IMG/VR virus record: IMGVR_UViG_3300041402_000314
Coordinates: 1 to 64,000 of that record
DNA: 64,000 nucleotides
Reading direction: 5' to 3' (one strand)
Of this stretch, positions 1 to 64,000 are shown one piece after another. The notes beneath the pieces were generated by a model. It had not been told where the DNA came from. It worked only from the letters and a program-made list of their open reading frames with translations, and ran no database searches. Numbering within the stretch: the stretch's first letter is position 1; each line of letters begins with the position of its first letter. The position numbers and the translations under genes are program-made.

Positions 1-571
1 TAAGAGGCTTGATGTTAGGGATATTATCAGACTTATCACCGATCATTATCTTGATATCAAGCTGTCTCTGAGGGTCTTCTTCCTCCACGAACTCTTTTTT
101 CATAGGGTCATATAGGGAGACACCATCATGCTTCAATAGTTGAACATAGTCCTTATCAGAAGTCACGATAACACTTTTACCATTAGCTGGTAACATTCTT
201 GAAAGAACACCAATAATATCATCGGCTTCTACCCAATTTATGCGAATGATTTTGAACGGAAAAGACTTCTTGATATCTGCCGTGAACTCATCCATATAAG
301 CATAGTATTTATCCCAAGGGAAAACGTCTTGGTCGCGCTTATCTTTCCTATGAGCCTTATAATCAGCAAAGATTTTCTTTCGCCAGTAATTCTTACCGTC
401 CACCGCTATAATTATTTCAGTCGGCCTAAATTTCTTTATATTATAGAACAGGGAATTCATTACCCTATGCTTATGTAATTTGAAATCTGGATTAGGGTCA
501 TTAATAAGACTCATATCAGCAAATAAAGTACGGATACAAAGATGGTTATAGTCTATATAGAGTCTGGACAT
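1..571 (-). CDS. rnh: T4 RNase H-like 5'-3' exonuclease (FEN1/PIN fold), truncated by the window edge
   Basis: Not in the ORF track. Manual translation from ATG at 571: MSRLYIDYNHL...AVDGKNYWRKKIFADYKAHRK...VEADDIIG...VTSDKDYVQL...IGDKSDNIP; these are the acidic motifs of T4 RNase H. Confidence 0.9.
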   Translation of the reverse strand, partial: MSRLYIDYNHLCIRTLFADMSLINDPNPDFKLHKHRVMNSLFYNIKKFRPTEIIIAVDGKNYWRKKIFADYKAHRKDKRDQDVFPWDKYYAYMDEFTADIKKSFPFKIIRINWVEADDIIGVLSRMLPANGKSVIVTSDKDYVQLLKHDGVSLYDPMKKEFVEEEDPQRQLDIKIMIGDKSDNIPNIKPL

Positions 572-1026
572 TAAGCTAGATTCTCCCTTACTATTTTACT
601 AGCAAGTTTACCATCAAACATACCATCATAATTTTCTTTGATTAGACCCATCACTTTACCCATATCTTTCATAGATGAAAATCCTGAAGTCTCTATAATG
701 TCGTTAATAATGACAGTCAGCTCATCTTCCCTGAGTTGTATAGGGAGATATACGGAAAATAGTAATTTCTCGGCCTCGCATTCGGCAATTTCTACCGTAA
801 GGCTTTCATTTCCATTTTTCTTTTCCATCACTTTAATGGTCTCATCGATGCCTTTGATAAACTTCTTCACAGTCTGAATGACCTCGGCATCAGTAGAGAT
901 TCTATTAGCATCGTTCTTACCGATCATAGATGCTTCTGAATATAGGGTAGTAAGCGCAGTGGCTTTATCGGTCTCTCTTGCCTTTCTAGCTACAAGAGAG
1001 TCTTCTTTGATTTGATCTATTAACAT
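571..1026 (-). CDS. GatB/YqeY domain protein
   Basis: Helical protein with YLPIQL..DEL and MKDMGKVMG..K motifs of YqeY. ATG at 1026 follows an AGGAG RBS; the ORF track start at 1062 lies next to the promoter -10. Confidence 0.85.
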   Translation of the reverse strand: MLIDQIKEDSLVARKARETDKATALTTLYSEASMIGKNDANRISTDAEVIQTVKKFIKGIDETIKVMEKKNGNESLTVEIAECEAEKLLFSVYLPIQLREDELTVIINDIIETSGFSSMKDMGKVMGLIKENYDGMFDGKLASKIVRENLA

Positions 1027-1065
1027 TATAATCACTCCTAAACGAATATTCACATAATCCAATAC

Positions 1066-1094
1066 ATTATACCAAAAAGGTATGATGTTGTCAA
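1066..1094 (-). promoter_or_regulatory. sigma70-type early promoter
   Basis: TTGACA-17 nt-TATAAT with TG at the extended -10 position. Confidence 0.85.
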
Positions 1095-1097
1095 GTT

Positions 1098-1310
1098 TTA
1101 CTTATTATCCAATATGGCTATCCCCAAACATAACAGTATAGCTATTACAAAGAGGAAAGCTACGCCACCAAAGAATAATACAAATGGTAGCCATAGCGGA
1201 GATAATACCCATAACCATGACCAATCTATTGTCTCAGTAACCTTTAAGATAATAAAAATTAAGGTTAAAGGGATAGTTGGTAAGGTTATTACTACTTTAT
1301 TATTTTGCAT
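1098..1310 (-). CDS. small membrane protein
   Basis: Two hydrophobic segments and an IDWSWLWVLSPLW motif seen in small phage membrane proteins. Confidence 0.7.
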   Translation of the reverse strand: MQNNKVVITLPTIPLTLIFIILKVTETIDWSWLWVLSPLWLPFVLFFGGVAFLFVIAILLCLGIAILDNK

Positions 1311-1566
1311 TTCTCTGGATTTCTACTTTAGCACCAGCTACCATGCTTTTCTTGAGACACTTACAGAGAATATGATTCCTAGATTCTACCTGTATAGCGG
1401 TATAACCTCTACCATAACACTTATTACAGTTGGCCTTTGGCTTAAACTTCTTTACGGTCTCTTCAAACTCCTTTGCTTCCAAGAAAGATGGAATAAAGCT
1501 TTCTACATCCATTAAGTCCTTAACTGCGTCCAACATACTATTCATTTTACTCGGTGCTTCTACCAT
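1300..1566 (-). CDS. hypothetical protein with CxxC zinc motif
   Basis: CNKCYGRG...CKC; overlaps neighbours in operon fashion. Confidence 0.6.
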   Translation of the reverse strand: MVEAPSKMNSMLDAVKDLMDVESFIPSFLEAKEFEETVKKFKPKANCNKCYGRGYTAIQVESRNHILCKCLKKSMVAGAKVEIQRNAK

Positions 1567-1981
1567 TTTCTTCCTCCGTTTTGTTTACATAATTGGCTAC
1601 ATCACCTAAAGTTGTACACCATTTACCGCCATTCTTTTCAATCATTTTACCAACCGCAGTGAGAGACCTGAATTGACCCGCATCAAAAAACTTAGTTCCG
1701 TTAAAGTCTGTTATAATAGGCTCGGTAAGAAAACAGAAAATAGTCTTCTCAGGTCTTTTATTCGAGTCATCCGTGACTTCTGCTATCGAATAAACTCCAG
1801 TCATTTCAGGAGTAATCACATATAGAACAAAATCACATGATTCTCTTTGTTTGATCTCTTCCGCCATACAATCTGGAGTCCAATCATCTACCACTGGATT
1901 GAAATAATCAATTGTAAGCATAGGTATTAATTTCTCTCTCCACGTACTGTTATTACATGTCCCTCCGAGGAAGACTTTCAT
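1547..1981 (-). CDS. nucleoside 2-deoxyribosyltransferase-like protein
   Basis: N-terminal KVFLGGTC..STWRE, YFNP, and SIAEV motif with catalytic-type Glu. Confidence 0.75.
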   Translation of the reverse strand: MKVFLGGTCNNSTWREKLIPMLTIDYFNPVVDDWTPDCMAEEIKQRESCDFVLYVITPEMTGVYSIAEVTDDSNKRPEKTIFCFLTEPIITDFNGTKFFDAGQFRSLTAVGKMIEKNGGKWCTTLGDVANYVNKTEEENGRSTE

Positions 1982-1992
1982 ATTTTATCTCC

Positions 1993-2709
1993 TTATATCT
2001 CCGTACAGATTACTTGAATTATTTCTCTACTAGGCATTAATATAGCCGTTAGTTTAGCACCTTCTATCTTACCACATGCGGTATCAATATTTATAGCAGC
2101 TAATTCATCAAGTCTTTTGATATGCTGGACTTCATGATCAGGAGTATGGCCTATTACTTGTATTTTATCCATAACCGCCAATTCATCTCTATTCCACATT
2201 AAATCCATGTTGCTTTTATCGGTTCCGTCATCCCATTTTCCTACCATAAATTCACCAGTAGCTCTCATTGGATGAATACCAGCATGAGAAAGAATGAAAT
2301 CATCGGTCTCTATAAAAATAGGCATCGATAATAGGTATTCCATATGGTCATCAGGTACTTGACAATTAGAACTAATAGTATAGCTCCCATACATATCAGG
2401 CACTTCAAAGGATTCACCACCGTAACTTCTTATGGTTTTATCACCACCATTCATTTCAAAGATACTTTCATCATATTCCTTTGTACCATTAAGGAAGTCG
2501 AGAAACATATCTTCATGATTTCCTCGGACGGCCTTGATATTATTATCCATACAAAGCTGTACAACTCCCTTAGAGTCTGGTCCTCGGTCTACTAGGTCTC
2601 CTACAGAGTATATTTGCTTGATGTCATCAGGAAGAGCATCTAAGAGCCTCTGGAGAGCATCTATACATCCATGTATATCACCTATCACGGCAGTCCTATT
2701 CATTATCAT
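1993..2709 (-). CDS. metallophosphoesterase, PPP/NinI-like Ser/Thr phosphatase
   Basis: GDIHG, GDLVDRG, RGNHE, HAG, GHTP and IDTAC motifs. Confidence 0.9.
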   Translation of the reverse strand: MIMNRTAVIGDIHGCIDALQRLLDALPDDIKQIYSVGDLVDRGPDSKGVVQLCMDNNIKAVRGNHEDMFLDFLNGTKEYDESIFEMNGGDKTIRSYGGESFEVPDMYGSYTISSNCQVPDDHMEYLLSMPIFIETDDFILSHAGIHPMRATGEFMVGKWDDGTDKSNMDLMWNRDELAVMDKIQVIGHTPDHEVQHIKRLDELAAINIDTACGKIEGAKLTAILMPSREIIQVICTEI

Positions 2710-2896
2710 TTCCCTTTAATTTAAAACCAATGATTTCACCAGTTCCTATCCACGTTTCCCTATATTCATATCGACCTATTTTCTTTACTAAGTCCTCATT
2801 ACCGCACTCAGGACATACTTCGTGTTCCCAAACTTTTTCAAACCAGCCACAATCACATGTTGATGTCTTTACGTATTTTCCTAAACTGCTCTTCAT
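2696..2896 (-). CDS. small zinc-ribbon protein
   Basis: CDCG...CPECG. Confidence 0.55.
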   Translation of the reverse strand: MKSSLGKYVKTSTCDCGWFEKVWEHEVCPECGNEDLVKKIGRYEYRETWIGTGEIIGFKLKGNDNE

Positions 2897-2915
2897 TCTC
2901 TATCTTCCTTATATT

Positions 2916-2989
2916 TGGAGCTGGCGATGAGATTTGAACTCACATATCAAGGGTTGCAGCCAAGCACCTAGCCATTCGGACACACCAGC
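2916..2989 (-). tRNA. tRNA-Cys(GCA)
   Basis: Cloverleaf; loop CTGCAAC; U73; encoded CCA. Confidence 0.9.
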
Positions 2990-3148
2990 TTATTTTTAAT
3001 ATACCTTCTTATAAAATCTCCAAAATATCTTATCATAGGAGATAGGGGTTTCATCACCATCCCATTCAACAAACATCATTGCTGGAAAAACCAATTCATC
3101 TTTTATGGTTGATACTTTCTTACCAGTATAAAAGAAATATTTCTTCAT

Positions 3149-3403
3149 TTATTTCTCCGTTTCGATTATCGCAAATACTAAAGCGTTTCCAAATTCTATT
3201 ATCCAAGTACCGTCTTCGGTTATGTCCGTATCTGGGATTCTTTTATTTATAGCACTCCACAAACTATATTTAGCCTGTCTGGTGTCCTCTTTTCTATATT
3301 CGTCCCATAGTCTCCATAACGTTTTTGCATCGGTATCATAAAACTTAAAAATCCTTGGTTCGAATTTTTTCTCTTCCTTCTTTCTCTTCAGAAATTCAAA
3401 CAT
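3149..3403 (-). CDS. hypothetical protein
   Basis: 84 aa ORF with GGAGAG RBS. Confidence 0.6.
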   Translation of the reverse strand: MFEFLKRKKEEKKFEPRIFKFYDTDAKTLWRLWDEYRKEDTRQAKYSLWSAINKRIPDTDITEDGTWIIEFGNALVFAIIETEK

Positions 3404-3651
3404 CTATCTCTCCATTTATATGTATAAACCAAATCCTAGAACTGCTATCATAACGCCTAGAGCTATCATAACTCCTAGAACTTTAACTACTACCATCGCT
3501 TCTTTCACTTTCTTTATCCTCGTTATTTTAAATTGTGTCGCGGTAAGTGTGTTTTCAAGACAACCTATCCGCCTCCCTCCCTAAAGGTGAACGATTTGTA
3601 TGAGATGTTTCAGGGACGATCTCAATTTTGTCATTCCAAATTATGAAGTAT

Positions 3652-3680
3652 ATTATACCAAATCAGTTATCATTTGTCAA
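3652..3680 (-). promoter_or_regulatory. sigma70-type early promoter
   Basis: TTGACA-17-TATAAT. Confidence 0.85.
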
Positions 3681-4351
3681 GTTATATTTTTCTTATTATT
3701 TCTTCTATTGTTAGCTTGTTCTTCATCCGTAGCCCATCTACAATTTGATGGTTCATAATTGCCGTCATTGTCTATCCTATCTATAGACAATCCCACTGGT
3801 CTTTCTCCCATATCTTCTAAGAAATTGATAATACCATCTTTAGATAACCATCTCTCACAAATTGTAATTCCTCTACCACCATAATCTTTATATGCTTTAG
3901 TTTTTTTATTATAGCATCTCGTTTTCATACCATGTAATGTGCGATATTCCACAGTATTTCTTTTTCCGTGAATAATCGAATGGGTATTAAGTTTTTCTTT
4001 ATGTAAACATCCACATGATTTAGTCGCTCCTGTTCTAACTTTGGTTGCTTGGGTTATTATATTACCACCACATTCACATTCGAACAACCAATCCATATGT
4101 TTATATCTACGAGGTGTTGGTTTAATCGCTGTTAATTTGTTAAACTTCTGACCCGTTATATCTCTTTTCTCTCTATCTATACACCCACATGATTTTATAT
4201 TACCTCGTTTGATAAGTTTCATGTCTTTAACAACTTCATTTCCACAATCACATTTTAATAACCAGAATGTCTTTTTATTTTCTCGGTAAGAAAAATCAAC
4301 AGCCGTTAATCTACCAAACTTTTGACTAGTATAATCTTTCCTAGGTGGCAT
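3677..4351 (-). CDS. HNH-type homing endonuclease (YGGRGI family)
   Basis: Two N-terminal (G/S)QKFxxLT..CxCG repeats, [39 protein letters not shown]. Confidence 0.85.
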
Positions 4352-4363
4352 AATTAATCCTTC

Positions 4364-5029
4364 TTATTTTTTCTTAGATCGTCTCTTATTGTTCTCTTGC
4401 TCTTTTTTGGTAGCCCACCTACAGTTGGAAGGTTCATAGTTACCATCATTATATATTCTGTCAATGGACAATCCTTCTGGTCTCTCACCCATATCTTCTA
4501 AGAAATTAACAAAACCGTCTTTACCTAACCATCTTTCACAAACTGTTATCCCTCTACCACCATAGTTTTTATATCCAGTTGCCTTTTCATTAGCACATCT
4601 CTGTTTCATACTACCCCAACTAATGTATGTTCTGGTGCGAATAGCACCATGTTTATAATTAGGATTTACACAACCACAAGTTTTCTTTTCACCTTTTCTT
4701 AATGCGTTACTTCTAGTGGTTATTTTATTCCCACAATCACATATACATTTCCAATATACCGCACCAAAATTATTTTTATGAGAAAATTCAACAGCAGTCA
4801 ATTTACCAAATTTCTGTCCAGATATGTCTAATCTTTTAGGTATACACCCACAAGATTTCGTAAATCCTCTTCGTAAAGAAGCTCCAGCAATATTTTTTTC
4901 ATTTCCACAATCACATAGGCATTTCCAGTAAGCTTTTTTATGTTTGCTGAAATGAGAAAACTTTATAATAGCCAACTTACCAAACTTTTGTCCAGTATAA
5001 TCTTTAACTCTATACGGTAGTTTGTTCAT
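4364..5029 (-). CDS. HNH-type homing endonuclease, tandem paralog
   Basis: Same architecture as 3677..4351 ([32 protein letters not shown]). Confidence 0.85.
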   Translation of the reverse strand: MNKLPYRVKDYTGQKFGKLAIIKFSHFSKHKKAYWKCLCDCGNEKNIAGASLRRGFTKSCGCIPKRLDISGQKFGKLTAVEFSHKNNFGAVYWKCICDCGNKITTRSNALRKGEKKTCGCVNPNYKHGAIRTRTYISWGSMKQRCANEKATGYKNYGGRGITVCERWLGKDGFVNFLEDMGERPEGLSIDRIYNDGNYEPSNCRWATKKEQENNKRRSKKK

Positions 5030-5035
5030 AATACT

Positions 5036-5230
5036 CTAACCTTTATAACCCAAGTGGGAGTCATATTCTTTACCTTCTTTCTTATTTTGTATTACGTATA
5101 TTTCGTGGGTACAAGACTCACAGCGATAGATAAATTTCAGGGGAGAGGTATAAATGGCTTCACCACTATACCTATATTCGGAACCACATTGACATTGGAT
5201 ATCTAACTTCTCTTCAACAGACATAAACAT
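5036..5230 (-). CDS. small zinc-ribbon protein
   Basis: CQCG...CESC. Confidence 0.5.
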   Translation of the reverse strand: MFMSVEEKLDIQCQCGSEYRYSGEAIYTSPLKFIYRCESCTHEIYVIQNKKEGKEYDSHLGYKG

Positions 5231-5245
5231 TGCTCCTAATCAAAT

Positions 5246-5320
5246 TGGTAGGTGAGGTAGGATTCGAACCTACAATCATATCCTTATGAAAGATACAAGG
5301 CTGACCACAACCACACACCC
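5246..5320 (-). tRNA. tRNA-Met/Ile2(CAT), non-initiator
   Basis: TATCT-TTCATAA-GGATA anticodon arm, TTCGAAT T-loop, CCA; atypical D-arm. Confidence 0.75.
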
Positions 5321-5425
5321 AAAAACATTTATTCATCCTACACAACGGTTGTACTTACCGTCCCTCTAGCCCATGTGACGTATATACGTTAGAGTCCACA
5401 TCCTCGGAAGAATAAAATATCAAAA

Positions 5426-5500
5426 TGGTGGTCTTACCCGGAACCGAACCGAGATTTTGCGATTATCAGTCGCGTGTTCTTCCAGTTGAACTATAAGACC
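5426..5500 (-). tRNA. tRNA-Ile(GAT)
   Basis: Loop CTGATAA; GGTCTTA/TAAGACC acceptor stem; CCA. Confidence 0.9.
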
Positions 5501-5507
5501 GTAAATT

Positions 5508-5579
5508 TGGGAGCGAGGCCAGAAATCGAATCTGGGAATTCGGGATATGAACCCAAATGGAATACCAACTCTCCTCGCG
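5508..5579 (-). tRNA. initiator-like tRNA-fMet(CAT)
   Basis: GGG/CCC in anticodon stem, C1 mismatch, loop TTCATAT, CCA; short D-loop. Confidence 0.75.
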
Positions 5580-5591
5580 ACAATTATTATT

Positions 5592-5667
5592 TGGTACGCC
5601 TACGAGGACTCGAACCTCGATTCTAGGTTTAGAAGACCTATGCCTTATCCTGTTAGACGATAGGCGC
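5592..5667 (-). tRNA. tRNA-Arg(TCT)
   Basis: TAGGT-CTTCTAA-ACCTA; CCA. Confidence 0.92.
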
Positions 5668-5677
5668 ACGATTATTT

Positions 5678-5822
5678 TGGTGTGAGTAGGGGGAATTAAA
5701 CCCATCATGCAACTACTAAGAGTGATCAAGCTCCTTTCGCCAACCTCCCTGCTTCGTCGCGAGAGCGCACATTGTATATGTCTCCCATTGTATCCACAGT
5801 GTACTACCTGTACTTTACCCAC
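5678..5822 (-). ncRNA. 145 nt tRNA-like RNA with ~70 nt insertion replacing the anticodon arm
   Basis: GTGGGTA/TACTCAC-A-CCA acceptor, GTAC-AGGTA-GTAC D-like arm, degenerate GGG-TTTAATT-CCC T-arm; no 7 nt anticodon loop found. Confidence 0.55.
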
Positions 5823-5928
5823 ACATTTATTTTAATGGGCGGTAAGTCTTGGCTCTTAACCGATGGCATATTCATACCTCCTCTTTAAAGTTGGTTGCAA
5901 ATGCACTTACCGCCCGATTTTATTTTTG

Positions 5929-6001
5929 TGCGTCTGGTGGGAGTCGAACCCACTACCGTTGGTTTTAGAAACCACGACTCTAGCCGTTGAGTTACAGACG
6001 C
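5929..6001 (-). tRNA. amber suppressor tRNA(CTA)
   Basis: Canonical spacing GCGTCTG-TA-ACTC-AACGGCTA-GAGT-C-GTGGT-TTCTAAA-ACCAA-CGGTA-GTGGG-TTCGACT-CCCAC-CAGACGC-A places CTA at positions 34-36; CCA not fully encoded. Confidence 0.85.
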
Positions 6002-6008
6002 GAACTAA

Positions 6009-6302
6009 TTAAATTAATCTCATACTCTTAAAATGATCATTGTTTCCAAGACTAGCTATAGCAGTCATTTGATCGCCTATATCAGGCTCTCTGAAACTTA
6101 TGTGACATATTCTATCACACTCCAACTTCTTTGTCAAGCTAATTAATTCGTTCTCGTCTCTAATACTTAAATAGACTAGGGTTCCGTTATCCCAATCAGT
6201 GTCGCGGTTGCGAAGGACATACTCAGCTAAAGCATGACCTCCCTGTACCGCCTGTTGGGATTTACTTAAGTCCTTACGCACCACAACATACAGCTTCTTC
6301 AT
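6009..6302 (-). CDS. peptidyl-tRNA hydrolase type 2-like protein
   Basis: KLYVVVRKDL..QQAVQGGHA and FREPDIGDQMTAIA match the phage Pth2-like family. Confidence 0.8.
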   Translation of the reverse strand: MKKLYVVVRKDLSKSQQAVQGGHALAEYVLRNRDTDWDNGTLVYLSIRDENELISLTKKLECDRICHISFREPDIGDQMTAIASLGNNDHFKSMRLI

Positions 6303-6579
6303 TTACTACCTCCCTTGGCTCTATGCTCATCTTTATTTGATTAACATAGGTCATGTTTGGAGCATTACCATTCCGAATATCAGATTCAATTTCTTCCATT
6401 GATCTACCTCTCAGAAGGCAATAAGCTATATGGTGATGCCTAGCTTCGTATCTAAGCCTCAGAAGACCTTCTACGTAGCCATATTCAGACCCTTTTCTGA
6501 GTCCTTTCTTTTCTTTGATCTCTTTAGCGAGACCTTTAATATGTTGCTTTAATTCTATAAATTTCATGTTGTTCTCCAT
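6274..6579 (-). CDS. conserved phage hypothetical protein
   Basis: EARHHHIAYCLLRGRSMEEIE; directly upstream of the Pth2-like gene. Confidence 0.65.
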   Translation of the reverse strand: MENNMKFIELKQHIKGLAKEIKEKKGLRKGSEYGYVEGLLRLRYEARHHHIAYCLLRGRSMEEIESDIRNGNAPNMTYVNQIKMSIEPREVVNEEAVCCGA

Positions 6580-6785
6580 CGTTAAGGTTAAAGATATAGT
6601 TAAATTTCCATATACCCTTACTCTGGAGGACTTCTTTCATTATAACTCTAAAGCATTATTTTCTCCTTTTAAAAGTTTGTTGATCGCTTCTTTAGCTTCA
6701 GCGAGTTTCTTAACATCCGAAAGCTCATCTAAAGACTCTTGTAATTCCTTTGAAAAACTGTATGTAGCGGAATCTGGATATGTGC

Positions 6786-6992
6786 TTACTTTAGGTCTAA
6801 ACATCGTTTATTCCTCTTGTATTTTATACCTTTCCAGAATTCACAATTTTTACCGCTATCGATATCGGTTCTACAATCATGATACTCACATATACCGCTA
6901 TTACCTTTCATATGTTTCATTCTGGTAAAATCTATACAATTTCCACAATTTTTACGTTTCATATGAACTTTTGATATGAACGATATCCTCAA
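6786..6992 (-). CDS. small Cys-rich protein
   Basis: CGNC..CEYHDC..CEFW. Confidence 0.45.
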   Translation of the reverse strand: MRISFISKVHMKRKNCGNCIDFTRMKHMKGNSGICEYHDCRTDIDSGKNCEFWKGIKYKRNKRCLDLK

Positions 6993-7167
6993 GAAATGTA
7001 TTTTCTTTACCGTTGAAATAATTAGCAGCGTTTGTTACGGCTTTAATCATAGCTTCATCATCACCTCTACAAGGATAACCTCCTTCAATATGTTTGTTAA
7101 TTTCTTTTAATATTACATCCAACTCTTCTAACTGTGATTCTGTTATTTCATCATTGCTTATATCCAT
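6952..7167 (-). CDS. hypothetical protein
   Basis: 71 aa ORF with AAGGA RBS. Confidence 0.55.
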   Translation of the reverse strand: MDISNDEITESQLEELDVILKEINKHIEGGYPCRGDDEAMIKAVTNAANYFNGKENTFLEDIVHIKSSYET

Positions 7168-7186
7168 AACACAATTCCTTAAATTT

Positions 7187-7262
7187 TGGTAGCGAAGATC
7201 GGATTCGAACCGATGATTCTCGCCTTATGAGGACGATGAGATGACCACTTCTCTACTTCGCG
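7187..7262 (-). tRNA. tRNA(CAT) with initiator-like C1:U72 acceptor
   Basis: CGCGAAG/CTTCGCT-A-CCA; loop CTCATAA; anticodon stem lacks the three G:C pairs of fMet tRNA. Confidence 0.85.
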
Positions 7263-7274
7263 ACATTTAATTGT

Positions 7275-7499
7275 TTATTTATTTTCACTTAACCAAGATA
7301 GAAATTTTTGTAAAAGTTCTTTATTTATACTCCATTCAGTACCTTGATATCCTATTTGTTCCTCTTCATCATCTAAAGTATCTAAATATTCTAATACTTT
7401 AAGAGACACATAATTATTAGAATATTTTTTTATATCCATCTCTACATGATCAGCATATACATCTAAAATTTTTAACTTTTTCTTATCTTTAGCTTTCAT
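7275..7499 (-). CDS. hypothetical protein
   Basis: 74 aa ORF with GGGAG RBS. Confidence 0.55.
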   Translation of the reverse strand: MKAKDKKKLKILDVYADHVEMDIKKYSNNYVSLKVLEYLDTLDDEEEQIGYQGTEWSINKELLQKFLSWLSENK

Positions 7500-7737
7500 A
7501 ATAAACTCCCATCAATTAGATTGTCGAATGCGAGACCAGCCTGTGAAGTCTTCCACCATCAAGGTTGCTTAAACTCGCGTTTTCAGGCTTGTATCCAAGG
7601 TGCTGATTTTGAGTTTTCGACAAAATTTAATTATAGAGAGAGAGTAGGGATTTACTGGAGAGGATTTCCATGCTGTCCATATAACCCTCGAAGTGGCTCT
7701 CAATACCTCTTTATATTCGTATCTTCACCCTGCCCTC

Positions 7738-8253
7738 TTAATATACTCCTAAATCCTTAAGCATCTGGTTTATACCAAGACTCTCATGGTACTTCTTGAT
7801 GAATTGGCTGATAGTTGGTTGTTTTGGTTCATAACCTCTTTCAATGAAATGCATACCAGCTTCACTTAAGGACATATCACCTTTATAGCTGTTACACTTT
7901 TTACATGAACATACGGTATTCTCGAAAGTATTCTTACCACCTCTAGCTCTCGGAATAACATGATCTATATTAAGCTTTGACCTTCTATCTTCAGGACAAT
8001 AAACACAGGTGAAATTATCCCTCACCATAACATTTCTCTTAGTCCATACAACAGCTCTCTTATAGATACACTTGATAAGATAAACCAGTCTAATTACAAT
8101 AGGTGTCTTATACTCTTCAGAAAATGAACGTACTACTTCATCATCAGAATGCTTTACTACTTCGACTTTACCTTTAGCCATGTAGTGAAGAGCTTTCTTC
8201 AAAGACACTTTATTCAAAAAAGTGTAATCGTAGTTTAATAATATTACGTTCAT
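7738..8253 (-). CDS. HNH endonuclease (McrA/HNH_5-like)
   Basis: RDNFTCVYC, NIDHVIPRARGG, CSCKKCNSYKG. Confidence 0.9.
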   Translation of the reverse strand: MNVILLNYDYTFLNKVSLKKALHYMAKGKVEVVKHSDDEVVRSFSEEYKTPIVIRLVYLIKCIYKRAVVWTKRNVMVRDNFTCVYCPEDRRSKLNIDHVIPRARGGKNTFENTVCSCKKCNSYKGDMSLSEAGMHFIERGYEPKQPTISQFIKKYHESLGINQMLKDLGVY

Positions 8254-8288
8254 CGTACTTTCCTTTTAATTATTTATATCTTCTAAAA

Positions 8289-8365
8289 TGGTGAGACTGA
8301 ACGGATTTGAACCGCTGACGCTCTGCTCTTCAAGCAGACGCTCTACCAGACTGAGCTACAATCCC
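8289..8365 (-). tRNA. tRNA-Phe(GAA)
   Basis: TCTGC-TTGAAGA-GCAGA; CCA. Confidence 0.93.
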
Positions 8366-8369
8366 ATTG

Positions 8370-8429
8370 TATATTTAATTACGTATCCGTAGTGCCATAA
8401 ATGTCAATATAGATACGTAATTAAATATA
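8370..8429. repeat. 18 bp perfect inverted repeat between tRNA-Phe and tRNA-Arg
   Basis: TATATTTAATTACGTATC (8370-8387) / GATACGTAATTAAATATA (8412-8429), 24 nt loop. Confidence 0.9.
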
Positions 8430-8507
8430 TGGAACCCTTAGAGAGATTCGAACTCTCGCATGTCTGACGTTCGTAGCGTCACGCTCTGTCCACTGAGCTA
8501 TAAGGGC
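8430..8507 (-). tRNA. tRNA-Arg(ACG)
   Basis: TGACG-CTACGAA-CGTCA; CCA. Confidence 0.93.
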
Positions 8508-8578
8508 AAAAAAATAATCTGGTGGCAATATTAACGACCTTTGCTCTTATTATCGGGACGGTCAAGCGAGAACCAGAT

Positions 8579-8782
8579 TTATTTACTTTTTTTCAAACAC
8601 GTTTTACATTTTTTAATTTTCAGATCATCATGTCCTATTCCATAATCGCCATTTTTCCAAAGTTCTTCCTTGAAAACAGAACATTTATCAAAACTACTTA
8701 GCTGCGAACAGGCGGTTTCATTAGATTTAATTCTACAATAATCGCCATCTGGTACTTCGATATCAACATTTATAATCATCAA
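8579..8782 (-). CDS. small Cys-rich hypothetical protein
   Basis: VEVPDGDYC...CSQL..CSVF...KCKTC. Confidence 0.5.
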   Translation of the reverse strand: MMIINVDIEVPDGDYCRIKSNETACSQLSSFDKCSVFKEELWKNGDYGIGHDDLKIKKCKTCLKKSK

Positions 8783-8801
8783 TCATCTCTCTTTAAAAAA
8801 T

Positions 8802-8875
8802 TGGTCGATCTTGCGGAGTTTAACCGCTCATCCAAACCCTCACGGTAAGGTATGCTGACGTTACATTAAAGACCG
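8802..8875 (-). ncRNA. degenerate tRNA-like gene
   Basis: CGGTCTT/AAGATCG-A-CCA acceptor with G3:U70, D-arm similar to the tRNA-Gln(TTG) here, TTAAACT T-loop; anticodon arm folds as CCTTA-CCG-TGAGG with no 7 nt loop. Confidence 0.6.
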
Positions 8876-8881
8876 ATAAAT

Positions 8882-9139
8882 TTATTGAGCTATACCAAGA
8901 ACACTTTCAAGATTACCTTTGAGACTCGAAGCCATATTCTTAGCAGCTTCAAGAGTAGTATTAGAATTCTTTACTTCTGTTTCGAGAATAGCAAGCTCTT
9001 CTTTCGCAATATCCACTCTCTGGTTGTTGGCATCGATCACCTGATCAACCTCACCCATACCCTTATTCAAATCGGTAATATCGGTTTTAATCCTCTCTAC
9101 TGTCTTTTCAATCCTAGCCAAACCTTTTTTCTCAAACAT
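8882..9139 (-). CDS. coiled-coil hypothetical protein
   Basis: Heptad pattern; GGAG RBS. Confidence 0.6.
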   Translation of the reverse strand: MFEKKGLARIEKTVERIKTDITDLNKGMGEVDQVIDANNQRVDIAKEELAILETEVKNSNTTLEAAKNMASSLKGNLESVLGIAQ

Positions 9140-9682
9140 TTATAACTCCTCCATTTTTGGTTTATACTGCGTTTTACGAAACTTTTTCCAACACCTATTA
9201 TTATAATCCGATCTACAAACATCATCCCAAGAAGTAGGAAGTCGTCCTCTACCTCTCTTCTTCCTAATATACTTCTTATCATATACACTTTCTATGATGG
9301 CTTGCCTAGTCTTGGGATGTCTATAATACTTTCCATAACCACCCTTTCCTACGAAAGGAACAGGACCATTTCTGAATCCAAGGTAATTTTTGCTTCTAGC
9401 GAGTCTCGACCAATACTTCCTTTCAGGCTTTTTATACTTTTCAATAGCTTCCTCAATTACATAGGTCTGAACTACTCTGTTCATACTATCCAAGACAATG
9501 TAATCTACTGGAATTCTCTCATATACATATCCTATATCATAATAGTTAGTCCCTCTGGTATAAGTATCATTAAAATTGTTACCTATACCATGCATACCAA
9601 TACATGAAATAAGATGTTCAAATGACTCGTATTCTCGAAAGTTATTCTCTCGATCAATCAGGTAATGCTTGTTATTTTTCAT
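9140..9682 (-). CDS. hypothetical basic protein
   Basis: 180 aa; AAGGAG RBS; FRNGPVP and LPTSWDD..RSDY..CWKKFRKTQYK. Confidence 0.65.
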   Translation of the reverse strand: MKNNKHYLIDRENNFREYESFEHLISCIGMHGIGNNFNDTYTRGTNYYDIGYVYERIPVDYIVLDSMNRVVQTYVIEEAIEKYKKPERKYWSRLARSKNYLGFRNGPVPFVGKGGYGKYYRHPKTRQAIIESVYDKKYIRKKRGRGRLPTSWDDVCRSDYNNRCWKKFRKTQYKPKMEEL

Positions 9683-9833
9683 TTTCTAGTCTCCTTTTAT
9701 AGGTTTAACTAGAAAATGTCTTTTTCGAACCTCTTCATATCCTTTCCTTTCTTTTAATTATTTATATTGGGGCGAAGGTCAACCTTTCGGTCATTTTTAC
9801 ACTGGTGATCTGCCAGTCCTCCGCCATAATTTT

Positions 9834-9909
9834 TGGCGACCTTGAGGGGAATCGAACCCCTAACCTATTCGCAGACAACGAACTGCTCTTCCATTTGAGC
9901 TACAAGGCC
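9834..9909 (-). tRNA. tRNA-Asp(GTC)
   Basis: GTTCG-TTGTCTG-CGAAT; G73; CCA. Confidence 0.9.
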
Positions 9910-9927
9910 ATTTAATTTATTAAAGCT

Positions 9928-9956
9928 ATTATACCAAATTCAGTTTTGTTTGTCAA
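9928..9956 (-). promoter_or_regulatory. sigma70-type promoter driving tRNA-Asp
   Basis: TTGACA-17-TATAAT. Confidence 0.85.
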
Positions 9957-9964
9957 GCTTTATT

Positions 9965-10300
9965 TTATATATTTTGCATTTGTTTTAAAGTTTTTCTTCT
10001 ATTTTTAATCCTTTTTATAAGTTCTTCAAATCTAATAATTTCTTCTACGAATGGTAATCTATCGCCTTTTTCTGCATTACATTTTTTATGAGCTAATACA
10101 TGATTGTATCTAAGTACCTTTCCCATTTTATATTTTTTAGCTACAAAATGATCTACTGTATATCCTCGGTTCCTACCTTTATTTTTAGCAAGCCACATAG
10201 GATTACCACAGTAAAAACATTCGCCTTGTTGCGCCATCATAAGTTCCATATGATATCCAGCTAATTCCATAATTTTCTCCTTCTTTGAATTATGAACCAA
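9965..10300 (-). CDS. HNH endonuclease
   Basis: QQGECFYCG, TVDHF, AHKKCNAEKG. Confidence 0.8.
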   Translation of the reverse strand: MVHNSKKEKIMELAGYHMELMMAQQGECFYCGNPMWLAKNKGRNRGYTVDHFVAKKYKMGKVLRYNHVLAHKKCNAEKGDRLPFVEEIIRFEELIKRIKNRRKTLKQMQNI

Positions 10301-10343
10301 TCATAACATGGAGAAAACTATTTGTCAAGAACTTTTTTTATTT

Positions 10344-10417
10344 TGGATGAGGTAGATGGATTCGAACCATCATTAACTCATTCAGAGTGAGTCGTCTTAC
10401 CATTGGACTATACCCCA
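10344..10417 (-). tRNA. tRNA-Gln(CTG)
   Basis: ACTCA-CTCTGAA-TGAGT; U1:A72; CCA. Confidence 0.92.
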
Positions 10418-10428
10418 AAATTTTATTT

Positions 10429-10502
10429 TGGTGGAGATTAGGGGAGTCGAACCCCTTCAAAATCAGTGCAAATGATTTTCGCATCCCGATGCATCAATCC
10501 CC
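10429..10502 (-). tRNA. tRNA-Ala(TGC)
   Basis: G3:U70, loop TTTGCAC, CCA; overlapped by the upstream CDS. Confidence 0.88.
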
Positions 10503-11043
10503 AAAATTTCCTTATTTCCATTTTCTTTATTATGTCTTCAGCCAGTAAATCGATTCCTTCATCAGTTCCACCATCATATTCTACCACACTGATCTCATGT
10601 TTGTCAAGAAGTTTTCTCAGATTTTTATCAATATCTTTCGATTCATCTTCTGTCTGCATCCTACCTATAGGATTATACTCTTTGACTCTCTTCAGGAAGA
10701 CATTCATGGTTTCAAATGAATGATGTGCCTCCATTATAAGAGTATCTAAAGCCTTTCCTACTGTTGTCTTATCCCTGTTGTAATATAGGGATAGAAGCAG
10801 CGGAGAATCGGTTATAACAACATCTACTTGACCATTTAGCCTGAATACCTTATGATGTTGTTTAGCAAATACATATATCTGGTTATCGAAGATCGCTTCA
10901 TGTCTATCCCAGACCTTATCTTTAGCATATTCACTAACATATTCAGCATTAATACCAGCCTGTTTCAACTTACTAAATACACCTGTAGCAGTAGTTGATT
11001 TACCACAACCCGGACCACCAAACAGATTAATCAATAGCATCAA
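10438..11043 (-). CDS. P-loop NadR/AAA_28-like kinase
   Basis: INLFGGPGCGKST Walker A, EYAKD, ITDSPL; C-terminus reads through tRNA-Ala. Confidence 0.8.
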   Translation of the reverse strand: MMLLINLFGGPGCGKSTTATGVFSKLKQAGINAEYVSEYAKDKVWDRHEAIFDNQIYVFAKQHHKVFRLNGQVDVVITDSPLLLSLYYNRDKTTVGKALDTLIMEAHHSFETMNVFLKRVKEYNPIGRMQTEDESKDIDKNLRKLLDKHEISVVEYDGGTDEGIDLLAEDIIKKMEIRKFWGLMHRDAKIICTDFEGVRLP

Positions 11044-11248
11044 AAAATCCTATTCTTTCGGCTTGGTCATCAGTTATAGGAAGAACATTAATTAAAAAGA
11101 TTGTACTACTATCACTTTTCTCTTCTTCCACTCTCTCCAGAAACTCTATCGGACATTTTTCAATAGAGCTACCATATTTACCACCATCATCAAATAGAGC
11201 ATTCTGACAATAATATGTTATCAAATACATATCAAACTCCTTATTCAA
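11027..11248 (-). CDS. hypothetical protein
   Basis: 73 aa ORF coupled to the downstream kinase gene. Confidence 0.5.
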   Translation of the reverse strand: MNKEFDMYLITYYCQNALFDDGGKYGSSIEKCPIEFLERVEEEKSDSSTIFLINVLPITDDQAERIGFFDAID

Positions 11249-11343
11249 AAATCGTTATACCACAATCCTTACATGCCTTATAATCGAGAGAACCATTCAT
11301 AGACAACACTCTGACTTTATTGAGGTGCTTACAAAAAGCTAGT

Positions 11344-11604
11344 CTATATATCCTCCTCATCGCTGTTATTAGTCTTCTCATAGTCTGCCACCGCCTTTAA
11401 AAAAGTTTCATAAGAATACATTCTACCACTATGTTTACTATCTGGATACATTACTTGTCCAGTTACCGTATACAATCTAGGTGATTTTTGATCTAAATAT
11501 TTCTTCGCTTCAATCATCCGTTTTATCAATTCTTCTTGAAACTCTTTACCAGTTTCTTCGCCAAATACTTTCAAGAGTTCTTCTTCAGAATCAATTACTT
11601 TCAT
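11344..11604 (-). CDS. hypothetical protein
   Basis: 86 aa, overlapping start/stop with 11601..11813. Confidence 0.55.
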   Translation of the reverse strand: MKVIDSEEELLKVFGEETGKEFQEELIKRMIEAKKYLDQKSPRLYTVTGQVMYPDSKHSGRMYSYETFLKAVADYEKTNNSDEEDI

Positions 11605-11813
11605 TTCCCTTCAGCAATCAGATTCAAATGCTTTCTAATGTACCTCATGAAAAGAAGAGCTTTATCTTCCTCTAAGAAAGTAGCAGTTCCAGTATCTTCT
11701 ATAGGTACAGGAAACTCAAAACCACATTCGGTTACATACCATAGATTCAAGTCCTTATAACGCTGAAATTTAACTACTTTATTGTCTTTTACCATGTCTT
11801 TAATAATGCTCAT
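11601..11813 (-). CDS. conserved phage hypothetical protein
   Basis: WYVTECGFEFPVPIEDTGTATFLEEDKALLFMRYIRK; GAGGA RBS. Confidence 0.7.
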   Translation of the reverse strand: MSIIKDMVKDNKVVKFQRYKDLNLWYVTECGFEFPVPIEDTGTATFLEEDKALLFMRYIRKHLNLIAEGK

Positions 11814-11820
11814 ATTTTCC

Positions 11821-12075
11821 TCACTTAACTATCTTTAAATGTCGTTCATTCTTTATCTTCTGTTTAAGATCGAGTGTATAAAAATATTCGACCATTTCAT
11901 CTACAAAGTCTGGGTCTCTCATCACCCTATCCATAATACTTATAGCTAAAATACTAGGCATCGGACTTGTGCCGTTTTCTTTCTCTTCGGCAGTGGGTTT
12001 TGGTATATGAGAATGAACCCTTCCATTCGTCTTAAAAATTACCGCTGTATCGCCATTTTCCAGATAAATACTCAT
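11821..12075 (-). CDS. hypothetical protein
   Basis: 84 aa ORF in operon. Confidence 0.55.
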   Translation of the reverse strand: MSIYLENGDTAVIFKTNGRVHSHIPKPTAEEKENGTSPMPSILAISIMDRVMRDPDFVDEMVEYFYTLDLKQKIKNERHLKIVK

Positions 12076-12314
12076 AACAAATCCTGTCCTAGATCACATT
12101 TATCTTTTCTATACTTTTTGTTAAATTTCCACTTACAATCGATATATCTTTTTCTAAATCTAGCTTTGAGACCTACATGAATTGGTAGACCAAAACATAA
12201 TAGTGAATATCTTTTATATGCTTTTTGACTATATTTACCTATACCTATCATAAATAAAATAGAATAGAACTTTTTAACTCCATGAAGATATAAACTTAGA
12301 AAGTAATCATTCAT
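12072..12314 (-). CDS. hypothetical protein
   Basis: Probable ATG at 12314; the longer ORF-track version starts inside tRNA-His. Confidence 0.45.
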   Translation of the reverse strand: MNDYFLSLYLHGVKKFYSILFMIGIGKYSQKAYKRYSLLCFGLPIHVGLKARFRKRYIDCKWKFNKKYRKDKCDLGQDLL

Positions 12315-12336
12315 AACAAACCTATATTCAAATTTT

Positions 12337-12410
12337 TGGGGTGAAGCCGGGAATCGAACCCTAGTCTCCTGATTCACAGTCAGGCATTCTGCCACTGAAC
12401 TAGCAACACC
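12337..12410 (-). tRNA. tRNA-His(GTG)
   Basis: CCTGA-CTGTGAA-TCAGG; G-1:C73 configuration; CCA. Confidence 0.9.
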
Positions 12411-12417
12411 ATAATTC

Positions 12418-12678
12418 TTAAATTTCTTTTATTGTTATCTCTACTTCAACTGCTTCCATATCCTTTTTAGTAAGTTTTTTACCTGATCTATCCCAAAACC
12501 AGTTACCAAGAAAACCTGCTTCAGCTTTCTTCTTTGTGTTATAGGTAAGAACTCTTTTCTTATCAGTCTTATCATCTACCAATATAAGTTCTCTATTCCT
12601 CGGAACGCCTTTGGCTATAACAGTCTTGTCTTGATTCATTATAATCCATTTTCTTTCAGTATATTCAAACTTATCCAT
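12418..12678 (-). CDS. hypothetical protein
   Basis: 86 aa; GGAG RBS. Confidence 0.6.
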   Translation of the reverse strand: MDKFEYTERKWIIMNQDKTVIAKGVPRNRELILVDDKTDKKRVLTYNTKKKAEAGFLGNWFWDRSGKKLTKKDMEAVEVEITIKEI

Positions 12679-12694
12679 TCATCAAACTCCTAAT

Positions 12695-12868
12695 TTAATC
12701 TTCTAACAATCTACATATTTTCTTAAATTTTTCTTTATTTACATAAACTATTCTTTCATCATCAGAAAGATAAATACCTATTGTTTGATTTCTGATTTCT
12801 ATATTCAGGGTCTTACCCTCACAATCAGTATTATAACTATCTTCAACAATATTAAGCTTTACTTCCAT
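12695..12868 (-). CDS. hypothetical protein
   Basis: AGGAG RBS before MEVKLNIV. Confidence 0.5.
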   Translation of the reverse strand: MEVKLNIVEDSYNTDCEGKTLNIEIRNQTIGIYLSDDERIVYVNKEKFKKICRLLED

Positions 12869-12893
12869 GATCAAACTCCTAATCAATTAATTT

Positions 12894-12968
12894 TGGAAGC
12901 CCTACTCAGATTTGAACTGAGACGATAAGGTTCAAAACCTTACATGCTAACCATTACATTATAGGGCA
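12894..12968 (-). tRNA. tRNA-Gln(TTG)
   Basis: TAAGG-TTTTGAA-CCTTA; U1:A72; CCA. Confidence 0.92.
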
Positions 12969-13257
12969 TCATTTATCTCTATCGCGACATTTATCACGTC
13001 ATTTTGTCGCGATTATTATATTACCACAAGAAAAAATATTATCATAATTATAGAAATTAACCACATCAATCCATCTATTTCACCGAGCGTATCATCACAT
13101 ATCATTTCAAGTTCAGGCCACTCAATTTCTTCATCGGTCTTTTCCATAATTTTCCTATTTTATAGTTGGGTGGTGTCTCGCAACTTAGTCATCAGAGTGT
13201 CTTAATCGCTTTGTCTAACACTTTCTCACCCAAGCAGTTAGATTGCTTTATATTTTT

Positions 13258-13341
13258 TGGTAGGAGAGGAGGGATTTGAACCCTCAATCCCGAAGGCACT
13301 GGTTCCTAAGACCAGCGTGTATTCCGTTCCACCACCCTCCC
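13258..13341 (-). tRNA. tRNA-Leu(TAG)
   Basis: CTGGT-CTTAGGA-ACCAG, long variable arm, CCA. Confidence 0.93.
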
Positions 13342-13348
13342 ACATATT

Positions 13349-13645
13349 TTATATCTCTATCGGTTCTGGTAAATCAACATTATTCATAGATATCGCTTTA
13401 GCTTCACCAGTCTTTAAATTAACTTCGATCTCAAATGATATTTCGAATCCAGTACGGCAGAAATTATCAAGAGCCTTTCCACTTAAGCCCATTTCCTTGC
13501 CATTATTATAATTTCCATCTCCATCTGAATGAACAAAAAATGTAGTTTTAACTTTCTCTACTATTTCTAATTCACCACCACATTCTGGACAGAAATTAAA
13601 CTTCTCTACCTGTACAACTTCACAAAATCTACACCACTTAGACAT
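13349..13645 (-). CDS. zinc-ribbon hypothetical protein
   Basis: MSKWCRFC...FCPECG; ATG at 13645 after AGAGG RBS (the ORF-track start lies in tRNA-Leu). Confidence 0.55.
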   Translation of the reverse strand: MSKWCRFCEVVQVEKFNFCPECGGELEIVEKVKTTFFVHSDGDGNYNNGKEMGLSGKALDNFCRTGFEISFEIEVNLKTGEAKAISMNNVDLPEPIEI

Positions 13646-13667
13646 AATCAAACCTCTATTCAAATTT

Positions 13668-13757
13668 TGGTAGGAGTAGTCGGACTCGAACCGACAAGGG
13701 CGCATACGTCCCGCGAGATTTTAAGTCTCGTGTGTATACCAATTCCACCATACTCCC
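13668..13757 (-). tRNA. tRNA-Leu(TAA)
   Basis: CGAGA-CTTAAAA-TCTCG, long variable arm, CCA. Confidence 0.93.
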
Positions 13758-13771
13758 ACATATATTTTATT

Positions 13772-14023
13772 TTAATTAGCTGGTTCAGGCTTTTCTTGCC
13801 AATGGGTTACATTCCAACCCCAATTATATTCTTTCCATGTTTCAAAGTCAAACCATATTTGTTTATTGGCATCAAACCACAACATCATTACTTCTGGGTC
13901 ATCGTTTGGGTCTCTATGACCATCATCGAGTTCGACAGTGACAATATACTCACCAATAACATTCCAATGTTTATTCTTTTCTAAAGGCAATCTATCTTTA
14001 ACTGATATCCAATTACTTTCCAT
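13772..14023 (-). CDS. DUF551-like protein
   Basis: WISVKDRLP...VTHWQEKPEP. Confidence 0.8.
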   Translation of the reverse strand: MESNWISVKDRLPLEKNKHWNVIGEYIVTVELDDGHRDPNDDPEVMMLWFDANKQIWFDFETWKEYNWGWNVTHWQEKPEPAN

Positions 14024-14041
14024 TTCAATCCTTTAGTTTTA

Positions 14042-14116
14042 TGGTCAAGGCGGGGAGATTCGAACTCCCACTTCATGTTCCCAAAACATGGGTGCTACCA
14101 TTAACACTACGCCAAG
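14042..14116 (-). tRNA. tRNA-Pro(TGG)
   Basis: CATGT-TTTGGGA-ACATG; C1:G72, A73; two U:U mismatches at acceptor pairs 2 and 3. Confidence 0.85.
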
Positions 14117-14401
14117 AAATTTAGAGCTACTTTATCACGACATGATTAGAACCACCTGATCTGTTTCGATCAATTTCACTCAAGGTATCGTACTTGCTTC
14201 TACTGGTTAGGTTTCCGCACTCTTATACCTAAATCTTTTTAATTTAACAACTGAGGATGGTTAGTCCTCCCGATATAGCCTTCATTGATCACCATTCAAT
14301 CCATCAGCCAAGTTTTCTCTCTTCTTATCCGCTAAGATAAAAATACTCTTCTTTATACAGTCCTTACCGTACCATCGGCTATTGTCAAAAATCTTTTAAG
14401 T

Positions 14402-14486
14402 TGGCTCCAGCGGTAGGATTCGAACCTACATAGTCCTTTCGGACAGTGATTAACAGTCACCTGCATTGCCAATCTGCCACGCTGGA
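14402..14486 (-). tRNA. tRNA-Asn(GTT) with long variable arm
   Basis: TCCAGCG/CGCTGGA-G-CCA, loop CTGTTAA, extra GTCC-GAAA-GGAC arm. Confidence 0.88.
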
Positions 14487-14497
14487 ACATATATTTT

Positions 14498-14585
14498 TGG
14501 TCTCGCGATCTGGATTCAAACCAGAATCTCCTGTCAGTGTTTTGTCATATTTTGGCTCATCAGCCTTTAATTAAACTACCACGAG
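14498..14585 (-). ncRNA. tRNA-like RNA lacking a canonical anticodon arm
   Basis: CTCGTGG/TCGCGAG-A-CCA, TCTGG-TTTGAAT-CCAGA T-arm; central GGCT-GATG-AGCC hairpin plus an A-rich stretch. Confidence 0.65.
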
Positions 14586-14601
14586 ACATATTTTATATTT
14601 T

Positions 14602-14684
14602 TGGTTGTCCGAGTAGGAATTGAACCTACTAATCAGAGGCGGTTATACCGTCATTCCTCGTTTACCCACCACATGGGACGGACA
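14602..14684 (-). ncRNA. tRNA-like RNA with remodelled D and anticodon arms
   Basis: TGTCCG/CGGACA-A-CCA, GTAGG-TTCAATT-CCTAC T-arm; central GAGG/CCTC stem with bulge and CGGT-ATA-ACCG triloop. Confidence 0.65.
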
Positions 14685-14861
14685 ACATATTTTATTTTAT
14701 TTGCCAGTGTACAACAATTATACTCGCTAACTGGCTACCGAGAGTTTAGAGTCACGACAAGCAAAATAAAATCATATGAGCCAGCTTGTCGCGAATCTTT
14801 GCATTGTTGTCAACGAACGATTAATCAATGACGGCTCATATGCAGAAAAACTTTATATTTT

Positions 14862-14932
14862 TGGTGGGTGTGGATGGATTTGATACCATCATTTCTCTGT
14901 ACATAGTGCCTTCAATCTTAGACGACACACCC
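14862..14932 (-). ncRNA. tRNA-like RNA with truncated anticodon arm
   Basis: GGGTGTG/CACACCC-A-CCA, GTCT/AGGC D-stem, ~12 nt anticodon region, 8 nt T-loop TATCAAAT. Confidence 0.65.
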
Positions 14933-14945
14933 ATAACTTTTTATT

Positions 14946-15281
14946 TTAAGATGTAATTAGTTCAACTATCTTCTTAAAATAATCTTTGGATATAGAATCA
15001 AATCCTATTTCATCCATCCTTTCCACCAAATCATATTTATTAGTTGTTACATACTGAGCTAAATTACAGTGGAAGTCATCACAACCTTCACCGAACAATA
15101 CAAATCCCATTTGCCCGAACTCACCATCATCTATTCGGCTCATTATCTCGTATTTTAAATCAAACTCTTCTGGAAAGTCGATATATCTCTTTGTCGCATA
15201 TTTTATCGACATATTTTTCAATACTTCGAATGTATATCTTTTAAAAACATAATTCCAAATTCTATCAAATCTAGCGATCAT
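14946..15281 (-). CDS. hypothetical protein
   Basis: 111 aa; GAGGA RBS. Confidence 0.6.
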   Translation of the reverse strand: MIARFDRIWNYVFKRYTFEVLKNMSIKYATKRYIDFPEEFDLKYEIMSRIDDGEFGQMGFVLFGEGCDDFHCNLAQYVTTNKYDLVERMDEIGFDSISKDYFKKIVELITS

Positions 15282-15302
15282 AAACTTTCCTCAATAATAT
15301 TT

Positions 15303-15377
15303 TGGCAGGTCGCCAAGGACTTGAACCCTGATTCTCGGCATTGGAAACCGATGCTCTACCAATTGAACTAACGACCC
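15303..15377 (-). tRNA. tRNA-Trp(CCA)
   Basis: TCGGT-TTCCAAT-GCCGA; G73; CCA. Confidence 0.9.
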
Positions 15378-15386
15378 ACATTTTAA

Positions 15387-15578
15387 TTACTCTTCTCTTA
15401 CTATCTTAAATCCTTTTACCTTTTGTATATCTGGAATGAGGCTTTTGGAATATATTAATCTCCATGTTCCATCACCAACCTTTTCTATATTGATCATCTC
15501 AATTTTAGTATCGATCTCTACTACCTTGGAAAGCTCCAATACTTTCCCTATTCCTTCTATCTCAATGCTTCGCTTCAT
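15387..15578 (-). CDS. hypothetical protein
   Basis: 63 aa ORF in operon. Confidence 0.55.
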   Translation of the reverse strand: MKRSIEIEGIGKVLELSKVVEIDTKIEMINIEKVGDGTWRLIYSKSLIPDIQKVKGFKIVREE

Positions 15579-15777
15579 ATTCTTTTATCTTCCTAGCTAC
15601 TAGACTTGGTTTAACTGGATATTCGCCTATCGTATCTCCATATTCGCCATCTGATAATTCAAACAATATTTTCTTATCTTTCCAGACTTTTAACGTATGC
15701 CCTTCCCAATAATCTTGAATACTCCAAGCATATTTAACACCGTCTACAACAATATCCCTAAACTTCTTTTTAGCCAT
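15562..15777 (-). CDS. hypothetical protein
   Basis: MAKKKFRDIVVDGVKYAW; overlapping start/stop. Confidence 0.6.
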   Translation of the reverse strand: MAKKKFRDIVVDGVKYAWSIQDYWEGHTLKVWKDKKILFELSDGEYGDTIGEYPVKPSLVARKIKEYEAKH

Positions 15778-15919
15778 TCGGTATCTCTCCTGTTAGTAAC
15801 CAAAAATCATATTCATCTCTTGTCCAGCCTAACACATCCCAAAGAGTTCTATCATCTTCTTTATCTTCGTGCCATTTATCTATAGCTCCATCTATCTCTT
15901 TTTCGTCCGTAATTTTCAT
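15770..15919 (-). CDS. small hypothetical protein (possibly leaderless mRNA)
   Basis: ATG at 15919 lies 7 nt below the -10 box; WHE...LWDVLGWTRDEY. Confidence 0.55.
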   Translation of the reverse strand: MKITDEKEIDGAIDKWHEDKEDDRTLWDVLGWTRDEYDFWLLTGEIPNG

Positions 15920-15926
15920 AACACCT

Positions 15927-16002
15927 ATTATACCAAAATCAATCTCGTTTGTCAAGCATAAAAAAAGCCTCTTAAACATTTTATTTGTCTAAGAGGCTTT
16001 TT
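15927..16002 (-). terminator. intrinsic terminator fused to a sigma70 promoter
   Basis: AAAAAGCCTCTTA/TAAGAGGCTTTTTTT, then ATGC, then TTGACA-17-TATAAT. Confidence 0.85.
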
Positions 16003-16021
16003 AGAGTTATGTATATTATTA

Positions 16022-16168
16022 CTACTCTATATAGAACTCCCCCTTAGACGATACAAACCAATCCGCATTCAGCGCATTGAGATTTAGATGTAGGTCTGCA
16101 TTACATTGAATTACTGGCAATGTCGGTAAATTATTAAATTGTCTATTATCGTTTCTTCGAATGTTCAT
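16022..16168 (-). CDS. putative attenuator leader peptide 1 (48 aa, Asn-rich)
   Basis: Own promoter at 16195-16224, GAAGGGA RBS; MNIRRNDNRQFNNLPTLPVIQCNADLHLNLNALNADWFVSSKGEFYIE-TAG; its 3' end is complementary to the terminator 5' arm. Confidence 0.5.
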   Translation of the reverse strand: MNIRRNDNRQFNNLPTLPVIQCNADLHLNLNALNADWFVSSKGEFYIE

Positions 16169-16248
16169 TTTCCCTTCTCTAATTTTATATACACATTATA
16201 CCATAAAGGATATGTGTTTGTCAAGTCTTTGTTTTAAGTATTTATATA

Positions 16249-16440
16249 TCAAGAATTTTTCTTGTCCAGAACACCCCATGATGAACCACATGGTTTAGTC
16301 GGAAAACCACACTGCTTTAATTGACTAGCTACCCATTCAGCTATTTCTTCCCTAGTTTTATCTTTGAATCCACTAGGATACATATTCATAGTAATAGCTA
16401 TATCAAAACAAATATCCACAAGCTCTTGTTTTTCACTCAT
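16249..16440 (-). CDS. hypothetical protein
   Basis: 63 aa; GGAG RBS. Confidence 0.55.
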   Translation of the reverse strand: MSEKQELVDICFDIAITMNMYPSGFKDKTREEIAEWVASQLKQCGFPTKPCGSSWGVLDKKNS

Positions 16441-16815
16441 TTACAAACTCCTCCATCAATCTTCTAGCTTCTCTATGATCACAATTTAATGCTCTCTCGA
16501 TATCATAACGAAGTAATGCTTCTGGTTGACCAATAAATTCAAGAGCTAATTTACCTATGATCTCTCTAACAGTAAGATCGTATTTCTCTATTCTATCACT
16601 CAGTTCCATTATATACTCCTCCTATCCAATCAGGAGGTGCTAGAAATACACCCTTCCCATCATGATTCTTACATCCCTTATTAGAGCAGTAATACCACCA
16701 ATCCCATTCATTAGCATCTTTGAAATTAGTAAACTCATTATTACAACAAGCCATTACTACAGGCCATCCACAGTCTTTGCAGTAATTATGTTCATATATT
16801 CTAGCAGAAGAACTA

Positions 16816-17109
16816 CTATTCTTCGCTTTCACCGAACATCTCCTTGAATCTTTCGCCAGCTTCTCTTCCCGATCTACCTGCTTCAAGAAAGTCTTCGACT
16901 TGTTCCATAGTTTCCAATGTTACCACAGGATGTTCGCCCGACTCATTATCTATCAGGTTATTTAATCGTACTTCCATAGCCCCAGATTCCATTAGGATAT
17001 GGTATATGTCGCCTTTCGACTTCTCAAGCTCTTCCAAGAACTGTTCTCTAGGCATTGCCCTTAGTTCCTCAAAGACCACATCCATCGCTTTTCTCATTTT
17101 ATCATTCAT
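16816..17109 (-). CDS. hypothetical protein
   Basis: 97 aa acidic ORF. Confidence 0.55.
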   Translation of the reverse strand: MNDKMRKAMDVVFEELRAMPREQFLEELEKSKGDIYHILMESGAMEVRLNNLIDNESGEHPVVTLETMEQVEDFLEAGRSGREAGERFKEMFGESEE

Positions 17110-17112
17110 TAT

Positions 17113-17304
17113 CTAACCTGCTGTTGGGTCTTCGATATAACCATTTCTCGATGCAGTAATGAGTTGGCAAAAGAATCGTAGAGTCTCTTCATCCGCTATT
17201 TTTCGATAAAGACCAATAGCAACGAAATCATCTTCTGACCCTTCAATTTTATTGTATATTGATGTTAATTCATGAACATTTGTCATTTCAAACTCCTTAT
17301 TCAA
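17113..17304 (-). CDS. hypothetical protein
   Basis: AAGGAG RBS. Confidence 0.5.
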   Translation of the reverse strand: MNKEFEMTNVHELTSIYNKIEGSEDDFVAIGLYRKIADEETLRFFCQLITASRNGYIEDPTAG

Positions 17305-17492
17305 TATTTCTTTCCTTTAAGTATTTCATCAAACATGCTCATGAAATTAGTATCTTGAAGGTCGGGTGTTTTATGATGCTTCCTCATATTTGTACATGAA
17401 CTACATATATGAGAGATATTCTTCTTTAATTTAGCATCTCTAATTTCGCCTAAATATGTTCCACAATCAACACAATGGATATCTCTAGCCAC
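17301..17492 (-). CDS. small zinc-finger protein
   Basis: HCVDCG...ICSSC; GTG start after AGGAG. Confidence 0.55.
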   Translation of the reverse strand: MARDIHCVDCGTYLGEIRDAKLKKNISHICSSCTNMRKHHKTPDLQDTNFMSMFDEILKGKKY

Positions 17493-17515
17493 ATTAAACT
17501 CCTATTCAAATATTT

Positions 17516-17592
17516 TGGTGGGTCTGACTGGAATTGAACCAGCGTTTTTCTCCGTAAGAGGGAGCTACAAAGCCAACTTTTGTTACAAACCC
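17516..17592 (-). tRNA. tRNA-Lys(CTT)
   Basis: CTCC-CTCTTAC-GGAG; GGGTTTG/CAGACCC-A-CCA. Confidence 0.85.
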
Positions 17593-17605
17593 ATTTAATT
17601 TATTT

Positions 17606-17680
17606 TGGTGAGGCCACTCGGAACTGCCCCGAGATTGACTGGTTAAAAGCCAGATATTCTTCTAGTTGAATTATAGCCCC
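17606..17680 (-). tRNA. tRNA-Lys(TTT)
   Basis: Loop CTTTTAA; non-canonical T-loop GGCAGTT; CCA. Confidence 0.88.
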
Positions 17681-17692
17681 ATTAATTTATAT

Positions 17693-17779
17693 TGGTGGGA
17701 TTGGAAGGATTTGAACCTTCGATGCATCTCTGCGTTCGGTTATGAGCCGAGTGCCTTAACCAGACTAGGCAACAATCCC
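17693..17779 (-). tRNA. tRNA(CAT) Met/Ile2 with long variable arm
   Basis: Loop CTCATAA; extra GCA-GAGA-TGC arm; GGGATTG/CAATCCC-A-CCA. Confidence 0.87.
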
Positions 17780-17785
17780 AATATT

Positions 17786-18061
17786 TTATTTCCGATTTTC
17801 CTTTAATGCTTTTTCGAGAGCTTCTAAATATTTTTCAAAATTTCCAGTTAGCCCAATGCCTTCTCTTTGTCTAAGTCCAGTGATATGAGCTATGAAATCT
17901 TTTTCATCAACCTTTTCTGGAAGTTCTTCAAACGGAATTCCGTTTCTTTTATAATAAATGAAGCCTGATATCATCCACCAAGCATCACAGTCATCTTCGA
18001 AACAGGCATCATATTCGAAGAGCAATGCTTTATGTTTTTTATTAAATATTTCAGAATCCAT
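17786..18061 (-). CDS. hypothetical protein
   Basis: 91 aa, TAATG coupling to the upstream ORF. Confidence 0.55.
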   Translation of the reverse strand: MDSEIFNKKHKALLFEYDACFEDDCDAWWMISGFIYYKRNGIPFEELPEKVDEKDFIAHITGLRQREGIGLTGNFEKYLEALEKALKENRK

Positions 18062-18246
18062 TAATCTTCCTCAAATATCGCTTCACATTTCTTTACATCT
18101 TTTTGTTTCAAGAGACCAACCATGAACTTCTGTATATGATATAAAACTTCTATATCATCACGATCTTGAGTTGGTTGATTAGGAGTTATTTCAGGACTCC
18201 TTAATTTTGTACCATCTTCAAGATGGATTTCTAAGTAATATGGCAT
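18061..18246 (-). CDS. hypothetical protein
   Basis: GAGG RBS. Confidence 0.5.
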   Translation of the reverse strand: MPYYLEIHLEDGTKLRSPEITPNQPTQDRDDIEVLYHIQKFMVGLLKQKDVKKCEAIFEED

Positions 18247-18258
18247 AGCCTCTTATTT

Positions 18259-18334
18259 TGGTGTTCCCACCGAGGCTTAAACTCGGTTCTCCATATTGAG
18301 AGTATGGTATCCTAATCAGGTAGACGATAGGAAC
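18259..18334 (-). tRNA. tRNA-Glu(CTC)
   Basis: CCATA-CTCTCAA-TATGG; CCA. Confidence 0.88.
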
Positions 18335-18349
18335 AATATTTAATTTTAA

Positions 18350-18427
18350 TGGTACACCTACGGGGTACTGACCCCCCCCGATCTCCAACGTGAAAGGCTG
18401 GCGAATTGTCCACTATTCGATAGGTGT
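18350..18427 (-). tRNA. tRNA-Glu(TTC) with disrupted T-loop
   Basis: CCAGC-CTTTCAC-GTTGG; T-arm reads CGGGG-GGGGTCAGTA-CCCCG (G8 run); 5' end overlapped by the endonuclease CDS. Confidence 0.7.
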
Positions 18428-19312
18428 ATAATCTTTTCTCTGATAATATTCTACTTCTGGATGGTATTTTTTAATCCATCTCTTAGTTTGTGTATGGCTT
18501 AATTCCCATATATCAGCTACTTGCTGTAACCATCCGAATTTATTTTTATCGACAGATTCTAAAGTTTTTCCTCTTTTACCTATAATTTTTTGGGTCGCTT
18601 TCTGTCTCTTTTCCTTTTCTCTTTTAACCTCTAGTACCTTCTTCTCTTTTCCTGTTAGAAGTTCACAAGTTTTACTAACCTCATTGATATCACCAATAAA
18701 CTGTTCTAAATCTATTATGATAGAGTTAACATCACTCAATACCTGTTTTGCCTTAACTCTATAGACTCTCCAACCTTGAGTTATTAGAAGAGTATCTTTT
18801 TTATCGTCACTAGCTTTTCTCTCAGGTTGTTCATGTTGCCCACCATCTATTTCAACTGCTACTTTAACATTCTCGAAAGCAAAATCTACAAAATATGGAT
18901 AGAAGCTTTTCTCTCTAGTTATTTCAAACTTATCATACCATCCATGTCTTTTCACCGCATTAATAAATACCTTTTCAGGCCAACTCATTTCATTACCAGT
19001 TCGCCAAGCTGTACAACTAGGATTCGCTTTCATATATGCGAGTCGCTTTTTTCTTATTTTCTCTCTAGTCTCTTCCGAAACAGATTTCCGATCTAATAAC
19101 GTTTCGATACACTTCTTATCACCACAACTCTTCTGGAAGGATATGGATTTTCTTAATTTAGCGTCTTTCCCACATACTTCACATTTCGGGATTAAAAATT
19201 TTTTATGAACAATAACATATTCTAATAGAGAAATATCATGTTGATTTTTTAAATGAATACTTAATCCTAAGTTTGATTTAGTCTTTTTATTACATATTTT
19301 ACATTCTTCCAT
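18413..19312 (-). CDS. DUF559/Vsr-like (PD-D/ExK) endonuclease with N-terminal zinc fingers
   Basis: CKIC..HLKNQH, CEVC, YFVDFAFENVKVAVEIDGGQH, DKKDTLLITQGWRVYR. Confidence 0.85.
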   Translation of the reverse strand: MEECKICNKKTKSNLGLSIHLKNQHDISLLEYVIVHKKFLIPKCEVCGKDAKLRKSISFQKSCGDKKCIETLLDRKSVSEETREKIRKKRLAYMKANPSCTAWRTGNEMSWPEKVFINAVKRHGWYDKFEITREKSFYPYFVDFAFENVKVAVEIDGGQHEQPERKASDDKKDTLLITQGWRVYRVKAKQVLSDVNSIIIDLEQFIGDINEVSKTCELLTGKEKKVLEVKREKEKRQKATQKIIGKRGKTLESVDKNKFGWLQQVADIWELSHTQTKRWIKKYHPEVEYYQRKDYTPIE

Positions 19313-19399
19313 TCGAAAATTCTCCGTTTTTAAGTATTTATACTTTCGGAAAAGTTTCGAACCTGTTTTAAAAGAGCAAGTTAAAAATCCTATTAATTT

Positions 19400-19476
19400 T
19401 GGTAGAGCTAGGGGGAATCGAACCCATCCGTTTTATGGTTGAAAACCATATGTCCTAACCGTTAGACGATAGCTCC
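19400..19476 (-). tRNA. tRNA-Glu(TTC)
   Basis: TATGG-TTTTCAA-CCATA; CCA; weak T-stem. Confidence 0.88.
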
Positions 19477-19486
19477 AAAATTATTT

Positions 19487-19699
19487 TTAATTTCTTTCCA
19501 TTTGTACCGTTCCACATTCAGGACAGCCGTATAAATTTACCTGGCGATCGGGTGACCAACTTTCACCAGTTTCTATAACAAAGTATCCCTTTATCTTTCT
19601 AAATTTATCACCATCAGGATTCACTTCAATATATTCATCCGCATCAATTCCATTATCAACCCAACCCATACCCTGTTCATATCCACAAACACATTTCAT
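19487..19699 (-). CDS. small zinc-ribbon protein
   Basis: MKCVCGY...LYGCPECG; GGAGA RBS. Confidence 0.6.
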   Translation of the reverse strand: MKCVCGYEQGMGWVDNGIDADEYIEVNPDGDKFRKIKGYFVIETGESWSPDRQVNLYGCPECGTVQMERN

Positions 19700-19701
19700 G
19701 A

Positions 19702-19926
19702 TTATCTCCTATGTACACAAAAGCTAGACACAATACAATCCAGATTACATTCTATTTTTCTCTCACATGGAGGATAGGCTTTCTTGTTAAATACTGCATT
19801 AACAAATCCTACTCCCATATGCGCTCCCATGATATCAGTGAACTCTTTCTCGGTGAAAGCATCACTGTTTAGAAGCATTAAATCCATTACTGTAACGAAG
19901 GTTACGTTTTCCTGAAAGTCATTCAT
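19702..19926 (-). CDS. hypothetical protein (possibly leaderless mRNA)
   Basis: ATG at 19926 is 7 nt below the TATAAT at 19934-19939; the ORF-track TTG start is the -35 box. Confidence 0.5.
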   Translation of the reverse strand: MNDFQENVTFVTVMDLMLLNSDAFTEKEFTDIMGAHMGVGFVNAVFNKKAYPPCERKIECNLDCIVSSFCVHRR

Positions 19927-19933
19927 AAGACAC

Positions 19934-20006
19934 ATTATAACAAATTGTTTTCCAGAAGTCAAGCATAAAAAAAAGCCTTTCAGAAATTAAATTCTTGAAA
20001 GGCTTT
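19934..20006 (-). terminator. intrinsic terminator fused to a sigma70 promoter
   Basis: AAAGCCTTTCA/TGAAAGGCTTT + T8, then ATGC, then TTGACT-17-TATAAT. Confidence 0.85.
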
Positions 20007-20033
20007 GGTGTTAATAATTGTATAGGAGTGGTA

Positions 20034-20150
20034 TTACTCGTCAGGCCACTCCATAGATACACGAAAGCCTTTATCTTTGAACTCTTTAGGTTCAAGTATA
20101 TTCTTTTTCTCTATTGCTATGTGTTTAGATAATTCTTTCGTTATTTGCAT
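20034..20150 (-). CDS. putative attenuator leader peptide 2 (38 aa, Lys/Glu-rich)
   Basis: AAGGA RBS; MQITKELSKHIAIEKKNILEPKEFKDKGFRVSMEWPDE-TAA; late promoter TATAAATA at 20178-20185. Confidence 0.5.
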   Translation of the reverse strand: MQITKELSKHIAIEKKNILEPKEFKDKGFRVSMEWPDE

Positions 20151-20402
20151 TTCGTGTCCTTTTATTAGTGTTTCAAGTATTTATATCTTTAGAAAATTTT
20201 CTAGGGTCTCCGAAATTTATAGAGCAACCCCTACACTCATAATAAATTGTTTTATTGTGAGTTGTCAGACCCAAACTAATGATATCCACTCTACTTATAC
20301 TTCTATATCTATTATGTCCGCATATCGGACAAATAAAATCTTCCAATTTTTATACCCCTATTATACCACAACTGGTATCAGTTTGTCAAGTCTTATTATT
20401 TT

Positions 20403-20476
20403 TGGTACTCCCTGATGGTACTGCCCCACCGCTTATTGGATGTAAACCAATCGCACTACTATTATACTAAGGGAGC
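20403..20476 (-). tRNA. tRNA-Val(TAC)
   Basis: ATTGG-TTTACAT-CCAAT; T-loop GGCAGTA; CCA. Confidence 0.87.
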
Positions 20477-20482
20477 AAATAT

Positions 20483-21394
20483 TTAATCTGTCTTTAATCT
20501 AAATCTACCCATTTCAGGACAACCTTCTCTCTTGAAATGAGTTCCTTCATACCTATTTATAACACCTTTTACTACCTTACCATCGACACAATCTGAATTC
20601 TTAAGAGCCTCATATATCTTAACGGCTTCTGGAGAATACATTATGTCATTTTTGGCAAGTCCTAATTCCATTCTCTCCATTACCATGATAGCATCAAAGG
20701 TCTTATAATCACAGCCTAGTTGTGCCTCATCGGTATTATCATCGGTCACACCAAGTCCATCACTAGGAGCCTGAGTTATGATATCTTCTCTAACACCCAA
20801 TAACCTAGCTATCGTAGGTAGTTCAAATCCCTTGAATATATATTGTATCGGTGCGAGGTCTCCAACGTCTCCGTGTAGTGTCCAGAAACCAGCGAGATAT
20901 TCACTGTAATTATCTGTACTCAGAACCAGACCATCATTCAGTCTAGCCATATCATAGAGCGTCATCATTCTCAACCGAGCTTTTATATTTCCCTGTCTGA
21001 TAGCACCATGATTAATTTTACCTGCTATGATGTCGTTATGTCTTAACACATTAGGTATAAATGTTTCCATAGTTTCATCTAACCAATGGACGCTATCATA
21101 GACAGTACAATGATTTGCACCAACCCATCCAGCCTGTTCACTATGCTTATCCGTTGTCGAAAGAGGTATATGGAGTCCGATCAAAGGAACGCCTATATAT
21201 TTCTCCTGACAAAGTGCAGCTATAACCGCACTATCGAGGCCACCAGAAACACCAACAACCAAAGATTTGAGCTTATTCTTATATACATAATCAGATACAA
21301 ATCTTCGCATTCTTCCTATGATGTCTTCAGCTTGCTCATCACTTAAGGTATATTTTGGTTCAACTGCTTCGACTAATCTCTTCAACTCAGACAT
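20483..21394 (-). CDS. nadE: NH3-dependent NAD+ synthetase
   Basis: VGVSGGLDSA PP-loop, GNIKARLRMMTLY, STDNYSE, FWTLHGD, APSDGL, TDEAQLG. Confidence 0.92.
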   Translation of the reverse strand: MSELKRLVEAVEPKYTLSDEQAEDIIGRMRRFVSDYVYKNKLKSLVVGVSGGLDSAVIAALCQEKYIGVPLIGLHIPLSTTDKHSEQAGWVGANHCTVYDSVHWLDETMETFIPNVLRHNDIIAGKINHGAIRQGNIKARLRMMTLYDMARLNDGLVLSTDNYSEYLAGFWTLHGDVGDLAPIQYIFKGFELPTIARLLGVREDIITQAPSDGLGVTDDNTDEAQLGCDYKTFDAIMVMERMELGLAKNDIMYSPEAVKIYEALKNSDCVDGKVVKGVINRYEGTHFKREGCPEMGRFRLKTD

Positions 21395-21426
21395 CCCAAA
21401 CCTCCATTATCAATTAAATGTATTTT

Positions 21427-21819
21427 TCAATAATCTTTATTCTTCAAAATTTCTTCCGCACCCTCATATAGTTCTTTAGCACCTTCGATATCTCCCTCAA
21501 CCCATCTTTCGAAAGAACTATTATTAGATTGGCAAGGAACTATTATAAGTCGTCCGTCTGAATAACCTGCTCCATGAGGCCATAGTTTATATAAAGGACA
21601 ATAATCTTCACAATCCATATCACCAAACGCATGAGGTTTTCTATCAGCATATTCACAACAAAAACATTCATTTTTCACATAACCATATTTATCCCATTCA
21701 GGCCATGCCCTTTTATCATGTGATTTATTTTCATAAACCCACTTCCAAAGCTCAATAGTCAATTCTATAACTTTTTTCTTAGTCAATCTAAAAGGTTTCT
21801 GGTGATCTAAATCAAACAT
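21427..21819 (-). CDS. Cys-rich hypothetical protein
   Basis: CFCCEY...CEDYCPL; GGAG RBS. Confidence 0.6.
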   Translation of the reverse strand: MFDLDHQKPFRLTKKKVIELTIELWKWVYENKSHDKRAWPEWDKYGYVKNECFCCEYADRKPHAFGDMDCEDYCPLYKLWPHGAGYSDGRLIIVPCQSNNSSFERWVEGDIEGAKELYEGAEEILKNKDY

Positions 21820-21845
21820 ATTTCATATCTCCTAATCAATATTGT

Positions 21846-22061
21846 TTAAAACCAATTTCCTTGCGAATCTTGCATAACTTCTTTTCCACATTTCGAACAT
21901 GTAGCAAGGGCAGAGCATCCATCAAAACTATTATTACCACCACTTCCATTATGCCATCCGAATGTCGAGCAGCTATAATGAGTACCTTTAAATCTGTCTA
22001 TCAGACAAAGAATGAATGGTAATAAAAATACCATAATCAAAATAATTAAAATAATTTTCAT
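21846..22061 (-). CDS. small membrane-anchored zinc-finger protein
   Basis: N-terminal hydrophobic helix; CSTFGWH...CSKCG. Confidence 0.6.
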   Translation of the reverse strand: MKIILIILIMVFLLPFILCLIDRFKGTHYSCSTFGWHNGSGGNNSFDGCSALATCSKCGKEVMQDSQGNWF

Positions 22062-22347
22062 GGGTTCTCCTCAAAAAATAGTGTATTGACCGTTCTCTTC
22101 TTCAACTTTCCTAATATATTCTTTGAGCTTTTTTACAGTTTTTTCCCGAAGAATTAACTTACCTTTATGGTAAAGATCATATCCCTCTTCTTTCATATGA
22201 TAACAATTATATTTATCAGTCACCGCCTTTATATTCCAAAGATAACCCATAACATTATCTGGTTTTTCTCTAGGAAAGTAATGATTACCATCATCTACAT
22301 AATGTGATCGTTGGTTTCTACTATATTCCCATTCAAGTTCTATCATT

Positions 22348-22539
22348 TTATTTCTCTTTTGGGTGTATGAACACCGTTGTTTTTTCTGGTGGTTTTGGTT
22401 CACATCTACTACAATGTCTTACTATTTCAAAATGTTCTGGACTATGACATTCACATTTAATATCATAGTAATAATATTTTCTACTTAGTTCAGAACTCTG
22501 TCCGCAAATATCACATACCCCGACTTCTATCTCACCCAT
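22348..22539 (-). CDS. small Cys-rich protein
   Basis: CDIC...CECH...HCSRC. Confidence 0.55.
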   Translation of the reverse strand: MGEIEVGVCDICGQSSELSRKYYYYDIKCECHSPEHFEIVRHCSRCEPKPPEKTTVFIHPKEK

Positions 22540-23011
22540 TTGACGTTCCCCAGATATTATACGGATTCTTTATCAAATTCGAATTAAGATATCTCGCATC
22601 ATCCGTAACTTCTTCTGTAACCCATTTAGGTTTCGCAAAGGTCTGATCTTCAGATTCTAATTCTATCTCTGCTACTATTAGTCCTTCGTTATCACCCCTA
22701 AATACATCGATTTCCCATGTCATACCAAAAACGACATATTCTAACCTAGTCTTCTCTAAAACACATTCACATTGTCCTAAAAGTCTCTCGGCATCGGCTA
22801 TCGGAATAGATAGTTCATATTCTACTCGCGTAATAGATTTATCACTCGATTTATAGGTCAAGAAGGCATCGTTACCGCTAGTTCTAACTCTTAATACTTT
22901 AAGACCAGACTCCATGAGATATCCTTGCCTGATTTTATGTATTTTATTACATGTATCACAAGACGGTAAATTAACATGGTCTACCAAAAACTTTCTTTCA
23001 ATTTCTACCAT
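22532..23011 (-). CDS. CYTH domain protein (adenylate cyclase/triphosphatase-like)
   Basis: EIERKFLV, IRQGYL, RVR, LTYK, EKTR, WEIDVF, AEIEL, YLNSNL. Confidence 0.9.
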   Translation of the reverse strand: MVEIERKFLVDHVNLPSCDTCNKIHKIRQGYLMESGLKVLRVRTSGNDAFLTYKSSDKSITRVEYELSIPIADAERLLGQCECVLEKTRLEYVVFGMTWEIDVFRGDNEGLIVAEIELESEDQTFAKPKWVTEEVTDDARYLNSNLIKNPYNIWGTSNG

Positions 23012-23032
23012 CTCAATCCTCTTTCAATTTTT

Positions 23033-23120
23033 TGGCGGTGAGGGTGGGAGTCGAACCCACGCACCTGTTACAGCCTAACGGTTTAGCAAACCGTCCTCTT
23101 AACCACTTGAGTACCCCACC
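23033..23120 (-). tRNA. tRNA-Ser(GCT)
   Basis: ACGGT-TTGCTAA-ACCGT, long variable arm, G73, CCA. Confidence 0.93.
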
Positions 23121-23280
23121 TAAATTATAATCTATATCCACACACTCTACAAACCATTTTAATCTCGAATTCAGTTTTACCTATCTGAACTTTGACTAAT
23201 CCAATTTCTTCAGCTTTACAGTGAGGACATTTCTTACCAGCTATTATTATATTAATATTTCTCTCACTCATTTAAAAAGT

Positions 23281-23309
23281 ATTATACTACATCCTTATCT
23301 GTTTGTCAA
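23281..23309 (-). promoter_or_regulatory. sigma70-type promoter
   Basis: TTGACA-17-TATAAT. Confidence 0.8.
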
Positions 23310-24181
23310 GTCCTATATAGACAGTTTTTAATAATATATCCCAACACATCATTATCCACCAACCGTTTAGCCATCGGAATATTCTGTGTATCTATAGCAC
23401 TTCTAACCACTGTAGACGAACAATCTATTGGAGCATCGGCATCTACCAGCATATGAGGTTCTTTCAGGAACCACGAGCTACTTGTTATATTCAAATCTTC
23501 TTCAGCTCTCGGAACAACTACAAAGGGTATTCTTCTTTCCAGTTCATCCCAACCAACCCATTTATTGGTGGTCATAGCATTATCAGCTCCCATTATGAAA
23601 GAGAACTGGTAATTATCATACTCAGGGTCATCGAGGATGCGATTCACGCAGTTTAAAGTCTCTCCCTTGAGCATGTGCCTTATTTCATAATCAAAAGCCT
23701 TTATACGTCCATCTACGGCTACAGCCATCTCTACCATTTTCAATCTTTGTTCTGGAGAAGTCATTTCCTTTCCGAACAGATGTTGGTAGCAAGGCATCAA
23801 CCAGACTTCATCAAATTTACCTGTAGCATCCAGAACCAATTGAGCTGTTTCTATATGACCTTTAGTAACAGGGTCAAAAGCTCCACCCAATATGGCTACC
23901 TTAGTCTTACGGCCTAATGATTTATATTGCTGTTCTCTTCTCTTTATCTTCTCATGAGCCATAGCTATGACATTAGATGCGTCCTCGCCCATTTCAGAGA
24001 TACCAGCTAGAACAGAACAAAGCAGATCGCCATATTCTTCTTTGAGATGATTTATATCAAGAAATCTACCGACCTCTTCTGCTTCTCTCTGGATATCCTT
24101 AACTCTTTCCGTTAATGGAGTCCTACCGAACATCTTTTGGAAGAGTTCATAATTCCTGTCTTGAAGGTCTTTTATACTCAT
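23306..24181 (-). CDS. nadD: MazG-like domain fused to NadD/NMNAT nucleotidyltransferase
   Basis: N-terminal REAEEV...EEYGDLL (MazG-like); C-terminal AILGGAFDPVTKGH (HxGH), FIMGAD, CSSTVVR. Probable ATG at 24181; the ORF track extends to 24283. Confidence 0.85.
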   Translation of the reverse strand: MSIKDLQDRNYELFQKMFGRTPLTERVKDIQREAEEVGRFLDINHLKEEYGDLLCSVLAGISEMGEDASNVIAMAHEKIKRREQQYKSLGRKTKVAILGGAFDPVTKGHIETAQLVLDATGKFDEVWLMPCYQHLFGKEMTSPEQRLKMVEMAVAVDGRIKAFDYEIRHMLKGETLNCVNRILDDPEYDNYQFSFIMGADNAMTTNKWVGWDELERRIPFVVVPRAEEDLNITSSSWFLKEPHMLVDADAPIDCSSTVVRSAIDTQNIPMAKRLVDNDVLGYIIKNCLYRT

Positions 24182-24355
24182 AGTTAATCCACAAATATCT
24201 CTAAAGGTTTTATCAGATAAATCCCTAATCATAGGCATTAATATTTTAGGAATTTCTTCATCCACAGTTAATCCCACTACCAACTATCATCATTATTAAT
24301 CCAGCGATAATGATGATAGTACCAAATATCAATTCAAACAGTCTCCATTTGTCCA

Positions 24356-24580
24356 TTATTTTATCACCCAAGCGTCAACAACACCCTTTATACGACCTGT
24401 TTGAAGTGCTTCAGAATACCCCCTTAACATACCTTCTTCGATGGTTCTCACTAATCTATCACCACATTTATCGAAGACGGTTTGGGCGAATGTTTCCTTA
24501 TCCTCTTCGGATGCCCAATCAGGACAAATATTATCCAAAAATTCTAAGATCGTTTTCTTATATTTGATATCAGTTTCCAT
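24356..24580 (-). CDS. hypothetical protein
   Basis: GAGGAG RBS. Confidence 0.55.
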   Translation of the reverse strand: METDIKYKKTILEFLDNICPDWASEEDKETFAQTVFDKCGDRLVRTIEEGMLRGYSEALQTGRIKGVVDAWVIK

Positions 24581-24645
24581 AAACGTTTCTCCTCAATTTT
24601 CAAACCATTATATTGTATATCAAATCAAAAGTCAAGTATTAATTT

Positions 24646-24720
24646 TGGAGCGGATATCGGAATTCGAATCCGACCTTTAAACTTGGCAAGCTTACGTGCT
24701 ACCACTAACACTATATCCGC
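24646..24720 (-). tRNA. tRNA-Gly(GCC)
   Basis: TAAGC-TTGCCAA-GTTTA; U73; CCA. Confidence 0.9.
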
Positions 24721-24726
24721 AAATTT

Positions 24727-24805
24727 TGGAGCGGATGGGGCGAGTCGAACGCCTTATTTACAGTTTGGAAAACTGCTTACCAATACCCTTGGCTTAACCA
24801 CCCGC
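24727..24805 (-). tRNA. tRNA-Gly(TCC) with enlarged D region
   Basis: GCAGT-TTTCCAA-ACTGT; GCGGGTG/CATCCGC-T-CCA; D region refolded as GCCAA-GGGTA-TTGGT. Confidence 0.8.
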
Positions 24806-24997
24806 ATTATCTAAACATTCTTTACATTTAAAAATTTCTGTACCATCATACATTTCAGTTTTAGAGTCGATTTTCCATAACCCCATACCAAACAATATAC
24901 AACTACTATCTTGCAAAAACCTACATATAACATATGCTCCTTCGGCATTCAAACTTCTACAAAGCTTACCATCTGGAACTTGAACTTGAACTAACAT
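24794..24997 (-). CDS. small Cys-rich protein, paralog-like to 8579..8782
   Basis: VQVPDGKLC...CRFL..CILF...KCKECL; stop codon lies inside tRNA-Gly(TCC). Confidence 0.5.
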   Translation of the reverse strand: MLVQVQVPDGKLCRSLNAEGAYVICRFLQDSSCILFGMGLWKIDSKTEMYDGTEIFKCKECLDNAGG

Positions 24998-25018
24998 TTT
25001 ATTCGCCTTTTTATTTTT

Positions 25019-25114
25019 TGGAGGAGAGGAGGAGATTTGAACTCCCATCGGAACCCGAAGACCCCGAATACGCTTTTCAAGAGCGTTCGACTATTCCCCA
25101 CTGTCAACCTCTCC
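25019..25114 (-). tRNA. tRNA-Ser(TGA)
   Basis: ACGCT-CTTGAAA-AGCGT, long TTCG-capped variable arm, U73 discriminator (G is usual for Ser), CCA. Confidence 0.85.
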
Positions 25115-25121
25115 AAATATT

Positions 25122-25322
25122 TTATAATCTAATACGTGACCCATCATTCCAAACCCATTCAAATACGGTATCGGAATCCCTGAATTTAATGAGATAACCA
25201 CTTCTCCAGTCAAGGCCACCTGTTTCTATTTTATGTTTCACCCACTCATCAATTTGCTTTCTTGTGGACAAATCGGTTCCTGTTTCTTCTGTATTATTTT
25301 TAATCAGTTTATAACGTGCCAT
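25122..25322 (-). CDS. hypothetical protein
   Basis: GAGGAAGG RBS. Confidence 0.5.
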   Translation of the reverse strand: MARYKLIKNNTEETGTDLSTRKQIDEWVKHKIETGGLDWRSGYLIKFRDSDTVFEWVWNDGSRIRL

Positions 25323-25323
25323 T

Positions 25324-25554
25324 TCAAACCTTCCTCAATTTCCATGCTAACCAATGGATAAATCCTTTAGAATATTTATAGTCATAAAATACAATAGCAG
25401 GTCTCATATTTTCAACATGTTTAATAAAATCTTTAGACATGTAAGGTGCTTTCAAAATTACCTTCGGTGATGATATATAAGGTAATATTTCTTCTATCTC
25501 TAAAAAATCTATTTGATGGATTCTAGCTATATTTTCAATATCTTCTTTAGTCAT
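25324..25554 (-). CDS. hypothetical protein
   Basis: 76 aa in operon. Confidence 0.5.
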   Translation of the reverse strand: MTKEDIENIARIHQIDFLEIEEILPYISSPKVILKAPYMSKDFIKHVENMRPAIVFYDYKYSKGFIHWLAWKLRKV

Positions 25555-25786
25555 TATTACCTTTGTATGTAAAATGATACCAATACCTAATACTCAAAAC
25601 AACCCAAAGGACAATCCATATTACATTAATAACTGGCACTGCTAATATTCCGCTCATATACCATATTATAGGGTTTTTATAATTATAACCGAATTTATGA
25701 TCAGGACCGCGAAATATATCTTCGCCAATGCAATACAAATAAAAACAAATAGCCAATCCTAAACCAACATACAAATAATATAACAT
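25547..25786 (-). CDS. membrane protein
   Basis: Two hydrophobic helices; GAGGA RBS. Confidence 0.6.
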   Translation of the reverse strand: MLYYLYVGLGLAICFYLYCIGEDIFRGPDHKFGYNYKNPIIWYMSGILAVPVINVIWIVLWVVLSIRYWYHFTYKGNND

Positions 25787-25802
25787 ATTATCCTCAATTT
25801 TT

Positions 25803-25890
25803 TGGCGGAGCGTGAGGAATTCGAATCCTCGTAGCTGTTACGCTAACCATCGCTTTCCAAGCGAGTACCTTACCACTCAGTCAACACTCC
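25803..25890 (-). tRNA. tRNA-Ser(GGA)
   Basis: Loop TTGGAAA, long variable arm, G73, CCA. Confidence 0.92.
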
Positions 25891-26180
25891 TAGAATTTTT
25901 TCATAACTTCTTTTATATCTTTACCATAACATTCTCTATTCAACTGACAAGTTTTTATATTGGCGGTTATATCGAAATCTTTAACTTTATCTAATTTCAA
26001 ATTCATTAATGTATTAGTAATGAATGATTCTGTTCGGTCTTGTATTTCCAGATCATCCTCATCATATTTATAATCAATACCAGCTTCAGTCAATGCCTGT
26101 TCTATTATAAAAGCAACAGTTGATTTACCAGCACCAGCGGTTCCGCCTATTTTTATTATCACATCGCTATTCATAATCAA
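25890..26180 (-). CDS. short P-loop-containing hypothetical protein
   Basis: IKIGGTAGAGKST Walker A-like motif in a 96 aa ORF. Confidence 0.55.
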   Translation of the reverse strand: MIMNSDVIIKIGGTAGAGKSTVAFIIEQALTEAGIDYKYDEDDLEIQDRTESFITNTLMNLKLDKVKDFDITANIKTCQLNRECYGKDIKEVMKKF

Positions 26181-26199
26181 ACTCCTTATTCAATTTTAA

Positions 26200-26285
26200 T
26201 GGTGGGTATGGAATGATTCGAACATTCTCAGCCTAAGACAGTGGATTTACAGTCCACTTCAGCTCTCCAACTCTGACGCATACCC
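26200..26285 (-). tRNA. tRNA-Tyr(GTA)
   Basis: GTGGA-CTGTAAA-TCCAC, variable arm, A73, CCA. Confidence 0.92.
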
Positions 26286-26299
26286 ATTTATTTAATTTT

Positions 26300-26385
26300 T
26301 GGTGGTCGTAGTAAGAATCGAACTTACACAGTACAAAGACGAGAGGTTTACAATCTCCGAGGCTCACCACCTGCCCAATACGACC
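26300..26385 (-). tRNA. second tRNA-Tyr(GTA)
   Basis: Loop TTGTAAA, variable arm, GGTCGTA/TACGACC-A-CCA; mismatch at pair 31:39. Confidence 0.82.
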
Positions 26386-26511
26386 TTATTTTTAATGCTG
26401 GAGTTAAGTTGTATCCAGCTACCCACATAGCTAAATTATGAAGTGCTACATCAGGAACCGTTGCGCGTCCTTGTTAGGCAATCAAGCTTCCTTCATAATC
26501 GCGGTATTTTT

Positions 26512-26659
26512 AATATGTATTCATGGTGAGTGGCACTAAGCCCTTACAATCTAGTTCATTAATCGTCATTAATGCTATTATTTTATCGGTTTGGCTGTCT
26601 ACTTTAACCGCTAGATCAAGCATTTACAGCTACCTTATGCCTCCCCATCAATACATATT
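26512..26659 (-). ncRNA. candidate rod-shaped ncRNA
   Basis: Nested stems AATATGTATT/AATACATATT, ATGG/CCAT, GGCA/TGCC, TAAG/CTTA, ATCTAG/CTAGAT, CGGTT/AACCG, CATTAAT/ATTAATG. Confidence 0.5.
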
Positions 26660-26666
26660 TAATTTT

Positions 26667-26742
26667 TGGAGCCTCCAGAGACAATCGAAATCTCATCTAT
26701 GGGTTACAAATCCATTGTTCTTGCCACTTGAACTATAGAGGC
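26667..26742 (-). tRNA. tRNA-Thr(TGT)
   Basis: Loop TTTGTAA; GCCTCTA/TGGAGGC-T-CCA. Confidence 0.9.
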
Positions 26743-26751
26743 ATATTTTTC

Positions 26752-26941
26752 TTATTTTATCCTATCTCTCAATTCTAACAACTCAAAATGAGTCTTGCGA
26801 AGTGTTTCTCTAAACTTCTGATTATACTCTTCAGAACCCCCAACATTCTTCAACCACGATCTCTGATAAATTTTTAATCGCAGACTGAAGGTGTGCTTTA
26901 ACGTCATCCAATCTTTCATCCGCTGTTGTAGTAACACTCAT
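26752..26941 (-). pseudogene. frameshifted small protein gene
   Basis: GGGAG RBS + ATG at 26941: MSVTTTADERLDDVKAHLQSAIKNLSEIVVEECWG, then a stop; removing one G from the G5 run (26837-26841) continues as SEEYNQKFRETLRKTHFELLELRDRIK. Confidence 0.6.
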
Positions 26942-26959
26942 CTCAAACTCCCTTTAATT

Positions 26960-27400
26960 ATTGGTCATAGTGATACGGACTATGACCGATCTCTATTTTT
27001 CACTACCGCACTAGCTACACTACACTTAGTAGTAGTCACCCCTTATAGTCAGTGTTATCAGCTTCTATGGCTTATTGCGTCTCTATGAGAAGACCTACCT
27101 CCACTTTTACCCTTGTTAGGGTGATAACCTTTCTATATCGTACAGGGATTATTCCGTCACGTTAATTAGAGTACGCATCTAATATCGTCTATTCCTACCT
27201 ACTCTTTTTTCAATAGGAACGGAAAGATTAATGGTGTTCAGGTCGCTCTATTGTCTCCTAGTCAGGTATTAAAAAAGAACCACTTCCTTTCAGAGAATCG
27301 AACTCCAACATCGTTTTGCCTAGAATTTATTGATGTCTCCTACCCATTACAAGAAACCATTCTACTTAGATACGATAGCCCTCAATGCACCATTAAAATT
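26960..27400 (-). ncRNA. candidate large structured ncRNA (~440 nt)
   Basis: No credible ORF; consensus promoter at 27416-27444; several long-range stems and a TTCGATT T-loop hairpin. Confidence 0.55.
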
Positions 27401-27415
27401 ATTCATTATTAAACC

Positions 27416-27444
27416 ATTATAACAAATTCCTTTTCATTTGTCAA
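27416..27444 (-). promoter_or_regulatory. sigma70-type promoter upstream of the large ncRNA candidate
   Basis: TTGACA-17-TATAAT. Confidence 0.85.
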
Positions 27445-27452
27445 GAACTATT

Positions 27453-28511
27453 TTACATTTGTTCTTGTTGGAAGAAATAATCTCTTACTACCTTAGAGAC
27501 TTTGTTGTTTACTTCCTTGACATCCAGACCAGCATCGGTAATGATGTCGAGGTCTTCCTTTACGATATCACCAATAACCCATCTGATGAAATCTCCCATT
27601 CCTTTACGATCTATCTCTCCGCCATTCAGAGTATCGAATGTTTCCTGTATGCCTTGCTCCATACGGAAAGCAGGAGTAATCTTATTTACCACTTCATTAA
27701 CAAGATTCATTTTAGCTTCGTCTACTTTAGGCAGCTTCTTTACTTTACTGGTAGAATGCTTTTCTCCCTTGACCTTAAAGCGAAAGTCATTGCCGTTAAA
27801 AACGCCTTTCCAGACCACACCCTCACCAACACCTTCATTTCCTAATTGGAAGGCCACAGGGCATCTTTCCTCGACTTCCAAAGTGATTTCATTCAACTTA
27901 TTCTGAAAAGCCTCTGGTTTATTGAAATCTATTTTTATTTCGAAGGTAGGAAATTCATCTATAAAGTAAATGTTATGATCATTAATTTTACTACCTCTAT
28001 TATTCGGACATACTTTACTTAAGTCTAACCAGAATCCATCTTCTTCATCATCATGAGACGTTATCTTAACATCGAAGATAACGAACATCTTATCAAGCCC
28101 ATTGACCCCAACACCTTTCTGAATAGACCCACCGCTGACTTCCCCGAAAATAGAAATGATGTTATTAATAGTATCGATATTAAAATCCTTAATTATTTCA
28201 GCTACGATATTATTGAATGAAACTTTTCTCGCATGTACGAAACAAGAAAACCCACAATTATCTTTTTCTGGGGTGATGATATTTTTCCTAGATTGCGTCC
28301 AAATACCACTTTCAGCATTAAAGCATACTGCACCATTACTTCCATGAATTTTAGTGGTTCCTGTTAATTTCAGAACTGGTTTCGGTCTCATCCCATCATA
28401 TACGGGTTCACCATCTTCTCCTATTCCTACAAAACTAGCAGAATGGCTTATATGTTTAACAATATTTCTATACTGTTCTATACTTGGGTACTTAATAAAC
28501 TTCTTTTCCAT
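27453..28511 (-). CDS. ATP-dependent RNA ligase (Rnl2-like)
   Basis: KYPSI, TKIHGSN (motif I KxxG), IFGEV, VIFDV, GEGVVW, FKVKGEKH. Confidence 0.88.
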   Translation of the reverse strand: MEKKFIKYPSIEQYRNIVKHISHSASFVGIGEDGEPVYDGMRPKPVLKLTGTTKIHGSNGAVCFNAESGIWTQSRKNIITPEKDNCGFSCFVHARKVSFNNIVAEIIKDFNIDTINNIISIFGEVSGGSIQKGVGVNGLDKMFVIFDVKITSHDDEEDGFWLDLSKVCPNNRGSKINDHNIYFIDEFPTFEIKIDFNKPEAFQNKLNEITLEVEERCPVAFQLGNEGVGEGVVWKGVFNGNDFRFKVKGEKHSTSKVKKLPKVDEAKMNLVNEVVNKITPAFRMEQGIQETFDTLNGGEIDRKGMGDFIRWVIGDIVKEDLDIITDAGLDVKEVNNKVSKVVRDYFFQQEQM

Positions 28512-28579
28512 TTTTATTCAATCTCCTATTTTATTCTTTATATAAATAATTAAAACACTTAATATCTTAGGACTAATAT

Positions 28580-29365
28580 ATGTTTCATTATGTTTATAGA
28601 ATAACCAATATAACGCCTCGATTAGAAAAATATTATATTGGAGTTCGATCTTCTTTAGATGAACCAAATGATGATAATTATTGGTCTTCATCGAAATATT
28701 TAAAGGAAGATATTAGTACCTTTGGTTTATCAAATTTTAAAAAGAAAATCATCAAAATTTTCAACAACCGAAAAGAAGCCATTGATTTCGAAATCAAAAT
28801 TCAAACTAAATTACAAGTTCATCACCATCCCTTATTTTATAATAAATCTACACAACCTTCAAATAAATTCAACAATCAAGGAAATCCAGAAATTATTAAA
28901 AGAAAAGTTCAAACAATGCAAAATACTATCATTGATGGTAAAACACTTTATCAAATAGCCGTCGCTAAAGGTATTGAAACTAAAAAGACAAAAATTTTAC
29001 CAAATGGTTTAACTGTATCAGAAAATCAAGTAGCTAATTTTATCGCCAATTTAGATATTCCCGATTCTAAAACTGGATTGACTCTTAGACAAAAATTACG
29101 GAAACCAAAAAACAATACATCTAATTATACTGGCAATCCAAAAACAGTCATTTTATATGATAGTAAAGATAATATCAAACATACTATCAATGATGGATTC
29201 CAAAAATACTGTCTTTTGTATAATTTACCATATACTGCTTTCAGAAAATCATACGGCGAACAAATACCAGTATATGAAAATATAACAAATCCCCGTACTA
29301 TTACCCTATTAAAGAACAAAAAATATTGGCAATATAAAGGTTGGTATGCCATTTTAAAGGTTTAG
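28580..29365 (+). CDS. GIY-YIG (Seg-like) homing endonuclease
   Basis: HYVYRITN...YYIGVRS, YWSSS, AIDFEIK, FYNK; opposite strand to neighbours; TATAAATA late promoter upstream. Confidence 0.85.
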   Translation: MFHYVYRITNITPRLEKYYIGVRSSLDEPNDDNYWSSSKYLKEDISTFGLSNFKKKIIKIFNNRKEAIDFEIKIQTKLQVHHHPLFYNKSTQPSNKFNNQGNPEIIKRKVQTMQNTIIDGKTLYQIAVAKGIETKKTKILPNGLTVSENQVANFIANLDIPDSKTGLTLRQKLRKPKNNTSNYTGNPKTVILYDSKDNIKHTINDGFQKYCLLYNLPYTAFRKSYGEQIPVYENITNPRTITLLKNKKYWQYKGWYAILKV

Positions 29366-29383
29366 TTCTTAATTCTAGGTTTC

Positions 29384-29686
29384 TCAATCTCCCTTATAAT
29401 ATTCACTTCTTCGTTTGGTAAAATTTTCTTTGTACAGCTCTTCTAGTCTTTCCTCAGTATTCTTCTCTGGTAGAACTGCATCTACTCCACATACAGGACA
29501 CATAGCAGTTTGTCCATCATCGACATATTCTGTTATCCCAGAACCTTTATAATTAGTACAACAACAGTAACAGCTACAATCGGTATCATCATTTATCAGA
29601 TGAGCATTTTTAAAAGACATTTCAGTTGCATTCCTTGTTGTAGAAAACATAGTATCAGGGCAATTATCTTCAAAATGTTTAGTCAT
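29384..29686 (-). CDS. conserved Cys-rich zinc-binding protein
   Basis: CSCYCC...DDGQTAMCPVCGVDAVLP; GGAG RBS. Confidence 0.65.
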   Translation of the reverse strand: MTKHFEDNCPDTMFSTTRNATEMSFKNAHLINDDTDCSCYCCCTNYKGSGITEYVDDGQTAMCPVCGVDAVLPEKNTEERLEELYKENFTKRRSEYYKGD

Positions 29687-29715
29687 TTTTCAATCTCCTT
29701 AATTATTTAAAGACT

Positions 29716-29784
29716 ATTGTAACAAATTTGTTTTCAGATGTCAAGCACAAAAAAGCCTCTCATCCGATTATGGAGAAGAGGCTT
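29716..29784 (-). terminator. intrinsic terminator fused to a sigma70 promoter
   Basis: AAGCCTCT..TCC/GGA..AGAGGCTT + T run, then GTGC, then TTGACA-17-TACAAT. Confidence 0.85.
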
Positions 29785-29811
29785 ATTGATAACAAAATTT
29801 TCCGTTACGTC

Positions 29812-29922
29812 TTACAATAAACCCTCTCCATTAGATATAGCTGTGCCAGTATAGCTGGAACTCTCGGTTCCGACTACTGAATACGAATAGCTATATGTTG
29901 TGGTTGTGTTTATTGCGTTCAT
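29812..29922 (-). CDS. putative attenuator leader peptide 3 (36 aa, Thr/Ser/Tyr-rich)
   Basis: AAGGA RBS; MNAINTTTTYSYSYSVVGTESSSYTGTAISNGEGLL-TAA. Confidence 0.55.
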   Translation of the reverse strand: MNAINTTTTYSYSYSVVGTESSSYTGTAISNGEGLL

Positions 29923-29968
29923 TTTGTTTCCTTTATTTTTAATTAATTTTTCGAAATGTTCTATTACA

Positions 29969-30223
29969 TTATCCTTTTTTTCCAGTTACATAACTTGGTT
30001 TCGTAACCGTTACATTCTTATTTTTAATAGTAACGACATCATCTTTAAAGATAGTTACATCTTTACCATTGATTTTAACCGAAAATTTACCATTAGGCTC
30101 TACATTTGAATCGAAACCAGCTTTATTTAAAAGTTTGCGTATTTTCTCTTGATTCTTACTGCCCTCATACGTAACACTACCTTCATTCAGGGCTTCATCT
30201 ATCCTTTCTATAATATCGGTCAT
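29969..30223 (-). CDS. late hypothetical protein with MxDIIERIDxxLxE N-terminus
   Basis: TATAAATA at 30242-30249; AAGGA RBS. Confidence 0.65.
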   Translation of the reverse strand: MTDIIERIDEALNEGSVTYEGSKNQEKIRKLLNKAGFDSNVEPNGKFSVKINGKDVTIFKDDVVTIKNKNVTVTKPSYVTGKKG

Positions 30224-30241
30224 GACAATCCTTATTTTAAG

Positions 30242-30249
30242 TATTTATA
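30242..30249 (-). promoter_or_regulatory. T4-type late promoter
   Basis: TATAAATA just upstream of an RBS. Confidence 0.7.
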
Positions 30250-30413
30250 TCTTCTATTTTTCTTCTCTGAATGCGTGACTAACTAAGGCGGAATCTTCAC
30301 CGCAATCAGGACATCTTTCTGTATGAGGTGGAGTCAAAGCCTTCGCAACTGATTTCTCAAAATATTTATGACACTTCTTACAAAAGTATTTATATAATGC
30401 CATATTTATCTCC

Positions 30414-31193
30414 TTAAATGTCTAGTGAGATAGCGACATCGCTATAGAATTTAGCCCATCCACTAAGAAATTCATTTCTTTCTTTCTCACCATTGAATAT
30501 GATGAAGAAGTCAGCGTGTACATCATCTCCCTCTGTATCTTGAGTCATCTTTATTTCGTTTTCTCCATAATTCACGTTTACGGTGATATCAATATCGCCT
30601 ACACTCAGGAATAAATTCTCGTTGTCACCATAGCGAAGATTAGAGAATATATCATTTAGTTTTCTAAAGAACTCTATATTGGTATCATTTATCGGTAAAA
30701 AGTTCCCACCAACAGTTGATACCATGTCAGAACCTACGAATACAGAGACACCGAAGTTAATATAACCATTAGACTTCTCAAAATCCATATTAATATATTC
30801 ATCTCGACCAGCCATTGGAATATTGATAGAAGTGATATCTTCTAATACCTCTTCTTTTAGTTTCCTCAAGAAAGTCATATCAGTTCCACCCGTCTCATGA
30901 ATGACTTTACCTTCTGGTTTATGGTCAGCTAGAAGAAGAGCAGTCAAACCAATTTTCAAGAAAAGATGGTCTCCAACTATAGTACGAATCTTAAGAATGA
31001 AACGGTCTAAACTGGTAAAACTGTTTTTTTCCTCTTTTGTGGTTAGCTTCTTTTTGAGGATTTTTCCTTTCTCGTCAATTATTCCAAGGTCAAAACTTTT
31101 CCATTTTTTGAACGGAGTTATGAACTTTTTGGCAAGATAGAAGACTATTGCTAAATCTGTATATTTTCCTTCTCTAAGTAATTTTTGATTCAT
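30414..31193 (-). CDS. T4-like conserved hypothetical protein, apparently two-domain
   Basis: FYLAKKFITPFKKWKSFDLGIIDEKGKILKK resembles a family conserved in T4-like phages; internal MTFLRKLKEE restart-like motif. Confidence 0.6.
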   Translation of the reverse strand: MNQKLLREGKYTDLAIVFYLAKKFITPFKKWKSFDLGIIDEKGKILKKKLTTKEEKNSFTSLDRFILKIRTIVGDHLFLKIGLTALLLADHKPEGKVIHETGGTDMTFLRKLKEEVLEDITSINIPMAGRDEYINMDFEKSNGYINFGVSVFVGSDMVSTVGGNFLPINDTNIEFFRKLNDIFSNLRYGDNENLFLSVGDIDITVNVNYGENEIKMTQDTEGDDVHADFFIIFNGEKERNEFLSGWAKFYSDVAISLDI

Positions 31194-31196
31194 ATT

Positions 31197-31748
31197 TTAC
31201 CATTTATTAGGGGTATCGTTATGTGCGTTTCCTTTAGAATCTAAACCACCTTTCCACTCGCCTTTCTTCCAGATAGCGAATTTCTCATTCCATGTACCCA
31301 GAACCCAAGTTCCGTTATACCAGACCAATTTATTACCTTTCTTACCGATCACAGCATCTTTGATACCTGCCATTATAACCCAATGCCAATGAGGATTTTT
31401 CTGAATATCTTCTAATTCAAGACCATCCTTTAGCTCACGTATTCCAAGGATACCAAGATTATCATTCTCATTCTGCTCATTCATATAGTCTTTGAAGCTC
31501 ATACTTTCTTTTACTCCTGTAGCTGGTTCAAATGAAATAGTTTTATGGTCATGATCGGCTAACCATTTCTTAGCTTCACTGGCACTGAATTTTTTAGCAT
31601 CGAATCTGATAGCCTGAATTTCAGACTTATTATTCTTTACTCCCCAGATCACATCTATCCCAGAACCGAATTTATCATTCTCTCTTCGGATTCTATCAAA
31701 TTGATCAGGGTCTTTAAGTCTTCCGCTATGTTCATTTGGAAATGGCAT
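31197..31748 (-). CDS. hypothetical virion-associated protein
   Basis: PFPNEHSGRLKDP...IQAIRFDAKKFSASEAKKWL domain, then an internal MSFKDYMNE segment. Confidence 0.55.
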   Translation of the reverse strand: MPFPNEHSGRLKDPDQFDRIRRENDKFGSGIDVIWGVKNNKSEIQAIRFDAKKFSASEAKKWLADHDHKTISFEPATGVKESMSFKDYMNEQNENDNLGILGIRELKDGLELEDIQKNPHWHWVIMAGIKDAVIGKKGNKLVWYNGTWVLGTWNEKFAIWKKGEWKGGLDSKGNAHNDTPNKW

Positions 31749-31754
31749 AATTCT

Positions 31755-32027
31755 CTACATTCCCTTTTCGATAACAGATTTTAAAAGTTTATCTTTAGTA
31801 TCTAAAACAAAGGCTTTTCCTTTATCCTTGATAGTACCCTTTATTTCTTCGGCTCTATTGTATAAATTTATCGTTTTTGAGCCTTCCATTTCTGGAACCG
31901 TATCAATATCTTTCCAACCTTTTATATGATTGAAGAGGTCTTTGATGTTCTTAATATTAAAGGTATATTTATAGGAAAATACAGCTTCCTCGATAACCTG
32001 TTTATCTAAAAAATCTGAAAATTTCAT
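31755..32027 (-). CDS. late hypothetical protein
   Basis: MKFSDFLDKQVIEE N-terminus. Confidence 0.55.
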   Translation of the reverse strand: MKFSDFLDKQVIEEAVFSYKYTFNIKNIKDLFNHIKGWKDIDTVPEMEGSKTINLYNRAEEIKGTIKDKGKAFVLDTKDKLLKSVIEKGM

Positions 32028-32492
32028 TTATTTCACCTTTAAATAGTTGTTAGAGTATTTAATTAGAAAAGGAGAACGATAACCAGACTCCTTCATAAAT
32101 GCCTTTACTTTCTCGTTGTTTATCTTATATCTAGCTCCCTTTTCTCTGTATGTAGATGCCCTGAAATAATCCTCGGATTCAACTTCAAAACAAGGATAGC
32201 CATGCTCATGACTATCGGGACATATTTTACCTTTCTCATCTCTCTTATAAAGAGGAGTATCAGGAATAGCTATATCAGTAGAAAGAGTTCCAGATGATGC
32301 GCTAACTGCCTCTTCTTCTCTTAGAACTTTCGTTTCGAGACTCTTATACAAGGACTCGTCTTTCTGTACCAGAATCCAAGATGTTTCAGATTCATTGACA
32401 ACGTTGTGCTTAAAATCATTGAGCCTAGCCCAATAACATGCAGAATTTCTATCATATTTCTCCTTTGGGAAAATAAGTGACTGAATATCCAT
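32028..32492 (-). CDS. late hypothetical protein
   Basis: IQSLIFPKEKY..W domain similar to 31197..31748; TATAAATA at 32522-32529. Confidence 0.55.
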   Translation of the reverse strand: MDIQSLIFPKEKYDRNSACYWARLNDFKHNVVNESETSWILVQKDESLYKSLETKVLREEEAVSASSGTLSTDIAIPDTPLYKRDEKGKICPDSHEHGYPCFEVESEDYFRASTYREKGARYKINNEKVKAFMKESGYRSPFLIKYSNNYLKVK

Positions 32493-32542
32493 CTGATCTC
32501 CTAAAATATAAATGTTTTAATTATTTATACTTTAGAAATCTT

Positions 32543-32944
32543 TTATAATATAATTAGTTCCTGTCCTCTACGATATTTCTCAAACTCGGATATGGTATGA
32601 TTAGTTCCTTTCGAATTTTTAGAGGTAAGGGCTATAAGAACAGTAGATCGTTTAGCTATTTCCGTGTTCCTATTATAGCATAATATTCCATAATCTCTTT
32701 TGGGATTTCCTGTATCAGGGTCATTTTGTTTATCAGGGTAGAATATGAGAATAGGTATTCCATAAGTACGTGCAATATCTTCAGCGAAACGATCACCACC
32801 TTCGGGGCAACCACCTGACACCAATATCAGATTTCTTTCATGTATATCATAAAAGGAGAATATACGATCTTCTATTAATTTATAATCTTCTTTTGAACAT
32901 CTTTCCCTCGAACCAACTACACCCAGAAAAAATCTTTTAGCCAT
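32543..32944 (-). CDS. SLOG (DprA/YspA-like) family protein
   Basis: GVVGSR, LVSGGCPEGGDRFAE, RNTEIA, SKGTNHTI. Confidence 0.8.
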   Translation of the reverse strand: MAKRFFLGVVGSRERCSKEDYKLIEDRIFSFYDIHERNLILVSGGCPEGGDRFAEDIARTYGIPILIFYPDKQNDPDTGNPKRDYGILCYNRNTEIAKRSTVLIALTSKNSKGTNHTISEFEKYRRGQELIIL

Positions 32945-32964
32945 ACACAAACTCCTCTTTATGA

Positions 32965-33201
32965 TTATTTATACACCTTTCTCTTCACGGTAAATACATT
33001 TGCTGCTTTCAGTGAAATCTCTATTTCACTATCGAGCATTACATCATTATGCTTAACACATCCACCAGAACTGATCTCCAGACCGCCATCAGATTTTTCG
33101 TATATAGTGAATAATACTCTACCATCATCGGCAATAATATCTATTTCCCTAACATCAATTGCATCAAGTACCTTTGTGTTAGATATCGGTTTAATTTTCA
33201 T
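32965..33201 (-). CDS. hypothetical protein
   Basis: AAGGAG RBS. Confidence 0.55.
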   Translation of the reverse strand: MKIKPISNTKVLDAIDVREIDIIADDGRVLFTIYEKSDGGLEISSGGCVKHNDVMLDSEIEISLKAANVFTVKRKVYK

Positions 33202-33342
33202 TTTATACTCCTTTTTGGTTTCATATCGAGGATACTCTTTTTATTCTTTCTCTTAGGATTATTACACATACAACACCAGCCTCTTCATGGAATATAATAG
33301 GCTACATTACCACATTCACAATCATATGTTTTTGTTTTCATT

Positions 33343-33804
33343 TTAGGCCACCGCTGATTGAAGGAAAGCTGCACCTTTAGGAGTGATTGAATAGTAATCA
33401 CCTTTCAATGGTAGCTTTTCTACCAGACCGTTATTAACGAACTTATGGAAAGCCCTTGTAAAGGCTCTGATATGTCCATTTCTTACAGTTAATTTCCTTC
33501 CTAGCTTCTCTTGGAGGCTTTCGACTATGACTTCCAGATCATTCCTTTTGATCTTAGGAGCAGAACCGAGAATCATAAGAGCATAGTAAGGAATCTTATT
33601 CCTCTTAATATAACTCTTCGAGTCTGATAGTTTCGCTATATCAGACATCTTCATATGCTCATAATCATGGAGGTGAATAGTAGGACTGAAAGGTTTAACC
33701 TCTCTCCTAGCTATGATAGTCTCAGGCTTAATTGATCTCTGACTATCATCAGAAGTCCCTATTGAACCATCTCTCTTTCTGAATACATATTCTATAATTT
33801 TCAT
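33343..33804 (-). CDS. hypothetical protein, possible C-terminal winged helix
   Basis: AAGGAG RBS before ATG at 33804; ends FVNNGLVEK...YYSITPKG. Confidence 0.55.
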   Translation of the reverse strand: MKIIEYVFRKRDGSIGTSDDSQRSIKPETIIARREVKPFSPTIHLHDYEHMKMSDIAKLSDSKSYIKRNKIPYYALMILGSAPKIKRNDLEVIVESLQEKLGRKLTVRNGHIRAFTRAFHKFVNNGLVEKLPLKGDYYSITPKGAAFLQSAVA

Positions 33805-33881
33805 TTCGATCTCCTTTATTAATGTTTCCCTCACCTACAACTACATCTTATCAAAAGAGAGATTGTTTGTCAAGAGAAAAA

Positions 33882-34094
33882 TCATTCTTCCTCTATACTT
33901 TCATCAACATCACATTTATTACAATGAAATTTTACCTCTGTACCTCCACTACCCTCTTCTTCTGAAAACCAAGAAAAAACCTCGATTTCTACACTTTCAT
34001 GTCCGCACTTTTTACATTTGATATCGAAGCCTTGGATTTCATGATATGTTGTATCGCCCTCAGTATCTTCTCCGAAATTAATATGGCTTTTCAT
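33882..34094 (-). CDS. small zinc-ribbon protein
   Basis: CKKCG...CNKC. Confidence 0.55.
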   Translation of the reverse strand: MKSHINFGEDTEGDTTYHEIQGFDIKCKKCGHESVEIEVFSWFSEEEGSGGTEVKFHCNKCDVDESIEEE

Positions 34095-34390
34095 TTTTCA
34101 ATCTCCTTTATCATTTTTTCGAATTTATGATAGTTTTCAGTTACCCAGACAAAAGGAGAAACCCAACCAATAACAGGGTTGCCGTCTCTAACTTCTTTAC
34201 AATACGGACTCTCCTTAGTCAGGATATATAATGCTACGCCATGACTAAAAGGTATTCCGTTCCTTTTCCATATTGATTCGTAAGTATAACATTTATCGCC
34301 ATCCGCCACGATTATACCACTAGAATAACTCAAATTCAACTTCTTATAGATAGCAGGTAAATACTTTTCTAACCACTCATAATGATTCAT
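34091..34390 (-). CDS. hypothetical protein
   Basis: 99 aa; GGAG RBS. Confidence 0.6.
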   Translation of the reverse strand: MNHYEWLEKYLPAIYKKLNLSYSSGIIVADGDKCYTYESIWKRNGIPFSHGVALYILTKESPYCKEVRDGNPVIGWVSPFVWVTENYHKFEKMIKEIEK

Positions 34391-34681
34391 TTTATTTCTC
34401 CTAATATATTAGTTCCGATCAGGTCTGCTAATTTCTCTTTGTTCCGACCTATCGGATTTCTCAGAAATTCTCTGATCACTGATTCTAATTCGATGATCTT
34501 TATTTGTTCTTTCTCTCTCAGTCTTTTAGCTAAATCCTTACTTATTTCTCGACATATATCATGATGTTTTTCTGTAATGCTACCCACGCCCTTACAACAC
34601 AAACAAGGATTGTTGGTATTACCAAAAGGCGATACTTTAATACCTTTACATACAGGACAAGTGATCATCTTCAAGTCTCCT

Positions 34682-34984
34682 TTAGTTCTTGAAAAGGGCA
34701 ATAGCACCCGGATTATCCCACTCATATCGTAGACCATTCTTTTCGAGGTAGCTTTCAAGTTTTGGATTAGCCCAAGGATATCCGCCTCTGAATTCTCCAT
34801 AATAATCGATGACCGTAACCTCGAAGTCTTCTGAGCCATCTTCGAGCTGTACGGTTTCTTTAGCATAGGACTCGCTGGTTACTTTAACATAACCATCTAT
34901 CTCAAAACATACTGGATAGTCTTTATGGACAGGCGGAAACATCTTATTGATGTCTTTAATGATGGTAGCGTTTCGTTTCATTAC
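34682..34984 (-). CDS. hypothetical protein
   Basis: GGAG RBS; promoter upstream at ~35025-35050. Confidence 0.55.
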   Translation of the reverse strand, partial: VMKRNATIIKDINKMFPPVHKDYPVCFEIDGYVKVTSESYAKETVQLEDGSEDFEVTVIDYYGEFRGGYPWANPKLESYLEKNGLRYEWDNPGAIALFKN

Positions 34985-35106
34985 AGTCTCCAATTAGTGG
35001 TTAACTCTCACTTACATATACATCGTATCATAGTAGAATATGATTGTCAACAAAAAAAGACCATCCTCGAAAGAATGGTCTTTGATGTTACTCATGTTAT
35101 TATGTT

Positions 35107-35325
35107 TTAATCTATATCCAGATCGTCATCGTCCAGATCGTCAATTTCTTCTTTATCGATATACTTCTGTTTAAGCTTATCAAAAATTTCGATAGCTTCT
35201 TTCATAGCTTCTTTAGTTGTTTCTCCATAGGTTTTTACATTAAAAGTAGCGTCACCTTTCGCTGACATTTTGATCTCTACCGAATTTGAATTTAACGCCT
35301 TTGTGTACTGTACATCTTCACTCAT
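35107..35325 (-). CDS. hypothetical acidic protein
   Basis: 72 aa with Asp-rich tail. Confidence 0.55.
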   Translation of the reverse strand: MSEDVQYTKALNSNSVEIKMSAKGDATFNVKTYGETTKEAMKEAIEIFDKLKQKYIDKEEIDDLDDDDLDID

Positions 35326-35327
35326 AT

Positions 35328-36077
35328 TTAAACTCCTCTCATTTTGATTTTATGTTTCTTTGCTAATGAATATATTACACCACCTATAAATTGAACTGAA
35401 GTAGCTCCAATCCAAGGAAATGTTAAACCTGTTACAACACCAGTCGTAAACAACAGCATTAGTTTTATACCTTCCTTACCAGTAAATATAGATGATAATG
35501 TTACGTTTCCAGCTAAAGCATCTAACATATCAGAGAAATTAAAGTCGTATGTAGGGTCTCCAGTAAAGCTCATATTGAGCCAGATGAAGATTAATATGCT
35601 GGCTACACCTACACCAATAATCCTTTTAGTCTTTGGATGCTTCTTAAGATATTCATCTAGCTTCTTGAACTCTGTTTCAGTCCATTTAGATATGCCTTTC
35701 TTCTCTGCATATTCAGCGATGGTATCAGCTAGTATACTAGCCATTTTAAAGCCCTTCTTAGCGATATCAAATAGCTTTTTCAGATTCCATCCTATTCTTT
35801 GGAAGAACTTAAACACTTCTTTATTCATGAAGAGCTTTACCAGTTCACTCGCTTCTATCTTTAGTTGTGAAGCTAGTTCCCTGATAAAGTCTAGTTTCTT
35901 TCTTATAGAGGCTGATATATCACTAAATACCCCTTCATTTAATCTCTTATATGTCTTACTCTTGACGAATAAAAGAAAGTCGAAATATTCAGTCTCTTCA
36001 ACGATATGTTCTTGTATGATAGGTTGGATATCGGTATAATCGAAATCCGAATATTCGATATGATTCTTTAAAGTCAT
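35328..36077 (-). CDS. hypothetical protein with C-terminal hydrophobic segments
   Basis: 249 aa; GGAG RBS. Confidence 0.6.
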   Translation of the reverse strand: MTLKNHIEYSDFDYTDIQPIIQEHIVEETEYFDFLLFVKSKTYKRLNEGVFSDISASIRKKLDFIRELASQLKIEASELVKLFMNKEVFKFFQRIGWNLKKLFDIAKKGFKMASILADTIAEYAEKKGISKWTETEFKKLDEYLKKHPKTKRIIGVGVASILIFIWLNMSFTGDPTYDFNFSDMLDALAGNVTLSSIFTGKEGIKLMLLFTTGVVTGLTFPWIGATSVQFIGGVIYSLAKKHKIKMRGV

Positions 36078-36087
36078 TTCTTCTCCG

Positions 36088-36591
36088 TTATAAATTATCT
36101 ATTATAATATCCAAAGTATTATCTTTACCTTTCAATCCTTTGAAAAATTTACTATTCAAATACTCATTTTTCATCGTTTCACTTTTTATGATAGCTTCTT
36201 TTTCAAATGGTAAATCTGAGTATTCTTGATAGACTAACTTATTATATTCGGACACGCTGATTATTTCCTTACCTTTCCAAGTTATTTGTTTATAATCATC
36301 AGAAATTCCTAATTCTTTTTTAACTACTTGTTTTACATGTACTAATTCATGTATCAATGCAGAAATATTAAATTTATATCCAGATTTATTATTATAATGA
36401 ACGGTGAAATTGCTGTTATTAATCGAATCTTTATTTAATGAAATATCACCGAAAGTCTTTTTAATCGGTTTAGATTTCAACTTAATTTTAGCCTTAATTT
36501 TAAATTTATCTATACAAAAATCTATCACACTCTGAAAGAGTATTTTTTCAAATGGTTTAATTCCTTCTCTTAAATATTCTTTTAATTGCAT
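36088..36591 (-). CDS. HExxH metalloprotease-like protein
   Basis: ALIHELVHVKQ...LPFEKEA. Confidence 0.7.
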   Translation of the reverse strand: MQLKEYLREGIKPFEKILFQSVIDFCIDKFKIKAKIKLKSKPIKKTFGDISLNKDSINNSNFTVHYNNKSGYKFNISALIHELVHVKQVVKKELGISDDYKQITWKGKEIISVSEYNKLVYQEYSDLPFEKEAIIKSETMKNEYLNSKFFKGLKGKDNTLDIIIDNL

Positions 36592-36602
36592 ATTTACTCC
36601 GT

Positions 36603-37745
36603 TTATTTGATATTGACCAATCTACGACCATGTTCACCACCATCTTTTCTGAAAATAACACATTCCATAGTTCTTGTGGCTCTATATCCAGAACTATATG
36701 TCCATGCATCTTTAGCTGTAATGGCTCTGAATGCCTCGACAATACAGCCCGGATGCTCTTTGACCTCTTTATGATGAATATGACCTGTCCAGAAAGTTCG
36801 GTATGTTGTGTTACCCCATTCACGAGGCTTATCAGTTGCCATGATACCCGGTAATCTATCTGCCTTTAAACCACCATGAGTAATGCCTATAAGATTTTTA
36901 CCGAAAACGTGATAGGCAAAAGACCCAACGGGTAATTCGATTTCAACTCTAGGATTGTTTTCAAAATATGCTTTCATCATCATAGCTAACCACATACTAC
37001 TATGATCGTCATGATTTCCAACACCAGATTTAACAATGACTTTTTCGTGTTTTTCTAACGCTAAATTGATAACATTTCTGTAAGTTCGAACACCAACTTG
37101 AATAATTTTACCCCACCTACCATCAACATCCAAAACATGCCCAGATCGCATAGTTTTATTTTCAGTTGAATCAGTATGGAAAAAATCTGCTAAGTTAGCT
37201 ATCAGACATTCTTTAGTTGCGGGTGCTGAGTCCACTAATTCTTTTATGGAGGAAGTGATAATTTCTTCGCATATTTTCAGGTCATAATCTTTTCCAGTTT
37301 CTTCATGCCATGACAACATACCGAGATGTGCATCAGCAATCGGATACGTAACTAATAAATCGTCTATGGTGTTGTTAGGTTTTTTTATAACAGAGGAAGC
37401 GTTTTTACAAGGCTCTAAAATTCCTTCTACTGCTTCTTTGATTTTATCAAGAAGTTCGGTTTTACTTTTATCGGTCTTGACCCATTGCTGTTTTACATTT
37501 CCTTCGCCATCATAGTTAGTCGAAATTCCTTTTATGAAATGATCGGGAAGAACATCGTTTATCCTTTCCCCTACAACAGGGGAATGTTCGGGACTATATT
37601 TTATTTTATATTTTTTCCTTTCGATAGCTTTTACAGTTCTATCAAAACCATTTTCCGATAATAATTTTTGAATTACACTTCTAGATTTACTAAAATTTCT
37701 TAATAAAATTTCTTCCTCGTCTCTACTCCAAGCATTATTGACCAT
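36603..37745 (-). CDS. calcineurin-like phosphoesterase-fold protein with N-terminal HTH
   Basis: WSRDEEEIL (Myb/HTH-like), ADAHLG, ADFFH, GNHD, THG, GHIHH. Confidence 0.75.
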   Translation of the reverse strand: MVNNAWSRDEEEILLRNFSKSRSVIQKLLSENGFDRTVKAIERKKYKIKYSPEHSPVVGERINDVLPDHFIKGISTNYDGEGNVKQQWVKTDKSKTELLDKIKEAVEGILEPCKNASSVIKKPNNTIDDLLVTYPIADAHLGMLSWHEETGKDYDLKICEEIITSSIKELVDSAPATKECLIANLADFFHTDSTENKTMRSGHVLDVDGRWGKIIQVGVRTYRNVINLALEKHEKVIVKSGVGNHDDHSSMWLAMMMKAYFENNPRVEIELPVGSFAYHVFGKNLIGITHGGLKADRLPGIMATDKPREWGNTTYRTFWTGHIHHKEVKEHPGCIVEAFRAITAKDAWTYSSGYRATRTMECVIFRKDGGEHGRRLVNIK

Positions 37746-37871
37746 ATATCAAACTCCTATTGTTTACTATTTTAAATACTTATACCCAAAAATAAAGGGT
37801 CTCCTACTTAAAGAAGACCCTATTATAACACAAACTTATTTAAAATTGCAAATCAGAGGAAATTTTAACCA

Positions 37872-38279
37872 TTACTTTTTCTTTTTCTTATAAGTATACG
37901 CAGGAGCCTCTTCTACTTCCTCTTCATCATCATCATCGTCTTTCTTTTTATCGATGAAGGGATTTTTCTTTTTCTTCTTACCTTTATCATCATCTTTATC
38001 ATCTTTATCATCTTCATCCGCTTGCTCTTCTACAGAACCGAGAACTTCCTTACCGATCTTGGTATAAGCATCAGAGAGCTTTGCCATGAAATCATTGGCT
38101 TCTTTGCTATCATTGGTAGCAAGACCCTTAAGAAGCTGGAGACCTTTCATCTGCTCTTCATTAGAGCCTTTGAAGTCAGTCTTCATTAAGTCCTGAATGA
38201 TTTTCTTTACATCGAACGCCTCAACCACTAACTCTGTACCGATTATATCTGCTAACTTTTCTAAAATATTTTCTTTCAT
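37872..38279 (-). CDS. acidic late protein, possible prohead core/internal protein
   Basis: MKENILEKL N-terminus; D/E/K-rich tail. Confidence 0.5.
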   Translation of the reverse strand: MKENILEKLADIIGTELVVEAFDVKKIIQDLMKTDFKGSNEEQMKGLQLLKGLATNDSKEANDFMAKLSDAYTKIGKEVLGSVEEQADEDDKDDKDDDKGKKKKKNPFIDKKKDDDDDEEEVEEAPAYTYKKKKK

Positions 38280-38302
38280 ATATCTTCTCCTTTAAAAGTT
38301 TA

Positions 38303-38812
38303 TTATCTTGAACCCGGTCTACGTTTTGTTCTACCGAGTCGTTTACCCTTAAGTCCTTTACCTGTCTTCTGAACTCTCTTGAGTTTCATTTTATTACTTC
38401 TTTTATACTTCTTCTTCCATTGTCTGAGCTTAACCTTATTCTTTCTTCTATAGACCCTAGCCTTTCTTTTCTGTCCAGAGGTCATCTTCTTCAAGAATTT
38501 CTTTTCTTGAAGACTCTCATCTACTTCATCTTCGTCATCATCCTCGATCATATCCATGATTTCATCCAGCTTCTTAGTGCTACTATCATCCAGCTTCTCA
38601 TCATCAATAGAGATAACAAAATCAACTATGGTATCGAAGAGAGTAGTTAATGATTCACTACTCACCTCATCCAGTTTCTCATTATCTATGGATTTTATGA
38701 AGGCAAGCATCTTGTCTAATAGCTGATCTTCGAAATCACTGTCTATGGTATCATCATCTTCAGTTGCTTCTGACATCAGTAAATCCAACTTCTTTATTAA
38801 ATCTTCATTCAT
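38303..38812 (-). CDS. acidic-N/basic-C late protein, possible prohead core (gp68-like)
   Basis: MNEDLIKKLDLLMSE; acidic half, then a K/R-rich C-terminus. Confidence 0.45.
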   Translation of the reverse strand: MNEDLIKKLDLLMSEATEDDDTIDSDFEDQLLDKMLAFIKSIDNEKLDEVSSESLTTLFDTIVDFVISIDDEKLDDSSTKKLDEIMDMIEDDDEDEVDESLQEKKFLKKMTSGQKRKARVYRRKNKVKLRQWKKKYKRSNKMKLKRVQKTGKGLKGKRLGRTKRRPGSR

Positions 38813-38835
38813 ATTCTACTCCTTAATTCTTATCT

Positions 38836-38913
38836 ATTATTACTCTGACTTGACAAACCAATATTGCTTATGGTATAATAAAGACAACTTGGACAGAAAA
38901 GCCAATTAAAATT
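38836..38913 (+). repeat. 78 bp direct repeat copy 1, contains TTGACA-18-TATAAT
   Basis: Identical to 39361-39438 except TG/GT at two adjacent positions. Confidence 0.95.
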
Positions 38914-38926
38914 AGTTATAATTGAT

Positions 38927-39286
38927 TTATACTCTAGCTTTTATTTTAGTATTATCTAGTAAGTCACTGATTTGAATTATCCATAGATCATCTATTTTAT
39001 CTTCATCATAGAAACCATTAATGTCAAATGATTCAGAGATAAAATAGCCTATTAGGTTCTTACCATCATCACTATCATTGTTACGTATTATCTGTTCAAA
39101 GAGAAATGATTCATGAAATGATCTCCTAAGAACAACTATCCTATTGTAAATGGAATGTAGCTTATCTGTATTAGGACGTTTAATATATGAATTAGTTGTC
39201 CTCTTAATACTTCTAAACATCATATAATCTTCCTCAAAATCATCTGCTACCATACTTCTATAATTCATTAAAAATTTATCTTCCAT
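38927..39286 (-). CDS. T4-like conserved hypothetical protein
   Basis: FEEDYMMFRSIKR...YNRIVVLRRSF; GAGG RBS; flanked by the 78 bp repeats. Confidence 0.6.
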   Translation of the reverse strand: MEDKFLMNYRSMVADDFEEDYMMFRSIKRTTNSYIKRPNTDKLHSIYNRIVVLRRSFHESFLFEQIIRNNDSDDGKNLIGYFISESFDINGFYDEDKIDDLWIIQISDLLDNTKIKARV

Positions 39287-39360
39287 ATTCCTCTCGTTTT
39301 CCTATTGACTTAAAATTATGAATGTAATATAATAACAGTTTTAATTATTTATATATCTTG

Positions 39361-39438
39361 ATTATTACTCTGACTTGACAAACCAATATGTCTTATGGTA
39401 TAATAAAGACAACTTGGACAGAAAAGCCAATTAAAATT
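39361..39438 (+). repeat. 78 bp direct repeat copy 2, contains TTGACA-18-TATAAT
   Basis: See copy 1; located at the minus-to-plus strand switch. Confidence 0.95.
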
Positions 39439-39493
39439 GATTAAAACTAATATTAGACTAAAGAATACATACGGTAAATGAGATTACTTTAGT

Positions 39494-39501
39494 TATAAAT
39501 A
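39494..39501 (+). promoter_or_regulatory. T4-type late promoter
   Basis: TATAAATA upstream of uvsY. Confidence 0.7.
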
Positions 39502-39526
39502 CTTATACATGAAATGGAGAGAGTAA

Positions 39527-39952
39527 ATGGCTATTGATGGAATGACTATTGATGAATTTGATGAGAAGGTATGTGAAGAAATTAAATATGATAAGACTGT
39601 AGCTGGATGTATCATAGCTGAAGGTGAACAGATAGATAAGATACAAGGATTTATGAGATTGAAGCATATTGCTCAAGAGGAACTACGTGCAAGGGAATCT
39701 AGGTTAGCTAGAGTATATAAAGAAAGATATAATCATTATAAATTTGATTATGATCGTACTTTAACTGCTGAAGAAATCAAGAGATATGTATCTGGTGATG
39801 ATGCTTATAGAAAAACTAATAAAGCCTGTAATCTAAAGAAATTGGAACTGGAAGCTATAGAAGATGCTATTGCTGGATATAAAGATAGAGGATGGAGAGT
39901 AAAGAATCTAATTGAGTTAATGAAAATGAATATGGAGTACGGAATCTATTGA
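39527..39952 (+). CDS. uvsY: UvsY-like recombination mediator
   Basis: Helical 141 aa; YVSGDD..Y, AIEDAIAGYKDRGWRVKNLIE; directly upstream of uvsW. Confidence 0.75.
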   Translation: MAIDGMTIDEFDEKVCEEIKYDKTVAGCIIAEGEQIDKIQGFMRLKHIAQEELRARESRLARVYKERYNHYKFDYDRTLTAEEIKRYVSGDDAYRKTNKACNLKKLELEAIEDAIAGYKDRGWRVKNLIELMKMNMEYGIY

Positions 39953-41658
39953 TTAATATAAGAAAGAAAAATAATAGCTATCTGAGTATAACTGGTCATC
40001 TCGAAGACTTATATGTACTCAGGGAATGGTTCGGTAAAGAAAAGAAAAATTGGAGATTCGATAAGAAAAGGGTCGAAGAAGGTTGGGATGGTAAGATCAG
40101 ACATTTTAATATGTTTGAAAAAACTCTTCCTTATGGTCTTATTGGTGAACTGTTTGATTGTATAGAAGCTCATGATATGGCTTGTGATATAGATGATAAG
40201 CTGTTAAAAGAGATAGATTCTAAGAAGTTAACCGACTTCGAAGAGTATGCCTTCATGAACGTCAATCCTAAATATCTTAAGGGTGGGGAATGTGAGCCTA
40301 GAGATTATCAAGATGAGGGAGCTAGGCTTCTTCTCGAAGATAAGAGAGGTATATTAGAACACGCCACCCGTTCTGGTAAATCTTTGACATCTTTCTATGC
40401 CGTAAATTATATCTTTAATAAATTTAAGGAACAGATACTTGAGAAAAATATCAAGATCATGGTAATAGTTCCTACCACCCATCTCATACTTGCATTCAGT
40501 AAGGATTTTGTAGAGTATGGTATAGATGAGAAATATGTGGGTAGGTATTATGCGAAAGAAAAAGATAATGATACTCCTATAGTTGTAGGTACTTGGCAAT
40601 CATTAAGAAGTGCGAACCATTTTCATAAGAATGTAGTATTTGCTGTCGGTGATGAGTGTCATGGCGGTAAAGCCTATGAAGTTAAACAACTTCTGGAAAA
40701 ACTCATTAACGCTAAGATTAGATTAGGTATGACAGCTACTCTTCCATCTGATGAGAATGAGAGATTTACTATCATAGGAAGTTTCGGTCCTATCCTAAGT
40801 TCGGTTGGTGCTAGAGAGCTTATTAATAGAGGCATATTAGCAGAGCCTCATATCAAATTTTTGATGTTAAATTATCCTAGAGGTACTGATGCTGAAGTAA
40901 AGAGAAAGACTGATGCTATTAAGAAGAATGAAGAAGCTAAGTTTCAATATGTTATTGAACGTTTGAAAGAGAAATTGACTCCATATTATCATAGTATCGA
41001 GAAGCTGGAAGAAAGTATCGAAAACCATTGCAATTTCAAGACTTTTAGTATTGGGAATGGTGTCTTTACCGAAACCGATAAGAAAATAACCGATAAAAAG
41101 GTTGCGAAAATTAGATCAGAAGTTCGGAAATTTAATGAGAAAACATTACGGTTTATCTTAGAAAAGGAGACTGTTAGGGATAATACCAACCGAAAGAAAA
41201 TAACTAGGAATATCATAAAGAAGCATGGTGATGAAACTATGTTATTCCTCTTCAATGAGGAAAAATTCGGATTGGATTATCTGGATTATCTGAGAGAACA
41301 ATACCCAGATAAGATAATCCATTTCGTAAACTATCGTGTTGATGTAAAGGAAAGAGAGAAGATAATAAAAGATGCTGTCGAAAAGAAAGGCGTGATATTG
41401 GTTGCTTCTCTCAAGACATTTGCATTGGGTGTTACTATTCCAAATCTAAGTGTTATAGGTTTATTATGGGGTGGTAAGTCTGAGATAACCGTTCCTCAAG
41501 CATTGGGTAGAGGATTGATGATATGTGGAACCAAAAATACAGTTACTTTATATGACTATGCAGATCAGTTATTCTATACTAAGAAACATGCGAATGAGAG
41601 GCTTAAAATCTACATGAAGGAATCGCACAAAGTTCAGATACATGAAATGAATTTATAA
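39949..41658 (+). CDS. uvsW: UvsW-like SF2 DNA helicase
   Basis: WDGKIRHF, PRDYQ, ATRSGKS, DECH, GMTAT, QALGRG. Confidence 0.92.
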   Translation: MINIRKKNNSYLSITGHLEDLYVLREWFGKEKKNWRFDKKRVEEGWDGKIRHFNMFEKTLPYGLIGELFDCIEAHDMACDIDDKLLKEIDSKKLTDFEEYAFMNVNPKYLKGGECEPRDYQDEGARLLLEDKRGILEHATRSGKSLTSFYAVNYIFNKFKEQILEKNIKIMVIVPTTHLILAFSKDFVEYGIDEKYVGRYYAKEKDNDTPIVVGTWQSLRSANHFHKNVVFAVGDECHGGKAYEVKQLLEKLINAKIRLGMTATLPSDENERFTIIGSFGPILSSVGARELINRGILAEPHIKFLMLNYPRGTDAEVKRKTDAIKKNEEAKFQYVIERLKEKLTPYYHSIEKLEESIENHCNFKTFSIGNGVFTETDKKITDKKVAKIRSEVRKFNEKTLRFILEKETVRDNTNRKKITRNIIKKHGDETMLFLFNEEKFGLDYLDYLREQYPDKIIHFVNYRVDVKEREKIIKDAVEKKGVILVASLKTFALGVTIPNLSVIGLLWGGKSEITVPQALGRGLMICGTKNTVTLYDYADQLFYTKKHANERLKIYMKESHKVQIHEMNL

Positions 41659-41686
41659 TGAAAAAGAAGGGTGGTAAATAAACAAC

Positions 41687-41971
41687 ATGGGAATAGACAT
41701 AAAAGAATCGATAAGAATAGCGAAAATATTTAAAGAGAAAAAAGCTAGGGGTGAAAACTTAAATAAAGGAGAAGAAGTTATCTTGACTTTGGCTTCGGAA
41801 TATGCTAAAATACATGCTCAAGATTTTAAAATATCTAATGAATTATGTGTCGATATAATATCTGTACATAAAGAAAGAATTGGACAATCTAAAGAATCTT
41901 CTATACCAGTAGATACTATGGAAATGAATATGCTACTCGATGGTTTATTAGAAAGATTATACATTAGTTAA
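41687..41971 (+). CDS. hypothetical protein
   Basis: 94 aa ORF. Confidence 0.55.
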   Translation: MGIDIKESIRIAKIFKEKKARGENLNKGEEVILTLASEYAKIHAQDFKISNELCVDIISVHKERIGQSKESSIPVDTMEMNMLLDGLLERLYIS

Positions 41972-41987
41972 ATGATAAGGAGAAAAC

Positions 41988-42632
41988 ATGTTAAAAGTAT
42001 TTTTATTGTTGATTGGATTGTTAGTAACTTCTAATTCATACGCTGGAACAATCGAGGTTGGGCATGAAGAGACAAGTAATGGTATATCCAATAACTATGC
42101 CTCAACTTTAAATATCGTTGATAAAATCGAAGATATGGCGATAAAGGTTAGTTATGAATATGGAAAGACTGATGATATTATAATAAAAGATTCTGGAAAC
42201 ATTAGCCTTGGTTATGACCCCGAATTAAATGAAAGATGGGGTCTATGGTTAGATGAGACCATAGGATATAATAAGATCATCAATATAGACTATGAAAATA
42301 TGCTAGGTATCGGTCTTAGATATTATATCATGAAAAACGATTATGGAAAATTATCTATTAGTGGTGGTATATTATATCATTATATTTCTGAACAAGAAGA
42401 AGGTAGATATTCGTGGATGTTAAAATATGGGAATGATATATATGAAGTCCTGTATTTTTACCAACCATCTTTTAAAGATAGTAATGATTATATAACAAAA
42501 GTTGATAGTTCTATTAAAGTAGCAGAATTAAATGATTTTCTTACTATGAAATTGTATTATAAGACTGAGTATAGGTCTATAATCGAGTATGATTATGAAA
42601 AGATTGGTGTAAAATTTAGTATAGAATATTAA
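41988..42632 (+). CDS. DUF481-like outer-membrane beta-barrel protein
   Basis: Signal peptide ending SYA; alternating aromatic beta strands (YEYGKT, LGIGLRYY, KIGVKFSIEY). Confidence 0.65.
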   Translation: MLKVFLLLIGLLVTSNSYAGTIEVGHEETSNGISNNYASTLNIVDKIEDMAIKVSYEYGKTDDIIIKDSGNISLGYDPELNERWGLWLDETIGYNKIINIDYENMLGIGLRYYIMKNDYGKLSISGGILYHYISEQEEGRYSWMLKYGNDIYEVLYFYQPSFKDSNDYITKVDSSIKVAELNDFLTMKLYYKTEYRSIIEYDYEKIGVKFSIEY

Positions 42633-42646
42633 TAAAGGAGACTAAT

Positions 42647-43249
42647 TTGAAAGGATTTTTAACAGCTTTTATAATGCTGTGTTACATTTTTATGTCTAGT
42701 GTAGCATATAGTGATGGCGTAAAGAGACATAGCGATATTCCAAAAGAAGTATATTATAAGTTCATAAAGAAGGTAAGACCTCATATTTCAGATCATGAGA
42801 TGAATCAGATTTTAAATGCTGTGATCTATTATAGTCCTAGATATTTTGGTGATGATATAGAAGGTATCGAGTGGACTCTTTCGATAATAGCGGGAGAAAG
42901 TTCTTTTAGAAATGTTTTAGGAGACTTAGATAAAGGTATTTCACATGGATATATGCAGATACAAAAACGAACTTGCGATGAGACACGAAAATTCAATGGT
43001 ATAAAGAGGAAGTTGGATTTAAACAAACTGTATCAGAATATTCACTGTGGGATGGGACATCTTTCTCAACTACATAAAAGATATGATGGTAATTTTATTT
43101 ATGCTGTTATAGCTTACAATAACGGTTATCCGTCTACAGATAGATGGATTAGAAGAGGAACTATTAGCACTAAGACCGAATATTTGTCGTGGATTTTAAG
43201 TAAGAAAAATAAGTTAAATAAACTTAAAAATTCTCCGAAGTATAAATAA
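42647..43249 (+). CDS. lytic transglycosylase (SLT domain)
   Basis: N-terminal hydrophobic helix, ESSF catalytic Glu, GYMQI, AVIAYNNG. Confidence 0.88.
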   Translation: MKGFLTAFIMLCYIFMSSVAYSDGVKRHSDIPKEVYYKFIKKVRPHISDHEMNQILNAVIYYSPRYFGDDIEGIEWTLSIIAGESSFRNVLGDLDKGISHGYMQIQKRTCDETRKFNGIKRKLDLNKLYQNIHCGMGHLSQLHKRYDGNFIYAVIAYNNGYPSTDRWIRRGTISTKTEYLSWILSKKNKLNKLKNSPKYK

Positions 43250-43348
43250 TTAAAAGAGAGTAAGCTAAGTAGTTGGTGCTACTTAGCAACAGGTGGAGTG
43301 ATTTACCTGCTGTCCTCTCTCATACCTATTTATATAAGGAGTGGTGTC

Positions 43349-44299
43349 ATGTCAACAACTATAAATCCCGAAAATCCAATTTTTTACACTTACTTAATTT
43401 TAGACCCGAGATATAAAGGAACCTTCGTCTATGATGATGGTAAACTAATATCAGATTATTTACCTATCTATGGGGGAAAGGGATATGATGATAGATGTAA
43501 TGACCATTTGAGAGATGCTATCAATTCTATTAAAAAATCTGATAAATTAAATCTTCTTAGAAAAATATTAGAAGAAGGATTTGAACCTAAAATTTTTAAA
43601 GTATTAGAAAACGTAACTGAGAAAGAAGCATTTGCTAAAGAAAGATATGTAATAAGAGTAATTGGTAGACTAGATAAAGGATTGGGAACCTTACTCAATA
43701 AAACCGATGGCGGGGAAGGTTGGGGTGGTTTTATTAGAACCAGAGAACATAAAAGAAAAATAAGCGAAGCTAATAAAGGCCAAGATAGTGATAAATTGTG
43801 GTATAATGATGGTAAAAATGAAAGAAGATATAAAGAAGACAAACAACCAGAGGATTGGGTCTTGGGTAGATTAAAATTTTCAGACAAACACATAAAATCC
43901 TTGAGCAAGATATCTAAAAATAAAATATGGTATAATGATGGTAAAAACTTGACAAGATGTCTTATCGGAGAACAGCCAATAGGATGGGTGGAGGGTCCAT
44001 TACCAATGAAAAGAGAAACCAAAGAAAAACTTAGTAAAATATTTAAAAATGTGCCGAATTTATTTAGAAAGGGGCGACGTTATTATAACGATGGTGAATT
44101 AGAGCGATTTTATTTAGAGAATCAACAACCAGATGGGTGGGTATTGGGTAGATTGAGTAAAGGACGTAAACATCATTGTTATAAAAAATCTCCTAAAAAT
44201 AAAGGGAAGCGTTGTTATAATAACGGAAGTATAAACAAATGTTTTCTCGAAGACAAACAACCAGAGGATTGGGTCTTGGGTATGCTTAGAAAATTATGA
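43349..44299 (+). CDS. GIY-YIG-type homing endonuclease with NUMOD3 and repeated C-terminal DNA-binding modules
   Basis: YTYLILDPR..YGGKG, LLNKTDGGEG, EHKRKISEA, about four (W/Y)YNDG..QPxxWVxG repeats; ATG at 43349 after AAGGAG. Confidence 0.82.
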   Translation: MSTTINPENPIFYTYLILDPRYKGTFVYDDGKLISDYLPIYGGKGYDDRCNDHLRDAINSIKKSDKLNLLRKILEEGFEPKIFKVLENVTEKEAFAKERYVIRVIGRLDKGLGTLLNKTDGGEGWGGFIRTREHKRKISEANKGQDSDKLWYNDGKNERRYKEDKQPEDWVLGRLKFSDKHIKSLSKISKNKIWYNDGKNLTRCLIGEQPIGWVEGPLPMKRETKEKLSKIFKNVPNLFRKGRRYYNDGELERFYLENQQPDGWVLGRLSKGRKHHCYKKSPKNKGKRCYNNGSINKCFLEDKQPEDWVLGMLRKL

Positions 44300-44306
44300 G
44301 TCGAAT

Positions 44307-44335
44307 TTGACAAATGAGACCTAGAATGATATAAT
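44307..44335 (+). promoter_or_regulatory. sigma70-type promoter
   Basis: TTGACA-17-TATAAT. Confidence 0.8.
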
Positions 44336-44456
44336 GTAGACAATAAAAAAAGGCTATCAGTGGAGGAGTACCGATAGCCCTAAAAATAGGAGGTAGTAGG
44401 ATTCTTTCAATCCATGCCTTTTAATTATTTATATATCGAATATTTTTGGAGAAATT

Positions 44457-44711
44457 ATGTATTTAGATGATGTGAATGTAGGCGATATGGTTATAGCCGA
44501 TTTTAAACTTGGGAATATAATAGGTTCTTTAAAAGGAAAGATAGTCGATAAATGGGTTACTGATCTACCATATGAGATCAGAATAGGCGTAGAATTTCCA
44601 GATATATTGATTGATGAAAACTTTGAATGTAAAGGACATTCTTGTAGAGGAAATGGAAAGGATGGATTCTGTTACTATCTAAACTTAAACGAAATTAAAC
44701 TACAAGGATAA
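44457..44711 (+). CDS. SH3-like hypothetical protein
   Basis: VGDMV...GKIV...IGVEF...GHSC.G.GKDGFCYY. Confidence 0.55.
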   Translation: MYLDDVNVGDMVIADFKLGNIIGSLKGKIVDKWVTDLPYEIRIGVEFPDILIDENFECKGHSCRGNGKDGFCYYLNLNEIKLQG

Positions 44712-44714
44712 TCA

Positions 44715-45002
44715 ATGCTGAATGGTGACAGAGTAGGTGCTGTTAAGAGTTTTGATCATGGTACATTAAAGGTTTTTGGATTCGGTGAATATGTTGGTGA
44801 AGAAGTACCACCAGAAGAGGGTATAGGTTATAGTAAGTTTTTATATGAAGGACAACAAAAAGACCATAAAATTCTGTTAGATGATGGACATGTTATTTAC
44901 GGCAGTGAGTGTTGGTTATTCGATGAGCTGGAAGTAAGAAAATCCATGAAAGAATATGATCATGTTGAATACGTGGATATAGATGAATTGAGAAAGGGTT
45001 AA
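44715..45002 (+). CDS. hypothetical protein
   Basis: 95 aa; ILLDDGHVIYGSECW. Confidence 0.55.
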   Translation: MLNGDRVGAVKSFDHGTLKVFGFGEYVGEEVPPEEGIGYSKFLYEGQQKDHKILLDDGHVIYGSECWLFDELEVRKSMKEYDHVEYVDIDELRKG

Positions 45003-45016
45003 GAGGAGTAGAAAAA

Positions 45017-45577
45017 TTGAGTAATATGTTCGTATGTGGAGACCATCATTTTTTTCATAAGAATTGTATAAAATATGATGGAAGACCATTTTCATCAGTA
45101 AAGGAAATGAATGAGACTATGATTGAAAGACATAATGAGATAGTCGGTAAAGGCGATCTTGTTTATAGTGTCGGTGATTTTTGTTTCGGTGGAACGGAAG
45201 CATGGAAGAAAATAAGATCAAGGATGAATGGAGACTGGCATCTAGTCATGGGAAATCATGACAGACAAAGTTCTCATTTTCTAAAGACTCTATTTTCCAC
45301 CATCCATGAGATAAAGAACCTTAGAATAGGTAAACATACCATCGTTCTTTCTCACTATCCGATGTACGCATGGGAGAAATCCCATTATGGAAGCTTTCAT
45401 TGTCATGGACATGAGCATGGTTCTCTGAAGGACGGCTACGATCAGACAGGTAAAATTCTGGATGTGGGAGTCATGACCAATAATTATTACCCATATTCAG
45501 TAGAAGACATCATAGATCATATGAAAACCAAACCTGATAACTGGAATCAACTTGATAATAGGAGATTGAAGAAATGA
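45017..45577 (+). CDS. calcineurin-like phosphoesterase
   Basis: GDHHFFH, VGDF, GNHD, LSHYP, HGHEH, DVGV. Confidence 0.88.
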   Translation: MSNMFVCGDHHFFHKNCIKYDGRPFSSVKEMNETMIERHNEIVGKGDLVYSVGDFCFGGTEAWKKIRSRMNGDWHLVMGNHDRQSSHFLKTLFSTIHEIKNLRIGKHTIVLSHYPMYAWEKSHYGSFHCHGHEHGSLKDGYDQTGKILDVGVMTNNYYPYSVEDIIDHMKTKPDNWNQLDNRRLKK

Positions 45578-45786
45578 GCGAACAGATTGAAAAGGCTATG
45601 AAAACTTTGAAAGAAGCTATGTTAGCCGACCCAGACTATGCTCATGCTTGGCATTGTAATCTCGCTATGGCTTTCTATGATGCGATGGATGATAATTGTA
45701 TCGATGAAAACTGTAAGGAAGTATGGCGAAACGAAGGTGCTTCAAGATTTATGAAATTAGCTTTTGGTGTTGATACCGAAGCATAA
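45574..45786 (+). CDS. hypothetical protein
   Basis: DPDYAHAWHCNLAMAFYD. Confidence 0.6.
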   Translation: MSEQIEKAMKTLKEAMLADPDYAHAWHCNLAMAFYDAMDDNCIDENCKEVWRNEGASRFMKLAFGVDTEA

Positions 45787-45805
45787 CTTTAAATAGGAGT
45801 CTTAA

Positions 45806-46141
45806 ATGAGTGAGAATGTCCGTGAAGACGTAATAAGTAAGATCGTTAGGGTAAAGATCAATGGAGAAGAATATAGCGGTTTAGATACCAAAGAGGCCGT
45901 TGGAATAGCTCTTCAGCCTATGCTACCACATCTAAAATACATGTCGAGGGAAAATGTTGGAAAATATATCAATGACATAAAGGAAATGTTGGAAAATGAC
46001 TTGAGTATGAAGGTATCAACTACAGTTACGAATTTTTTAACCAATATAAAAGAGATGAGAGAAGATAAAGTTATGGTAGCTGTTTATGATTTACTACTTA
46101 ATATTGAAGGGCTTGGGATGGGTAAGAGGTATGGGTCTTAA
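45806..46141 (+). CDS. hypothetical protein
   Basis: AGGAG RBS. Confidence 0.55.
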   Translation: MSENVREDVISKIVRVKINGEEYSGLDTKEAVGIALQPMLPHLKYMSRENVGKYINDIKEMLENDLSMKVSTTVTNFLTNIKEMREDKVMVAVYDLLLNIEGLGMGKRYGS

Positions 46142-46647
46142 TGGAGAAAGTGAGAGAATGGGATATCCAGAATCTCCTATATAAACATCTCCAGTACGAT
46201 AAGCAACATGAATGTATATACCCCAATAATTGTAGTTTGTTTGGTTGGGAAGCTGATATGATTAGTGCTACTAAAGCAGGATACGTGAATGAATATGAGA
46301 TCAAGGTTAGTCGTTCAGACTTTAAAGCTGATTTCAAGAAGCCTAAACATAGGTATTTTCTGAAGGAGTCTATACGACATAAACATTACCCTGCTTATTT
46401 CTGGTATGTTACATATGGATTTGAGATAACTGACGATATGATACCTTCCTATGCTGGACATATAGAAATAGTACATCATAGAGTTAGAAAGAACCAGTTA
46501 ATGCTCGATGTAAAGAAGAAGGCTCCTAAGATCAATGATTATAAGCTTGATGAAAAGCGGAGAAATAGATTGTATTCTGGTATGTACTATAAGTATTGGA
46601 ATATAAGAGAAAAAGAACTTAAACTTTTAGAAGAGGAGAACAAATGA
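46141..46647 (+). CDS. MmcB-like PD-(D/E)xK endonuclease
   Basis: WEADM...EYEIKVSRSDFKADFKK. Confidence 0.75.
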   Translation: MEKVREWDIQNLLYKHLQYDKQHECIYPNNCSLFGWEADMISATKAGYVNEYEIKVSRSDFKADFKKPKHRYFLKESIRHKHYPAYFWYVTYGFEITDDMIPSYAGHIEIVHHRVRKNQLMLDVKKKAPKINDYKLDEKRRNRLYSGMYYKYWNIREKELKLLEEENK

Positions 46648-46925
46648 GACCGATTGGAGAAAGAGTAATTGTAAAGAGAGAAGAGATATCTAATGTGACT
46701 GATAGTGGTATTGTTACGTCTACAGGACAGCAAGAATTATCTGATAGAGCAGAGGTAATTGCCGTAGGAAGCGGTAAAAAATTAAATGATGGTACAACCC
46801 TAGCTCTATCTGTTAAAGTAGGCGATAACGTCATTATTAACAGGTATGCTGGACAAGAAGTTATTATTGAAGAGGAAAGTCATATTCTTCTCAATGAAGC
46901 CGATATTTTTGCTGTGATAGATTGA
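46644..46925 (+). CDS. groES: co-chaperonin GroES
   Basis: MRPIGERVIV, SGIV, VIAVGSG, VKVGDNV, YAGQEV, EADIFAVI. Confidence 0.93.
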   Translation: MRPIGERVIVKREEISNVTDSGIVTSTGQQELSDRAEVIAVGSGKKLNDGTTLALSVKVGDNVIINRYAGQEVIIEEESHILLNEADIFAVID

Positions 46926-47001
46926 ATCGAATAAATTATAAATATATGAACAAAGGAGAGCTACTATGATTAAATAAATCAGAACCCTTAAGGAGGGCAA
47001 T

Positions 47002-47259
47002 ATGAAAGATCATAGTAAGAGAGCTTTAAGAAGACATCACCTAGAGAGGCTTAAACGGAAACGTGCGTCATATTATTGGTGGTGGGCTGGTAGTGATGTT
47101 AAACGTCTTGGTAAGGTAGTAACCACACCTTGTATGTGTAGTTGCTGGATGTGCGGAAATCCTAGAAAGTATTATAAAGGACAATGGGGAGAAGAACGTA
47201 CTATTCAGGAAAGAAAGTATTTTCAGGAATCCATCGAAGAACTTTTGGAAGAAGTATAA
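47002..47259 (+). CDS. conserved hypothetical basic protein
   Basis: RALRRHH...TPCMCSCWMCGNPRK...TIQE. Confidence 0.65.
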   Translation: MKDHSKRALRRHHLERLKRKRASYYWWWAGSDVKRLGKVVTTPCMCSCWMCGNPRKYYKGQWGEERTIQERKYFQESIEELLEEV

Positions 47260-47288
47260 ATACTTAAAAACCTTACGGAGATAGATAT

Positions 47289-47558
47289 ATGAACGAAGAA
47301 TTAATGAAGAAGATAGATGGGTTGATTCCAGAAGAAGAAGAGGTTGTGGAGGAAGCTAAGTCCATAGTTATCATAAATGAACTCAAAAGAGAAATTGAAA
47401 AACTGGTATCATGGTTAGAAAATAAATCTAAAGATAATCAAATTTCTAAGAAAATGGTAGTAGATAATATAGATTTGAAATGTAGGGGTATTGTACCAGA
47501 ATTAATGTTAAATATTGTTAGAAAATCTTTGAAGAAGAACGGAATTGATATAACTTAA
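47289..47558 (+). CDS. late hypothetical protein
   Basis: MNEELMKKIDGLIPE; TATAAATA at 47255-47262. Confidence 0.6.
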   Translation: MNEELMKKIDGLIPEEEEVVEEAKSIVIINELKREIEKLVSWLENKSKDNQISKKMVVDNIDLKCRGIVPELMLNIVRKSLKKNGIDIT

Positions 47559-47593
47559 AAAAGAGGTGCTAATATAATTTAGCACCTCTTTTC
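47557..47593. terminator. bidirectional intrinsic terminator between convergent genes
   Basis: AAGAGGTGCTAA/TTAGCACCTCTT with A and T tails. Confidence 0.85.
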
Positions 47594-47749
47594 ATTTCTA
47601 CTCTTCTAACAATGTTTTTTCTTCCTTTACGGTCTCAGTTTCTTCAACTAATTTTTCTCCGCATTTAGGACAATAATTGTCTTTTTCTTCAACTTTAGCT
47701 TTACATCTAGTACAAATTGTTTCCATATAATTCTCCTTAATATTTTTTA

Positions 47750-48058
47750 TTACTCTTCTTTATCTGATAGAAAGCCCCGACCCCTCAGTTTTTTATCCAG
47801 ATTATGATGTCTCAGAATCTTAGATTTGTCACCCTTTGCTGCGTTATTCGCTTTACAATCAGTATATTCATAGGTATAGCCGTCACTGCTGTTACATTCT
47901 CCAGAAAATTTAAAAGCCGTTCCAGTAGAAACATCTTTACTAAAACTTTCTTTTTCTTTACATTCGGGACAATCTTTAATAACTTCTCCTTCTGATATTC
48001 TTTCTATATTTTCATCAGTAAACCCACATTTTGAACATGTTCTTTGATAAATCGGCAT
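47750..48058 (-). CDS. FmdB-family zinc-ribbon protein
   Basis: MPIYQRTCSKCG...CPEC. Confidence 0.75.
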   Translation of the reverse strand: MPIYQRTCSKCGFTDENIERISEGEVIKDCPECKEKESFSKDVSTGTAFKFSGECNSSDGYTYEYTDCKANNAAKGDKSKILRHHNLDKKLRGRGFLSDKEE

Positions 48059-48192
48059 ATTAATTCTCCATTGTATAAATACTTATAAAAGAGAGTTAGC
48101 TTTGATGGTCGAATCATCTCAGCAACAAGTAGGAGCTATCTTACTTGATGTCCTCTCACTACTATTTATATCACTTATAAAGGAGCTATATC

Positions 48193-49026
48193 ATGCTAGA
48201 AGAAACCCATATCTATTATACCTATGTTCTAATCAATCCACTAAAACCAAGCAAAGAATCTTATATAGGAGGAATCTCTTTATATGATAATGAACCATTT
48301 TATTTTGGTATCAGTAAAAGAGAAGAAAGATTAAATGAACATCTAGCATGTTATGATACCGATAAAAATGGACATAAGAAGAATACCATCAAGAAGATAC
48401 AAAGAAATGGTTCAGACCCAATTTTTATTAAAATATTAGAAAATGTAGATGAGCAAATTGCGAAGAATAAAGAAATAGAAATGATTGCTTATTATGGACG
48501 ATTCGATAAAAAATTAGGTCCATTGACTAATATGACCGATGGAGGAGATGGTTTCAGTGGTTTTATTAGAACTGAAGAACATAAAAGAAAAATAAGTGAA
48601 GCACTGAAAGGATGTAAAGGCAGGAAGAAAAATCAAGACGAAAAAGATAAAATTTCTTTTACTTGTAAAAAATTCTACCAGACAGAAGAAGGGAAAGAAA
48701 TAAAGAAAAATCAATCAGAAAATAGTAGAGGAAATGGTAATTATAATTTTGGTAAAAAATTATCTGAAGAATCAATAGAAAAACGTACAAAGACTAGACA
48801 TGAAAATGGTAATTATAAACAATCCGAATCCGCAAAAGAAAAATGTAGACAAGTATCAAATGACTATTGGAATTCTCCAGAAGGCCAAAAACGGAAAACG
48901 AAATTGAAAAATAAAATACCTCTTAATAAAGGAAAGAAACTTTATAATAATGGAATCCTTCAGAAATGTTTCAAAGAAGGTAAACAACCTGAAGGATGGA
49001 CAAAGGGTTCAATTAAGAACCCTTAG
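48193..49026 (+). CDS. GIY-YIG-type homing endonuclease with NUMOD3
   Basis: YYTYVLINP..PFYFG, LTNMTDGGDG, EHKRKISEALKG, LYNNG..QPEGW; related to 43349..44299. Confidence 0.8.
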   Translation: MLEETHIYYTYVLINPLKPSKESYIGGISLYDNEPFYFGISKREERLNEHLACYDTDKNGHKKNTIKKIQRNGSDPIFIKILENVDEQIAKNKEIEMIAYYGRFDKKLGPLTNMTDGGDGFSGFIRTEEHKRKISEALKGCKGRKKNQDEKDKISFTCKKFYQTEEGKEIKKNQSENSRGNGNYNFGKKLSEESIEKRTKTRHENGNYKQSESAKEKCRQVSNDYWNSPEGQKRKTKLKNKIPLNKGKKLYNNGILQKCFKEGKQPEGWTKGSIKNP

Positions 49027-49219
49027 TTTGGTAGCCGTCAGAAAACCATCCTTTTCCTTTTAATATAAATCCGCCAGAATTCCCTATGGATTTTTTGAAA
49101 GTCTTAGAAGATTTGCAAACTTTACAAAAGAGAACGCACTGAGATTTAGCTTCATCCATTTTTAAGTATCGCTCTATATTATCATCACAATGCTCACAGC
49201 GATACTCATATATTGCCAT
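49013..49219 (-). CDS. FmdB-family zinc-ribbon protein
   Basis: MAIYEYRCEHC...CKVC...FILKGKGWF..GY. Confidence 0.8.
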   Translation of the reverse strand: MAIYEYRCEHCDDNIERYLKMDEAKSQCVLFCKVCKSSKTFKKSIGNSGGFILKGKGWFSDGYQTKGS

Positions 49220-49367
49220 TCTCTTCGTTCTCCTTAATCGCTTTCTTTTTATACATTTCAGCTAAACCCACGATTTCATAACCATCTAATCTGAAATCAA
49301 AAGTATCTTCCCACTTACCTGTATCCTGAAGATATTTCTTTGCTTCTTCGAAATCGTTGGTATCCAT

Positions 49368-49670
49368 TCAGTCTCCTTCTTCAGCACTTAGTCTTTCTAT
49401 TTCGTTATTTATCTCTACCATTTTTTCAGCTATTTCTTTACCTGATAACGGATGGGTAAGAGGTGCTACTAAAAATCTTACTTGATTAGCAATTTCACAA
49501 AGACCGAATTCATCATCTTCTTTCAATTCTCTTCTCAGATCATCTAAATCATGTTTAACTGGTTCCTGTGTATAACCTACAGAATGTATAATAGACTCAT
49601 TAAAATATACCAATATAACATAATTCCATTTCTCATCTAACATAACATCTATTTTTTCAACTATGTCCAT
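49368..49670 (-). CDS. late hypothetical protein
   Basis: MDIVEKIDVMLDE; TATAAATA at 49690-49697. Confidence 0.6.
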   Translation of the reverse strand: MDIVEKIDVMLDEKWNYVILVYFNESIIHSVGYTQEPVKHDLDDLRRELKEDDEFGLCEIANQVRFLVAPLTHPLSGKEIAEKMVEINNEIERLSAEEGD

Positions 49671-49702
49671 AATTTGTTCCTCTCGTAAGTATTTATATCT
49701 AT

Positions 49703-51493
49703 TTATTCCTCTACCTTGATCTTAGAGAAATCTCCTTCCTTATAACATTCAATTCTAGTAGCATCTTCTATGACCAAATCCTTGTTATGGGACACGACAA
49801 AAATATTCTTAAGTTGTTCCTTCTTAACCTTCTCTTTGAGTATAGAAATGAAGATACCTTGAGCAATAGAATCTATGGAACCATCAAGCAGCTCATCGAG
49901 AACCAATATGTTAGTATGAACACTATTTTTGTTTCTGGTCATGTCGATGAAAGATAGAAGAATAGCAAGATCGATTCTCTTCTTTTCACCAGCGGACAAG
50001 TTGTAATAGTTCAAACCTTTCTTAGAGAATCCCTTTAATGTGATATCGAAAGTATCAGAGAATTCTACATGGAAATTCTTTTCAAAATCACTCATATACT
50101 TCTTGATAGAGGAATTCAGGAAAGGAAGGTCTTTCTTGATAGCGGAAGCCTTTACACCTTCATCCGATAAAATGGTTTTGAGAGAGGTCAGGAGCTTGAG
50201 TTTGGCTTCGAAGCTTTCCTTCTCGACCTTGAGCTTCTTGTACTTCTCTACATAGTCCTTTATCTTCTGCTTATCAATGAGTCCAGAGATATGATTATCG
50301 ATAGTATCTAATTTCTTTGAGTTGATATCCCTTTCTATTCTTTCAATACGTGTCTCAATACCAGATACTTTAACATCTATATCGCTGTTAGTAGCCCATA
50401 TAGCTTCGATAGTATCTTTAAGACTTTCTTTTTCTTCATTAACAACAGTTTGTTCCGTTGCAATAGCATCTTTCTTCTTACTATCAAGCTTAATCTTTTT
50501 CTTCAGATCAGCGATTTCTTTCTTATAGGTCTTAATATGTCCTTGGCGGTGCTTATCATCCATCTCAGAAGCGCATGTAGGACACGTAGAATTGTCCTCA
50601 AAGAACGTTATCTCCTTCTCCTTGCCCTCGATATCCCTTTCATAGTTTTCTACGCTTAAATCGAGTTTTGTGAACTCCTGCCTGAGAGCATCGTATTTTG
50701 ATTCCTTGGTGGAAAGTTCATCTTTCTCTTTCTTTATCTTCTTTTCATCGACCAACTTACTTTCAAGAGGTTCAATCTGGCTTTCCAGTTCTTTCAATTC
50801 CTTCTCAAGAGCCTCAATAGCATCTAGTTTATCCTGCTCGAACTTTTCCTTCAGCTCTTTATACTTCTTAAGCTTATCCTTACCATCTATGACTATCTCT
50901 TTAGTGAATTCAAAGTCCTTTTTGGTATTGTTAAGCATGTCCTTAGTATCTTTAATTCTCTTCTTAACGTTGTCTAACATCAGGGAGTATATCTTGAGTC
51001 CCATCAAATTCTCTGTTATACTTCTAGTCTCGGTTGGTTCAAGATCGACAAAAGGCTTAGATGTATTCACACTCAGTACAGAAATATTCTTGAAGGTGAG
51101 AGCATCCATCTGAATGATTCTATCCAGCTCTTTTTGAACGAGAACAGCGGAAGAAAGGCTATCCATTTTCTTACCATCTTTCCATAGTTCAAGGTAGTTA
51201 GGCTTCAAACCTCTTTTAACCGTATATTTGGTTCTACCGTCTATAGTAAAATCAAGAGTAACCTCACATTCTTTCTTGTTGATGTTGTTGATTACCTGTT
51301 TCTGGGTTATCTTCTTTCTATGAATCTTTCCGAATAGAGCAAAGGATATAGCATCGACTATTGAGGTAGACTTACCAGTTCCATTTTCTCCTGTGATCAG
51401 AGTGAAGGCACTCTTATTTAAAAATATCTCGGTAATAGCATTACCATAACTCAAAAAATTCTTTAACGTTATTTTTCCAAAATCAATTCTCAT
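49703..51493 (-). CDS. recombination endonuclease subunit gp46 (Rad50/SbcC-like)
   Basis: LKNFLSYGN, GENGTGKST, CPTC zinc hook, LSAGEKKRIDLA, LVLDE, VVSH. Confidence 0.93.
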   Translation of the reverse strand: MRIDFGKITLKNFLSYGNAITEIFLNKSAFTLITGENGTGKSTSIVDAISFALFGKIHRKKITQKQVINNINKKECEVTLDFTIDGRTKYTVKRGLKPNYLELWKDGKKMDSLSSAVLVQKELDRIIQMDALTFKNISVLSVNTSKPFVDLEPTETRSITENLMGLKIYSLMLDNVKKRIKDTKDMLNNTKKDFEFTKEIVIDGKDKLKKYKELKEKFEQDKLDAIEALEKELKELESQIEPLESKLVDEKKIKKEKDELSTKESKYDALRQEFTKLDLSVENYERDIEGKEKEITFFEDNSTCPTCASEMDDKHRQGHIKTYKKEIADLKKKIKLDSKKKDAIATEQTVVNEEKESLKDTIEAIWATNSDIDVKVSGIETRIERIERDINSKKLDTIDNHISGLIDKQKIKDYVEKYKKLKVEKESFEAKLKLLTSLKTILSDEGVKASAIKKDLPFLNSSIKKYMSDFEKNFHVEFSDTFDITLKGFSKKGLNYYNLSAGEKKRIDLAILLSFIDMTRNKNSVHTNILVLDELLDGSIDSIAQGIFISILKEKVKKEQLKNIFVVSHNKDLVIEDATRIECYKEGDFSKIKVEE

Positions 51494-52533
51494 ATTTGTA
51501 CCTCACCATGTATTTCGTGGCTTAATTTTATAAGCTCAAGTTTATCAATATCATCGGAAAACTCCGATTCCTTTATGAAGACATTAAGATATTCCAGAGG
51601 ATTAGAAAGGTTCTCATCCATCTCATCTGGGGTCTCTATTTCACCATCATCAAAACCATCTATTGTAAGTGATAATAGATTTTTTGTTAATATCTTTTCT
51701 TGAAGCTTCAGGACCGCCTTCTCAGTAACATCTTCATCGATAGTTAATTTCACGAAGTTATGAGCGAGATCAGAACTCGTTACAGTCTTATTTTTTATCT
51801 GGCTCAGAAGAACCTTCTTATACTGCGGTGACATGGTATTAGGGATGAAGTCTAGGTCTCCGCTCCTGAAGTTAAGAATATAGACTCCTTTCTCATTACC
51901 ACAATCACCCCAATCCATATGGAAGGGATTTCCGACATAAGTGATACCATCCGATTCTTGTCTGATATGAAAATGTCCTGAGAATGTCTTTCCGAACGCC
52001 TTCTTAAATTTGGAAGCATCCAGACCTGTTTTTTCAGTGACTCCAGACACTAACTCGAAGCCGTTTATCTCGAAATGACCAAAACAATAATCCGCTTTCT
52101 GGGAAAACAATTCTTTGGCCTCATCTGAGTTTATAATCCAAGGACATAGAACGACATCTTTATTATCTATTGAGAATCTTTTGATATCCTTTACTACCTT
52201 GAAGTTAGGATGGGTATTTTCGAACATCCTCAGACTAGATATATTCCTCGTATTCTTATAGTATATATCATGGTTCCCTGTAAGAAGCTCAATATTTAGA
52301 TCAGGAAATTCAGTAACTATCGATTCGAAACAATCAATAGCTATGTTAATGGTTTTCGTATTAATAGCGTTTCTGTTATTAAAGAAGTCCGCTAATATAA
52401 AAAGATAATCTATGTTATTTTCTTGGATGGTAGGGATAAGAAAATTCTCTAACCAGTCCAAGAAAATATCGTGATAAGTATCTGAATCTCCCCGAACTCC
52501 AACATGCCAATCTGACGTAATCAATGCTTTCAT
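51490..52533 (-). CDS. recombination endonuclease subunit gp47 (Mre11/SbcD-like)
   Basis: SDWHVG, GNHD, GHFE, SGHFH, YVGNP; adjacent to gp46. Confidence 0.92.
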   Translation of the reverse strand: MKALITSDWHVGVRGDSDTYHDIFLDWLENFLIPTIQENNIDYLFILADFFNNRNAINTKTINIAIDCFESIVTEFPDLNIELLTGNHDIYYKNTRNISSLRMFENTHPNFKVVKDIKRFSIDNKDVVLCPWIINSDEAKELFSQKADYCFGHFEINGFELVSGVTEKTGLDASKFKKAFGKTFSGHFHIRQESDGITYVGNPFHMDWGDCGNEKGVYILNFRSGDLDFIPNTMSPQYKKVLLSQIKNKTVTSSDLAHNFVKLTIDEDVTEKAVLKLQEKILTKNLLSLTIDGFDDGEIETPDEMDENLSNPLEYLNVFIKESEFSDDIDKLELIKLSHEIHGEVQI

Positions 52534-52738
52534 ATTTTTCCTCTCTTATATTTTTATTAAAAATAAAACACCTAATACCGCAACTACTATTAATACTTGA
52601 AGTGCTAACATTGCTCCAGCATATCCACAATTATGTTCTTCGCCTTCTTGGTATACTACTCCACATCCATAACAATGATACTCAAAATCAGGAATCTTAA
52701 TATTTTTATCTGGTTTACTCATTATTTTCTCCTAACTG

Positions 52739-53050
52739 TTATAATTCAATACTATCAGGTATATTAAATCCTTCGATAATATATAGTTCATGAAACATAG
52801 GTCTCGTAAAATCTCGTTCTTTTTTAACTGTAGTGACACCCTCAACTTCTATCAATAAACACTGTACATATCCGACCCATCTCCCTGTCTTATCTGGAGG
52901 CCATAACATACAGTTATCAACAACACATTTCATCATATCGTTAACTCTATCTTCCGATATAAGCCCTGTAACCATCTCAGCATATCGTTCCTGTAGTTTA
53001 AGATAGAGTAGGTTGGTCAAATTCGTCATGATAAGATTATTGTTGATCAT
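52739..53050 (-). CDS. hypothetical protein
   Basis: DKTGRWVGYVQ...ERDFTRP. Confidence 0.55.
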   Translation of the reverse strand: MINNNLIMTNLTNLLYLKLQERYAEMVTGLISEDRVNDMMKCVVDNCMLWPPDKTGRWVGYVQCLLIEVEGVTTVKKERDFTRPMFHELYIIEGFNIPDSIEL

Positions 53051-53465
53051 ATTCCGATTCACAATCTCCAGAATCTTGTGAATCTATATATAAATTTTCT
53101 CTTTGTAAGAATTCATCGTAAGCTTGTTTTCTTATTTTCTCTATATTCATATTACCTTTCTTTTCCTTCTTAATTCTCATTATGAATGCGTTTATGATTG
53201 TTCTGGTAAAATACGCGAAAGGATTAGAACTTTTTGTTCTATCGAAAGTACCAGCATATCTACAAAGATTGAAAAGTGCGTCTGATTGCATTTCAGCTTT
53301 CCAGTCATCCGAATAGTTTATGAACTGCCTTGAGAATAAAAGATTTTTGGTCATATCCACAAAAATCTTACCTAGCTTTTCGGTTAAAACTTTTGTTTCT
53401 TTATATTCGTCTAAGAGTACCAAGAACTCAGTGTTATTTACAAAATATTTTTTCTTTATTGTCAT
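53037..53465 (-). CDS. T4 gp55-like late sigma factor
   Basis: YFVNNTEF, FINYS, EMQSDAL, FDRTKSSNPFAYFT..IINAF..RIKKEKK. Confidence 0.9.
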   Translation of the reverse strand: MTIKKKYFVNNTEFLVLLDEYKETKVLTEKLGKIFVDMTKNLLFSRQFINYSDDWKAEMQSDALFNLCRYAGTFDRTKSSNPFAYFTRTIINAFIMRIKKEKKGNMNIEKIRKQAYDEFLQRENLYIDSQDSGDCESEYDQQ

Positions 53466-53599
53466 CTATACTCCTTGTAGGTTTCCAACATGTTATTTTA
53501 AAAAATTCAACATGTTATTTAAAAGCCTATATTATACTACATTATAAGGGGTTTTGTCAAATCAGCCTATAAATATTTATATCGCATATTTGTGGCGAT

Positions 53600-53629
53600 T
53601 TGACAAAATGAGGTCAGATGAGTTATAAT
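53600..53629 (+). promoter_or_regulatory. sigma70-type promoter
   Basis: TTGACA-18-TATAAT. Confidence 0.8.
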
Positions 53630-53661
53630 GCAGTTAATAAATTTGAGGAGAAAAAACATCT

Positions 53662-54414
53662 ATGATTGAAAAAACTAGAGTAGTAGAAATTAGGAAGGGA
53701 GGTGAGTTATTTTATACAGATTGGGAAGATGGGGAATGGATTGAAACGAACGTAACAGAAACTATAAATAATCATTTATTTGACCCATGTTATTTCGCAG
53801 ATGATCTAATATTAAAGGATATATTCGATGTGGTAGAACCTAACATCGATCTATTTAAGATCATGATGCCATATGAGCAAATAGATAAAATAATAACGGA
53901 ATCTAAAACAGCTTGTTCTCCTGAAAACAACGAAAAACAAGACATTAGCCTATTGTTGGGTTGGTGTGTAGAACATGAGAAAGAGTTCAAGGAATTAGCA
54001 GTTCACACCACGTTCGATGGTGTTACCCATGAAGACAGAGAACAGGAAATAGAAGGTGATATAGGCAATGGTAGAATAGGTTTAGATTTTCTTCCTGCTA
54101 ATCATCTCATCGACTGTGAAATAAGACAGAATACGAGATTTGATGTCTGGGGCGGAATCGGATATGGTATAGAAGTGTCTAAAGAGCCTCTTATGCGGTT
54201 AGATTGTAAAAGTTTTACCTTGCTGGAAGTCATTTATGGGATTTTCTTCGAACTTTCCTTTCACGGTCCTCCAAGAGAGCGAGAGAGAAGAGGAAACGAA
54301 TTAGTAGAAACCATCAAGAAAGCAGAAGCGGATATGGCAGAAGGTAGGCTTAAAAGTATGACGATGGAAGAATTTGAAGATAAATATAAAGACTTATTAG
54401 GAGAAGATGAATAA
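53662..54414 (+). CDS. hypothetical protein
   Basis: 250 aa; GAGGAG RBS; [20 protein letters not shown]. Confidence 0.65.
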
Positions 54415-54842
54415 TGGATTTAAAAATAGTATATCATAGTAAAGAGTTGGTGAAGATAGTAAAAGAAGATCATGGAGATTGGATAGATTTGAGATCGGCA
54501 GAAACCGTGACCCTCAAAAAAGGTGAGTTCAAATACATTAGTTTGGGTATCTCGATTCATTTACCTGAAGGATATGAAGCGAATGTCGTGCCTAGAAGCA
54601 GCACATTCAAAAATTTCAAAATCATTCAGACTAATCATATGGGTGTGATCGATGAAACTTATTGTGGTAATGATGACATCTGGCATATGCCTGTTTATGC
54701 AATAGAAGATACCGTTATCAGCTTCAATGATAGGATTTGTCAGTTCAGAATCAATAAAAAACAGCCTCATATAACCTTCGATGAAGTAGAGAATCTTGAT
54801 AATGAATCTCGTGGTGGTTTGGGAAGTACAGGCATAAAATAG
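54414..54842 (+). CDS. dut: trimeric dUTPase
   Basis: [30 protein letters not shown]. Confidence 0.92.
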
Positions 54843-54871
54843 GATATAAATAATTTATATAGGGAGTAGAA

Positions 54872-55048
54872 ATGACTACAGAAAAAATTGATTTTTTGTT
54901 AACCGAATTACAAGATTATGAAGATAGATTAACCGAATGGGAAAACGATTTTATTGATCACGTTATTGATGACTTTGAAATACAAGGACATTTGACCGAA
55001 TCGCAAGTAGAAAAGATAACCCAGATACATCATAAATTAAATATATAG
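54872..55048 (+). CDS. small hypothetical protein
   Basis: Not in the track; GGGAG RBS, MTTEKIDFLL...LTEWENDFI...LTESQVEKI. Confidence 0.5.
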   Translation: MTTEKIDFLLTELQDYEDRLTEWENDFIDHVIDDFEIQGHLTESQVEKITQIHHKLNI

Positions 55049-55063
55049 AAGGAGTAAGGCTGT

Positions 55064-56953
55064 ATGGATTTATACCAACAAGTAATTTACAAATCAAAAT
55101 ATTCTAGGTGGCTAGAATCAGAAAAGAGAAGGGAAACATGGGACGAAACTGTAGATAGATATATTGATTTCTTTAAGGCTAAATTTGAAGACACTAAAGG
55201 CATTCCTTGGAAAGATTTGAGAACAGCTATTTTCAATCTTGAAGTAATGCCGTCAATGAGAGCTTTGATGACGGCTGGAAAGGCTCTTGATAGAGATAAT
55301 GTAGCTGGTTATAACTGCTCTTATATAGTTATTGACTCGCCTAGAGCCTTTGATGAGGCTCTATATATTTTATGTTGTGGAACAGGCGTGGGCTTCTCAG
55401 CGGAACGTCAATATGTATCCCAACTTCCTATCATCTCTGAAGATTTTCATGAAACTGATAGCGTTATTGTAGTAAAGGACTCTAAAATAGGATGGGCTTC
55501 TGCATTCAGGGAATTACTTTCTCTGTTATGGATAGGCCAAATTCCTAAATGGGATACGTCTAAAATAAGACCTGCTGGCGCGAAGCTGAAAACCTTTGGT
55601 GGTAGAGCATCTGGACCAGCACCTTTGGAAGACCTCTTTAGGTTTTCTGTGGCTATGTTTAAGAATGCTCAAGGTAGAAAACTCTCATCTATCGAATGCC
55701 ATGATTTGATGTGTAAGGTTGCCGATATAGTGGTTGTCGGTGGAGTAAGAAGATCAGCTCTTATATCTCTTTCTAATCTATCGGATGATAAAATAAGAGT
55801 GGCTAAACATGGACAATGGTGGGTAGATAATCCTCAGAGACAATTGGCTAATAATTCTGCGGTCTATACCGAGAGACCTGATAGTGGAATATTCATGAAT
55901 GAGTGGTTAGCATTATATGATAGTAAAAGTGGTGAACGTGGTATTGTAAATAGACAGGGATTGAAGAAACAGGCTAAGAAGACCGAGCGTAGAGATATTA
56001 ATCATGATTTCGGTGTTAATCCTTGTGGTGAAATCATTTTGCGACCATATCAGTTCTGTAATCTAACTGAAGTTGTGATCAGGCCAGAAGATACTAGAGA
56101 AACATTGGAAAGAAAGGTAAGGCTGGCTTCTATTCTCGGTACTATTCAAGCAAGTCAGGTTAATTTTAGGTATCTAAGAGCTATCTGGAAGAGAAATACT
56201 GAAGAGGAAGCACTATTAGGCTTATCCTTCACTGGAATAATGGATAACCTTCATACGGCAAATAGAGGTGATACCGCTAAAGAGCTGGCTATAGACCTTG
56301 ATTATTTAAAGAATTATGCTATTGAAGTCAATCAGAAATTTGCTAAGAAGATAGGTGTAAATCCTGCTACTTCTGTTACTGCGGTAAAGCCTTCAGGAAC
56401 AGTTTCACAGCTCGTAGATTCTGCATCTGGTATTCATCCTAGATTTGCACCACATTACATTAGGAGAATTCGTTTAGATAAGAAAGACCCTATCTGTCAG
56501 GTGTTGAAGGAACATAATATACCTGTCGAGGATGATGAGATGTCTCCTACTAATTATGTGTTTTCATTTCCTCGTAAATGTCATGAAGATTCTGCATTCG
56601 TAAAAGATTTTTCTGCTATCAAACAGTTAAATCATTGGCTTCTTTATAAGCAACAATGGTGTGAACATAATCCATCTGTTACCATTTATGTTAATGAAGA
56701 TGAATGGATGAAAGTCGGAGCATGGGTATATGATAACTTTGACGAGGTAGGTGGTTTGTCTTTCTTCCCCACATCTAATTCTACTAACAAACAACAGCCA
56801 TATACTGAGATCAATAAGGAAGAGTATGAAGAAGCTGCTGCTAAAATGCCTGAAGTTATTAATTGGGATTTGTTAAGTGAGTATGAAAAGGAAGATATGA
56901 CTGAGAGCCAACAGACTTTGGCGTGTACTGGAGCTGGTGGTTGTGAGATATAA
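55064..56953 (+). CDS. nrdJ: class II (adenosylcobalamin) ribonucleotide reductase
   Basis: RRETWDETVDRY, MPSMR, YNCS, GGVRRSA, NPCGEI, CNLTE, TAVKPSGT, C-terminal ACTGAGGCEI. Confidence 0.93.
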   Translation: MDLYQQVIYKSKYSRWLESEKRRETWDETVDRYIDFFKAKFEDTKGIPWKDLRTAIFNLEVMPSMRALMTAGKALDRDNVAGYNCSYIVIDSPRAFDEALYILCCGTGVGFSAERQYVSQLPIISEDFHETDSVIVVKDSKIGWASAFRELLSLLWIGQIPKWDTSKIRPAGAKLKTFGGRASGPAPLEDLFRFSVAMFKNAQGRKLSSIECHDLMCKVADIVVVGGVRRSALISLSNLSDDKIRVAKHGQWWVDNPQRQLANNSAVYTERPDSGIFMNEWLALYDSKSGERGIVNRQGLKKQAKKTERRDINHDFGVNPCGEIILRPYQFCNLTEVVIRPEDTRETLERKVRLASILGTIQASQVNFRYLRAIWKRNTEEEALLGLSFTGIMDNLHTANRGDTAKELAIDLDYLKNYAIEVNQKFAKKIGVNPATSVTAVKPSGTVSQLVDSASGIHPRFAPHYIRRIRLDKKDPICQVLKEHNIPVEDDEMSPTNYVFSFPRKCHEDSAFVKDFSAIKQLNHWLLYKQQWCEHNPSVTIYVNEDEWMKVGAWVYDNFDEVGGLSFFPTSNSTNKQQPYTEINKEEYEEAAAKMPEVINWDLLSEYEKEDMTESQQTLACTGAGGCEI

Positions 56954-56985
56954 ATCCGAAAATCATAAATAATTAAGAGAGTGAT

Positions 56986-57282
56986 ATGATAAAGCTAAAA
57001 AATAATTGGAATCTTAACATAGGCTTGGTTAGAGTCCGAGAAAATCTTTATAAAGTCATACTAGATGAAAATAGTCATTATTTCTCTAAGGGATATGACG
57101 CAATGGACTTGAATACCATAATCTCTATCGGTTTCGAGGGAGGCACTAAATTATATGTCGGTGAACATATCGAAACGATAGAAGAGAAGGTCATAGCCCA
57201 AACAGAAGATGAAGATAACGTAGTAGAATATCATATTACTTTCAAAGGAGAAGTGCCTAAAGAAATAATAGCAGAGGAATGA
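56986..57282 (+). CDS. hypothetical protein
   Basis: 98 aa in operon. Confidence 0.5.
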   Translation: MIKLKNNWNLNIGLVRVRENLYKVILDENSHYFSKGYDAMDLNTIISIGFEGGTKLYVGEHIETIEEKVIAQTEDEDNVVEYHITFKGEVPKEIIAEE

Positions 57283-57286
57283 AACT

Positions 57287-57586
57287 ATGGAAAAGGAAGG
57301 AAAGAAGAAAAGGAAAGTAAAGGTTCCTGTAAATCAGAAAAAGGAAGTCACTTTTGTAGATATAGAGCCTAAATTCGTGGGAGTTAAAGATAGTTACTTA
57401 CCTCACGTACTAGTTAAGTTGGATATCTGTTCGAGTAATAGTGAAGCTAGACAATATATCAGGTCTAAAGGCGTACTCTTAAACAGTGTCCAGACTAATA
57501 GCTGTGATGCCGTTTCAGAGGGTCTTAAGATAGAGCAGTTTGAATTGGCGGTGGACGGTGGACTATATCATATTTTTTTGATATAG
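57287..57586 (+). CDS. possible S4-like RNA-binding domain protein
   Basis: LVKLDICSSNSEARQYIRSKGVLLN resembles the S4 motif at the TyrRS C-terminus. Confidence 0.5.
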   Translation: MEKEGKKKRKVKVPVNQKKEVTFVDIEPKFVGVKDSYLPHVLVKLDICSSNSEARQYIRSKGVLLNSVQTNSCDAVSEGLKIEQFELAVDGGLYHIFLI

Positions 57587-57598
57587 TCAACCACCAAT

Positions 57599-57628
57599 TT
57601 GACAAAACAGCTCCGAATCTGTTATAAT
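57599..57628 (+). promoter_or_regulatory. sigma70-type promoter for DNA polymerase
   Basis: TTGACA-18-TATAAT. Confidence 0.8.
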
Positions 57629-57658
57629 GTTAGTTTAATTTGAGGAGTAAAATAGTTT

Positions 57659-60214
57659 ATGAGTTATGCCAATGTATATTTTGCCAGAAAGAAAACTGGT
57701 GATACGATTTATTTGTATGAATATGATAAAAATGGACAAAGACAGTTAAGAGAAGAAGAGTATGAATCCTATTGCTACATCCCAAGTGATGATGGTGATT
57801 ATAAAGATTTGTTCGGAAATCGTTGCAAGAAGAAAGTTTTTGATAGCTATTATGGTGATCAAAGGCCATACGTGAAAGATAAAACCACTTATGAAGGAGA
57901 TATACCACCCGAAGACAGGTTCTTAATAGACAATTACCATGATAAGAATCTACTAGAAACCATCCCAAAATTACAGGTTCATACCATAGACATCGAAACC
58001 GACTCCTGTGGTGGTATGTCTACTGCTTCTAGGATAGAAGATGAGATACTTCTCATCACTGTCTATTCTAATGTTACTAAAAAATATCATGTTTTCGGTG
58101 TAAAGGACTATACCCCAGAAGCGGATAATGTCGAATATAATTACTGTGAAGATGAGAGAGAACTACTTAAGAAATATTTTAAGTGGCATACTCAGAATTT
58201 CCCAGATGTTATAACTGGATGGAACAGTAAATGGTTCGATATACCTTACATTTTGGATAGAACTCTTCATTATAGCGAGAACATGCATAAAAGATATTCC
58301 CCTTTCAAAAACGTGAGAGAGTTGAACTTCGGAAATAAGGGATTTAATGATAGGGAATATGATATAGCAGGTATAACACAACTCGACTATCTTGATCTGT
58401 ATAAGGAATTTTCCATCAATGAATCAGAGTCTTATAAGCTTAACCATATTACTCATTTAGAACTAGGTGAAGAAAAGCTTAAGTTCGACGGCACTCTTTT
58501 TGACCTATGGAAGACAGATTGGAAGAAATATGTTGATTATAACATAAAAGACGTGGAACTTGTTAAGAAACTAGATGATAAACTGGCCTTCATCGATCTG
58601 ATTCAAGTACAGGCTTATATCTGTAAAGTTCCTCTGAAAAAGGTAAGTTCCTCCATAAAGAAGTTTGATAACTATCTGATGACTACATTGAAATCTCGTA
58701 AAATTGTGTTGCCTACTCTCAAGAGAAAAAGTAAGCAAGATTTTATAGGTGGATATGTGGCGAAACCACAAAGAGGATTCTATGCACATATAACCAGTTT
58801 TGACTTCAGGGCGTTGTATCCACATATTATATTTGCCCTGAATCTCTCTCCTGAGACGTTTGTTGGAGTTATCCTTGATGACATAGGCCAACCTTTTAGA
58901 GAGTTGGATATGGGCAAGATATGGGACGATAATGAGTATATTATTGTAGATCGTAAGAAGAATGAAAAGACGGTCAATGGTCTTAAGCTGAAGAAGTGGA
59001 TAAGGAAGAAGAAATACATGCTTTCCCCAAATGGTCTTATGTTCAAATCAGAAGAAGGATTTCTCCCTAAAGTAGTGCAAGGTGTCTTTAGTAAGAGAAA
59101 AGAATATAAGAAAATCATGCAACAACATAAGATGCAATACGAGAAGACCCAAAGCCAAGAAGATGCAGATTTGGCTCATAAGTATGATTTGTATCAGTAC
59201 GCTATGAAGATATTCGCTAACTCCATATATGGCATCATGGGTAACGCAAATTTCCGATTCTTTAATCCAGACTTCGCGGAAGCTATTACCTTAACAGGTA
59301 GGAAGGTTATCATATACTCTTCTGATAAAACCAATGAGTTATTTAAGGAAAAATTTGATTTGGATTATGACGCTGTTGTGTATGGAGACACAGATAGTAT
59401 ATATGTTAACTACCTACCAGTAGTAGAAAAATTCGGTCTCGAAAAAGACACTCTGATATCAGGCATAAATACTTTTAATGAAGAAACCATGCAGCCTTTT
59501 TTCGATGAGATATTTGATGAATTTTCAATGAATCTCATGAATACAGGCAAGAACTGGTTCGAGCTTGAGAGAGAATCTATCTCCACTGGTGCTATCTTCA
59601 TTGAGCCTAAGAAGTATTGCTGTCGTGTTATAGATGAGGAGTATACTACCTTTGCCGAGCCTAAGTTAAAAGTCAAAGGCATGGAAATAGTCAGGAGTTC
59701 TACACCAGCATTTTGTAGGGAAAAGATTAAGGAAGTTGTGAACCTGATAATAGATACGATGGATAGACAAAAGGTAATAGATGATATCCGAGATATCAGA
59801 CTGGATTTCTACAAACAGGACATTGAAGATATTGCTTTTCCTAGAGGAGTTAAGACTATAGATAAATATCTGGGTAGTCGAGGAAATATACTGAGTGGAT
59901 GTACTATTCAAGCAAGAGCCTCGATAAATTTCAACAATTTACTCAATCGTTTTGAAGTCAATGGGAAGTATACTGAGATACACCAAGGAGATAAGATAAA
60001 GTTCATATATATGAAAGAATCGAATACCGTTTTAACTGGTCAGAATATAATAGGATTCTCTGAGGTTTTACCAGAAGAATTTGGGCTTCATAAGTTCATA
60101 GATAAAGATACACAGTTTGAGAAATCATTCATGGGTCCAATCAAGAAACTTTTTGATGCGGTTGGTTTCGGTTATCCTAATATTGATGTTACTAACATGG
60201 AGGAATTTTTCTAG
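57659..60214 (+). CDS. family B DNA polymerase (T4 gp43-like)
   Basis: DIET, TGWNSKWFD, YNIKDV, SFDFRALYP, KIFANSIYG, YGDTDS, KKYC; intact, ends at TAG. Confidence 0.97.
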   Translation: MSYANVYFARKKTGDTIYLYEYDKNGQRQLREEEYESYCYIPSDDGDYKDLFGNRCKKKVFDSYYGDQRPYVKDKTTYEGDIPPEDRFLIDNYHDKNLLETIPKLQVHTIDIETDSCGGMSTASRIEDEILLITVYSNVTKKYHVFGVKDYTPEADNVEYNYCEDERELLKKYFKWHTQNFPDVITGWNSKWFDIPYILDRTLHYSENMHKRYSPFKNVRELNFGNKGFNDREYDIAGITQLDYLDLYKEFSINESESYKLNHITHLELGEEKLKFDGTLFDLWKTDWKKYVDYNIKDVELVKKLDDKLAFIDLIQVQAYICKVPLKKVSSSIKKFDNYLMTTLKSRKIVLPTLKRKSKQDFIGGYVAKPQRGFYAHITSFDFRALYPHIIFALNLSPETFVGVILDDIGQPFRELDMGKIWDDNEYIIVDRKKNEKTVNGLKLKKWIRKKKYMLSPNGLMFKSEEGFLPKVVQGVFSKRKEYKKIMQQHKMQYEKTQSQEDADLAHKYDLYQYAMKIFANSIYGIMGNANFRFFNPDFAEAITLTGRKVIIYSSDKTNELFKEKFDLDYDAVVYGDTDSIYVNYLPVVEKFGLEKDTLISGINTFNEETMQPFFDEIFDEFSMNLMNTGKNWFELERESISTGAIFIEPKKYCCRVIDEEYTTFAEPKLKVKGMEIVRSSTPAFCREKIKEVVNLIIDTMDRQKVIDDIRDIRLDFYKQDIEDIAFPRGVKTIDKYLGSRGNILSGCTIQARASINFNNLLNRFEVNGKYTEIHQGDKIKFIYMKESNTVLTGQNIIGFSEVLPEEFGLHKFIDKDTQFEKSFMGPIKKLFDAVGFGYPNIDVTNMEEFF

Positions 60215-60226
60215 TGGAGGATGTGA

Positions 60227-60553
60227 ATGAGTAAGAAAATAGAAGAGATAATAAAGGTTAGCACTTCGGGTTTGTTGGAGAGATTTTATGGTGATTATAA
60301 TGACATCATAACTAGAAAGACTATTACATCACAAGTCGATGATTTTTTAGAGTCATTAGAAATAAATGATTATGAAATCGTGTGTAATGATACCAACAAC
60401 CCTGCTAAAATGATCGATGAGAATAAACTTTTATTGGAAATATATATTCAATATCAAAACGATGAAGAGTATAAGAAATATAGATTTGAAATGAGCAGGG
60501 AAGGTGCAGACTTTTCAGAATTATTAGACAAAACGGAGGAAGTAAATGGGTAA
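60227..60553 (+). CDS. standalone tail-sheath C-terminal-like domain protein
   Basis: TRKTITSQVDDFLESL..DYEIVCNDTNNPAKMIDENKLLLEIYIQ resembles the C-terminus of contractile sheath (gp18-like) proteins. Confidence 0.55.
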   Translation: MSKKIEEIIKVSTSGLLERFYGDYNDIITRKTITSQVDDFLESLEINDYEIVCNDTNNPAKMIDENKLLLEIYIQYQNDEEYKKYRFEMSREGADFSELLDKTEEVNG

Positions 60554-61589
60554 ATTGTTAAAGAAGTTGAAGAAAATGAATGAGGAATCTGGAAATATGG
60601 TAACTAAGGGCATCGAGAATTATATTTCGACTGGTTCTTATGCGTTCAATGGCATACTTTCAGGAAAGTTGATCGATGGCGGTATCCCATGCGGAAGAGT
60701 AACAAGTATTATCGGTCAAAGTAGTTCTGGTAAGAGTCTTTTAGCTGGTATGATAAGTGCTAATGCTCAGAAGAAAAAATATGATGTTATTTGGCATGAC
60801 TCCGAAAAGGCTAATAGTGAACAGTTCATGGAAGGTGTGGGTTGTGAATGGGATAAAGTAGGCCATTCCGAGATATATACTCTCGAAGAATATAGAAATC
60901 AAATGTTCCAACTATTAAAAGAAGCTGAAACTGAAAAGAATCCTAAGTATCTATTTGTTCTCGATTCTCTTGGAAATCTGCCGACTAAGAAGGAATTATC
61001 GGATGCTGAAAAGGGTCATGATGCTATGGATATGGGTCTTAGAGCTAAGATCATTAAGAGTATGACTAGAATCCTTACTGGACATCTAGCTAAACTAGAC
61101 ATACCCTATCTCATACTTAATCATGGATATCAAGACCCTTCTAATCCTATGCAGAAGAGATTGAATCCTAGTGGTGGTCAAGGTGTTAAATACATCTCTA
61201 CTATTATGGCTGAAATGACAAAATCTAGGAAAAGAGATAGCCAGAAGCAGATAACAGGTAACATTTTTAAGATGACTACCACTAAAAACAGGTTAGTTCC
61301 TGAAGAGCAGACGGCAGAAGTCTTGATTGACTATGAAAAGGGTATTAATCCTTACTACGGTCTCTTGGCATATGCTATAGATTTTGGATTCATAAAGCAA
61401 ATAACCAAAATAAAGTATACTGTTAATCATATCGAAGGTAAGGAATTTAAGGTAAGTAATATCTATACTCCTGCTGTATGGGAGCCTATTATGGTAGAAC
61501 TGGATAAGTTATATCAGGAGAAGTATAAATTCTCCTCTATTGTTATGGATATGGATGGAAAAGAACCTGAATTGTTAGAAGAAGGTTAA
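60546..61589 (+). CDS. uvsX: UvsX/RecA-like recombinase
   Basis: STGSYAFN, GQSSSGKS Walker A, DSE, LDSLGNL, DMGLRAK, SGGQG. Confidence 0.92.
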   Translation: MGKLLKKLKKMNEESGNMVTKGIENYISTGSYAFNGILSGKLIDGGIPCGRVTSIIGQSSSGKSLLAGMISANAQKKKYDVIWHDSEKANSEQFMEGVGCEWDKVGHSEIYTLEEYRNQMFQLLKEAETEKNPKYLFVLDSLGNLPTKKELSDAEKGHDAMDMGLRAKIIKSMTRILTGHLAKLDIPYLILNHGYQDPSNPMQKRLNPSGGQGVKYISTIMAEMTKSRKRDSQKQITGNIFKMTTTKNRLVPEEQTAEVLIDYEKGINPYYGLLAYAIDFGFIKQITKIKYTVNHIEGKEFKVSNIYTPAVWEPIMVELDKLYQEKYKFSSIVMDMDGKEPELLEEG

Positions 61590-62048
61590 ATGCGTTTCCT
61601 AGATAAAATATTCGGTAAGAAAAAGGCTGGAGAAACTTTCATAGGCGAGAGACCAGACCCTACGGATAATCCACCTACAGAAAGACCTACGCTTACTGAA
61701 GGAAATACGAAAGGTGGAAATGGTCATGTTAAGGAGACAGGGGTGAGAAAGAAACCAAATTCTCCGCCTCCGTCACCTACACCGAAGAAGAGAAAGAAGA
61801 AAACAATAACAACTAAGAAAAGGAGTGTGAAAAAGATGGCAGGGGAAATAGTATACGAATATGTACAATGTAAATGTGAGGACTGGAAGACCCATCTACC
61901 TCAAATAGTTGAGCAACAACAATACGCTGTAAAGGAGGGTAGAAAAAAAGGTATTAATTTGGCCTACAATATGAAACCTTTTGTGTTCTGTCCTTGGTGT
62001 GGCTATAAAAGATATCGTTCTAATCGAGGTAAAAAGGCTAGTAAATAA
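61590..62048 (+). CDS. hypothetical protein, Pro-rich linker with C-terminal Cys motif
   Basis: CKCEDW...FVFCPWCG. Confidence 0.55.
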   Translation: MRFLDKIFGKKKAGETFIGERPDPTDNPPTERPTLTEGNTKGGNGHVKETGVRKKPNSPPPSPTPKKRKKKTITTKKRSVKKMAGEIVYEYVQCKCEDWKTHLPQIVEQQQYAVKEGRKKGINLAYNMKPFVFCPWCGYKRYRSNRGKKASK

Positions 62049-62062
62049 GGAGAAAAAATATT

Positions 62063-62326
62063 ATGGAAGATGCTAAAGTATGTGCAGTAAAAGAAGATAA
62101 ACATAGAGATTTAGATAATGCTATTGGGTCTATGGATGATGTTATTCATCGAGCGTATAGTATACTTAGACGTATTCAAGATGCTAGTGATGGTGATAGT
62201 GAAGGTACGGCTGAATGTAAAACACCTAGTCTTAAAGAAGTCTTGGATTTTGGAGCGGATAGAATACGAGAAAAAAATGGGGAACTCCATAAAATATTAG
62301 ATGAGATAACAGATAACCTCTTTTAG
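62063..62326 (+). CDS. coiled-coil hypothetical protein (paralog A)
   Basis: KH.DLDNAI...PSLKEVLD.GA.RI; similar to the next ORF. Confidence 0.6.
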   Translation: MEDAKVCAVKEDKHRDLDNAIGSMDDVIHRAYSILRRIQDASDGDSEGTAECKTPSLKEVLDFGADRIREKNGELHKILDEITDNLF

Positions 62327-62337
62327 GAGAATATATT

Positions 62338-62598
62338 ATGAATAAACCTGAAATTTTAGAGAATAAAGAAAATAAACATGTTGGCTTGAACGATGCTATT
62401 GATAATGTTGAGAGCATATTACATAGAGTTGAACGATTATATGAAAAAATTATGGAAATTTTACCAGAAGATAAGCCTTGCTCCGAAAAATTAAAACCTT
62501 CTCTTCATAATGTTCTTGAAGGCGGTGCTAAAAGACTTTATACTACAACGGATGAGATACATATGACGATCAATAAAATAGAAGATGTAATATTTTAA
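62338..62598 (+). CDS. coiled-coil hypothetical protein (paralog B)
   Basis: KH.GLNDAI...PSLHNVLE.GA.RL. Confidence 0.6.
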   Translation: MNKPEILENKENKHVGLNDAIDNVESILHRVERLYEKIMEILPEDKPCSEKLKPSLHNVLEGGAKRLYTTTDEIHMTINKIEDVIF

Positions 62599-62617
62599 AA
62601 ATAAAAATTAAATAAGC

Positions 62618-62668
62618 TTGACAAATCCTCCTAGAGTTGGTATAATACTATCAATTATAGGAGGATTT
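62618..62668 (+). promoter_or_regulatory. sigma70 promoter with an RBS-masking inverted repeat
   Basis: TTGACA-17-TATAAT; AAATCCTCCTA (62623-62633) pairs with TAGGAGGATTT (62658-62668), which contains the SD. Confidence 0.8.
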
Positions 62669-62676
62669 TTTAATTT

Positions 62677-63591
62677 ATGGGAAGTTTTTATACTACTGAG
62701 ATAAGTAAATATTCGCCTCTTTCGAGAGAAGAGGAGAAAGAAATAGCAATAAGATACAAAAAAGAAGGACATGATGTTGATGCCAATAAACTCATTACTA
62801 GCAATCTTAGATATGTGGTAAGAGTAGCTAATAAACTTTCTGTACGTTATAGAGATGTTGATATATCGGAGTTGATTCAGGAAGGAAATATAGGTTTAAT
62901 GAAAGCATTGGAAAAGTTCGAGCCTGAGAAAGGATTTAAACTCATTACATATGCTAATCAATGGATATTAACGTATATGAAAAGATTTATAGCTAAGAAT
63001 AATAATATTTGTTCCGCTACATTTGAGAATAACTATGAGCGGTTGTTTATGAAATCTCAAGGCAAAACAAAAGCTATTCACGATATTGATATTGGTACTT
63101 ATGAAGAGACGAATTTCAATGCTCTATATACTAATTGTACTGCTGAAGATAGATTAGCTGAAAAGAACTGGTTAAGATCAGTTCACGAAATAACAGATGA
63201 TGTCAATGAAAAATATAGTTTCGTTATTAAAAATCGATTGATAAGCGATGTTCCTTTGAAATTGGATGATATAGCGGAACATTTTAACATCAGTCGATCG
63301 GGCGCACATGATCTTGAGAAAAGAATAAAAGATAATCTGAAGAAGAGATTTATGGAGAGTCCAGACATAATGGAGTTTTTGGGTGAAGATACGATAAAAG
63401 TAAATGTTGAAATGGAAACGGTCAGAAGAAAGAAGAAAAAAATAGGCCATATTATTGACGAATTTGATTTTGACTTAGCAAAAGAACTACTCAAGAAAGA
63501 AACTTATAAAACGGTAGCTGAAAAAATGGGTATATCTAGGGGTTATCTACACACAATCATAAATCGTAAAGGTAAGGGAGCTGTGAAATGA
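62677..63591 (+). CDS. RpoH/RpoD-like sigma70-family sigma factor
   Basis: LSREEE, LITSNLRYVVRVA, ELIQEGNIGLMKALEKFEPEKGFKLITYANQWI, region 4 HTH LDDIAEHFNISR. Confidence 0.9.
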   Translation: MGSFYTTEISKYSPLSREEEKEIAIRYKKEGHDVDANKLITSNLRYVVRVANKLSVRYRDVDISELIQEGNIGLMKALEKFEPEKGFKLITYANQWILTYMKRFIAKNNNICSATFENNYERLFMKSQGKTKAIHDIDIGTYEETNFNALYTNCTAEDRLAEKNWLRSVHEITDDVNEKYSFVIKNRLISDVPLKLDDIAEHFNISRSGAHDLEKRIKDNLKKRFMESPDIMEFLGEDTIKVNVEMETVRRKKKKIGHIIDEFDFDLAKELLKKETYKTVAEKMGISRGYLHTIINRKGKGAVK

Positions 63592-63833
63592 AGAATGATG
63601 AGTGGACAACAGAATTTCCTAAAGAAAAAGGGGAATATTGGTTTTATGGGTATAGATATGGTAAGATTAGTGTAGGTAGAGAATGTGAACCTGAATTAAT
63701 GTTTGTTGAAGTTATAAAATCCTCTAATGGGTTTCTTTATAATGCTGCTGGACAAATGATGTGGGAGAGTGAAGTCGAGGAGCCTCATTTTAAAAAGGCT
63801 GATCTGCCCGAACTACCAGAAATGGAGAAATAA
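63588..63833 (+). CDS. hypothetical protein
   Basis: WTTEFPKEKGEYWFYG. Confidence 0.55.
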   Translation: MKNDEWTTEFPKEKGEYWFYGYRYGKISVGRECEPELMFVEVIKSSNGFLYNAAGQMMWESEVEEPHFKKADLPELPEMEK

Positions 63834-64000
63834 GATGAGATGTTATTGTGATACTTTACCAAAAGGTGAAATTTGTTGGAAATGTATAGATAATATAATC
63901 ACCTCGGATGACGTTGATACGGAGTTAGACTTGATTAGAAAAGACTTGGTTCATCAATTGAACATACCTGATGAACTTGATTGGGATTATTTTTTAGAGA

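What the first reader, a model, noticed from the sequence alone, without database searches (positions are those of the whole stretch)
571..28511. Integrated translation-maintenance island
Seen: tRNAs for all 20 amino acids (4 with CAU), tRNA mimics, an Rnl2-like ligase, a Pth2-like hydrolase, YqeY, a phosphatase and attenuator-like leaders, all co-oriented over ~28 kb. Established: phage tRNAs and ligase-based repair counter host tRNA destruction (T4 Pnk/Rnl versus PrrC). Inference: a sense-replace-repair-decoy system in which leaders sense charging, the array replaces tRNAs, ligase and Pth repair or recycle them, and mimics absorb nucleases. No polynucleotide kinase was recognised in the window.
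Basis: inference. Interest (0 to 1): 0.7.

Follow-up and report, generated by a model that had tools for sequence, protein, structure and literature searches.

The report
Phage tRNA array with RNA-repair genes
This is the early accessory-gene region of an uncultured T4-like marine-sediment phage, holding 33 tRNA genes mixed with RNA-repair, ribosome-rescue, NAD-synthesis and selfish endonuclease genes: a known kind of phage toolkit rather than a newly integrated sensing, repair and decoy machine.

Summary
Window 2.9-26.7 kb carries 33 co-oriented tRNA genes covering all 20 amino acids, four of them with CAU, plus an amber suppressor. The same region has an Rnl2 ligase, a 97-aa Pth2-fold protein, YqeY and a lambda/Pnkp-type phosphoesterase.

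- The region is not a unit. It holds at least 15 strong sigma70-type early promoters, six homing-type endonuclease genes and an NAD module (NadD, NadE, a kinase, CYTH).
- I found no leader or attenuator.
- The missing kinase has an explanation outside the finding. The genome also encodes RtcB at 65.3 kb, a CCA-adding enzyme at 69.3 kb and RlaP at 201.4 kb.
- Close relatives keep the synteny but differ in repair genes.
- Distant Rnl2 phages link Rnl2 to Pnk, Rnl1 and tRNA arrays, never to YqeY or NadD/NadE, and almost never to the phosphoesterase (1 of 80 loci) or the mini-Pth2 (2 of 80).

Supplying tRNAs together with RNA repair, Pth2 rescue and NAD synthesis is already described for large phages (PMC7824862).

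Two leads are new to me. The mini-Pth2 gene sits beside a suppressor tRNA in 11 of 19 loci from about 7 phage lineages. A tRNA-like RNA without an anticodon loop is conserved in three related phages.

The parts
2919..26742 (-). Array of 33 tRNA genes, interspersed with small ORFs. In window order: Cys 2919; CAU 5246; Ile-GAU 5426; initiator-like CAU 5508; Arg-UCU 5592; amber suppressor CUA 5928; CAU 7187; Phe 8289; Arg-ACG 8430; Asp 9834; Gln-CUG 10344; Ala 10429; His 12338; Gln-UUG 12894; Leu-UAG 13258; Leu-UAA 13668; Pro 14042; Asn 14402 (long variable arm); Trp 15303; Lys-CUU 17516; Lys-UUU 17609; CAU 17693 (long variable arm); Glu-CUC 18262; Glu-UUC 18353; Glu-UUC 19400; Val 20406; Ser-GCU 23033; Gly-GCC 24646; Ser-UGA 25019; Ser-GGA 25803; Tyr 26200; Tyr 26300; Thr 26667.
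   Evidence: ARAGORN; Rfam RF00005; hand reading of the five Rfam-only genes; gene order conserved in relatives.
27453..28511 (-). Rnl2-family ATP-dependent RNA ligase, 352 aa.
   Evidence: PF09414. A 15-sequence profile hits T4 Rnl2 (2hvq) at E 1.6e-5 across residues 53-335. The KxHGTN, EGxV and KxK motifs are invariant. 151 phage records hold homologues, several annotated RnlB.
6009..6302 (-). Mini-Pth2, a 97-aa protein with the peptidyl-tRNA hydrolase 2 fold.
   Evidence: PF01981 at 23.8 bits. A family of about 288 proteins of about 97 aa. Profile hit to 2zv3 at E 1e-5. AlphaFold pLDDT 92.9, and the top Foldseek hits are all Pth2/Bit1 at TM 0.75-0.83. The 'GK' loop of canonical Pth2 is deleted.
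6274..6579 (-). Gene X, 101 aa, unknown function. It overlaps the start of the mini-Pth2 gene and carries a conserved ARHHHIAYCLLRGR motif.
   Evidence: The same overlapping pair occurs in relA, relB, L098 and L099. No Pfam or PHROG hit.
5928..6001 (-). Amber-suppressor tRNA (anticodon CUA), 7 nt downstream of the mini-Pth2 gene.
   Evidence: ARAGORN, and Rfam at 59.8 bits. The same placement is seen in relB and L098.
571..1062 (-). YqeY-family protein, 163 aa.
   Evidence: PF09424 at E 3.9e-23. Homologues occur in 207 records of mostly large phages, often annotated 'tRNA amidotransferase'.
1993..2709 (-). Calcineurin-like metallophosphoesterase of the lambda-phosphatase / ApaH / Pnkp-phosphatase clade.
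   Evidence: PF00149. The GDIHG, GDLVDRG, GNHE and GHTP motifs are present, and the full-length PDB match is 4j6o, identified through PMC3675462. The relA copy has TGA in place of R62.
20483..24283 (-). NAD module: NadE NAD synthase (20483-21394), a CYTH protein (22532-23011) and a MazG-NadD fusion (23306-24283). tRNA-Ser lies between them.
   Evidence: Pfam and NCBIfam. Conserved in relA, relB and L012.
10503..11043 (-). AAA_28 P-loop nucleoside/nucleotide kinase, probably a nicotinamide or nicotinate riboside kinase and not a polynucleotide kinase.
   Evidence: PF13521. One source names a homologue nicotinamide riboside kinase. The AlphaFold model matches thymidylate kinases and the NadR kinase domain, with no Pnk among the top 50.
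3677..5029 (-). Two paralogous HNH homing-endonuclease genes (3677-4351 and 4364-5029).
   Evidence: phrog_374 at E 1e-80; direct repeat D5.
7738..8253 (-). HNH endonuclease.
   Evidence: PF14279 and PF01844.
18413..19312 (-). DUF559 / Vsr-like endonuclease.
   Evidence: PF04480.
14858..14936 (-). Conserved tRNA-like RNA. It has acceptor, D and T arms and an encoded CCA, but a 4-bp stem with a tetraloop stands in place of the anticodon arm.
   Evidence: Not called by ARAGORN or Rfam. It is 83-86% identical in relA and relB, with compensatory changes in the acceptor and T stems. An R1 covariance model scores about 100 bits only in these three phages.
14598..14685 (-). Second tRNA-like element, with an 8-bp acceptor stem, a canonical T arm and an aberrant long central arm.
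1066..29744 (-). Fifteen strong sigma70-type early promoters (TTGACA-17/18-TATAAT, at least 11 of 12 matches, mostly with an extended TG). Their -35 hexamers start at 1094, 3680, 6137, 9956, 10328, 10607, 13851, 15955, 16224, 19962, 20389, 23309, 24635, 27444 and 29744.
   Evidence: (repeat families D6, D10, D14, D18). The genome has 49 such sites, all co-directional with the local genes.
15962..16002 (-). The one strong intrinsic terminator in the span (17-bp stem plus a T run). It lies between a 48-aa gene and the next promoter.

Best explanation
The span is the tRNA-rich, early-transcribed accessory region of a distant T4-like phage from marine sediment. Many host-type sigma70 promoters transcribe it as many small units soon after infection.

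It supplies a nearly complete phage-encoded tRNA set. That set keeps phage translation going when host tRNAs are unsuitable, depleted or cut. Around and between the tRNA genes lie independently acquired helper genes of three kinds:
(a) RNA and translation upkeep: Rnl2, which seals 3'-OH/5'-P nicks; a Pth2-fold hydrolase; YqeY; and possibly the phosphoesterase.
(b) NAD+ synthesis: a riboside kinase, NadD and NadE.
(c) Selfish homing endonucleases.

The phage's RNA repair is genome-wide, not an island. RtcB (65.3 kb, plus strand) can join 2',3'-cyclic-P/5'-OH ends directly, which explains the lack of Pnk and Rnl1. A CCA-adding enzyme (69.3 kb) and RlaP (201.4 kb) complete the kit.

Shown here: the gene identities, folds, promoters, synteny and distribution. 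Inferred: every activity, and the counter-defence role.
For: Phage type. The DNA polymerase is 35% identical to T4-like cyanomyovirus polymerases, and the neighbours are T4-like replication genes.

tRNA set.

Promoters. 15 of the genome's 49 near-perfect sigma70 promoters lie in 1-30 kb, all pointing the same way as the genes. T4-like phages are known to place early promoters before novel ORFs and tRNA genes (PMC1524935).

Protein identities. Rnl2, Pth2 fold, YqeY, phosphoesterase, NadD/NadE and the kinase. RtcB (257 bits), CCA-adding enzyme with HD domain, and RlaP.

Missing genes. No Pnk, Rnl1 or 2H phosphoesterase was found. None of 12 long Rnl2 records has RtcB; 7 of the 12 loci behind them carry Rnl1 within 10 kb of Rnl2 and 5 also Pnk.

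Synteny. The layout is shared with relA and relB.

Distant phages. In 23 de-duplicated full-length distant Rnl2 loci, 17 have Rnl1, 14 have Pnk and 11 have at least 3 tRNAs. Rnl2 lies inside the tRNA-bearing span in 7 of 8 records that have at least 22 tRNAs.

Literature. The published synthesis covers tRNA provisioning, RtcB/Rnl1/Rnl2, phosphoesterases, RlaP, CCA-adding enzymes, PTH2 and NAD synthesis in jumbo phages (PMC7824862).
Against: - No expression or activity data exist. Only DNA metagenomes hold the sequence.
- The host is unknown, so codon-usage compensation cannot be separated from counter-defence.
- The mini-Pth2 lacks the loop lysine of canonical Pth2, so it may not hydrolyse peptidyl-tRNA.
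- The phosphoesterase would destroy RtcB's substrate ends, and it is broken in relA. Its role in repair is therefore doubtful.
- The record is 89% complete and cut at the window start, so a Pnk or Rnl1 could in principle lie in missing sequence. Synteny with relA suggests that only about 0.5 kb is missing.
Confidence: 0.65

Rival explanations
1. One reading: one integrated sense-replace-repair-decoy island. Leaders sense tRNA charging, the array replaces tRNAs, the ligase, phosphatase and Pth2 repair and recycle them, and tRNA mimics absorb nucleases.
For: - All the named protein genes and the tRNAs are really there and co-oriented.
- The whole layout is conserved in relA and relB.
- tRNA-like RNAs without anticodon loops exist, and one is conserved with compensatory changes.
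- YqeY lies within 9 kb of a mini-Pth2 in phiAS5, XacN1 and LR756504 too.
- Rnl2 adjoins tRNA arrays in many distant phages.
Against: - No T-box or leader RNA at E<=1, and no excess of terminators.
- Fifteen independent promoters.
- NAD genes and six endonuclease genes sit among the parts.
- RtcB, the CCA-adding enzyme and RlaP lie elsewhere in the genome.
- relA's phosphoesterase has a stop codon.
- Rnl1, AAA_33 and a second PTH2 vary among close relatives.
- In 80 distant Rnl2 loci, 0 have YqeY, 0 have NadD/NadE, 1 has the phosphoesterase and 2 have a mini-Pth2.
- An RNA with no anticodon loop cannot act as a decoy for anticodon nucleases.
Confidence: 0.07
2. Codon-supply reading: the tRNA array exists mainly to match the codon usage of a 35% GC phage to a host with a different tRNA pool or to a broad host range. 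The neighbouring protein genes are unrelated accessory cargo that collects in a tolerant early region.
For: - U34 anticodons that read A- or G-ending codons dominate the set.
- The classic view for T4 is that phage tRNAs match differences in codon bias, although other T4-like phages show much less correlation (PMC1524935).
- Homing endonucleases and many small unknown ORFs show that the region tolerates insertions.
- Gene content varies among close relatives.
Against: - A set covering all 20 amino acids plus an initiator-like tRNA goes beyond filling in rare codons.
- RNA ligases recur beside tRNA arrays across distant phages.
- The Pth2-like gene is a core part of tRNA arrays in unrelated mycobacteriophages (PMC5966550).
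- The host is unknown, so the reading could not be tested.
Confidence: 0.25

Closest known systems
tRNA-provisioning and RNA-repair toolkit of large and jumbo phages (Iyer, Anantharaman, Krishnan, Burroughs and Aravind 2021, PMC7824862, sections 3.4.8-3.4.9)
   Same: The same parts list: many tRNAs, Rnl2 and RtcB ligases, a calcineurin-like phosphoesterase, RlaP, a CCA-adding enzyme, PTH2 for ribosome rescue, and phage NAD+ synthesis. The proposed purpose is also the same, namely countering host attacks on tRNA and on NAD+.
   Different: - This is a 204-kb T4-like phage from marine sediment with no close cultured relative.
- It combines RtcB and Rnl2 and lacks Pnk and Rnl1.
- Its Pth2 is a 97-aa minimal form.
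- Its NAD route uses NadD and NadE rather than Nampt and Nmnat.
T4 Pnk + Rnl1 repair of PrrC-cut tRNA-Lys (Amitsur, Levitz and Kaufmann 1987, as cited in PMC10264068)
   Same: A phage-encoded RNA ligase in a T4-like early region, with a plausible role in re-joining cut tRNA.
   Different: Pnk and Rnl1, the two enzymes that define the T4 pathway, are absent. Only Rnl2 is present, and its natural T4 role is itself unknown. Direct sealing by RtcB is the likelier route here.
tRNA regions of T4-like phages such as Aeh1, KVP40 and phiAS5 (PMC1524935)
   Same: - Up to 24 or more tRNAs, including CAU tRNAs read as Ile and tRNA pseudogenes.
- Early sigma70-like promoters in front of tRNAs and novel ORFs.
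- GatB/YqeY-domain and poly(A)-polymerase-family genes in Aeh1.
- phiAS5 has RNA ligase, YqeY, a Pth2-like hydrolase and Pnk within 20 kb on one strand.
   Different: There are more tRNAs (33 plus tRNA-like elements), they are spread over 24 kb with genes between them, and phiAS5 has no tRNAs in the corresponding stretch.
tRNA array units of cluster C mycobacteriophages (PMC5966550)
   Same: A Pth2-like gene is a core member of the tRNA array. Here I also found an amber-suppressor tRNA next to it in Cane17 and Myrna.
   Different: The phage lineage and host phylum are unrelated, and no RNA ligase or NAD genes were reported in those arrays.

Membership tests
Rnl2 (T4 RNA ligase 2) family | Nucleotidyltransferase motifs I (KxxG lysine), IV (EGxx) and V (KxK). 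| tested here: met
   K54-x-H56-G57, E230-G231 and K246-x-K248 are invariant in 15 homologues and align to the T4 Rnl2 motifs.
Rnl2 (T4 RNA ligase 2) family | Rnl2-type C-terminal domain after the nucleotidyltransferase domain. | tested here: met
   The profile alignment to 2hvq runs from query 53-335 to chain 36-327, which includes the C-terminal domain.
Rnl2 (T4 RNA ligase 2) family | ATP-dependent sealing of 3'-OH/5'-P nicks in duplex RNA. | not testable with these tools
   Needs an enzyme assay.
Pth2 (PF01981) peptidyl-tRNA hydrolase | The Pth2 alpha/beta fold. | tested here: met
   The top 13 Foldseek hits are all Pth2/Bit1, at TM 0.74-0.83 and E down to 1.5e-7.
Pth2 (PF01981) peptidyl-tRNA hydrolase | Conserved RxDL, GHA and acidic 'DAG'-region residues. 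| tested here: met
   R9, D11, H23, E72 and D74 are invariant and align with these motifs of 2zv3.
Pth2 (PF01981) peptidyl-tRNA hydrolase | Lysine of the 'GK' loop, which I recall from memory of the Sulfolobus Pth2 work as catalytic. | tested here: not met
   The loop is two residues shorter and no lysine is conserved there. The protein is therefore filed as Pth2-fold, with its activity unproven.
T4-type heal-and-seal tRNA repair (Pnk + Rnl1) | A polynucleotide 5'-kinase/3'-phosphatase gene. | tested here: not met
   PF13671 gives only sub-threshold hits, tblastn with a phage Pnk finds nothing, and the AAA_28 fold is a small-molecule kinase.
T4-type heal-and-seal tRNA repair (Pnk + Rnl1) | An Rnl1 ligase gene. 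| tested here: not met
   PF09511 gives no match, and tblastn with two Rnl1 proteins finds nothing.
RtcB direct RNA ligation | A full-length RtcB domain. | tested here: met
   PF01139 scores 257 bits on a 391-aa ORF at genome 65,324-66,499, outside the finding.
T-box or attenuation leaders (charging sensors) | A match to a known leader RNA family, or a short ORF with codon runs followed by alternative hairpins upstream of a regulated gene. | tested here: not met
   No Rfam leader at E<=1. Terminator counts are as in shuffled sequence. The single candidate is a plain gene with its terminator and the next promoter.
Pnkp-type 2',3'-phosphatase (calcineurin-like) | Metallophosphoesterase motifs and full-length similarity to the Pnkp phosphatase module. 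| tested here: met
   The motifs are present and 4j6o aligns over 8-234 at E 2.4e-11.
Pnkp-type 2',3'-phosphatase (calcineurin-like) | Action on RNA 2',3'-cyclic phosphate ends rather than on proteins or Ap4A. | not testable with these tools
   Lambda phosphatase and ApaH score equally well over the N-terminal third.
YqeY (PF09424) | A full-length domain match above the curated cut-off. | tested here: met
   82.6 bits against a cut-off of 27, covering profile positions 2-143 of 143.

The most novel reading that the evidence does not exclude
The 97-aa mini-Pth2 is a dedicated partner of phage suppressor tRNAs. In this clade it comes with its overlapping partner gene X.

A suppressor tRNA gene (CUA, or UUA in Lak phages) lies within 3.1 kb of the mini-Pth2 gene in 11 of 19 loci. 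These come from about 7 unrelated lineages: this T4-like clade, L099, Lak megaphages, two huge phages, Acinetobacter phage ME3, and cluster C mycobacteriophages. In 8 of the 11 the distance is under 1 kb, and in four of the 10-kb loci (Lak-A1, Lak-B4, LR756501, ME3) no other kind of tRNA was called by ARAGORN. In contrast, none of 173 tRNAs in 1.2 Mb of comparable phage DNA is a suppressor.

The module might let a phage run stop-codon read-through while clearing the resulting stalled or dropped-off peptidyl-tRNAs. Alternatively it might edit the charging of the suppressor.

Separately, the conserved tRNA-like RNA without an anticodon loop could be a working RNA, for example a cofactor or a sponge for enzymes that act on tRNA ends.
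Probability: 0.4. Interest if true: 0.65.

Novelty: new member of a known kind. Interest (0 to 1): 0.35.

Why it matters
For the finding itself, it adds one more example from a little-known marine-sediment branch of T4-like phages. The example shows a large phage carrying its own tRNA set plus RNA-repair, ribosome-rescue and NAD-synthesis genes. It also illustrates that RtcB can stand in for the classic Pnk and Rnl1 pair.

The side observation may matter more. If the minimal Pth2 really works with suppressor tRNAs, it gives a testable handle on two open questions: how phages tolerate or exploit stop-codon read-through, and why peptidyl-tRNA hydrolase genes sit inside phage tRNA arrays.

Tried and rejected
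- Close relatives. Megablast of 19 kb against INPHARED found none. Single-protein scans of IMG/VR with Rnl2 and with the DNA polymerase found nothing useful.
- Whole ENA contigs of relA and relB could not be searched. I walked along them with exact-protein look-ups instead.
- PDB search with the Rnl2 sequence alone found nothing. A family profile was needed.
- Alternative genetic code. TAG ends 32 of 275 ORFs of at least 100 aa, and reading TAG through gives no excess of fused ORFs. I found no sign of recoding, so table 11 was kept.
- AAA_28 protein as the missing polynucleotide kinase: rejected. Its fold and family are those of nucleoside/nucleotide kinases.
- Gene X as a Pth2 paralogue: rejected, hhalign probability 1.7%.
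- Complex prediction of mini-Pth2 with gene X returned 'no answer'. This is evidence neither for nor against binding.
- RNA runs. None was listed, and only DNA metagenomes from marine sediment and cold seep hold the sequence.
- My tRNA count for five phage records used too strict an E-value and returned only candidate counts of 34, 30, 67, 31 and 5.
- The R1 covariance model found the tRNA-like element only in the three close phages.

Full report
WHAT THE WINDOW IS
The window is the first 64 kb of a 204,149-bp IMG/VR virus record (CheckV 89% complete, about 35% GC). Its DNA polymerase is about 35% identical to those of T4-like cyanomyoviruses. The neighbouring genes are T4-like replication and recombination genes: helicase, UvsX-like recombinase, SbcCD-like nuclease and ribonucleotide reductase. 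Only DNA metagenomes from marine sediment and cold seep hold the sequence.

GC skew and the ORF map show a single minus-strand block from about 39 kb down to base 1. The record is cut inside an RNase H/FEN gene at its start. The genes at the far end of the record (RlaP at 201,404-202,294 and its neighbours) match what follows RNase H in a relative. The block therefore continues there, and only about 0.5 kb seems to be missing.

CHECKING THE OBSERVATION
tRNA genes. ARAGORN finds 28, all on the minus strand. Rfam adds five above its gathering score. I read these as Cys-GCA, Lys-UUU, Glu-CUC, Glu-UUC and Val-UAC. ARAGORN calls their counterparts in relatives as Lys, Glu and Val. The 33 genes cover all 20 amino acids.

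Four tRNAs have CAU. One of them (5508-5579) looks like an initiator, with a mismatch at pair 1-72 and three G-C pairs in the anticodon stem. Another (17693-17779) has a long variable arm, as does tRNA-Asn. There is also an amber suppressor (CUA) at 5928-6001.

Proteins.
- Rnl2 is confirmed by Pfam and by a family profile that hits T4 Rnl2 over nearly its full length, with the catalytic motifs invariant.
- The Pth2-like call is marginal by Pfam at 23.8 bits. A confident model (pLDDT 92.9) nevertheless matches Pth2 and Bit1 structures at TM about 0.8.
- YqeY is clear.
- The phosphatase belongs to the lambda-phosphatase / ApaH / Pnkp clade. Its only full-length match among solved structures is the 2',3'-phosphatase module of bacterial Pnkp.

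Leaders and mimics.
- No leader or attenuator could be found.
- Three tRNA-like elements that both tRNA programs miss do exist. One of them, at 14858-14936, is conserved in two relatives with compensatory changes. It has a 4-bp stem and a tetraloop where the anticodon arm should be.

WHAT ELSE IS IN THE SPAN
- Six homing-type endonuclease genes: 3677-4351, 4364-5029, 7738-8253, 9965-10300, 18413-19312, and 28580-29365 on the plus strand.
- An NAD module: NadE, a MazG-NadD fusion, a CYTH protein and an AAA_28 kinase whose fold is that of small-molecule nucleoside/nucleotide kinases.
- A nucleoside deoxyribosyltransferase-like gene, and about 45 small unknown ORFs.
- Fifteen near-perfect sigma70-type promoters, mostly with an extended -10. 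They point along the genes inside 1-30 kb. The genome has 49 such sites, every one co-directional with the local genes. Only one strong terminator is present.

The span is therefore many early transcription units, as described for T4-like phages (PMC1524935), and not one operon.

REPAIR GENES OUTSIDE THE SPAN
The genome encodes RtcB at 65,324-66,499 (plus strand, 257 bits). It also has a CCA-adding enzyme with an HD domain at 69,332-70,651 (plus strand) and RlaP at 201,404-202,294 (minus strand). It has no Pnk, Rnl1 or 2H phosphoesterase.

From established enzymology, RtcB joins 2',3'-cyclic-P/3'-P ends to 5'-OH ends directly. Rnl2 could serve nicks with 3'-OH/5'-P ends left by metal-dependent nucleases; this is inference. 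The phosphoesterase would remove the very ends that RtcB uses, so its place in repair is uncertain.

RELATIVES
Two ENA metagenome phages, relA (204,679 bp, Rnl2 78% identical) and relB (163,614 bp, 74%), share the whole layout. The order runs from Rnl2 through the tRNAs, NadD, CYTH, NadE, the DUF559 endonuclease, AAA_28, HNH, gene X, mini-Pth2, the phosphoesterase and YqeY to RNase H.

They differ in the repair parts:
- relA's phosphoesterase has TGA where this phage has R62 of the RGNHE motif.
- relB adds a T4-type Rnl1, a 135-aa AAA_33 kinase, a second ligase-like gene, NT5C and an NMN-transporter fragment.
- relA adds a 149-aa PTH2 past RNase H.

More distant Rnl2 phages show a different pattern. 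Among 23 de-duplicated full-length IMG/VR loci (Rnl2 42-54% identical):
- 17 carry Rnl1, 14 carry a 312-aa Pnk and 11 carry at least 3 tRNAs, all within 10 kb of Rnl2.
- All 11 tRNA-rich loci also have Pnk and Rnl1.
- None has YqeY, a mini-Pth2, the phosphoesterase, NadD or NadE.

In 12 long records, Rnl2 lies inside the tRNA-bearing span in 7 of the 8 that have at least 22 tRNAs, and in 0 of the 4 that have 10 or fewer. None of the 12 has RtcB.

The link between RNA ligases and tRNA arrays is therefore real and recurrent. The other parts are patchy with respect to Rnl2. YqeY does lie within 9 kb of a Pth2-like gene in phiAS5, XacN1 (also near NadE) and LR756504, which points to a loose neighbourhood of translation genes.

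COMPARISON WITH WHAT IS KNOWN
Iyer et al. 2021 (PMC7824862) already describe the following in jumbo phages:
- tRNA provisioning.
- RtcB, Rnl1 and Rnl2 ligases.
- Kinases and phosphoesterases, calcineurin-like in a few cases.
- RlaP and CCA-adding enzymes.
- PTH2 for rescue of jammed ribosomes.
- Phage NAD+ synthesis.
They read all of these as answers to host attacks on tRNA and NAD+.

The 'replace' idea is argued in PMC10264068. Pth2-like genes inside the tRNA arrays of mycobacteriophages are reported in PMC5966550.

A LEAD FOUND ON THE WAY
The mini-Pth2 belongs to a well-conserved family of about 97-aa proteins, with 288 hits. In this clade an overlapping gene X of about 100 aa always precedes it.

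A suppressor tRNA follows or precedes it closely:

| Phage or locus | Distance to suppressor tRNA |
|---|---|
| This phage | 7 nt |
| relB | 3 nt |
| L098 | 1 nt |
| Myrna | 0.13 kb |
| Cane17 | 0.25 kb |
| ME3 | 0.45 kb |
| Lak-B4 (UUA) | 0.6 kb |
| Lak-A1 (UUA) | 0.7 kb |
| LR756500 | 0.8 kb |
| LR756501 (two copies) | 2.1 kb |
| L099 | 3.1 kb |

relA has the homologous tRNA with an aberrant anticodon loop. Seven loci have no suppressor nearby: RAS14, XacN1, LR756511, LR756504, phiAS5, L032 and L050.

As a control, none of 173 tRNAs in 1.21 Mb of Rnl2 loci is a suppressor. The main stop-codon-recoding preprint does not mention peptidyl-tRNA hydrolase. This link looks non-random and, as far as I could search, undescribed. 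Its meaning is inference only.

VERDICT
The span is an ordinary, if rich, T4-like early accessory region rather than a new integrated system.

Noticed in passing
window 5928-6579 (minus); also L011:11604-12274, L098:7436-8071, L099:9739-13472, L104, L105, L106, L107, L110, L100, L101: There is a conserved cassette of gene X, mini-Pth2 and a suppressor tRNA. A suppressor tRNA (CUA, or UUA in Lak phages) lies within 3.1 kb of the mini-Pth2 gene in 11 of 19 loci from about 7 phage lineages. By contrast, 0 of 173 tRNAs in 1.2 Mb of control phage loci are suppressors.
   Followed up: partly
window 14858-14936 (minus); L008:3673-3751; L011:7602-7678: A conserved tRNA-like RNA has acceptor, D and T arms and an encoded CCA, but only a 4-bp stem with a tetraloop in place of the anticodon arm. 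Three phages show 2 compensatory pairs. A second aberrant tRNA-like element lies at 14598-14685 and a remnant at 5676-5750.
   Followed up: partly
genome 65,324-66,499 (+), 69,332-70,651 (+), 201,404-202,294 (-), i.e. L096:1324-2499, L096:5332-6651, L097:9405-10295: RtcB, a CCA-adding enzyme with an HD domain, and RlaP lie outside the window. The phage has no Pnk or Rnl1. Twelve Rnl2 phages, of which 7 carry Rnl1 and 5 also Pnk next to Rnl2, have no RtcB, which suggests that the two repair routes substitute for one another.
   Followed up: partly
window 14402-14486 and 17693-17779 (minus): tRNA-Asn(GUU) and one CAU tRNA have long variable arms (85 and 87 nt), which is unusual for these identities. 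relA's tRNA-Asn is a normal 73 nt.
   Followed up: no
window 10503-11043, 20483-21394, 22532-23011, 23306-24283 (minus): An NAD+ module sits among the tRNA genes: an AAA_28 riboside-type kinase, NadE, a CYTH protein and a MazG-NadD fusion. relB adds NT5C and an NMN-transporter fragment. In XacN1, NadE, YqeY and a Pth2-like domain lie within 4 kb.
   Followed up: partly
L008:19133-19843 (relA): The phosphoesterase gene of the closest relative has an in-frame TGA exactly at the arginine of the RGNHE motif (R62 in this phage). It is either a recent pseudogene or a variant within that population.
   Followed up: yes
genome 88,664-88,783 (+): A tRNA-like hit (Rfam 44 bits) that ARAGORN reads as tRNA-Leu(AAG) with a 23-nt intron lies far from the array, on the other strand.
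   Followed up: no
genome 198,575-198,657 and 198,804-198,883 (minus), i.e. L097:6576-6658 and 6805-6884; L010:18526-18608: The R1 model gives weaker hits (32-44 bits) to further tRNA-like sequences at the far end of the record. These lie next to a 669-aa gene, and relA has one at the same place. ARAGORN and Rfam call none of them.
   Followed up: no
window 1-30000 (minus) and the whole genome: The genome has 49 near-perfect TTGACA-17/18-TATAAT promoters, mostly with an extended TG, and all are co-directional with the local genes. This implies that the host sigma70 holoenzyme drives a very large early programme.
   Followed up: partly
L102:4515-5300 (RAS14) and L103:4461-5300 (XacN1): In the jumbo phages of Xanthomonadaceae hosts, the Pth2-like domain is the C-terminal part of a 261-279-aa protein, and no suppressor tRNA lies nearby.
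   Followed up: no

What the first reader, a model, noticed from the sequence alone, without database searches (positions are those of the whole stretch)
5678..5822. 145 nt tRNA-framed RNA carrying a structured ~70 nt insert
Seen: tRNA ends (GTGGGTA/TACTCAC-A-CCA) enclose a duplicated ATACAATG motif and a GC-rich segment. That segment can fold as CTCTC-GC..GC-A-GGGAG or alternatively GCTC-TCGC/GCGA..GAGC. Its T-arm/acceptor junction (GATGGGTTnnATTCCCCCTA) closely resembles that of tRNA-Glu at 19400. It is too short for a tmRNA or a group I intron. Inference: a tRNA-scaffolded functional RNA or a tRNA with an unusual intervening sequence that may be excised and religated by the phage RNA ligase.
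Basis: partly seen in the sequence, partly recalled or inferred. Interest (0 to 1): 0.62.

Follow-up and report, generated by a model that had tools for sequence, protein, structure and literature searches.

The report
tRNA-framed small RNA cassette in phage
A 145-base stretch in the tRNA gene array of an uncultured T4-like marine-sediment phage has the ends of a tRNA but no anticodon arm; it is most likely a small non-decoding RNA cut out like a tRNA, comparable to the unexplained RNAC of phage T4, and not a tRNA with a removable insert.

Summary
On the minus strand, 5822->5678 has a perfect 7-bp acceptor stem, an encoded ACCA, a T arm 18/20 identical to the phage's own tRNA-Glu, a D-like hairpin, tRNA-like spacing inside a ~32-gene tRNA array, and tRNA-like GC (48% against 35% for the genome). 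A strict scan for this frame finds only this site in 204 kb, with 0.35 expected by chance.

It is not a tRNA. ARAGORN and Rfam find nothing. None of 1065 internal deletions gives a tRNA. Ordinary tRNAs in the window already cover all 20 amino acids.

The closest relatives keep the flanks (a conserved 105-nt hairpin RNA upstream, tRNA-Arg 100% identical downstream). In the same slot they carry unrelated RNAs that are also tRNA-framed, and one such family shows compensatory base changes. The element is therefore one swappable cassette of a class of tRNA-scaffolded small RNAs, functionally like T4 RNAC/RNAD but not homologous to them.

Its ~110-nt interior has no detectable homologue and folds no better than shuffled sequence. 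The cargo's function is unknown, and a decaying relic cannot be excluded. The intron reading is not supported. Expression could not be tested because no RNA runs were found.

The parts
5678..5822 (-). The 145-nt tRNA-framed RNA ('el145'). RNA position p corresponds to window coordinate 5823-p.
5816..5822 (-). Acceptor stem, 5' strand GUGGGUA. U at -1 and G at +1 suit an RNase P site (established knowledge).
   Evidence: Pairing probability 0.89-0.99.
5682..5688 (-). Acceptor stem, 3' strand UACUCAC.
5678..5681 (-). Discriminator A plus encoded CCA. A 10-nt spacer follows before tRNA-Arg.
   Evidence: Other tRNAs of the array have the same tail and spacer style.
5801..5813 (-). D-like hairpin GUAC-AGGUA-GUAC, with GG in the loop. 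It competes with an alternative hairpin, UACAG/CUGUG.
   Evidence: p 0.17 for the tRNA register and about 0.8 for the alternative. Enforcing the tRNA frame costs only 1.3 kcal/mol.
5761..5786 (-). Hairpin A, GGGAG-A-CAUAU-ACA-AUGUG-CG-CUCUC. It holds the second copy of AUACAAUG.
   Evidence: p 0.94. No comparative support.
5709..5760 (-). Hairpin B, the GC-rich body closed by GCGAC/GUUGC. It contains the SD-like words GGGAGGU and AAGGAG.
   Evidence: Thermodynamic prediction only.
5689..5705 (-). T arm AUGGG-UUUAAUU-CCCCC (3 G-C pairs plus 2 mismatches). Nearly the same as the T arm of tRNA-Glu at 19400-19476.
5823..5927 (-). Upstream conserved hairpin RNA ('up105'). It has an 11-bp stem (arms 5905-5915 and 5837-5847) around a nearly invariant 57-nt loop with AGGAGG and AUG. 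It forms the conserved left flank of the cassette slot.
   Evidence: (z -4.6). Three of 11 pairs changed on both sides and none is broken.
5928..6001 (-). tRNA with anticodon CUA (amber suppressor type), upstream neighbour in the same transcription direction.
5592..5667 (-). tRNA-Arg(UCU), the conserved right flank of the cassette slot.
   Evidence: 100% identical in L077.
6109..6137 (-). Sigma-70-like promoter match (TTGACA-17-TAGAAT with TG), about 100 nt upstream of the suppressor tRNA. It could drive the operon.
   Evidence: This is a consensus match only; the number of promoter-like matches in the region is not above the shuffle mean.

Best explanation
el145 is a non-decoding, tRNA-scaffolded small RNA.

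Proposed mechanism (processing steps are inferred, not shown):
- It is transcribed on the minus strand as part of the polycistronic tRNA array: suppressor tRNA, up105, el145, tRNA-Arg and onward.
- Its tRNA 'top half' (7-bp acceptor stem, ACCA, T arm, and a D-like hairpin whose GG can meet the T loop) lets host RNase P cut at G5822.
- RNase P cleavage at the 5' end of tRNA-Arg, followed by 3' exonuclease trimming, would leave the ACCA end at 5678.
- The result would be a stable RNA of about 145 nt in which a non-tRNA body replaces the anticodon arm. That body is about 110 nt in all and folds as two predicted hairpins of about 78 nt.

The element occupies a slot between two conserved flanks (up105 and tRNA-Arg). 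In related phages the same slot holds different, unrelated tRNA-framed cargos, so it behaves as an exchangeable cassette.

What the cargo does is not shown. The fast turnover of cargos and the tRNA-repair and translation genes nearby (PTH2-like, Rnl2-like, RtcB, CCA enzyme) suggest a role in the conflict over tRNAs and translation, for example as a decoy for a host factor that docks on the tRNA elbow or acceptor. I hold that as an inference with low confidence.
For: Frame:
- 7/7 acceptor stem plus ACCA plus T arm, the only such site in 204 kb against 0.35 expected.
- Acceptor pairing probability 0.99.
- The T arm equals that of the phage's own tRNA-Glu, and the UUUAA-type T loop is used by another Rfam-called tRNA of this phage.
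- GC is 48%, like the tRNAs (50%) and unlike the genome (35%).
- The tail and spacer look like those of the neighbouring tRNAs.

Not a tRNA:
-.
- All 20 amino acids are covered by ordinary tRNAs.

Class and cassette:
- In L077/L078 the flanks are conserved (PTH2 gene 94% nt, suppressor tRNA 89%, up105 85%, tRNA-Arg 100%). A 127-nt RNA with its own 7-bp acceptor and T arm sits exactly where el145 sits.
- L065 has up105 followed by a 162-nt cloverleaf-like RNA that shares only the 5' GTGGGTAA and the T loop.
- L060, L064, L066, L068 and L071 carry further tRNA-framed non-tRNAs in the slot.
- Family e (L066/L071) keeps all 29 predicted pairs, two through compensatory changes.
- The same genome has a second example at 88665-88781: Rfam tRNA, 44 bits, with a 46-nt block in place of the anticodon arm.

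Precedent: T4 encodes RNAC (139 nt, with a T arm) and RNAD next to tRNA-Arg in its tRNA cluster. Both are still of unknown function (PMC3014915, PMC9697503).
Against: - There is no expression or end-mapping data. All listed sequencing runs are DNA.
- el145 as a whole folds no better than shuffles (z about 0). T4 RNAC gives z -4.9 and up105 gives z -4.6.
- The T stem has two mismatches.
- The tRNA-register D stem is not the favoured local fold.
- The interior has no detectable homologue anywhere, so no covariation supports any fold of the cargo.
- A loose version of the frame scan is at chance level genome-wide: 108 hits against about 110 in shuffles.
Confidence: 0.55

Rival explanations
1. It is a decaying tRNA-derived relic. 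A former tRNA or tRNA-like gene was scrambled by the frequent recombination and homing-endonuclease traffic of this region. It may still be cut out by RNase P because the acceptor/T minihelix survives, but it has no function of its own.
For: - MFE z is about 0.
- The T stem has two mismatches, and the D stem is not the favoured fold.
- The interior is an orphan.
- The slot is hypervariable, and HNH endonuclease genes lie in the neighbourhood.
- The closest relatives do without it.
Against: - The acceptor stem is perfect and ACCA is intact.
- GC stays at tRNA level in a 35% GC genome, whereas the true spacers are AT-rich.
- The same two T-stem mismatches occur in a tRNA-Glu that scores 54 bits.
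- Sister cassettes in the same slot show compensatory changes, which is not how debris behaves.
- Part of the interior occurs at >=80% likeness in a metagenome from another study (X5, bins 5692-5773).
Confidence: 0.27
2. It is a tRNA gene interrupted by an intervening sequence of about 70 nt. The insert is excised and the halves are joined by a phage RNA ligase (Rnl2-like or RtcB) to give a decoding tRNA.
For: - The ends are tRNA-like.
- The phage encodes an Rnl2-like ligase and RtcB.
- Another element of the same genome (88665-88781) does become an ARAGORN tRNA after many internal deletions (589 of 1065).
Against: - For el145, 0 of 1065 deletions give a tRNA. At relaxed thresholds it gives fewer hits than controls with a shuffled interior.
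- No anticodon stem can be drawn.
- No EndA is found.
- No self-cleaving ribozyme or intron family matches at E<=10.
- It is too short for a group I intron.
- No amino acid lacks a tRNA.
Confidence: 0.04
3. It is part of a small protein-coding unit. The mini-ORF that starts in the loop of up105 (AGGAGG, 7 nt, AUG; MPSVKSQDLPP...) runs 24 nt into el145. In this reading el145 is its 3' region, or a tRNA-like processing site that releases this mini-mRNA.
For: - There is a strong SD at ideal spacing, and the first 9 codons are identical in four sequences.
- In this window the ORF ends at UAG inside the D-like hairpin.
Against: - The ORF ends before the cassette in L065 and in L077/L078 (12 aa there against 21 aa here), so the overlap is not conserved.
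- All third codon positions of the shared part are invariant, while neighbouring genes differ by 6-17%. Compensatory stem changes alter the peptide (P to A). Both points indicate constraint at the RNA level.
- el145 itself has no conserved ORF.
Confidence: 0.05

Closest known systems
Phage T4 RNAC (species 1 RNA, 139 nt) and RNAD (species 2 RNA, 119 nt)
   Same: Both are small RNAs encoded inside the tRNA cluster of a T4-type phage, on the tRNA strand and next to tRNA-Arg. RNAC ends in a canonical T arm followed by an acceptor-like 3' strand. The size is about the same. Their function has been unknown for decades (PMC3014915, PMC9697503). Neither has an Rfam family.
   Different: There is no sequence similarity (alignment z -1.1 for RNAC and 1.7 for RNAD). 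T4 RNAC folds far better than shuffles (z -4.9) while el145 does not. el145 has a cleaner 7-bp acceptor plus an encoded ACCA and a D-like hairpin. Here the RNA is one of several exchangeable cassettes.
Ordinary tRNA (Rfam RF00005)
   Same: It has an acceptor stem, discriminator plus CCA, a T arm, a D-like arm, a place in the tRNA array and tRNA-like GC content.
   Different: It has no anticodon arm and is 145 nt long. It gets no Rfam or ARAGORN call, and none after any internal deletion.
Engineered 'tRNA scaffold' RNAs, where a cargo RNA is inserted in place of the anticodon arm to gain tRNA-like processing and stability (recalled from the literature, not checked here)
   Same: The architecture is the same: an intact acceptor/T/D top half with a foreign structured body in place of the anticodon arm.
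   Different: Those are man-made. This one is natural, and whether it is processed and stable has not been tested.
tmRNA and YrlA/Y RNAs (tRNA-like domain plus another module)
   Same: They combine a tRNA-like module with a non-tRNA module. Relatives of this phage do encode real tmRNAs (L054, L073).
   Different: For tmRNA: there is no G3.U70, no tag ORF and no pseudoknots, the element is 145 nt against more than 230, and ARAGORN -m and Rfam are negative. For YrlA: that RNA's 5' and 3' ends form the Ro-binding stem, not the acceptor, and this genome has no TROVE/Ro gene.

Membership tests
tRNA (RF00005) | 7-bp acceptor stem followed by a discriminator base and CCA | tested here: met
   GUGGGUA/UACUCAC plus ACCA. 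Pairing probability 0.99.
tRNA (RF00005) | T arm with a 5-bp stem and a 7-nt T loop (U54, U55, A58) | tested here: inconclusive
   The loop UUUAAUU has U54, U55 and A58. The stem has 3 G-C pairs plus 2 mismatches (p 0.44). The same arm occurs in the phage's tRNA-Glu, which scores 54 bits.
tRNA (RF00005) | Anticodon arm (5-bp stem, 7-nt loop with U33) at the canonical place, and an overall match to the covariance model | tested here: not met
   No Rfam tRNA match at E<=10 on 5600-5950. ARAGORN is negative even with intron and low-score options. 0 of 1065 deletions give a tRNA.
T4 RNAC/RNAD-type phage stable RNAs | Encoded within the phage tRNA cluster on the tRNA strand, between or after tRNA genes | tested here: met
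   It lies between tRNA(CUA) at 5928-6001 and tRNA-Arg at 5592-5667, all on the minus strand. T4 layout.
T4 RNAC/RNAD-type phage stable RNAs | Sequence or structure homology to T4 rnaC or rnaD | tested here: not met
   Global alignment z is -1.1 (rnaC) and 1.7 (rnaD) against shuffles, and there is no blastn-short hit.
T4 RNAC/RNAD-type phage stable RNAs | Accumulates as a discrete stable RNA processed from the tRNA precursor | not testable with these tools
   No RNA run holds the locus.
tmRNA | tRNA-Ala-like domain with G3.U70, an internal tag ORF and pseudoknots | tested here: not met
   The pairs are G3-C70 and G4.U69. ARAGORN -m is negative. No tmRNA family matches at E<=10.
YrlA / Y RNA | 5' and 3' ends form a Ro-binding helix, and a Ro (TROVE) protein is encoded nearby | tested here: not met
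   The ends form a tRNA acceptor stem instead. No TROVE match in the genome, with a positive control.
Intron-containing tRNA (group I or bulge-helix-bulge type) | Removing one internal segment restores a canonical tRNA, and intron machinery is present (ribozyme core or EndA) | tested here: not met
   no restorable tRNA; no EndA, control positive; no intron or ribozyme family.
HDV-like (theta) ribozyme next to phage tRNAs | Match to the HDV-like covariance models directly 3' of a tRNA | tested here: not met
   None in window 1-28000 at E<=2, although relatives have them (L065:4181-4251, L060:1140-1210).

The most novel reading that the evidence does not exclude
The slot between the conserved up105 hairpin and tRNA-Arg may be a diversity hotspot where T4-like sediment phages exchange tRNA-scaffolded RNA cassettes. 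These cassettes would act as RNA counter-defence: anticodon-less tRNA mimics that occupy or mislead host tRNA-targeting nucleases or other factors that bind the tRNA elbow. That would be an RNA-based, cassette-encoded arm of the phage-host conflict, and it would also suggest a function for T4 RNAC/RNAD.
Probability: 0.12. Interest if true: 0.8.

Novelty: new member of a known kind. Interest (0 to 1): 0.45.

Why it matters
T4 has carried two unexplained small RNAs in its tRNA cluster for fifty years. This element, and the unrelated tRNA-framed RNAs in the same slot of its relatives, suggest that tRNA-scaffolded small RNAs are a recurrent and rapidly exchanged feature of T4-like phages, not a T4 oddity.

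If these RNAs are expressed, the natural variation between cassettes could be used to ask what such RNAs do: same flanks, different cargo. It would also be a natural counterpart of the engineered tRNA scaffold.

In practical terms, tRNA finders and Rfam miss all of these elements, so phage tRNA regions are under-annotated.

Tried and rejected
Known families:
- Rfam at gathering threshold and at E<=10, and ARAGORN with tRNA, intron, tmRNA and low-score options, found nothing for 5678-5927.

Homologue searches for el145, all empty:
- blastn against INPHARED phages.
- Exact 19-mer and a gapped frame pattern in IMG/VR.
- A 21-mer in GTDB genomes.
- blastn and nhmmer against all fetched loci.
- blastn-short against the phage's own genome.

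Other searches that gave nothing useful:
- The single JGI metagenome scan, with an up105 19-mer, returned one unrelated chance hit.
- The up105 core is absent from IMG/VR and from GTDB genomes.
- PolB found no close relative in IMG/VR (best 31%).
- The protein at 4364-5029 turned out to be a mobile gene with no synteny.

Points I withdrew or rejected:
- I first took L065:2983-3144 for a true homologue of el145. The interior alignment is at shuffle level (z -0.1), so only the frame is shared.
- Loose frame scans are uninformative: 108 hits against about 110 in the genome, and 4 against 1.1 in the relatives.
- Intron reading: rejected.
- tmRNA and YrlA readings: rejected.
- TAG recoding as the context for the suppressor tRNA: no signal.
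- The duplicated 8-mer as a target-site duplication: chance level.
- The 11-nt direct repeat bracketing up105 plus el145 (5672-5682 and 5920-5930) is just the common tRNA tail and spacer.

Full report
**Context**

The window is the first 64 kb of a 204-kb IMG/VR viral contig. The contig has T4-type replication genes: UvsW-like helicase, family B polymerase and a gp46-like ATPase. Near-identical DNA occurs in a marine-sediment metagenome, and partial matches occur in cold-seep and marine runs.

Positions 2.9-26.7 kb hold about 32 tRNA genes, all on the minus strand. ARAGORN and Rfam adds four more. The four extra genes read as Cys, Lys, Glu(CUC) and Val. Every amino acid therefore has an ordinary tRNA.

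**The observation**

Read on the minus strand, 5822->5678 is:

- GUGGGUA-AA-GUAC-AGGUA-GUAC at the 5' end,
- an interior of about 95 nt,
- AUGGG-UUUAAUU-CCCCC-UACUCAC-A-CCA at the 3' end.

The acceptor stem is 7/7 with one G.U pair, and its ensemble probability is 0.99. The T arm and acceptor junction match the phage's tRNA-Glu at 18 of 20 bases, including the two mismatched outer T-stem pairs. A UUUAA-type T loop also occurs in the Rfam-called tRNA at 18262-18334.

A strict frame scan required a GC-core T stem, T54/T55/A58 and a 7/7 acceptor at 95-260 nt. It finds only this site in 204 kb against 0.35 expected, before counting ACCA and the location in the array. A looser scan is at chance level, so the significance rests on the combination of features.

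GC is 48%, like the tRNAs (50%) and unlike the genome (35%). The duplicated 8-mer is real but occurs in 10% of shuffles. The favoured local hairpin is 37-62 (p 0.94), followed by a longer hairpin at 63-114. The whole molecule is no more stable than shuffles (z about 0).

**What it is not**

- Rfam gives nothing at E<=10, and ARAGORN gives nothing with intron, tmRNA or relaxed settings.
- Every single internal deletion that leaves 66-95 nt was tried (1065 in all), and none yields a tRNA. At relaxed thresholds the real sequence gives fewer hits than copies with a shuffled interior.
- The genome has an Rnl2-like ligase, RtcB and a CCA-adding enzyme. It has no EndA and no TROVE/Ro gene.
- The readings as an intron-bearing tRNA, a tmRNA and a YrlA are therefore not supported.

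**Comparative evidence**

No homologue of the element turned up in INPHARED, IMG/VR, JGI metagenomes or GTDB genomes. Relatives were reached through the PTH2-like gene just upstream (6009-6302).

In the closest relatives (L077, L078; PTH2 98% aa) the neighbourhood is conserved:

| Segment | Identity to the window |
|---|---|
| PTH2 gene | 94% nt |
| suppressor tRNA | 89% |
| up105 | 85% |
| tRNA-Arg | 100% |

Exactly between up105 and tRNA-Arg sits an unrelated 127-nt RNA (GGGAGAG...GUCGG-UAUCAAAU-CCGAC-CUCUCCC) with its own acceptor and T arm.

L065 (PTH2 82% aa) has up105 and then a 162-nt RNA that folds unaided into a cloverleaf with a 75-nt 'anticodon' arm and a long variable arm. It shares only GTGGGTAA, the T loop and ACCA with el145, and the interiors align at shuffle level.

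L060, L064, L066, L068 and L071 carry yet other tRNA-framed, non-tRNA RNAs after the suppressor tRNA. The pair L066/L071 keeps all 29 predicted pairs, two through compensatory changes: one in the T stem and one in the closing stem of the long arm.

The same genome has a further case at 88665-88781. It scores as an Rfam tRNA (44 bits), with a 46-nt block where the anticodon arm should be.

In read laying, a 94-kb relative contig matches both flanks but has 301 unlike letters in place of 5677-5992. A run from another study has low-depth contigs at >=80% likeness over 5692-5773.

**Interpretation**

These phages keep a slot in the tRNA operon that is filled by interchangeable RNAs built on a tRNA top half. 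Established knowledge says that RNase P, the 3'-trimming exonucleases and the CCA enzyme need only the acceptor/T minihelix and elbow. Such an RNA should therefore be released and stabilised like a tRNA.

The T4 precedent is RNAD and RNAC, which follow tRNA-Arg in its tRNA cluster. They are expressed late and are still without a known function (PMC3014915, PMC9697503). They are absent from Rfam and are not homologous to el145.

For el145 itself the cargo has no comparative support and no thermodynamic excess. A relic that is merely still shaped like a minihelix remains a serious rival, to which I give 0.27. The idea that the cargo acts as a decoy in tRNA-centred defence and counter-defence is inference only.

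**The neighbour**

up105 (5823-5927) is the better-supported RNA:

- z is -4.6.
- It has an 11-bp stem in which 3 pairs changed on both sides and none is broken across three distinct sequences.
- Its loop is nearly invariant and carries AGGAGG plus AUG and a 12-21-codon ORF.
- At 85-91% identity between genomes, it is more conserved than the flanking tRNAs in L065.
- No Rfam family matches it.

**Limits**

There are no RNA data. All structures of the cargo are single-sequence predictions. The census of sister cassettes was made by eye on 13 loci.

Noticed in passing
window 5823-5927 (-): A conserved 105-nt hairpin RNA ('up105') lies directly upstream of the finding. It has an 11-bp stem with three compensatory pair changes, a nearly invariant 57-nt loop with AGGAGG-N7-AUG and a 12-21-codon ORF (MPSVKSQDL...), and z -4.6. 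No Rfam match. It is present in L065, L077 and L078, always followed by a different tRNA-framed cassette.
   Followed up: partly
own genome G000:88665-88781 (+) = L069:1666-1782, outside the window: A second tRNA-like gene outside the tRNA array, with class-II-type ends. It scores as an Rfam tRNA (44 bits), but a 46-nt block containing a direct repeat (UUAGGUCUGA / UUAGGACUGA) replaces the anticodon arm. ARAGORN misses it. Many internal deletions turn it into an ARAGORN tRNA, so it is a candidate interrupted tRNA.
   Followed up: partly
window 5928-6302 (-); L053-L058, L063-L078: A PTH2-like peptidyl-tRNA hydrolase gene immediately followed by a tRNA with anticodon CUA is a conserved pair across many distant phage contigs. 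This genome shows no sign of TAG reassignment: 18 long frames end in TAG, and read-through of TAG gains less than read-through of TGA or TAA.
   Followed up: partly
L065:4181-4251, L060:1140-1210, L060:3435-3502: HDV-like ribozyme matches (RF02682; 47, 43 and 31 bits) lie directly 3' of tRNA-Met genes in relatives, as described for theta ribozymes (PMC10879173). None is found in this window.
   Followed up: no
window 2919-2989, 17609-17680, 18262-18334, 20406-20476, 14402-14486, 17693-17779 (-): Four tRNAs (Cys, Lys, Glu-CUC, Val) are seen only by Rfam and have deviant T loops (for example UUUAAGC and GGCAGUU). tRNA-Asn (85 nt) and one tRNA-Met (87 nt) carry an extra variable-arm hairpin that is unusual for these types.
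   Followed up: partly
L066:1582-1698 and L071:1576-1694; L066:1713-1839, L077:580-706, L078:562-688, L076:492-564: Two further families of tRNA-framed non-tRNA RNAs occur in relatives. Family e has a canonical D arm and a 56-nt long arm. Family f has class-II-like ends and three internal hairpins.
   Followed up: partly
L065:3148-3351 and L071:1695-1917: About 200 nt of further non-coding sequence lies between the cassette and tRNA-Arg. The two loci share the motif TGGCG(C/T)G(A/G)TAGCCTGA and have 8-bp terminal stems. This may be another small RNA family.
   Followed up: no
L057:4350-4460 (372-kb phage contig): Two mini tRNA-like minihelices of about 50 nt (acceptor plus T arm plus CCA, with no D or anticodon arm) lie downstream of the PTH2-like gene.
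   Followed up: no
window 27453-28511 (-); G000:65441-66469 (+); G000:69383-69754 (+): The phage carries an RNA repair and maturation set: an Rnl2-family RNA ligase at the end of the tRNA array, RtcB, and a CCA-adding enzyme.
   Followed up: no
window 4364-5029 (-): A 221-aa protein with no Pfam hit has relatives in 50 unrelated viral contigs with no synteny, so it behaves as a mobile gene. Relatives have HNH endonuclease genes scattered through the tRNA region (L060, L063-L065, L067, L068, L071).
   Followed up: no
L054:360-725, L073:3378-3734, L074:1946-2302: Phage-encoded tmRNA genes lie near the PTH2/suppressor-tRNA pair in more distant relatives.
   Followed up: no

What the first reader, a model, noticed from the sequence alone, without database searches (positions are those of the whole stretch)
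5929..6001. Amber (UAG) suppressor tRNA in a genome segment that otherwise reads in the standard code
Seen: all arm lengths are canonical and put CUA at positions 34-36; the alternative Arg(UCU) register destroys the anticodon stem. It is the only canonical tRNA here without an encoded CCA. Seen: the long genes in this window are intact in code 11, and DNA polymerase ends at TAG after a normal MEEFF terminus. Established: stop-codon-recoded phages carry such tRNAs and often confine recoding to late/lysis genes. Inference: either conditional amber read-through (for example late genes outside this window) or an early stage of recoding. The Pth2-like gene is immediately upstream in the same transcript.
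Basis: partly seen in the sequence, partly recalled or inferred. Interest (0 to 1): 0.75.

Follow-up and report, generated by a model that had tools for sequence, protein, structure and literature searches.

The report
Amber suppressor tRNA with hydrolase partner
The tRNA that reads the UAG stop codon is real, and it belongs to a three-part cassette (small helical protein, peptidyl-tRNA-hydrolase-like protein, tRNA) found in many large phages that otherwise use the standard genetic code. In about one cassette in six, the hydrolase-like gene itself contains a UAG.

Summary
A canonical tRNA with anticodon CUA lies on the minus strand at 5929-6001 (Rfam 59.8 bits). It is the only tRNA in the array without an encoded CCA. 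The 204-kb T4-like genome (marine sediment, 89% complete) reads in code 11: no gene needs TAG as sense, and capsid and terminase genes outside the window are intact.

The tRNA is not a stray. The 97-aa gene 7 nt upstream (ORF-B) has a PTH2 fold. It belongs to a phage family of about 940 clusters.
- Of 87 distinct family members fetched, 72 (83%) have a tRNA(CUA) nearby, always on the same strand. In 44 it lies within 50 nt downstream.
- A ~100-aa helical protein (ORF-A) precedes ORF-B in 69 of 88 loci, and natural A-B fusions exist.
- The 69 tRNAs vary widely, with compensatory changes in every stem, but CUA is invariant.
- Fourteen ORF-B genes carry one in-frame TAG, none a TAA or TGA. Five of their phages were sampled and look standard-code.

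So UAG is translated by this cassette, and the hydrolase-like partner is functionally tied to the tRNA. I found no paper describing this link. The inserted amino acid, the hydrolase's substrate and the benefit to the phage remain inferred.

The parts
5929..6001 (-). tRNA with anticodon CUA (amber suppressor type). Type I, discriminator A73, G27.A43 mismatch.
   Evidence: ARAGORN. Rfam RF00005 at 59.8 bits, with an alignment that places CUA at 34-36. In 69 orthologs all 21 stem pairs show compensatory changes and CUA is invariant.
5921..5928 (-). 3' trailer CAAAAATA: no encoded CCA, unlike every other tRNA in the array.
   Evidence: The genome encodes a CCA-adding enzyme outside the window, at genome 69383-69754.
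6009..6302 (-). ORF-B, 97 aa, PTH2-fold (peptidyl-tRNA hydrolase 2-like) protein. Stop TAA, 7 nt before the tRNA.
   Evidence: PF01981 at 25.2 bits. The family profile hits M. jannaschii Pth2 (2zv3) at E 1.7e-5. AF2 model pLDDT 92.7; the top 15 Foldseek PDB hits are all PTH2-fold or PTH2-like entries, the best 14 with TM 0.69-0.80 by query. Family size is 938 clusters at E<=1e-10.
6274..6579 (-). ORF-A, 101 aa, basic helical protein with motif RHxHIAYCxLRGRxxEQIE. It overlaps the ORF-B start by 29 nt in another frame.
   Evidence: Found directly upstream of ORF-B in 69 of 88 loci. Alignment A4. AF2 pLDDT 85 with no significant structural match. Natural ORF-A::ORF-B fusion proteins exist.
6109..6137 (-). 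Sigma-70-like promoter TTGACA-17-TAGAAT with TG extension, inside ORF-B about 100 nt upstream of the tRNA. It is a consensus match only.
   Evidence: 11 of 12 matches. The overall number of promoter-like sites in the region is not above the shuffles.

Best explanation
The tRNA is a working UAG-decoding (amber suppressor) tRNA. It is the RNA component of a conserved, horizontally spread phage cassette: ORF-A (small basic helical protein), ORF-B (PTH2-fold protein) and tRNA(CUA).

Proposed mechanism. After 3' trimming and CCA addition (the phage has its own CCA-adding enzyme), a host synthetase charges the tRNA, probably through the U35-containing anticodon. The tRNA then competes with release factor 1 at UAG and inserts an amino acid. 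The ORF-A/ORF-B pair works as one unit on the ester bond of a tRNA-linked product that exists because of suppression. That product could be peptidyl-tRNA or blocked or free aminoacyl-tRNA(CUA). The pair thereby buffers or limits read-through. In one family member in six, ORF-B itself contains a UAG, so its synthesis is proportional to suppressor activity. This would be a feedback or sensor arrangement analogous to the in-frame UGA of prfB.

In this phage ORF-B has no TAG and no gene needs TAG as sense. The tRNA can therefore act only on genuine UAG stops: about 44 phage genes, which gain a median of 6 extra codons, and host or competitor mRNAs.

Shown: the tRNA structure and CUA, the cassette linkage, the ORF-A/B coupling, the PTH2 fold, TAG-only interruptions of ORF-B, and standard code elsewhere.

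Inferred: charging and the inserted residue, ORF-B's substrate, the direction of the feedback, and the benefit to the phage.
For: tRNA quality and register.

Selection on the tRNA: 69 distinct orthologs, compensatory changes at all 21 pairs, CUA invariant, U33 and A37 at least 90% conserved. Acceptor stems and the discriminator vary.

Linkage:
- 87 distinct ORF-B sequences were fetched. 72 have a tRNA(CUA) in the held flanks, all on the same strand, 44 within 50 nt downstream (first seen).
- The link is replicated in MAG contigs from the GTDB genome collection, 5 of 8.
- It is also seen in cultured phages Cane17 and ME3.
- Control: 340 kb elsewhere in five of these phages hold 14 tRNAs, none CUA.

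UAG is translated: 14 ORF-B genes have one in-frame TAG at 10 or more different columns, with homology continuing through the conserved FxEPD...TA motif. None has TAA or TGA. A binomial test gives p about 2e-7.

These phages are not recoded overall: ORF cover, capsid and terminase genes without stops, and no excess of TAG-interrupted genes.

ORF-A/B coupling: conserved overlap and natural fusions.

PTH2 fold.

Own genome: code 11, CCA-adding enzyme present, no release factor gene.
Against: - There is no expression, charging or read-through data. Only DNA metagenome runs hold the sequence.
- This phage's own ORF-B has no TAG, so translation of UAG is shown for relatives, not for this genome.
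- ORF-B lacks a clear equivalent of the Lys of the Pth2 'GKGK' stretch, and its loop after the acidic motif is shorter. Hydrolase activity is therefore uncertain.
- TAG stops in this genome are not followed by earlier back-up stops than TAA or TGA stops. TAG is under-used as a stop but still ends about 12% of genes. This sits awkwardly with strong suppression.
- 15 of 87 loci show no tRNA(CUA) in the flanks held.
- The tests for other TAG-containing genes have limited power for short or fast-evolving genes. The record is 89% complete.
Confidence: 0.6

Rival explanations
1. Early or partial recoding. The tRNA exists to decode sense TAG codons in a few of this phage's own genes, for example lysis genes. 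These genes would lie in the missing 11% of the genome or be too short or divergent for my scans.
For: Published model: suppressor tRNA acquisition precedes recoding, and recoding concentrates in late and lysis genes (bioRxiv 10.1101/2021.08.26.457843). TAG is the rarest stop here. The record is 89% complete. Some family members sit in loci that do look TAG-recoded (L092-98 group, L080-83, L063).
Against: No TAG-interrupted gene turned up in 204 kb. Capsid and terminase genes are intact. In relatives with a proven sense TAG, that codon is in ORF-B while sampled late genes are clean.
Confidence: 0.12
2. Weapon rather than housekeeping. The suppressor is made to corrupt termination of host UAG-terminated genes, for example defence or mobile-element genes. 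Alternatively it could trigger premature expression of TAG-gated late genes of co-infecting recoded phages. The PTH2-like pair would protect the phage's own translation from the side effects. This concerns the purpose and is compatible with the best explanation's mechanism.
For: The cassette is kept in many standard-code phages that have no sense TAG of their own. It sits in the early/tRNA region. Phage tmRNA genes lie beside it in several relatives. Borges et al. raise sensing of co-infecting phages through suppressor tRNAs.
Against: There is no direct evidence. The host is unknown (marine sediment metagenome), so host TAG use cannot be examined.
Confidence: 0.15
3. Selfish or neutral passenger. 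The cassette spreads horizontally among tRNA-rich phages, perhaps with homing endonucleases, and does nothing useful for this phage.
For: The distribution is patchy across unrelated large phages: T4-like, jumbo, Lak, mycobacteriophages. HNH endonuclease genes lie just upstream in close relatives. This copy has lost its CCA.
Against: CUA, the loop and all stems are under clear purifying selection over deep divergence. ORF-B has 14 invariant columns among 28 diverse sequences. A sense TAG in ORF-B requires a working tRNA.
Confidence: 0.1
4. Not a suppressor at all: a mis-registered tRNA-Arg(UCU), a tRNA pseudogene, a pyrrolysine tRNA, or a tRNA-like decoy.
For: ARAGORN prints 'tRNA-Pyl'. A tRNA-Arg(UCU) lies 260 nt downstream. 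CCA is missing. There is one mismatch in the anticodon stem.
Against: The covariance model fixes CUA at 34-36. 69 orthologs keep CUA. D loop, T loop, the 5-bp anticodon stem and the 5-nt variable loop are canonical, unlike what I recall of tRNA-Pyl. In-frame TAGs in ORF-B show that UAG is decoded with an amino acid.
Confidence: 0.03

Closest known systems
Suppressor tRNAs and 'code change modules' of stop-codon-recoded phages (crAss-like, Lak, Jade; Borges et al., bioRxiv 10.1101/2021.08.26.457843)
   Same: A phage-encoded tRNA(CUA) competes with host RF1 and sits beside translation-related genes. The closest phage tRNA by blastn is the Sup-CTA of code-15 phage Phass-1, 85% identical over 53 nt.
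   Different: [quoted passage not shown] Here the genome is standard-code. The partner is a PTH2-fold protein plus ORF-A. The only gene seen to carry a sense TAG (in relatives) is that partner. The acceptor stem here (G1-C72, A73) differs from the Gln-like U1/G73 stem of the Phass-1 tRNA.
CUA tRNAs of standard-code jumbo phage XacN1 (PMC5852040)
   Same: Amber suppressor tRNAs occur in a phage whose genes do not need them, and the authors found no target. XacN1 also encodes an ORF-B homolog.
   Different: In XacN1 the tRNAs lie in the terminal repeats, far from the homolog, which is the C-terminal domain of a 279-aa protein. The paper draws no link between the two.
Archaeal/eukaryotic peptidyl-tRNA hydrolase 2 (Pth2, PF01981; e.g. 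PDB 2zv3, 1xty, 1q7s)
   Same: Same fold, TM 0.74-0.80. Shared N-terminal strand and the AQGGHA / AVQGGHA helix motif, with an acidic residue aligned to the Asp of the DAGHT motif.
   Different: About 20 residues shorter, only 17-24% identical, and barely above the Pfam threshold. The loop after the acidic motif is deleted and the Gly-Lys-Gly-Lys stretch is replaced by K-S-Q-Q. It is phage-specific: only 8 loci in 185,579 prokaryote genomes against at least 475 in IMG/VR. It is paired or fused with ORF-A.
prfB (RF2) autoregulation by an in-frame UGA
   Same: A gene for a factor that acts at a stop codon contains that stop codon in frame, so its output reports how that codon is being decoded (general knowledge; PMC12421855 is listed).
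   Different: prfB is read through by a +1 frameshift, and the arrangement is fixed at one site. Here the codon is decoded by a neighbouring tRNA, occurs at many different sites, and is present in only about 16% of members. This is an analogy, not homology.
tRNA arrays of cluster C mycobacteriophages (Morgado & Vicente 2018, PMC5966550)
   Same: These arrays hold a PTH2-like gene and a tRNA that ARAGORN labels by its unusual anticodon. In Cane17 the PTH2-like gene is followed 250 nt later by tRNA(CUA).
   Different: The paper lists both as array content without connecting them. ORF-A is not detectable there.

Membership tests
tRNA (Rfam RF00005) | Cloverleaf scoring above the curated gathering score | tested here: met
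   59.8 bits against 29, full-length model match 1-71.
Amber suppressor tRNA | Anticodon CUA at positions 34-36 in a 7-nt loop, with U33 and a purine at 37 | tested here: met
   Loop UUCUAAA. CUA is invariant in 69 orthologs.
Amber suppressor tRNA | UAG is actually translated as an amino acid | tested here: inconclusive
   Met indirectly for the family: 14 neighbouring ORF-B genes have one in-frame TAG and never TAA or TGA, with homology continuing. No sense TAG exists in this genome, and there are no expression data.
Amber suppressor tRNA | Aminoacylation and identity of the inserted residue | not testable with these tools
   Discriminators and acceptor stems vary among orthologs. The TAG sites lie at variable columns, one of them at the invariant Trp column in L090. 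No isotype model is available here.
Pyrrolysine tRNA | Atypical cloverleaf as I recall it: 6-bp anticodon stem, 3-nt variable loop, small D loop without GG, no T-psi-C sequence | tested here: not met
   5-bp anticodon stem, 5-nt variable loop, D loop AACGGCUA with GG, T loop UUCGACU. The defining features are from memory.
Stop-codon-recoded (code 15) phage | Many genes with in-frame TAG; coding density rises when TAG is read as sense | tested here: not met
PTH2 (PF01981) for ORF-B | Sequence match above the Pfam gathering score | tested here: met
   25.2 bits against 23, marginal. The family profile against PDB Pth2 gives E 1.7e-5.
PTH2 (PF01981) for ORF-B | PTH2 alpha/beta fold | tested here: met
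   pLDDT 92.7. The top 15 Foldseek PDB hits are all PTH2-fold or PTH2-like entries; the best 14 have TM 0.69-0.80 by query.
PTH2 (PF01981) for ORF-B | Catalytic residues and peptidyl-tRNA esterase activity | tested here: inconclusive
   The QGGHA motif and an acidic residue (invariant E72, D74 at least 90%) are kept. The Lys-rich stretch and a loop are changed. Activity needs an assay.
Theta (HDV-like) ribozyme-processed phage tRNA | Self-cleaving ribozyme directly 3' of a CCA-less tRNA (PMC10879173) | tested here: inconclusive
   No ribozyme family matched 5850-6080 even at E<=1. I do not know whether Rfam 15 holds a theta model.

The most novel reading that the evidence does not exclude
The cassette is a self-contained, self-regulating amber read-through device. 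A PTH2-derived enzyme, with its ORF-A partner, acts specifically on the suppressor tRNA's acylated or peptidyl form. In many lineages this enzyme is gated by its own UAG. The result would be a set level of stop-codon read-through in cells that use the standard code, and the cassette would be the portable seed from which full TAG recoding in phages repeatedly evolves.
Probability: 0.3. Interest if true: 0.85.

Novelty: new variant of a known kind. Interest (0 to 1): 0.72.

Why it matters
Suppressor tRNAs in phages that do not need them have been reported as an unexplained oddity (for example XacN1). The origin of stop-codon recoding in phages is an open question. This finding has four consequences.
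- The amber tRNA travels with a dedicated protein partner of the peptidyl-tRNA-hydrolase fold. That points to a concrete biochemical activity that can be tested.
- The first gene to take up a sense UAG is the tRNA's own neighbour, in otherwise standard-code genomes. That is a snapshot of how a codon can begin to be reassigned, or be used as a private regulatory codon.
- Culturable phages carry the cassette (Bixzunavirus mycobacteriophages, Acinetobacter phage ME3), so genetics is possible.
- A naturally regulated suppressor module could also interest genetic-code-expansion work.

Tried and rejected
- Close DNA relatives in GenBank phages: none. An exact anticodon-arm/T-arm pattern in IMG/VR: none.
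- Amino acid identity from sequence similarity. The tRNA resembles Phass-1 Sup-CTA, Lak tRNAs (UAU/AUU) and mycobacteriophage tRNA-Trp mostly in generic arms. It is not close to any of the phage's own tRNAs. Not conclusive.
- Identity from residues aligned to the in-frame TAGs. The sites are variable columns (P/N/R/D/K, G/A/K/S, K/R and others); one site is at the invariant Trp. Not conclusive.
- Read-through fusions in this genome. Seven TAG stops are followed by long in-frame ORFs. In the six that look coding, an ATG follows within 0-4 codons; the seventh extension scores as non-coding. The rate equals that for TAA. Rejected.
- Adaptation of TAG stops to suppression through earlier back-up stops or +4 base context. 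No difference from TAA or TGA.
- ORF-A function. There are no Pfam or PHROG hits. No significant PDB or AlphaFold DB match: the best is an unnamed 'transposase' cluster at TM 0.58, E 0.19, with weak uL29-like hits at E>2. The ESM Atlas gave nothing.
- N-terminal domain of the long XacN1/RAS14 homologs: nothing reliable.
- Expression data: only DNA metagenome runs hold the sequence.
- The codon-score scan for TAG-interrupted genes recovered only one of the five known ORF-B TAGs. Its negative results are weak.
- Literature searches for a stated link between PTH2-like genes and suppressor tRNAs found none. The held library is not exhaustive.

Full report
**1. The observation.**
ARAGORN finds 28 tRNA genes in the window, all on the minus strand between 5.2 and 26.7 kb. 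One of them, at 5928-6001, has anticodon CUA. Rfam's tRNA model matches 5929-6001 (-) at 59.8 bits, the third best of 28 matches. The Infernal alignment places UUCUAAA in the 7-nt anticodon loop, so CUA is at 34-36. The 5-bp anticodon stem has one G27.A43 mismatch, D and T loops are canonical, the variable loop is 5 nt and the discriminator is A73. The sequence folds better than all 200 shuffles (z -3.9).

The other 27 Rfam matches and the three ARAGORN-only tRNAs are each followed by CCA. This one is followed by CAAAAATA. The 'Pyl' label is only ARAGORN's name for the anticodon; the cloverleaf is ordinary.

**2. The genome.**
The window is the first 64 kb of a single 204,149-bp IMG/VR virus record, estimated 89% complete. 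GC content is 35%. Its family-B DNA polymerase is about 35% identical to gp43 of T4-like cyanophages. A gp23-like capsid gene and a terminase lie outside the window. Near-identical DNA occurs only in marine-sediment and cold-seep metagenomes, all DNA runs. All tRNAs of the genome lie in the window.

**3. Standard code.**
- A simple codon-usage gene call gives 379 genes and 89% coding under code 11, with stops TAA 257, TGA 78 and TAG 44.
- Reading TAG as sense raises ORF cover no more than reading TGA as sense.
- In-frame extensions after TAG stops are no longer than after TAA or TGA stops, with medians of 6.5 and 6 codons.
- Seven extensions after TAG stops are long. Six look coding and are separate genes with an ATG 0-4 codons after the TAG. 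The seventh, after 18413-19312, scores as non-coding.
- A scan for TAGs flanked by coding-like sequence without a nearby start finds none in this genome. That scan is weak.
- Capsid and terminase have no internal stops.
- DNA polymerase ends NMEEFF-TAG.

TAG ends 12.6% of long ORFs but makes up 25% of off-frame stop triplets. It is under-used as a stop but far from avoided.

**4. The neighbours.**
The 97-aa gene ending 7 nt upstream of the tRNA (ORF-B, 6009-6302) matches Pfam PTH2 marginally. A profile of the family matches M. jannaschii Pth2 over its whole length at E 1.7e-5. It shares the AQGGHA helix motif, and an acidic residue aligns with the Asp of DAGHT. It lacks the Gly-Lys-Gly-Lys stretch and part of a loop. 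An AlphaFold model (pLDDT 92.7) has PTH2-fold or PTH2-like proteins as its top 15 PDB matches; the best 14 have TM 0.69-0.80 by query.

A 101-aa gene (ORF-A, 6274-6579) overlaps the ORF-B start by 29 nt. It is a basic helical protein with no recognisable family or fold.

**5. The cassette.**
Fetching relatives of ORF-B changed the picture. In the first six IMG/VR loci, four had a tRNA(CUA) immediately after the gene. The same held for contigs from ENA, Logan, JGI and NCBI.

An alignment-based scan found at least 475 relatives in IMG/VR. In the best 80 loci, 71 held a tRNA(CUA).

After removing duplicates and adding eight MAG contigs from the GTDB genome collection, the counts are as follows:
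- 87 distinct ORF-B sequences.
- 72 (83%) have a tRNA(CUA) in the few kb held, all 72 on the same strand.
- 44 of those lie within 50 nt downstream.
- CUA accounts for 75 of 304 tRNAs in these loci.

As a control, 340 kb taken elsewhere in five of the same phages hold 14 tRNAs and no CUA.

ORF-A lies directly upstream of ORF-B in 69 of 88 loci. Natural single-chain ORF-A::ORF-B proteins of 181-197 aa exist, so the two proteins act together.

The family is large (938 clusters at 50% identity with E<=1e-10). It is essentially phage-borne: 8 loci in 185,579 prokaryote genomes, all of them MAG contigs.

More distant members occur in cultured phages:
- In Mycobacterium phage Cane17 the annotated 'peptidyl tRNA hydrolase' is followed 250 nt later by tRNA(CUA), the first tRNA downstream of that gene.
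- In Acinetobacter phage ME3 the tRNA(CUA) is about 450 nt upstream.
- In Lak-A2 a tRNA(UUA) is nearby.
- XacN1, known for two unexplained CUA tRNAs (PMC5852040), has the domain fused in a 279-aa protein.

**6. The tRNA is under selection as an amber reader.**
The 69 distinct cassette tRNAs differ greatly. Acceptor stems and even the discriminator vary (A>U>G>C), and CCA is encoded in about half. Yet all 21 cloverleaf pairs show compensatory double changes, and C34, U35 and A36 are invariant.

**7. UAG is translated.**
In 14 of the 87 ORF-B genes the reading frame contains exactly one TAG. The TAGs lie at ten or more different alignment columns, mostly in the variable loop before the invariant Trp. 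The conserved C-terminal motifs continue intact after the TAG. No ORF-B has an internal TAA or TGA (checked with the translate tool). Fourteen of fourteen being TAG has p about 2e-7 if the interruptions were random nonsense mutations. These genes are therefore read through, not dead.

ORF-A, only 300 nt further from the tRNA, shows at most one such case in 69 (Fisher p 0.002).

Five phages with a TAG in ORF-B were sampled over 60-86 kb each. Long ORFs cover 77-93% of the DNA under code 11, with no special gain from TAG=sense. Their gp23-like capsid and terminase genes have no stops. In these phages the sense TAG looks private to the gene next to the suppressor.

Some other family members do sit in loci that look TAG-recoded, and Lak phages are recoded. 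The cassette therefore spans both states.

**8. Interpretation.**
*What is shown.* The tRNA is a real, selected amber-decoding tRNA. It is physically and evolutionarily tied to a PTH2-fold protein and its ORF-A partner. In many lineages the partner's synthesis depends on the tRNA.

*What is inferred.* A gene tolerates, or benefits from, a codon that only the suppressor can read if its product is needed only when, or in proportion as, the suppressor works. Given the fold, the simplest activity is hydrolysis of an ester-linked tRNA species tied to suppression. There are two versions:
- It could recycle peptidyl-tRNA and relieve ribosomes that ran past UAG stops (clean-up). Phage tmRNA genes beside the cassette in several relatives fit this.
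- It could deacylate the suppressor itself (negative feedback, like the in-frame UGA of prfB).

I cannot tell these apart. The catalytic constellation differs from Pth2, so activity itself needs testing.

In this phage, with no sense TAG, the tRNA can only extend proteins ending in UAG (its own 44 genes, or host or competitor genes). What the phage gains from this is open. The missing CCA is probably no obstacle, because the phage encodes a CCA-adding enzyme at 69.4 kb. It has no release factor gene.

**9. Comparison with the literature.**
Suppressor tRNAs in recoded phages, and occasionally in standard-code relatives, are known. So are 'code change modules' of tRNA plus synthetase plus release factor. 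Theta ribozymes 3' of CCA-less suppressor tRNAs are also described; none is detectable here.

The PTH2-like gene has been listed among the contents of mycobacteriophage tRNA arrays. I found no paper that links a PTH2-like protein to suppressor tRNAs or reports the self-referential TAG. That search covers only the held library.

**10. Verdict.**
- The bare fact (an amber tRNA in a standard-code phage) is already known as a phenomenon.
- The conserved ORF-A / PTH2-like / tRNA(CUA) cassette and its private amber codon appear to be a new variant, and one that can be tested.

Noticed in passing
window 5804-5915 (-): Directly 3' of the tRNA, a perfect 11-nt inverted repeat (5837-5847 / 5905-5915, 57-nt loop) encloses a strong ribosome-binding site (AAAGAGGAGG) and a 23-codon ORF (5875 down to 5804) that ends in TAG. 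This 260-nt spacer between tRNA(CUA) and tRNA-Arg(UCU) is absent in relative L012, where the two tRNAs are 16 nt apart.
   Followed up: partly
window 6109-6137 (-): A near-consensus sigma-70-type promoter with an extended -10 lies inside ORF-B, about 100 nt upstream of the tRNA. The tRNA may have its own promoter rather than depend on the ORF-A/B transcript.
   Followed up: no
window 2919-2989, 17609-17680, 20406-20476 (-): Three further tRNA-like genes are found by Rfam (44-45 bits) but not by ARAGORN. Two have an odd T arm (GGGGCAGTTCC / GGGGCAGTACC). All have an encoded CCA. Conversely, three ARAGORN tRNAs (5508-5579, 25019-25114, 26200-26285) are below Rfam's threshold.
   Followed up: no
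window 5246-5320, 5508-5579, 7187-7262, 17693-17779 (-): There are four tRNA genes with anticodon CAT. Some may be initiator or lysidine-modified Ile tRNAs rather than elongator Met.
   Followed up: no
L005 2360-2725; L016/L017 815-1437; L129 1094-1421: Phage-encoded tmRNA genes lie within a few kb of the cassette in several relatives. This suggests a wider ribosome-rescue theme.
   Followed up: no
L011 8641-9150; L012 1838-2344: HNH homing-endonuclease genes lie about 0.7-1 kb upstream of the cassette in the closest relatives, and also on the P0012 contig. This fits mobility of the tRNA region.
   Followed up: no
L121 2237-2309 (Prevotella phage Lak-A2): Near the Lak ORF-B homolog the neighbouring tRNA has anticodon UUA (ochre type) rather than CUA.
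   Followed up: no
G004:C1:28778-29185 and 79188-80267: Two separate DNA polymerase B matches, each with one in-frame TAA. This could be a split or intein-containing polymerase, or two genes.
   Followed up: no
window ~40000: GC skew and AT skew change sign near 40 kb, where the coding strand switches from minus to plus. This is a divergent transcription point or a replication-related boundary.
   Followed up: no
window 27453-28511 (-); genome 69383-69754 (+): An RNA ligase (PF09414) and a CCA-adding enzyme are encoded. The same two functions were reported as enriched in phages with theta-ribozyme-processed tRNAs (PMC10879173).
   Followed up: partly
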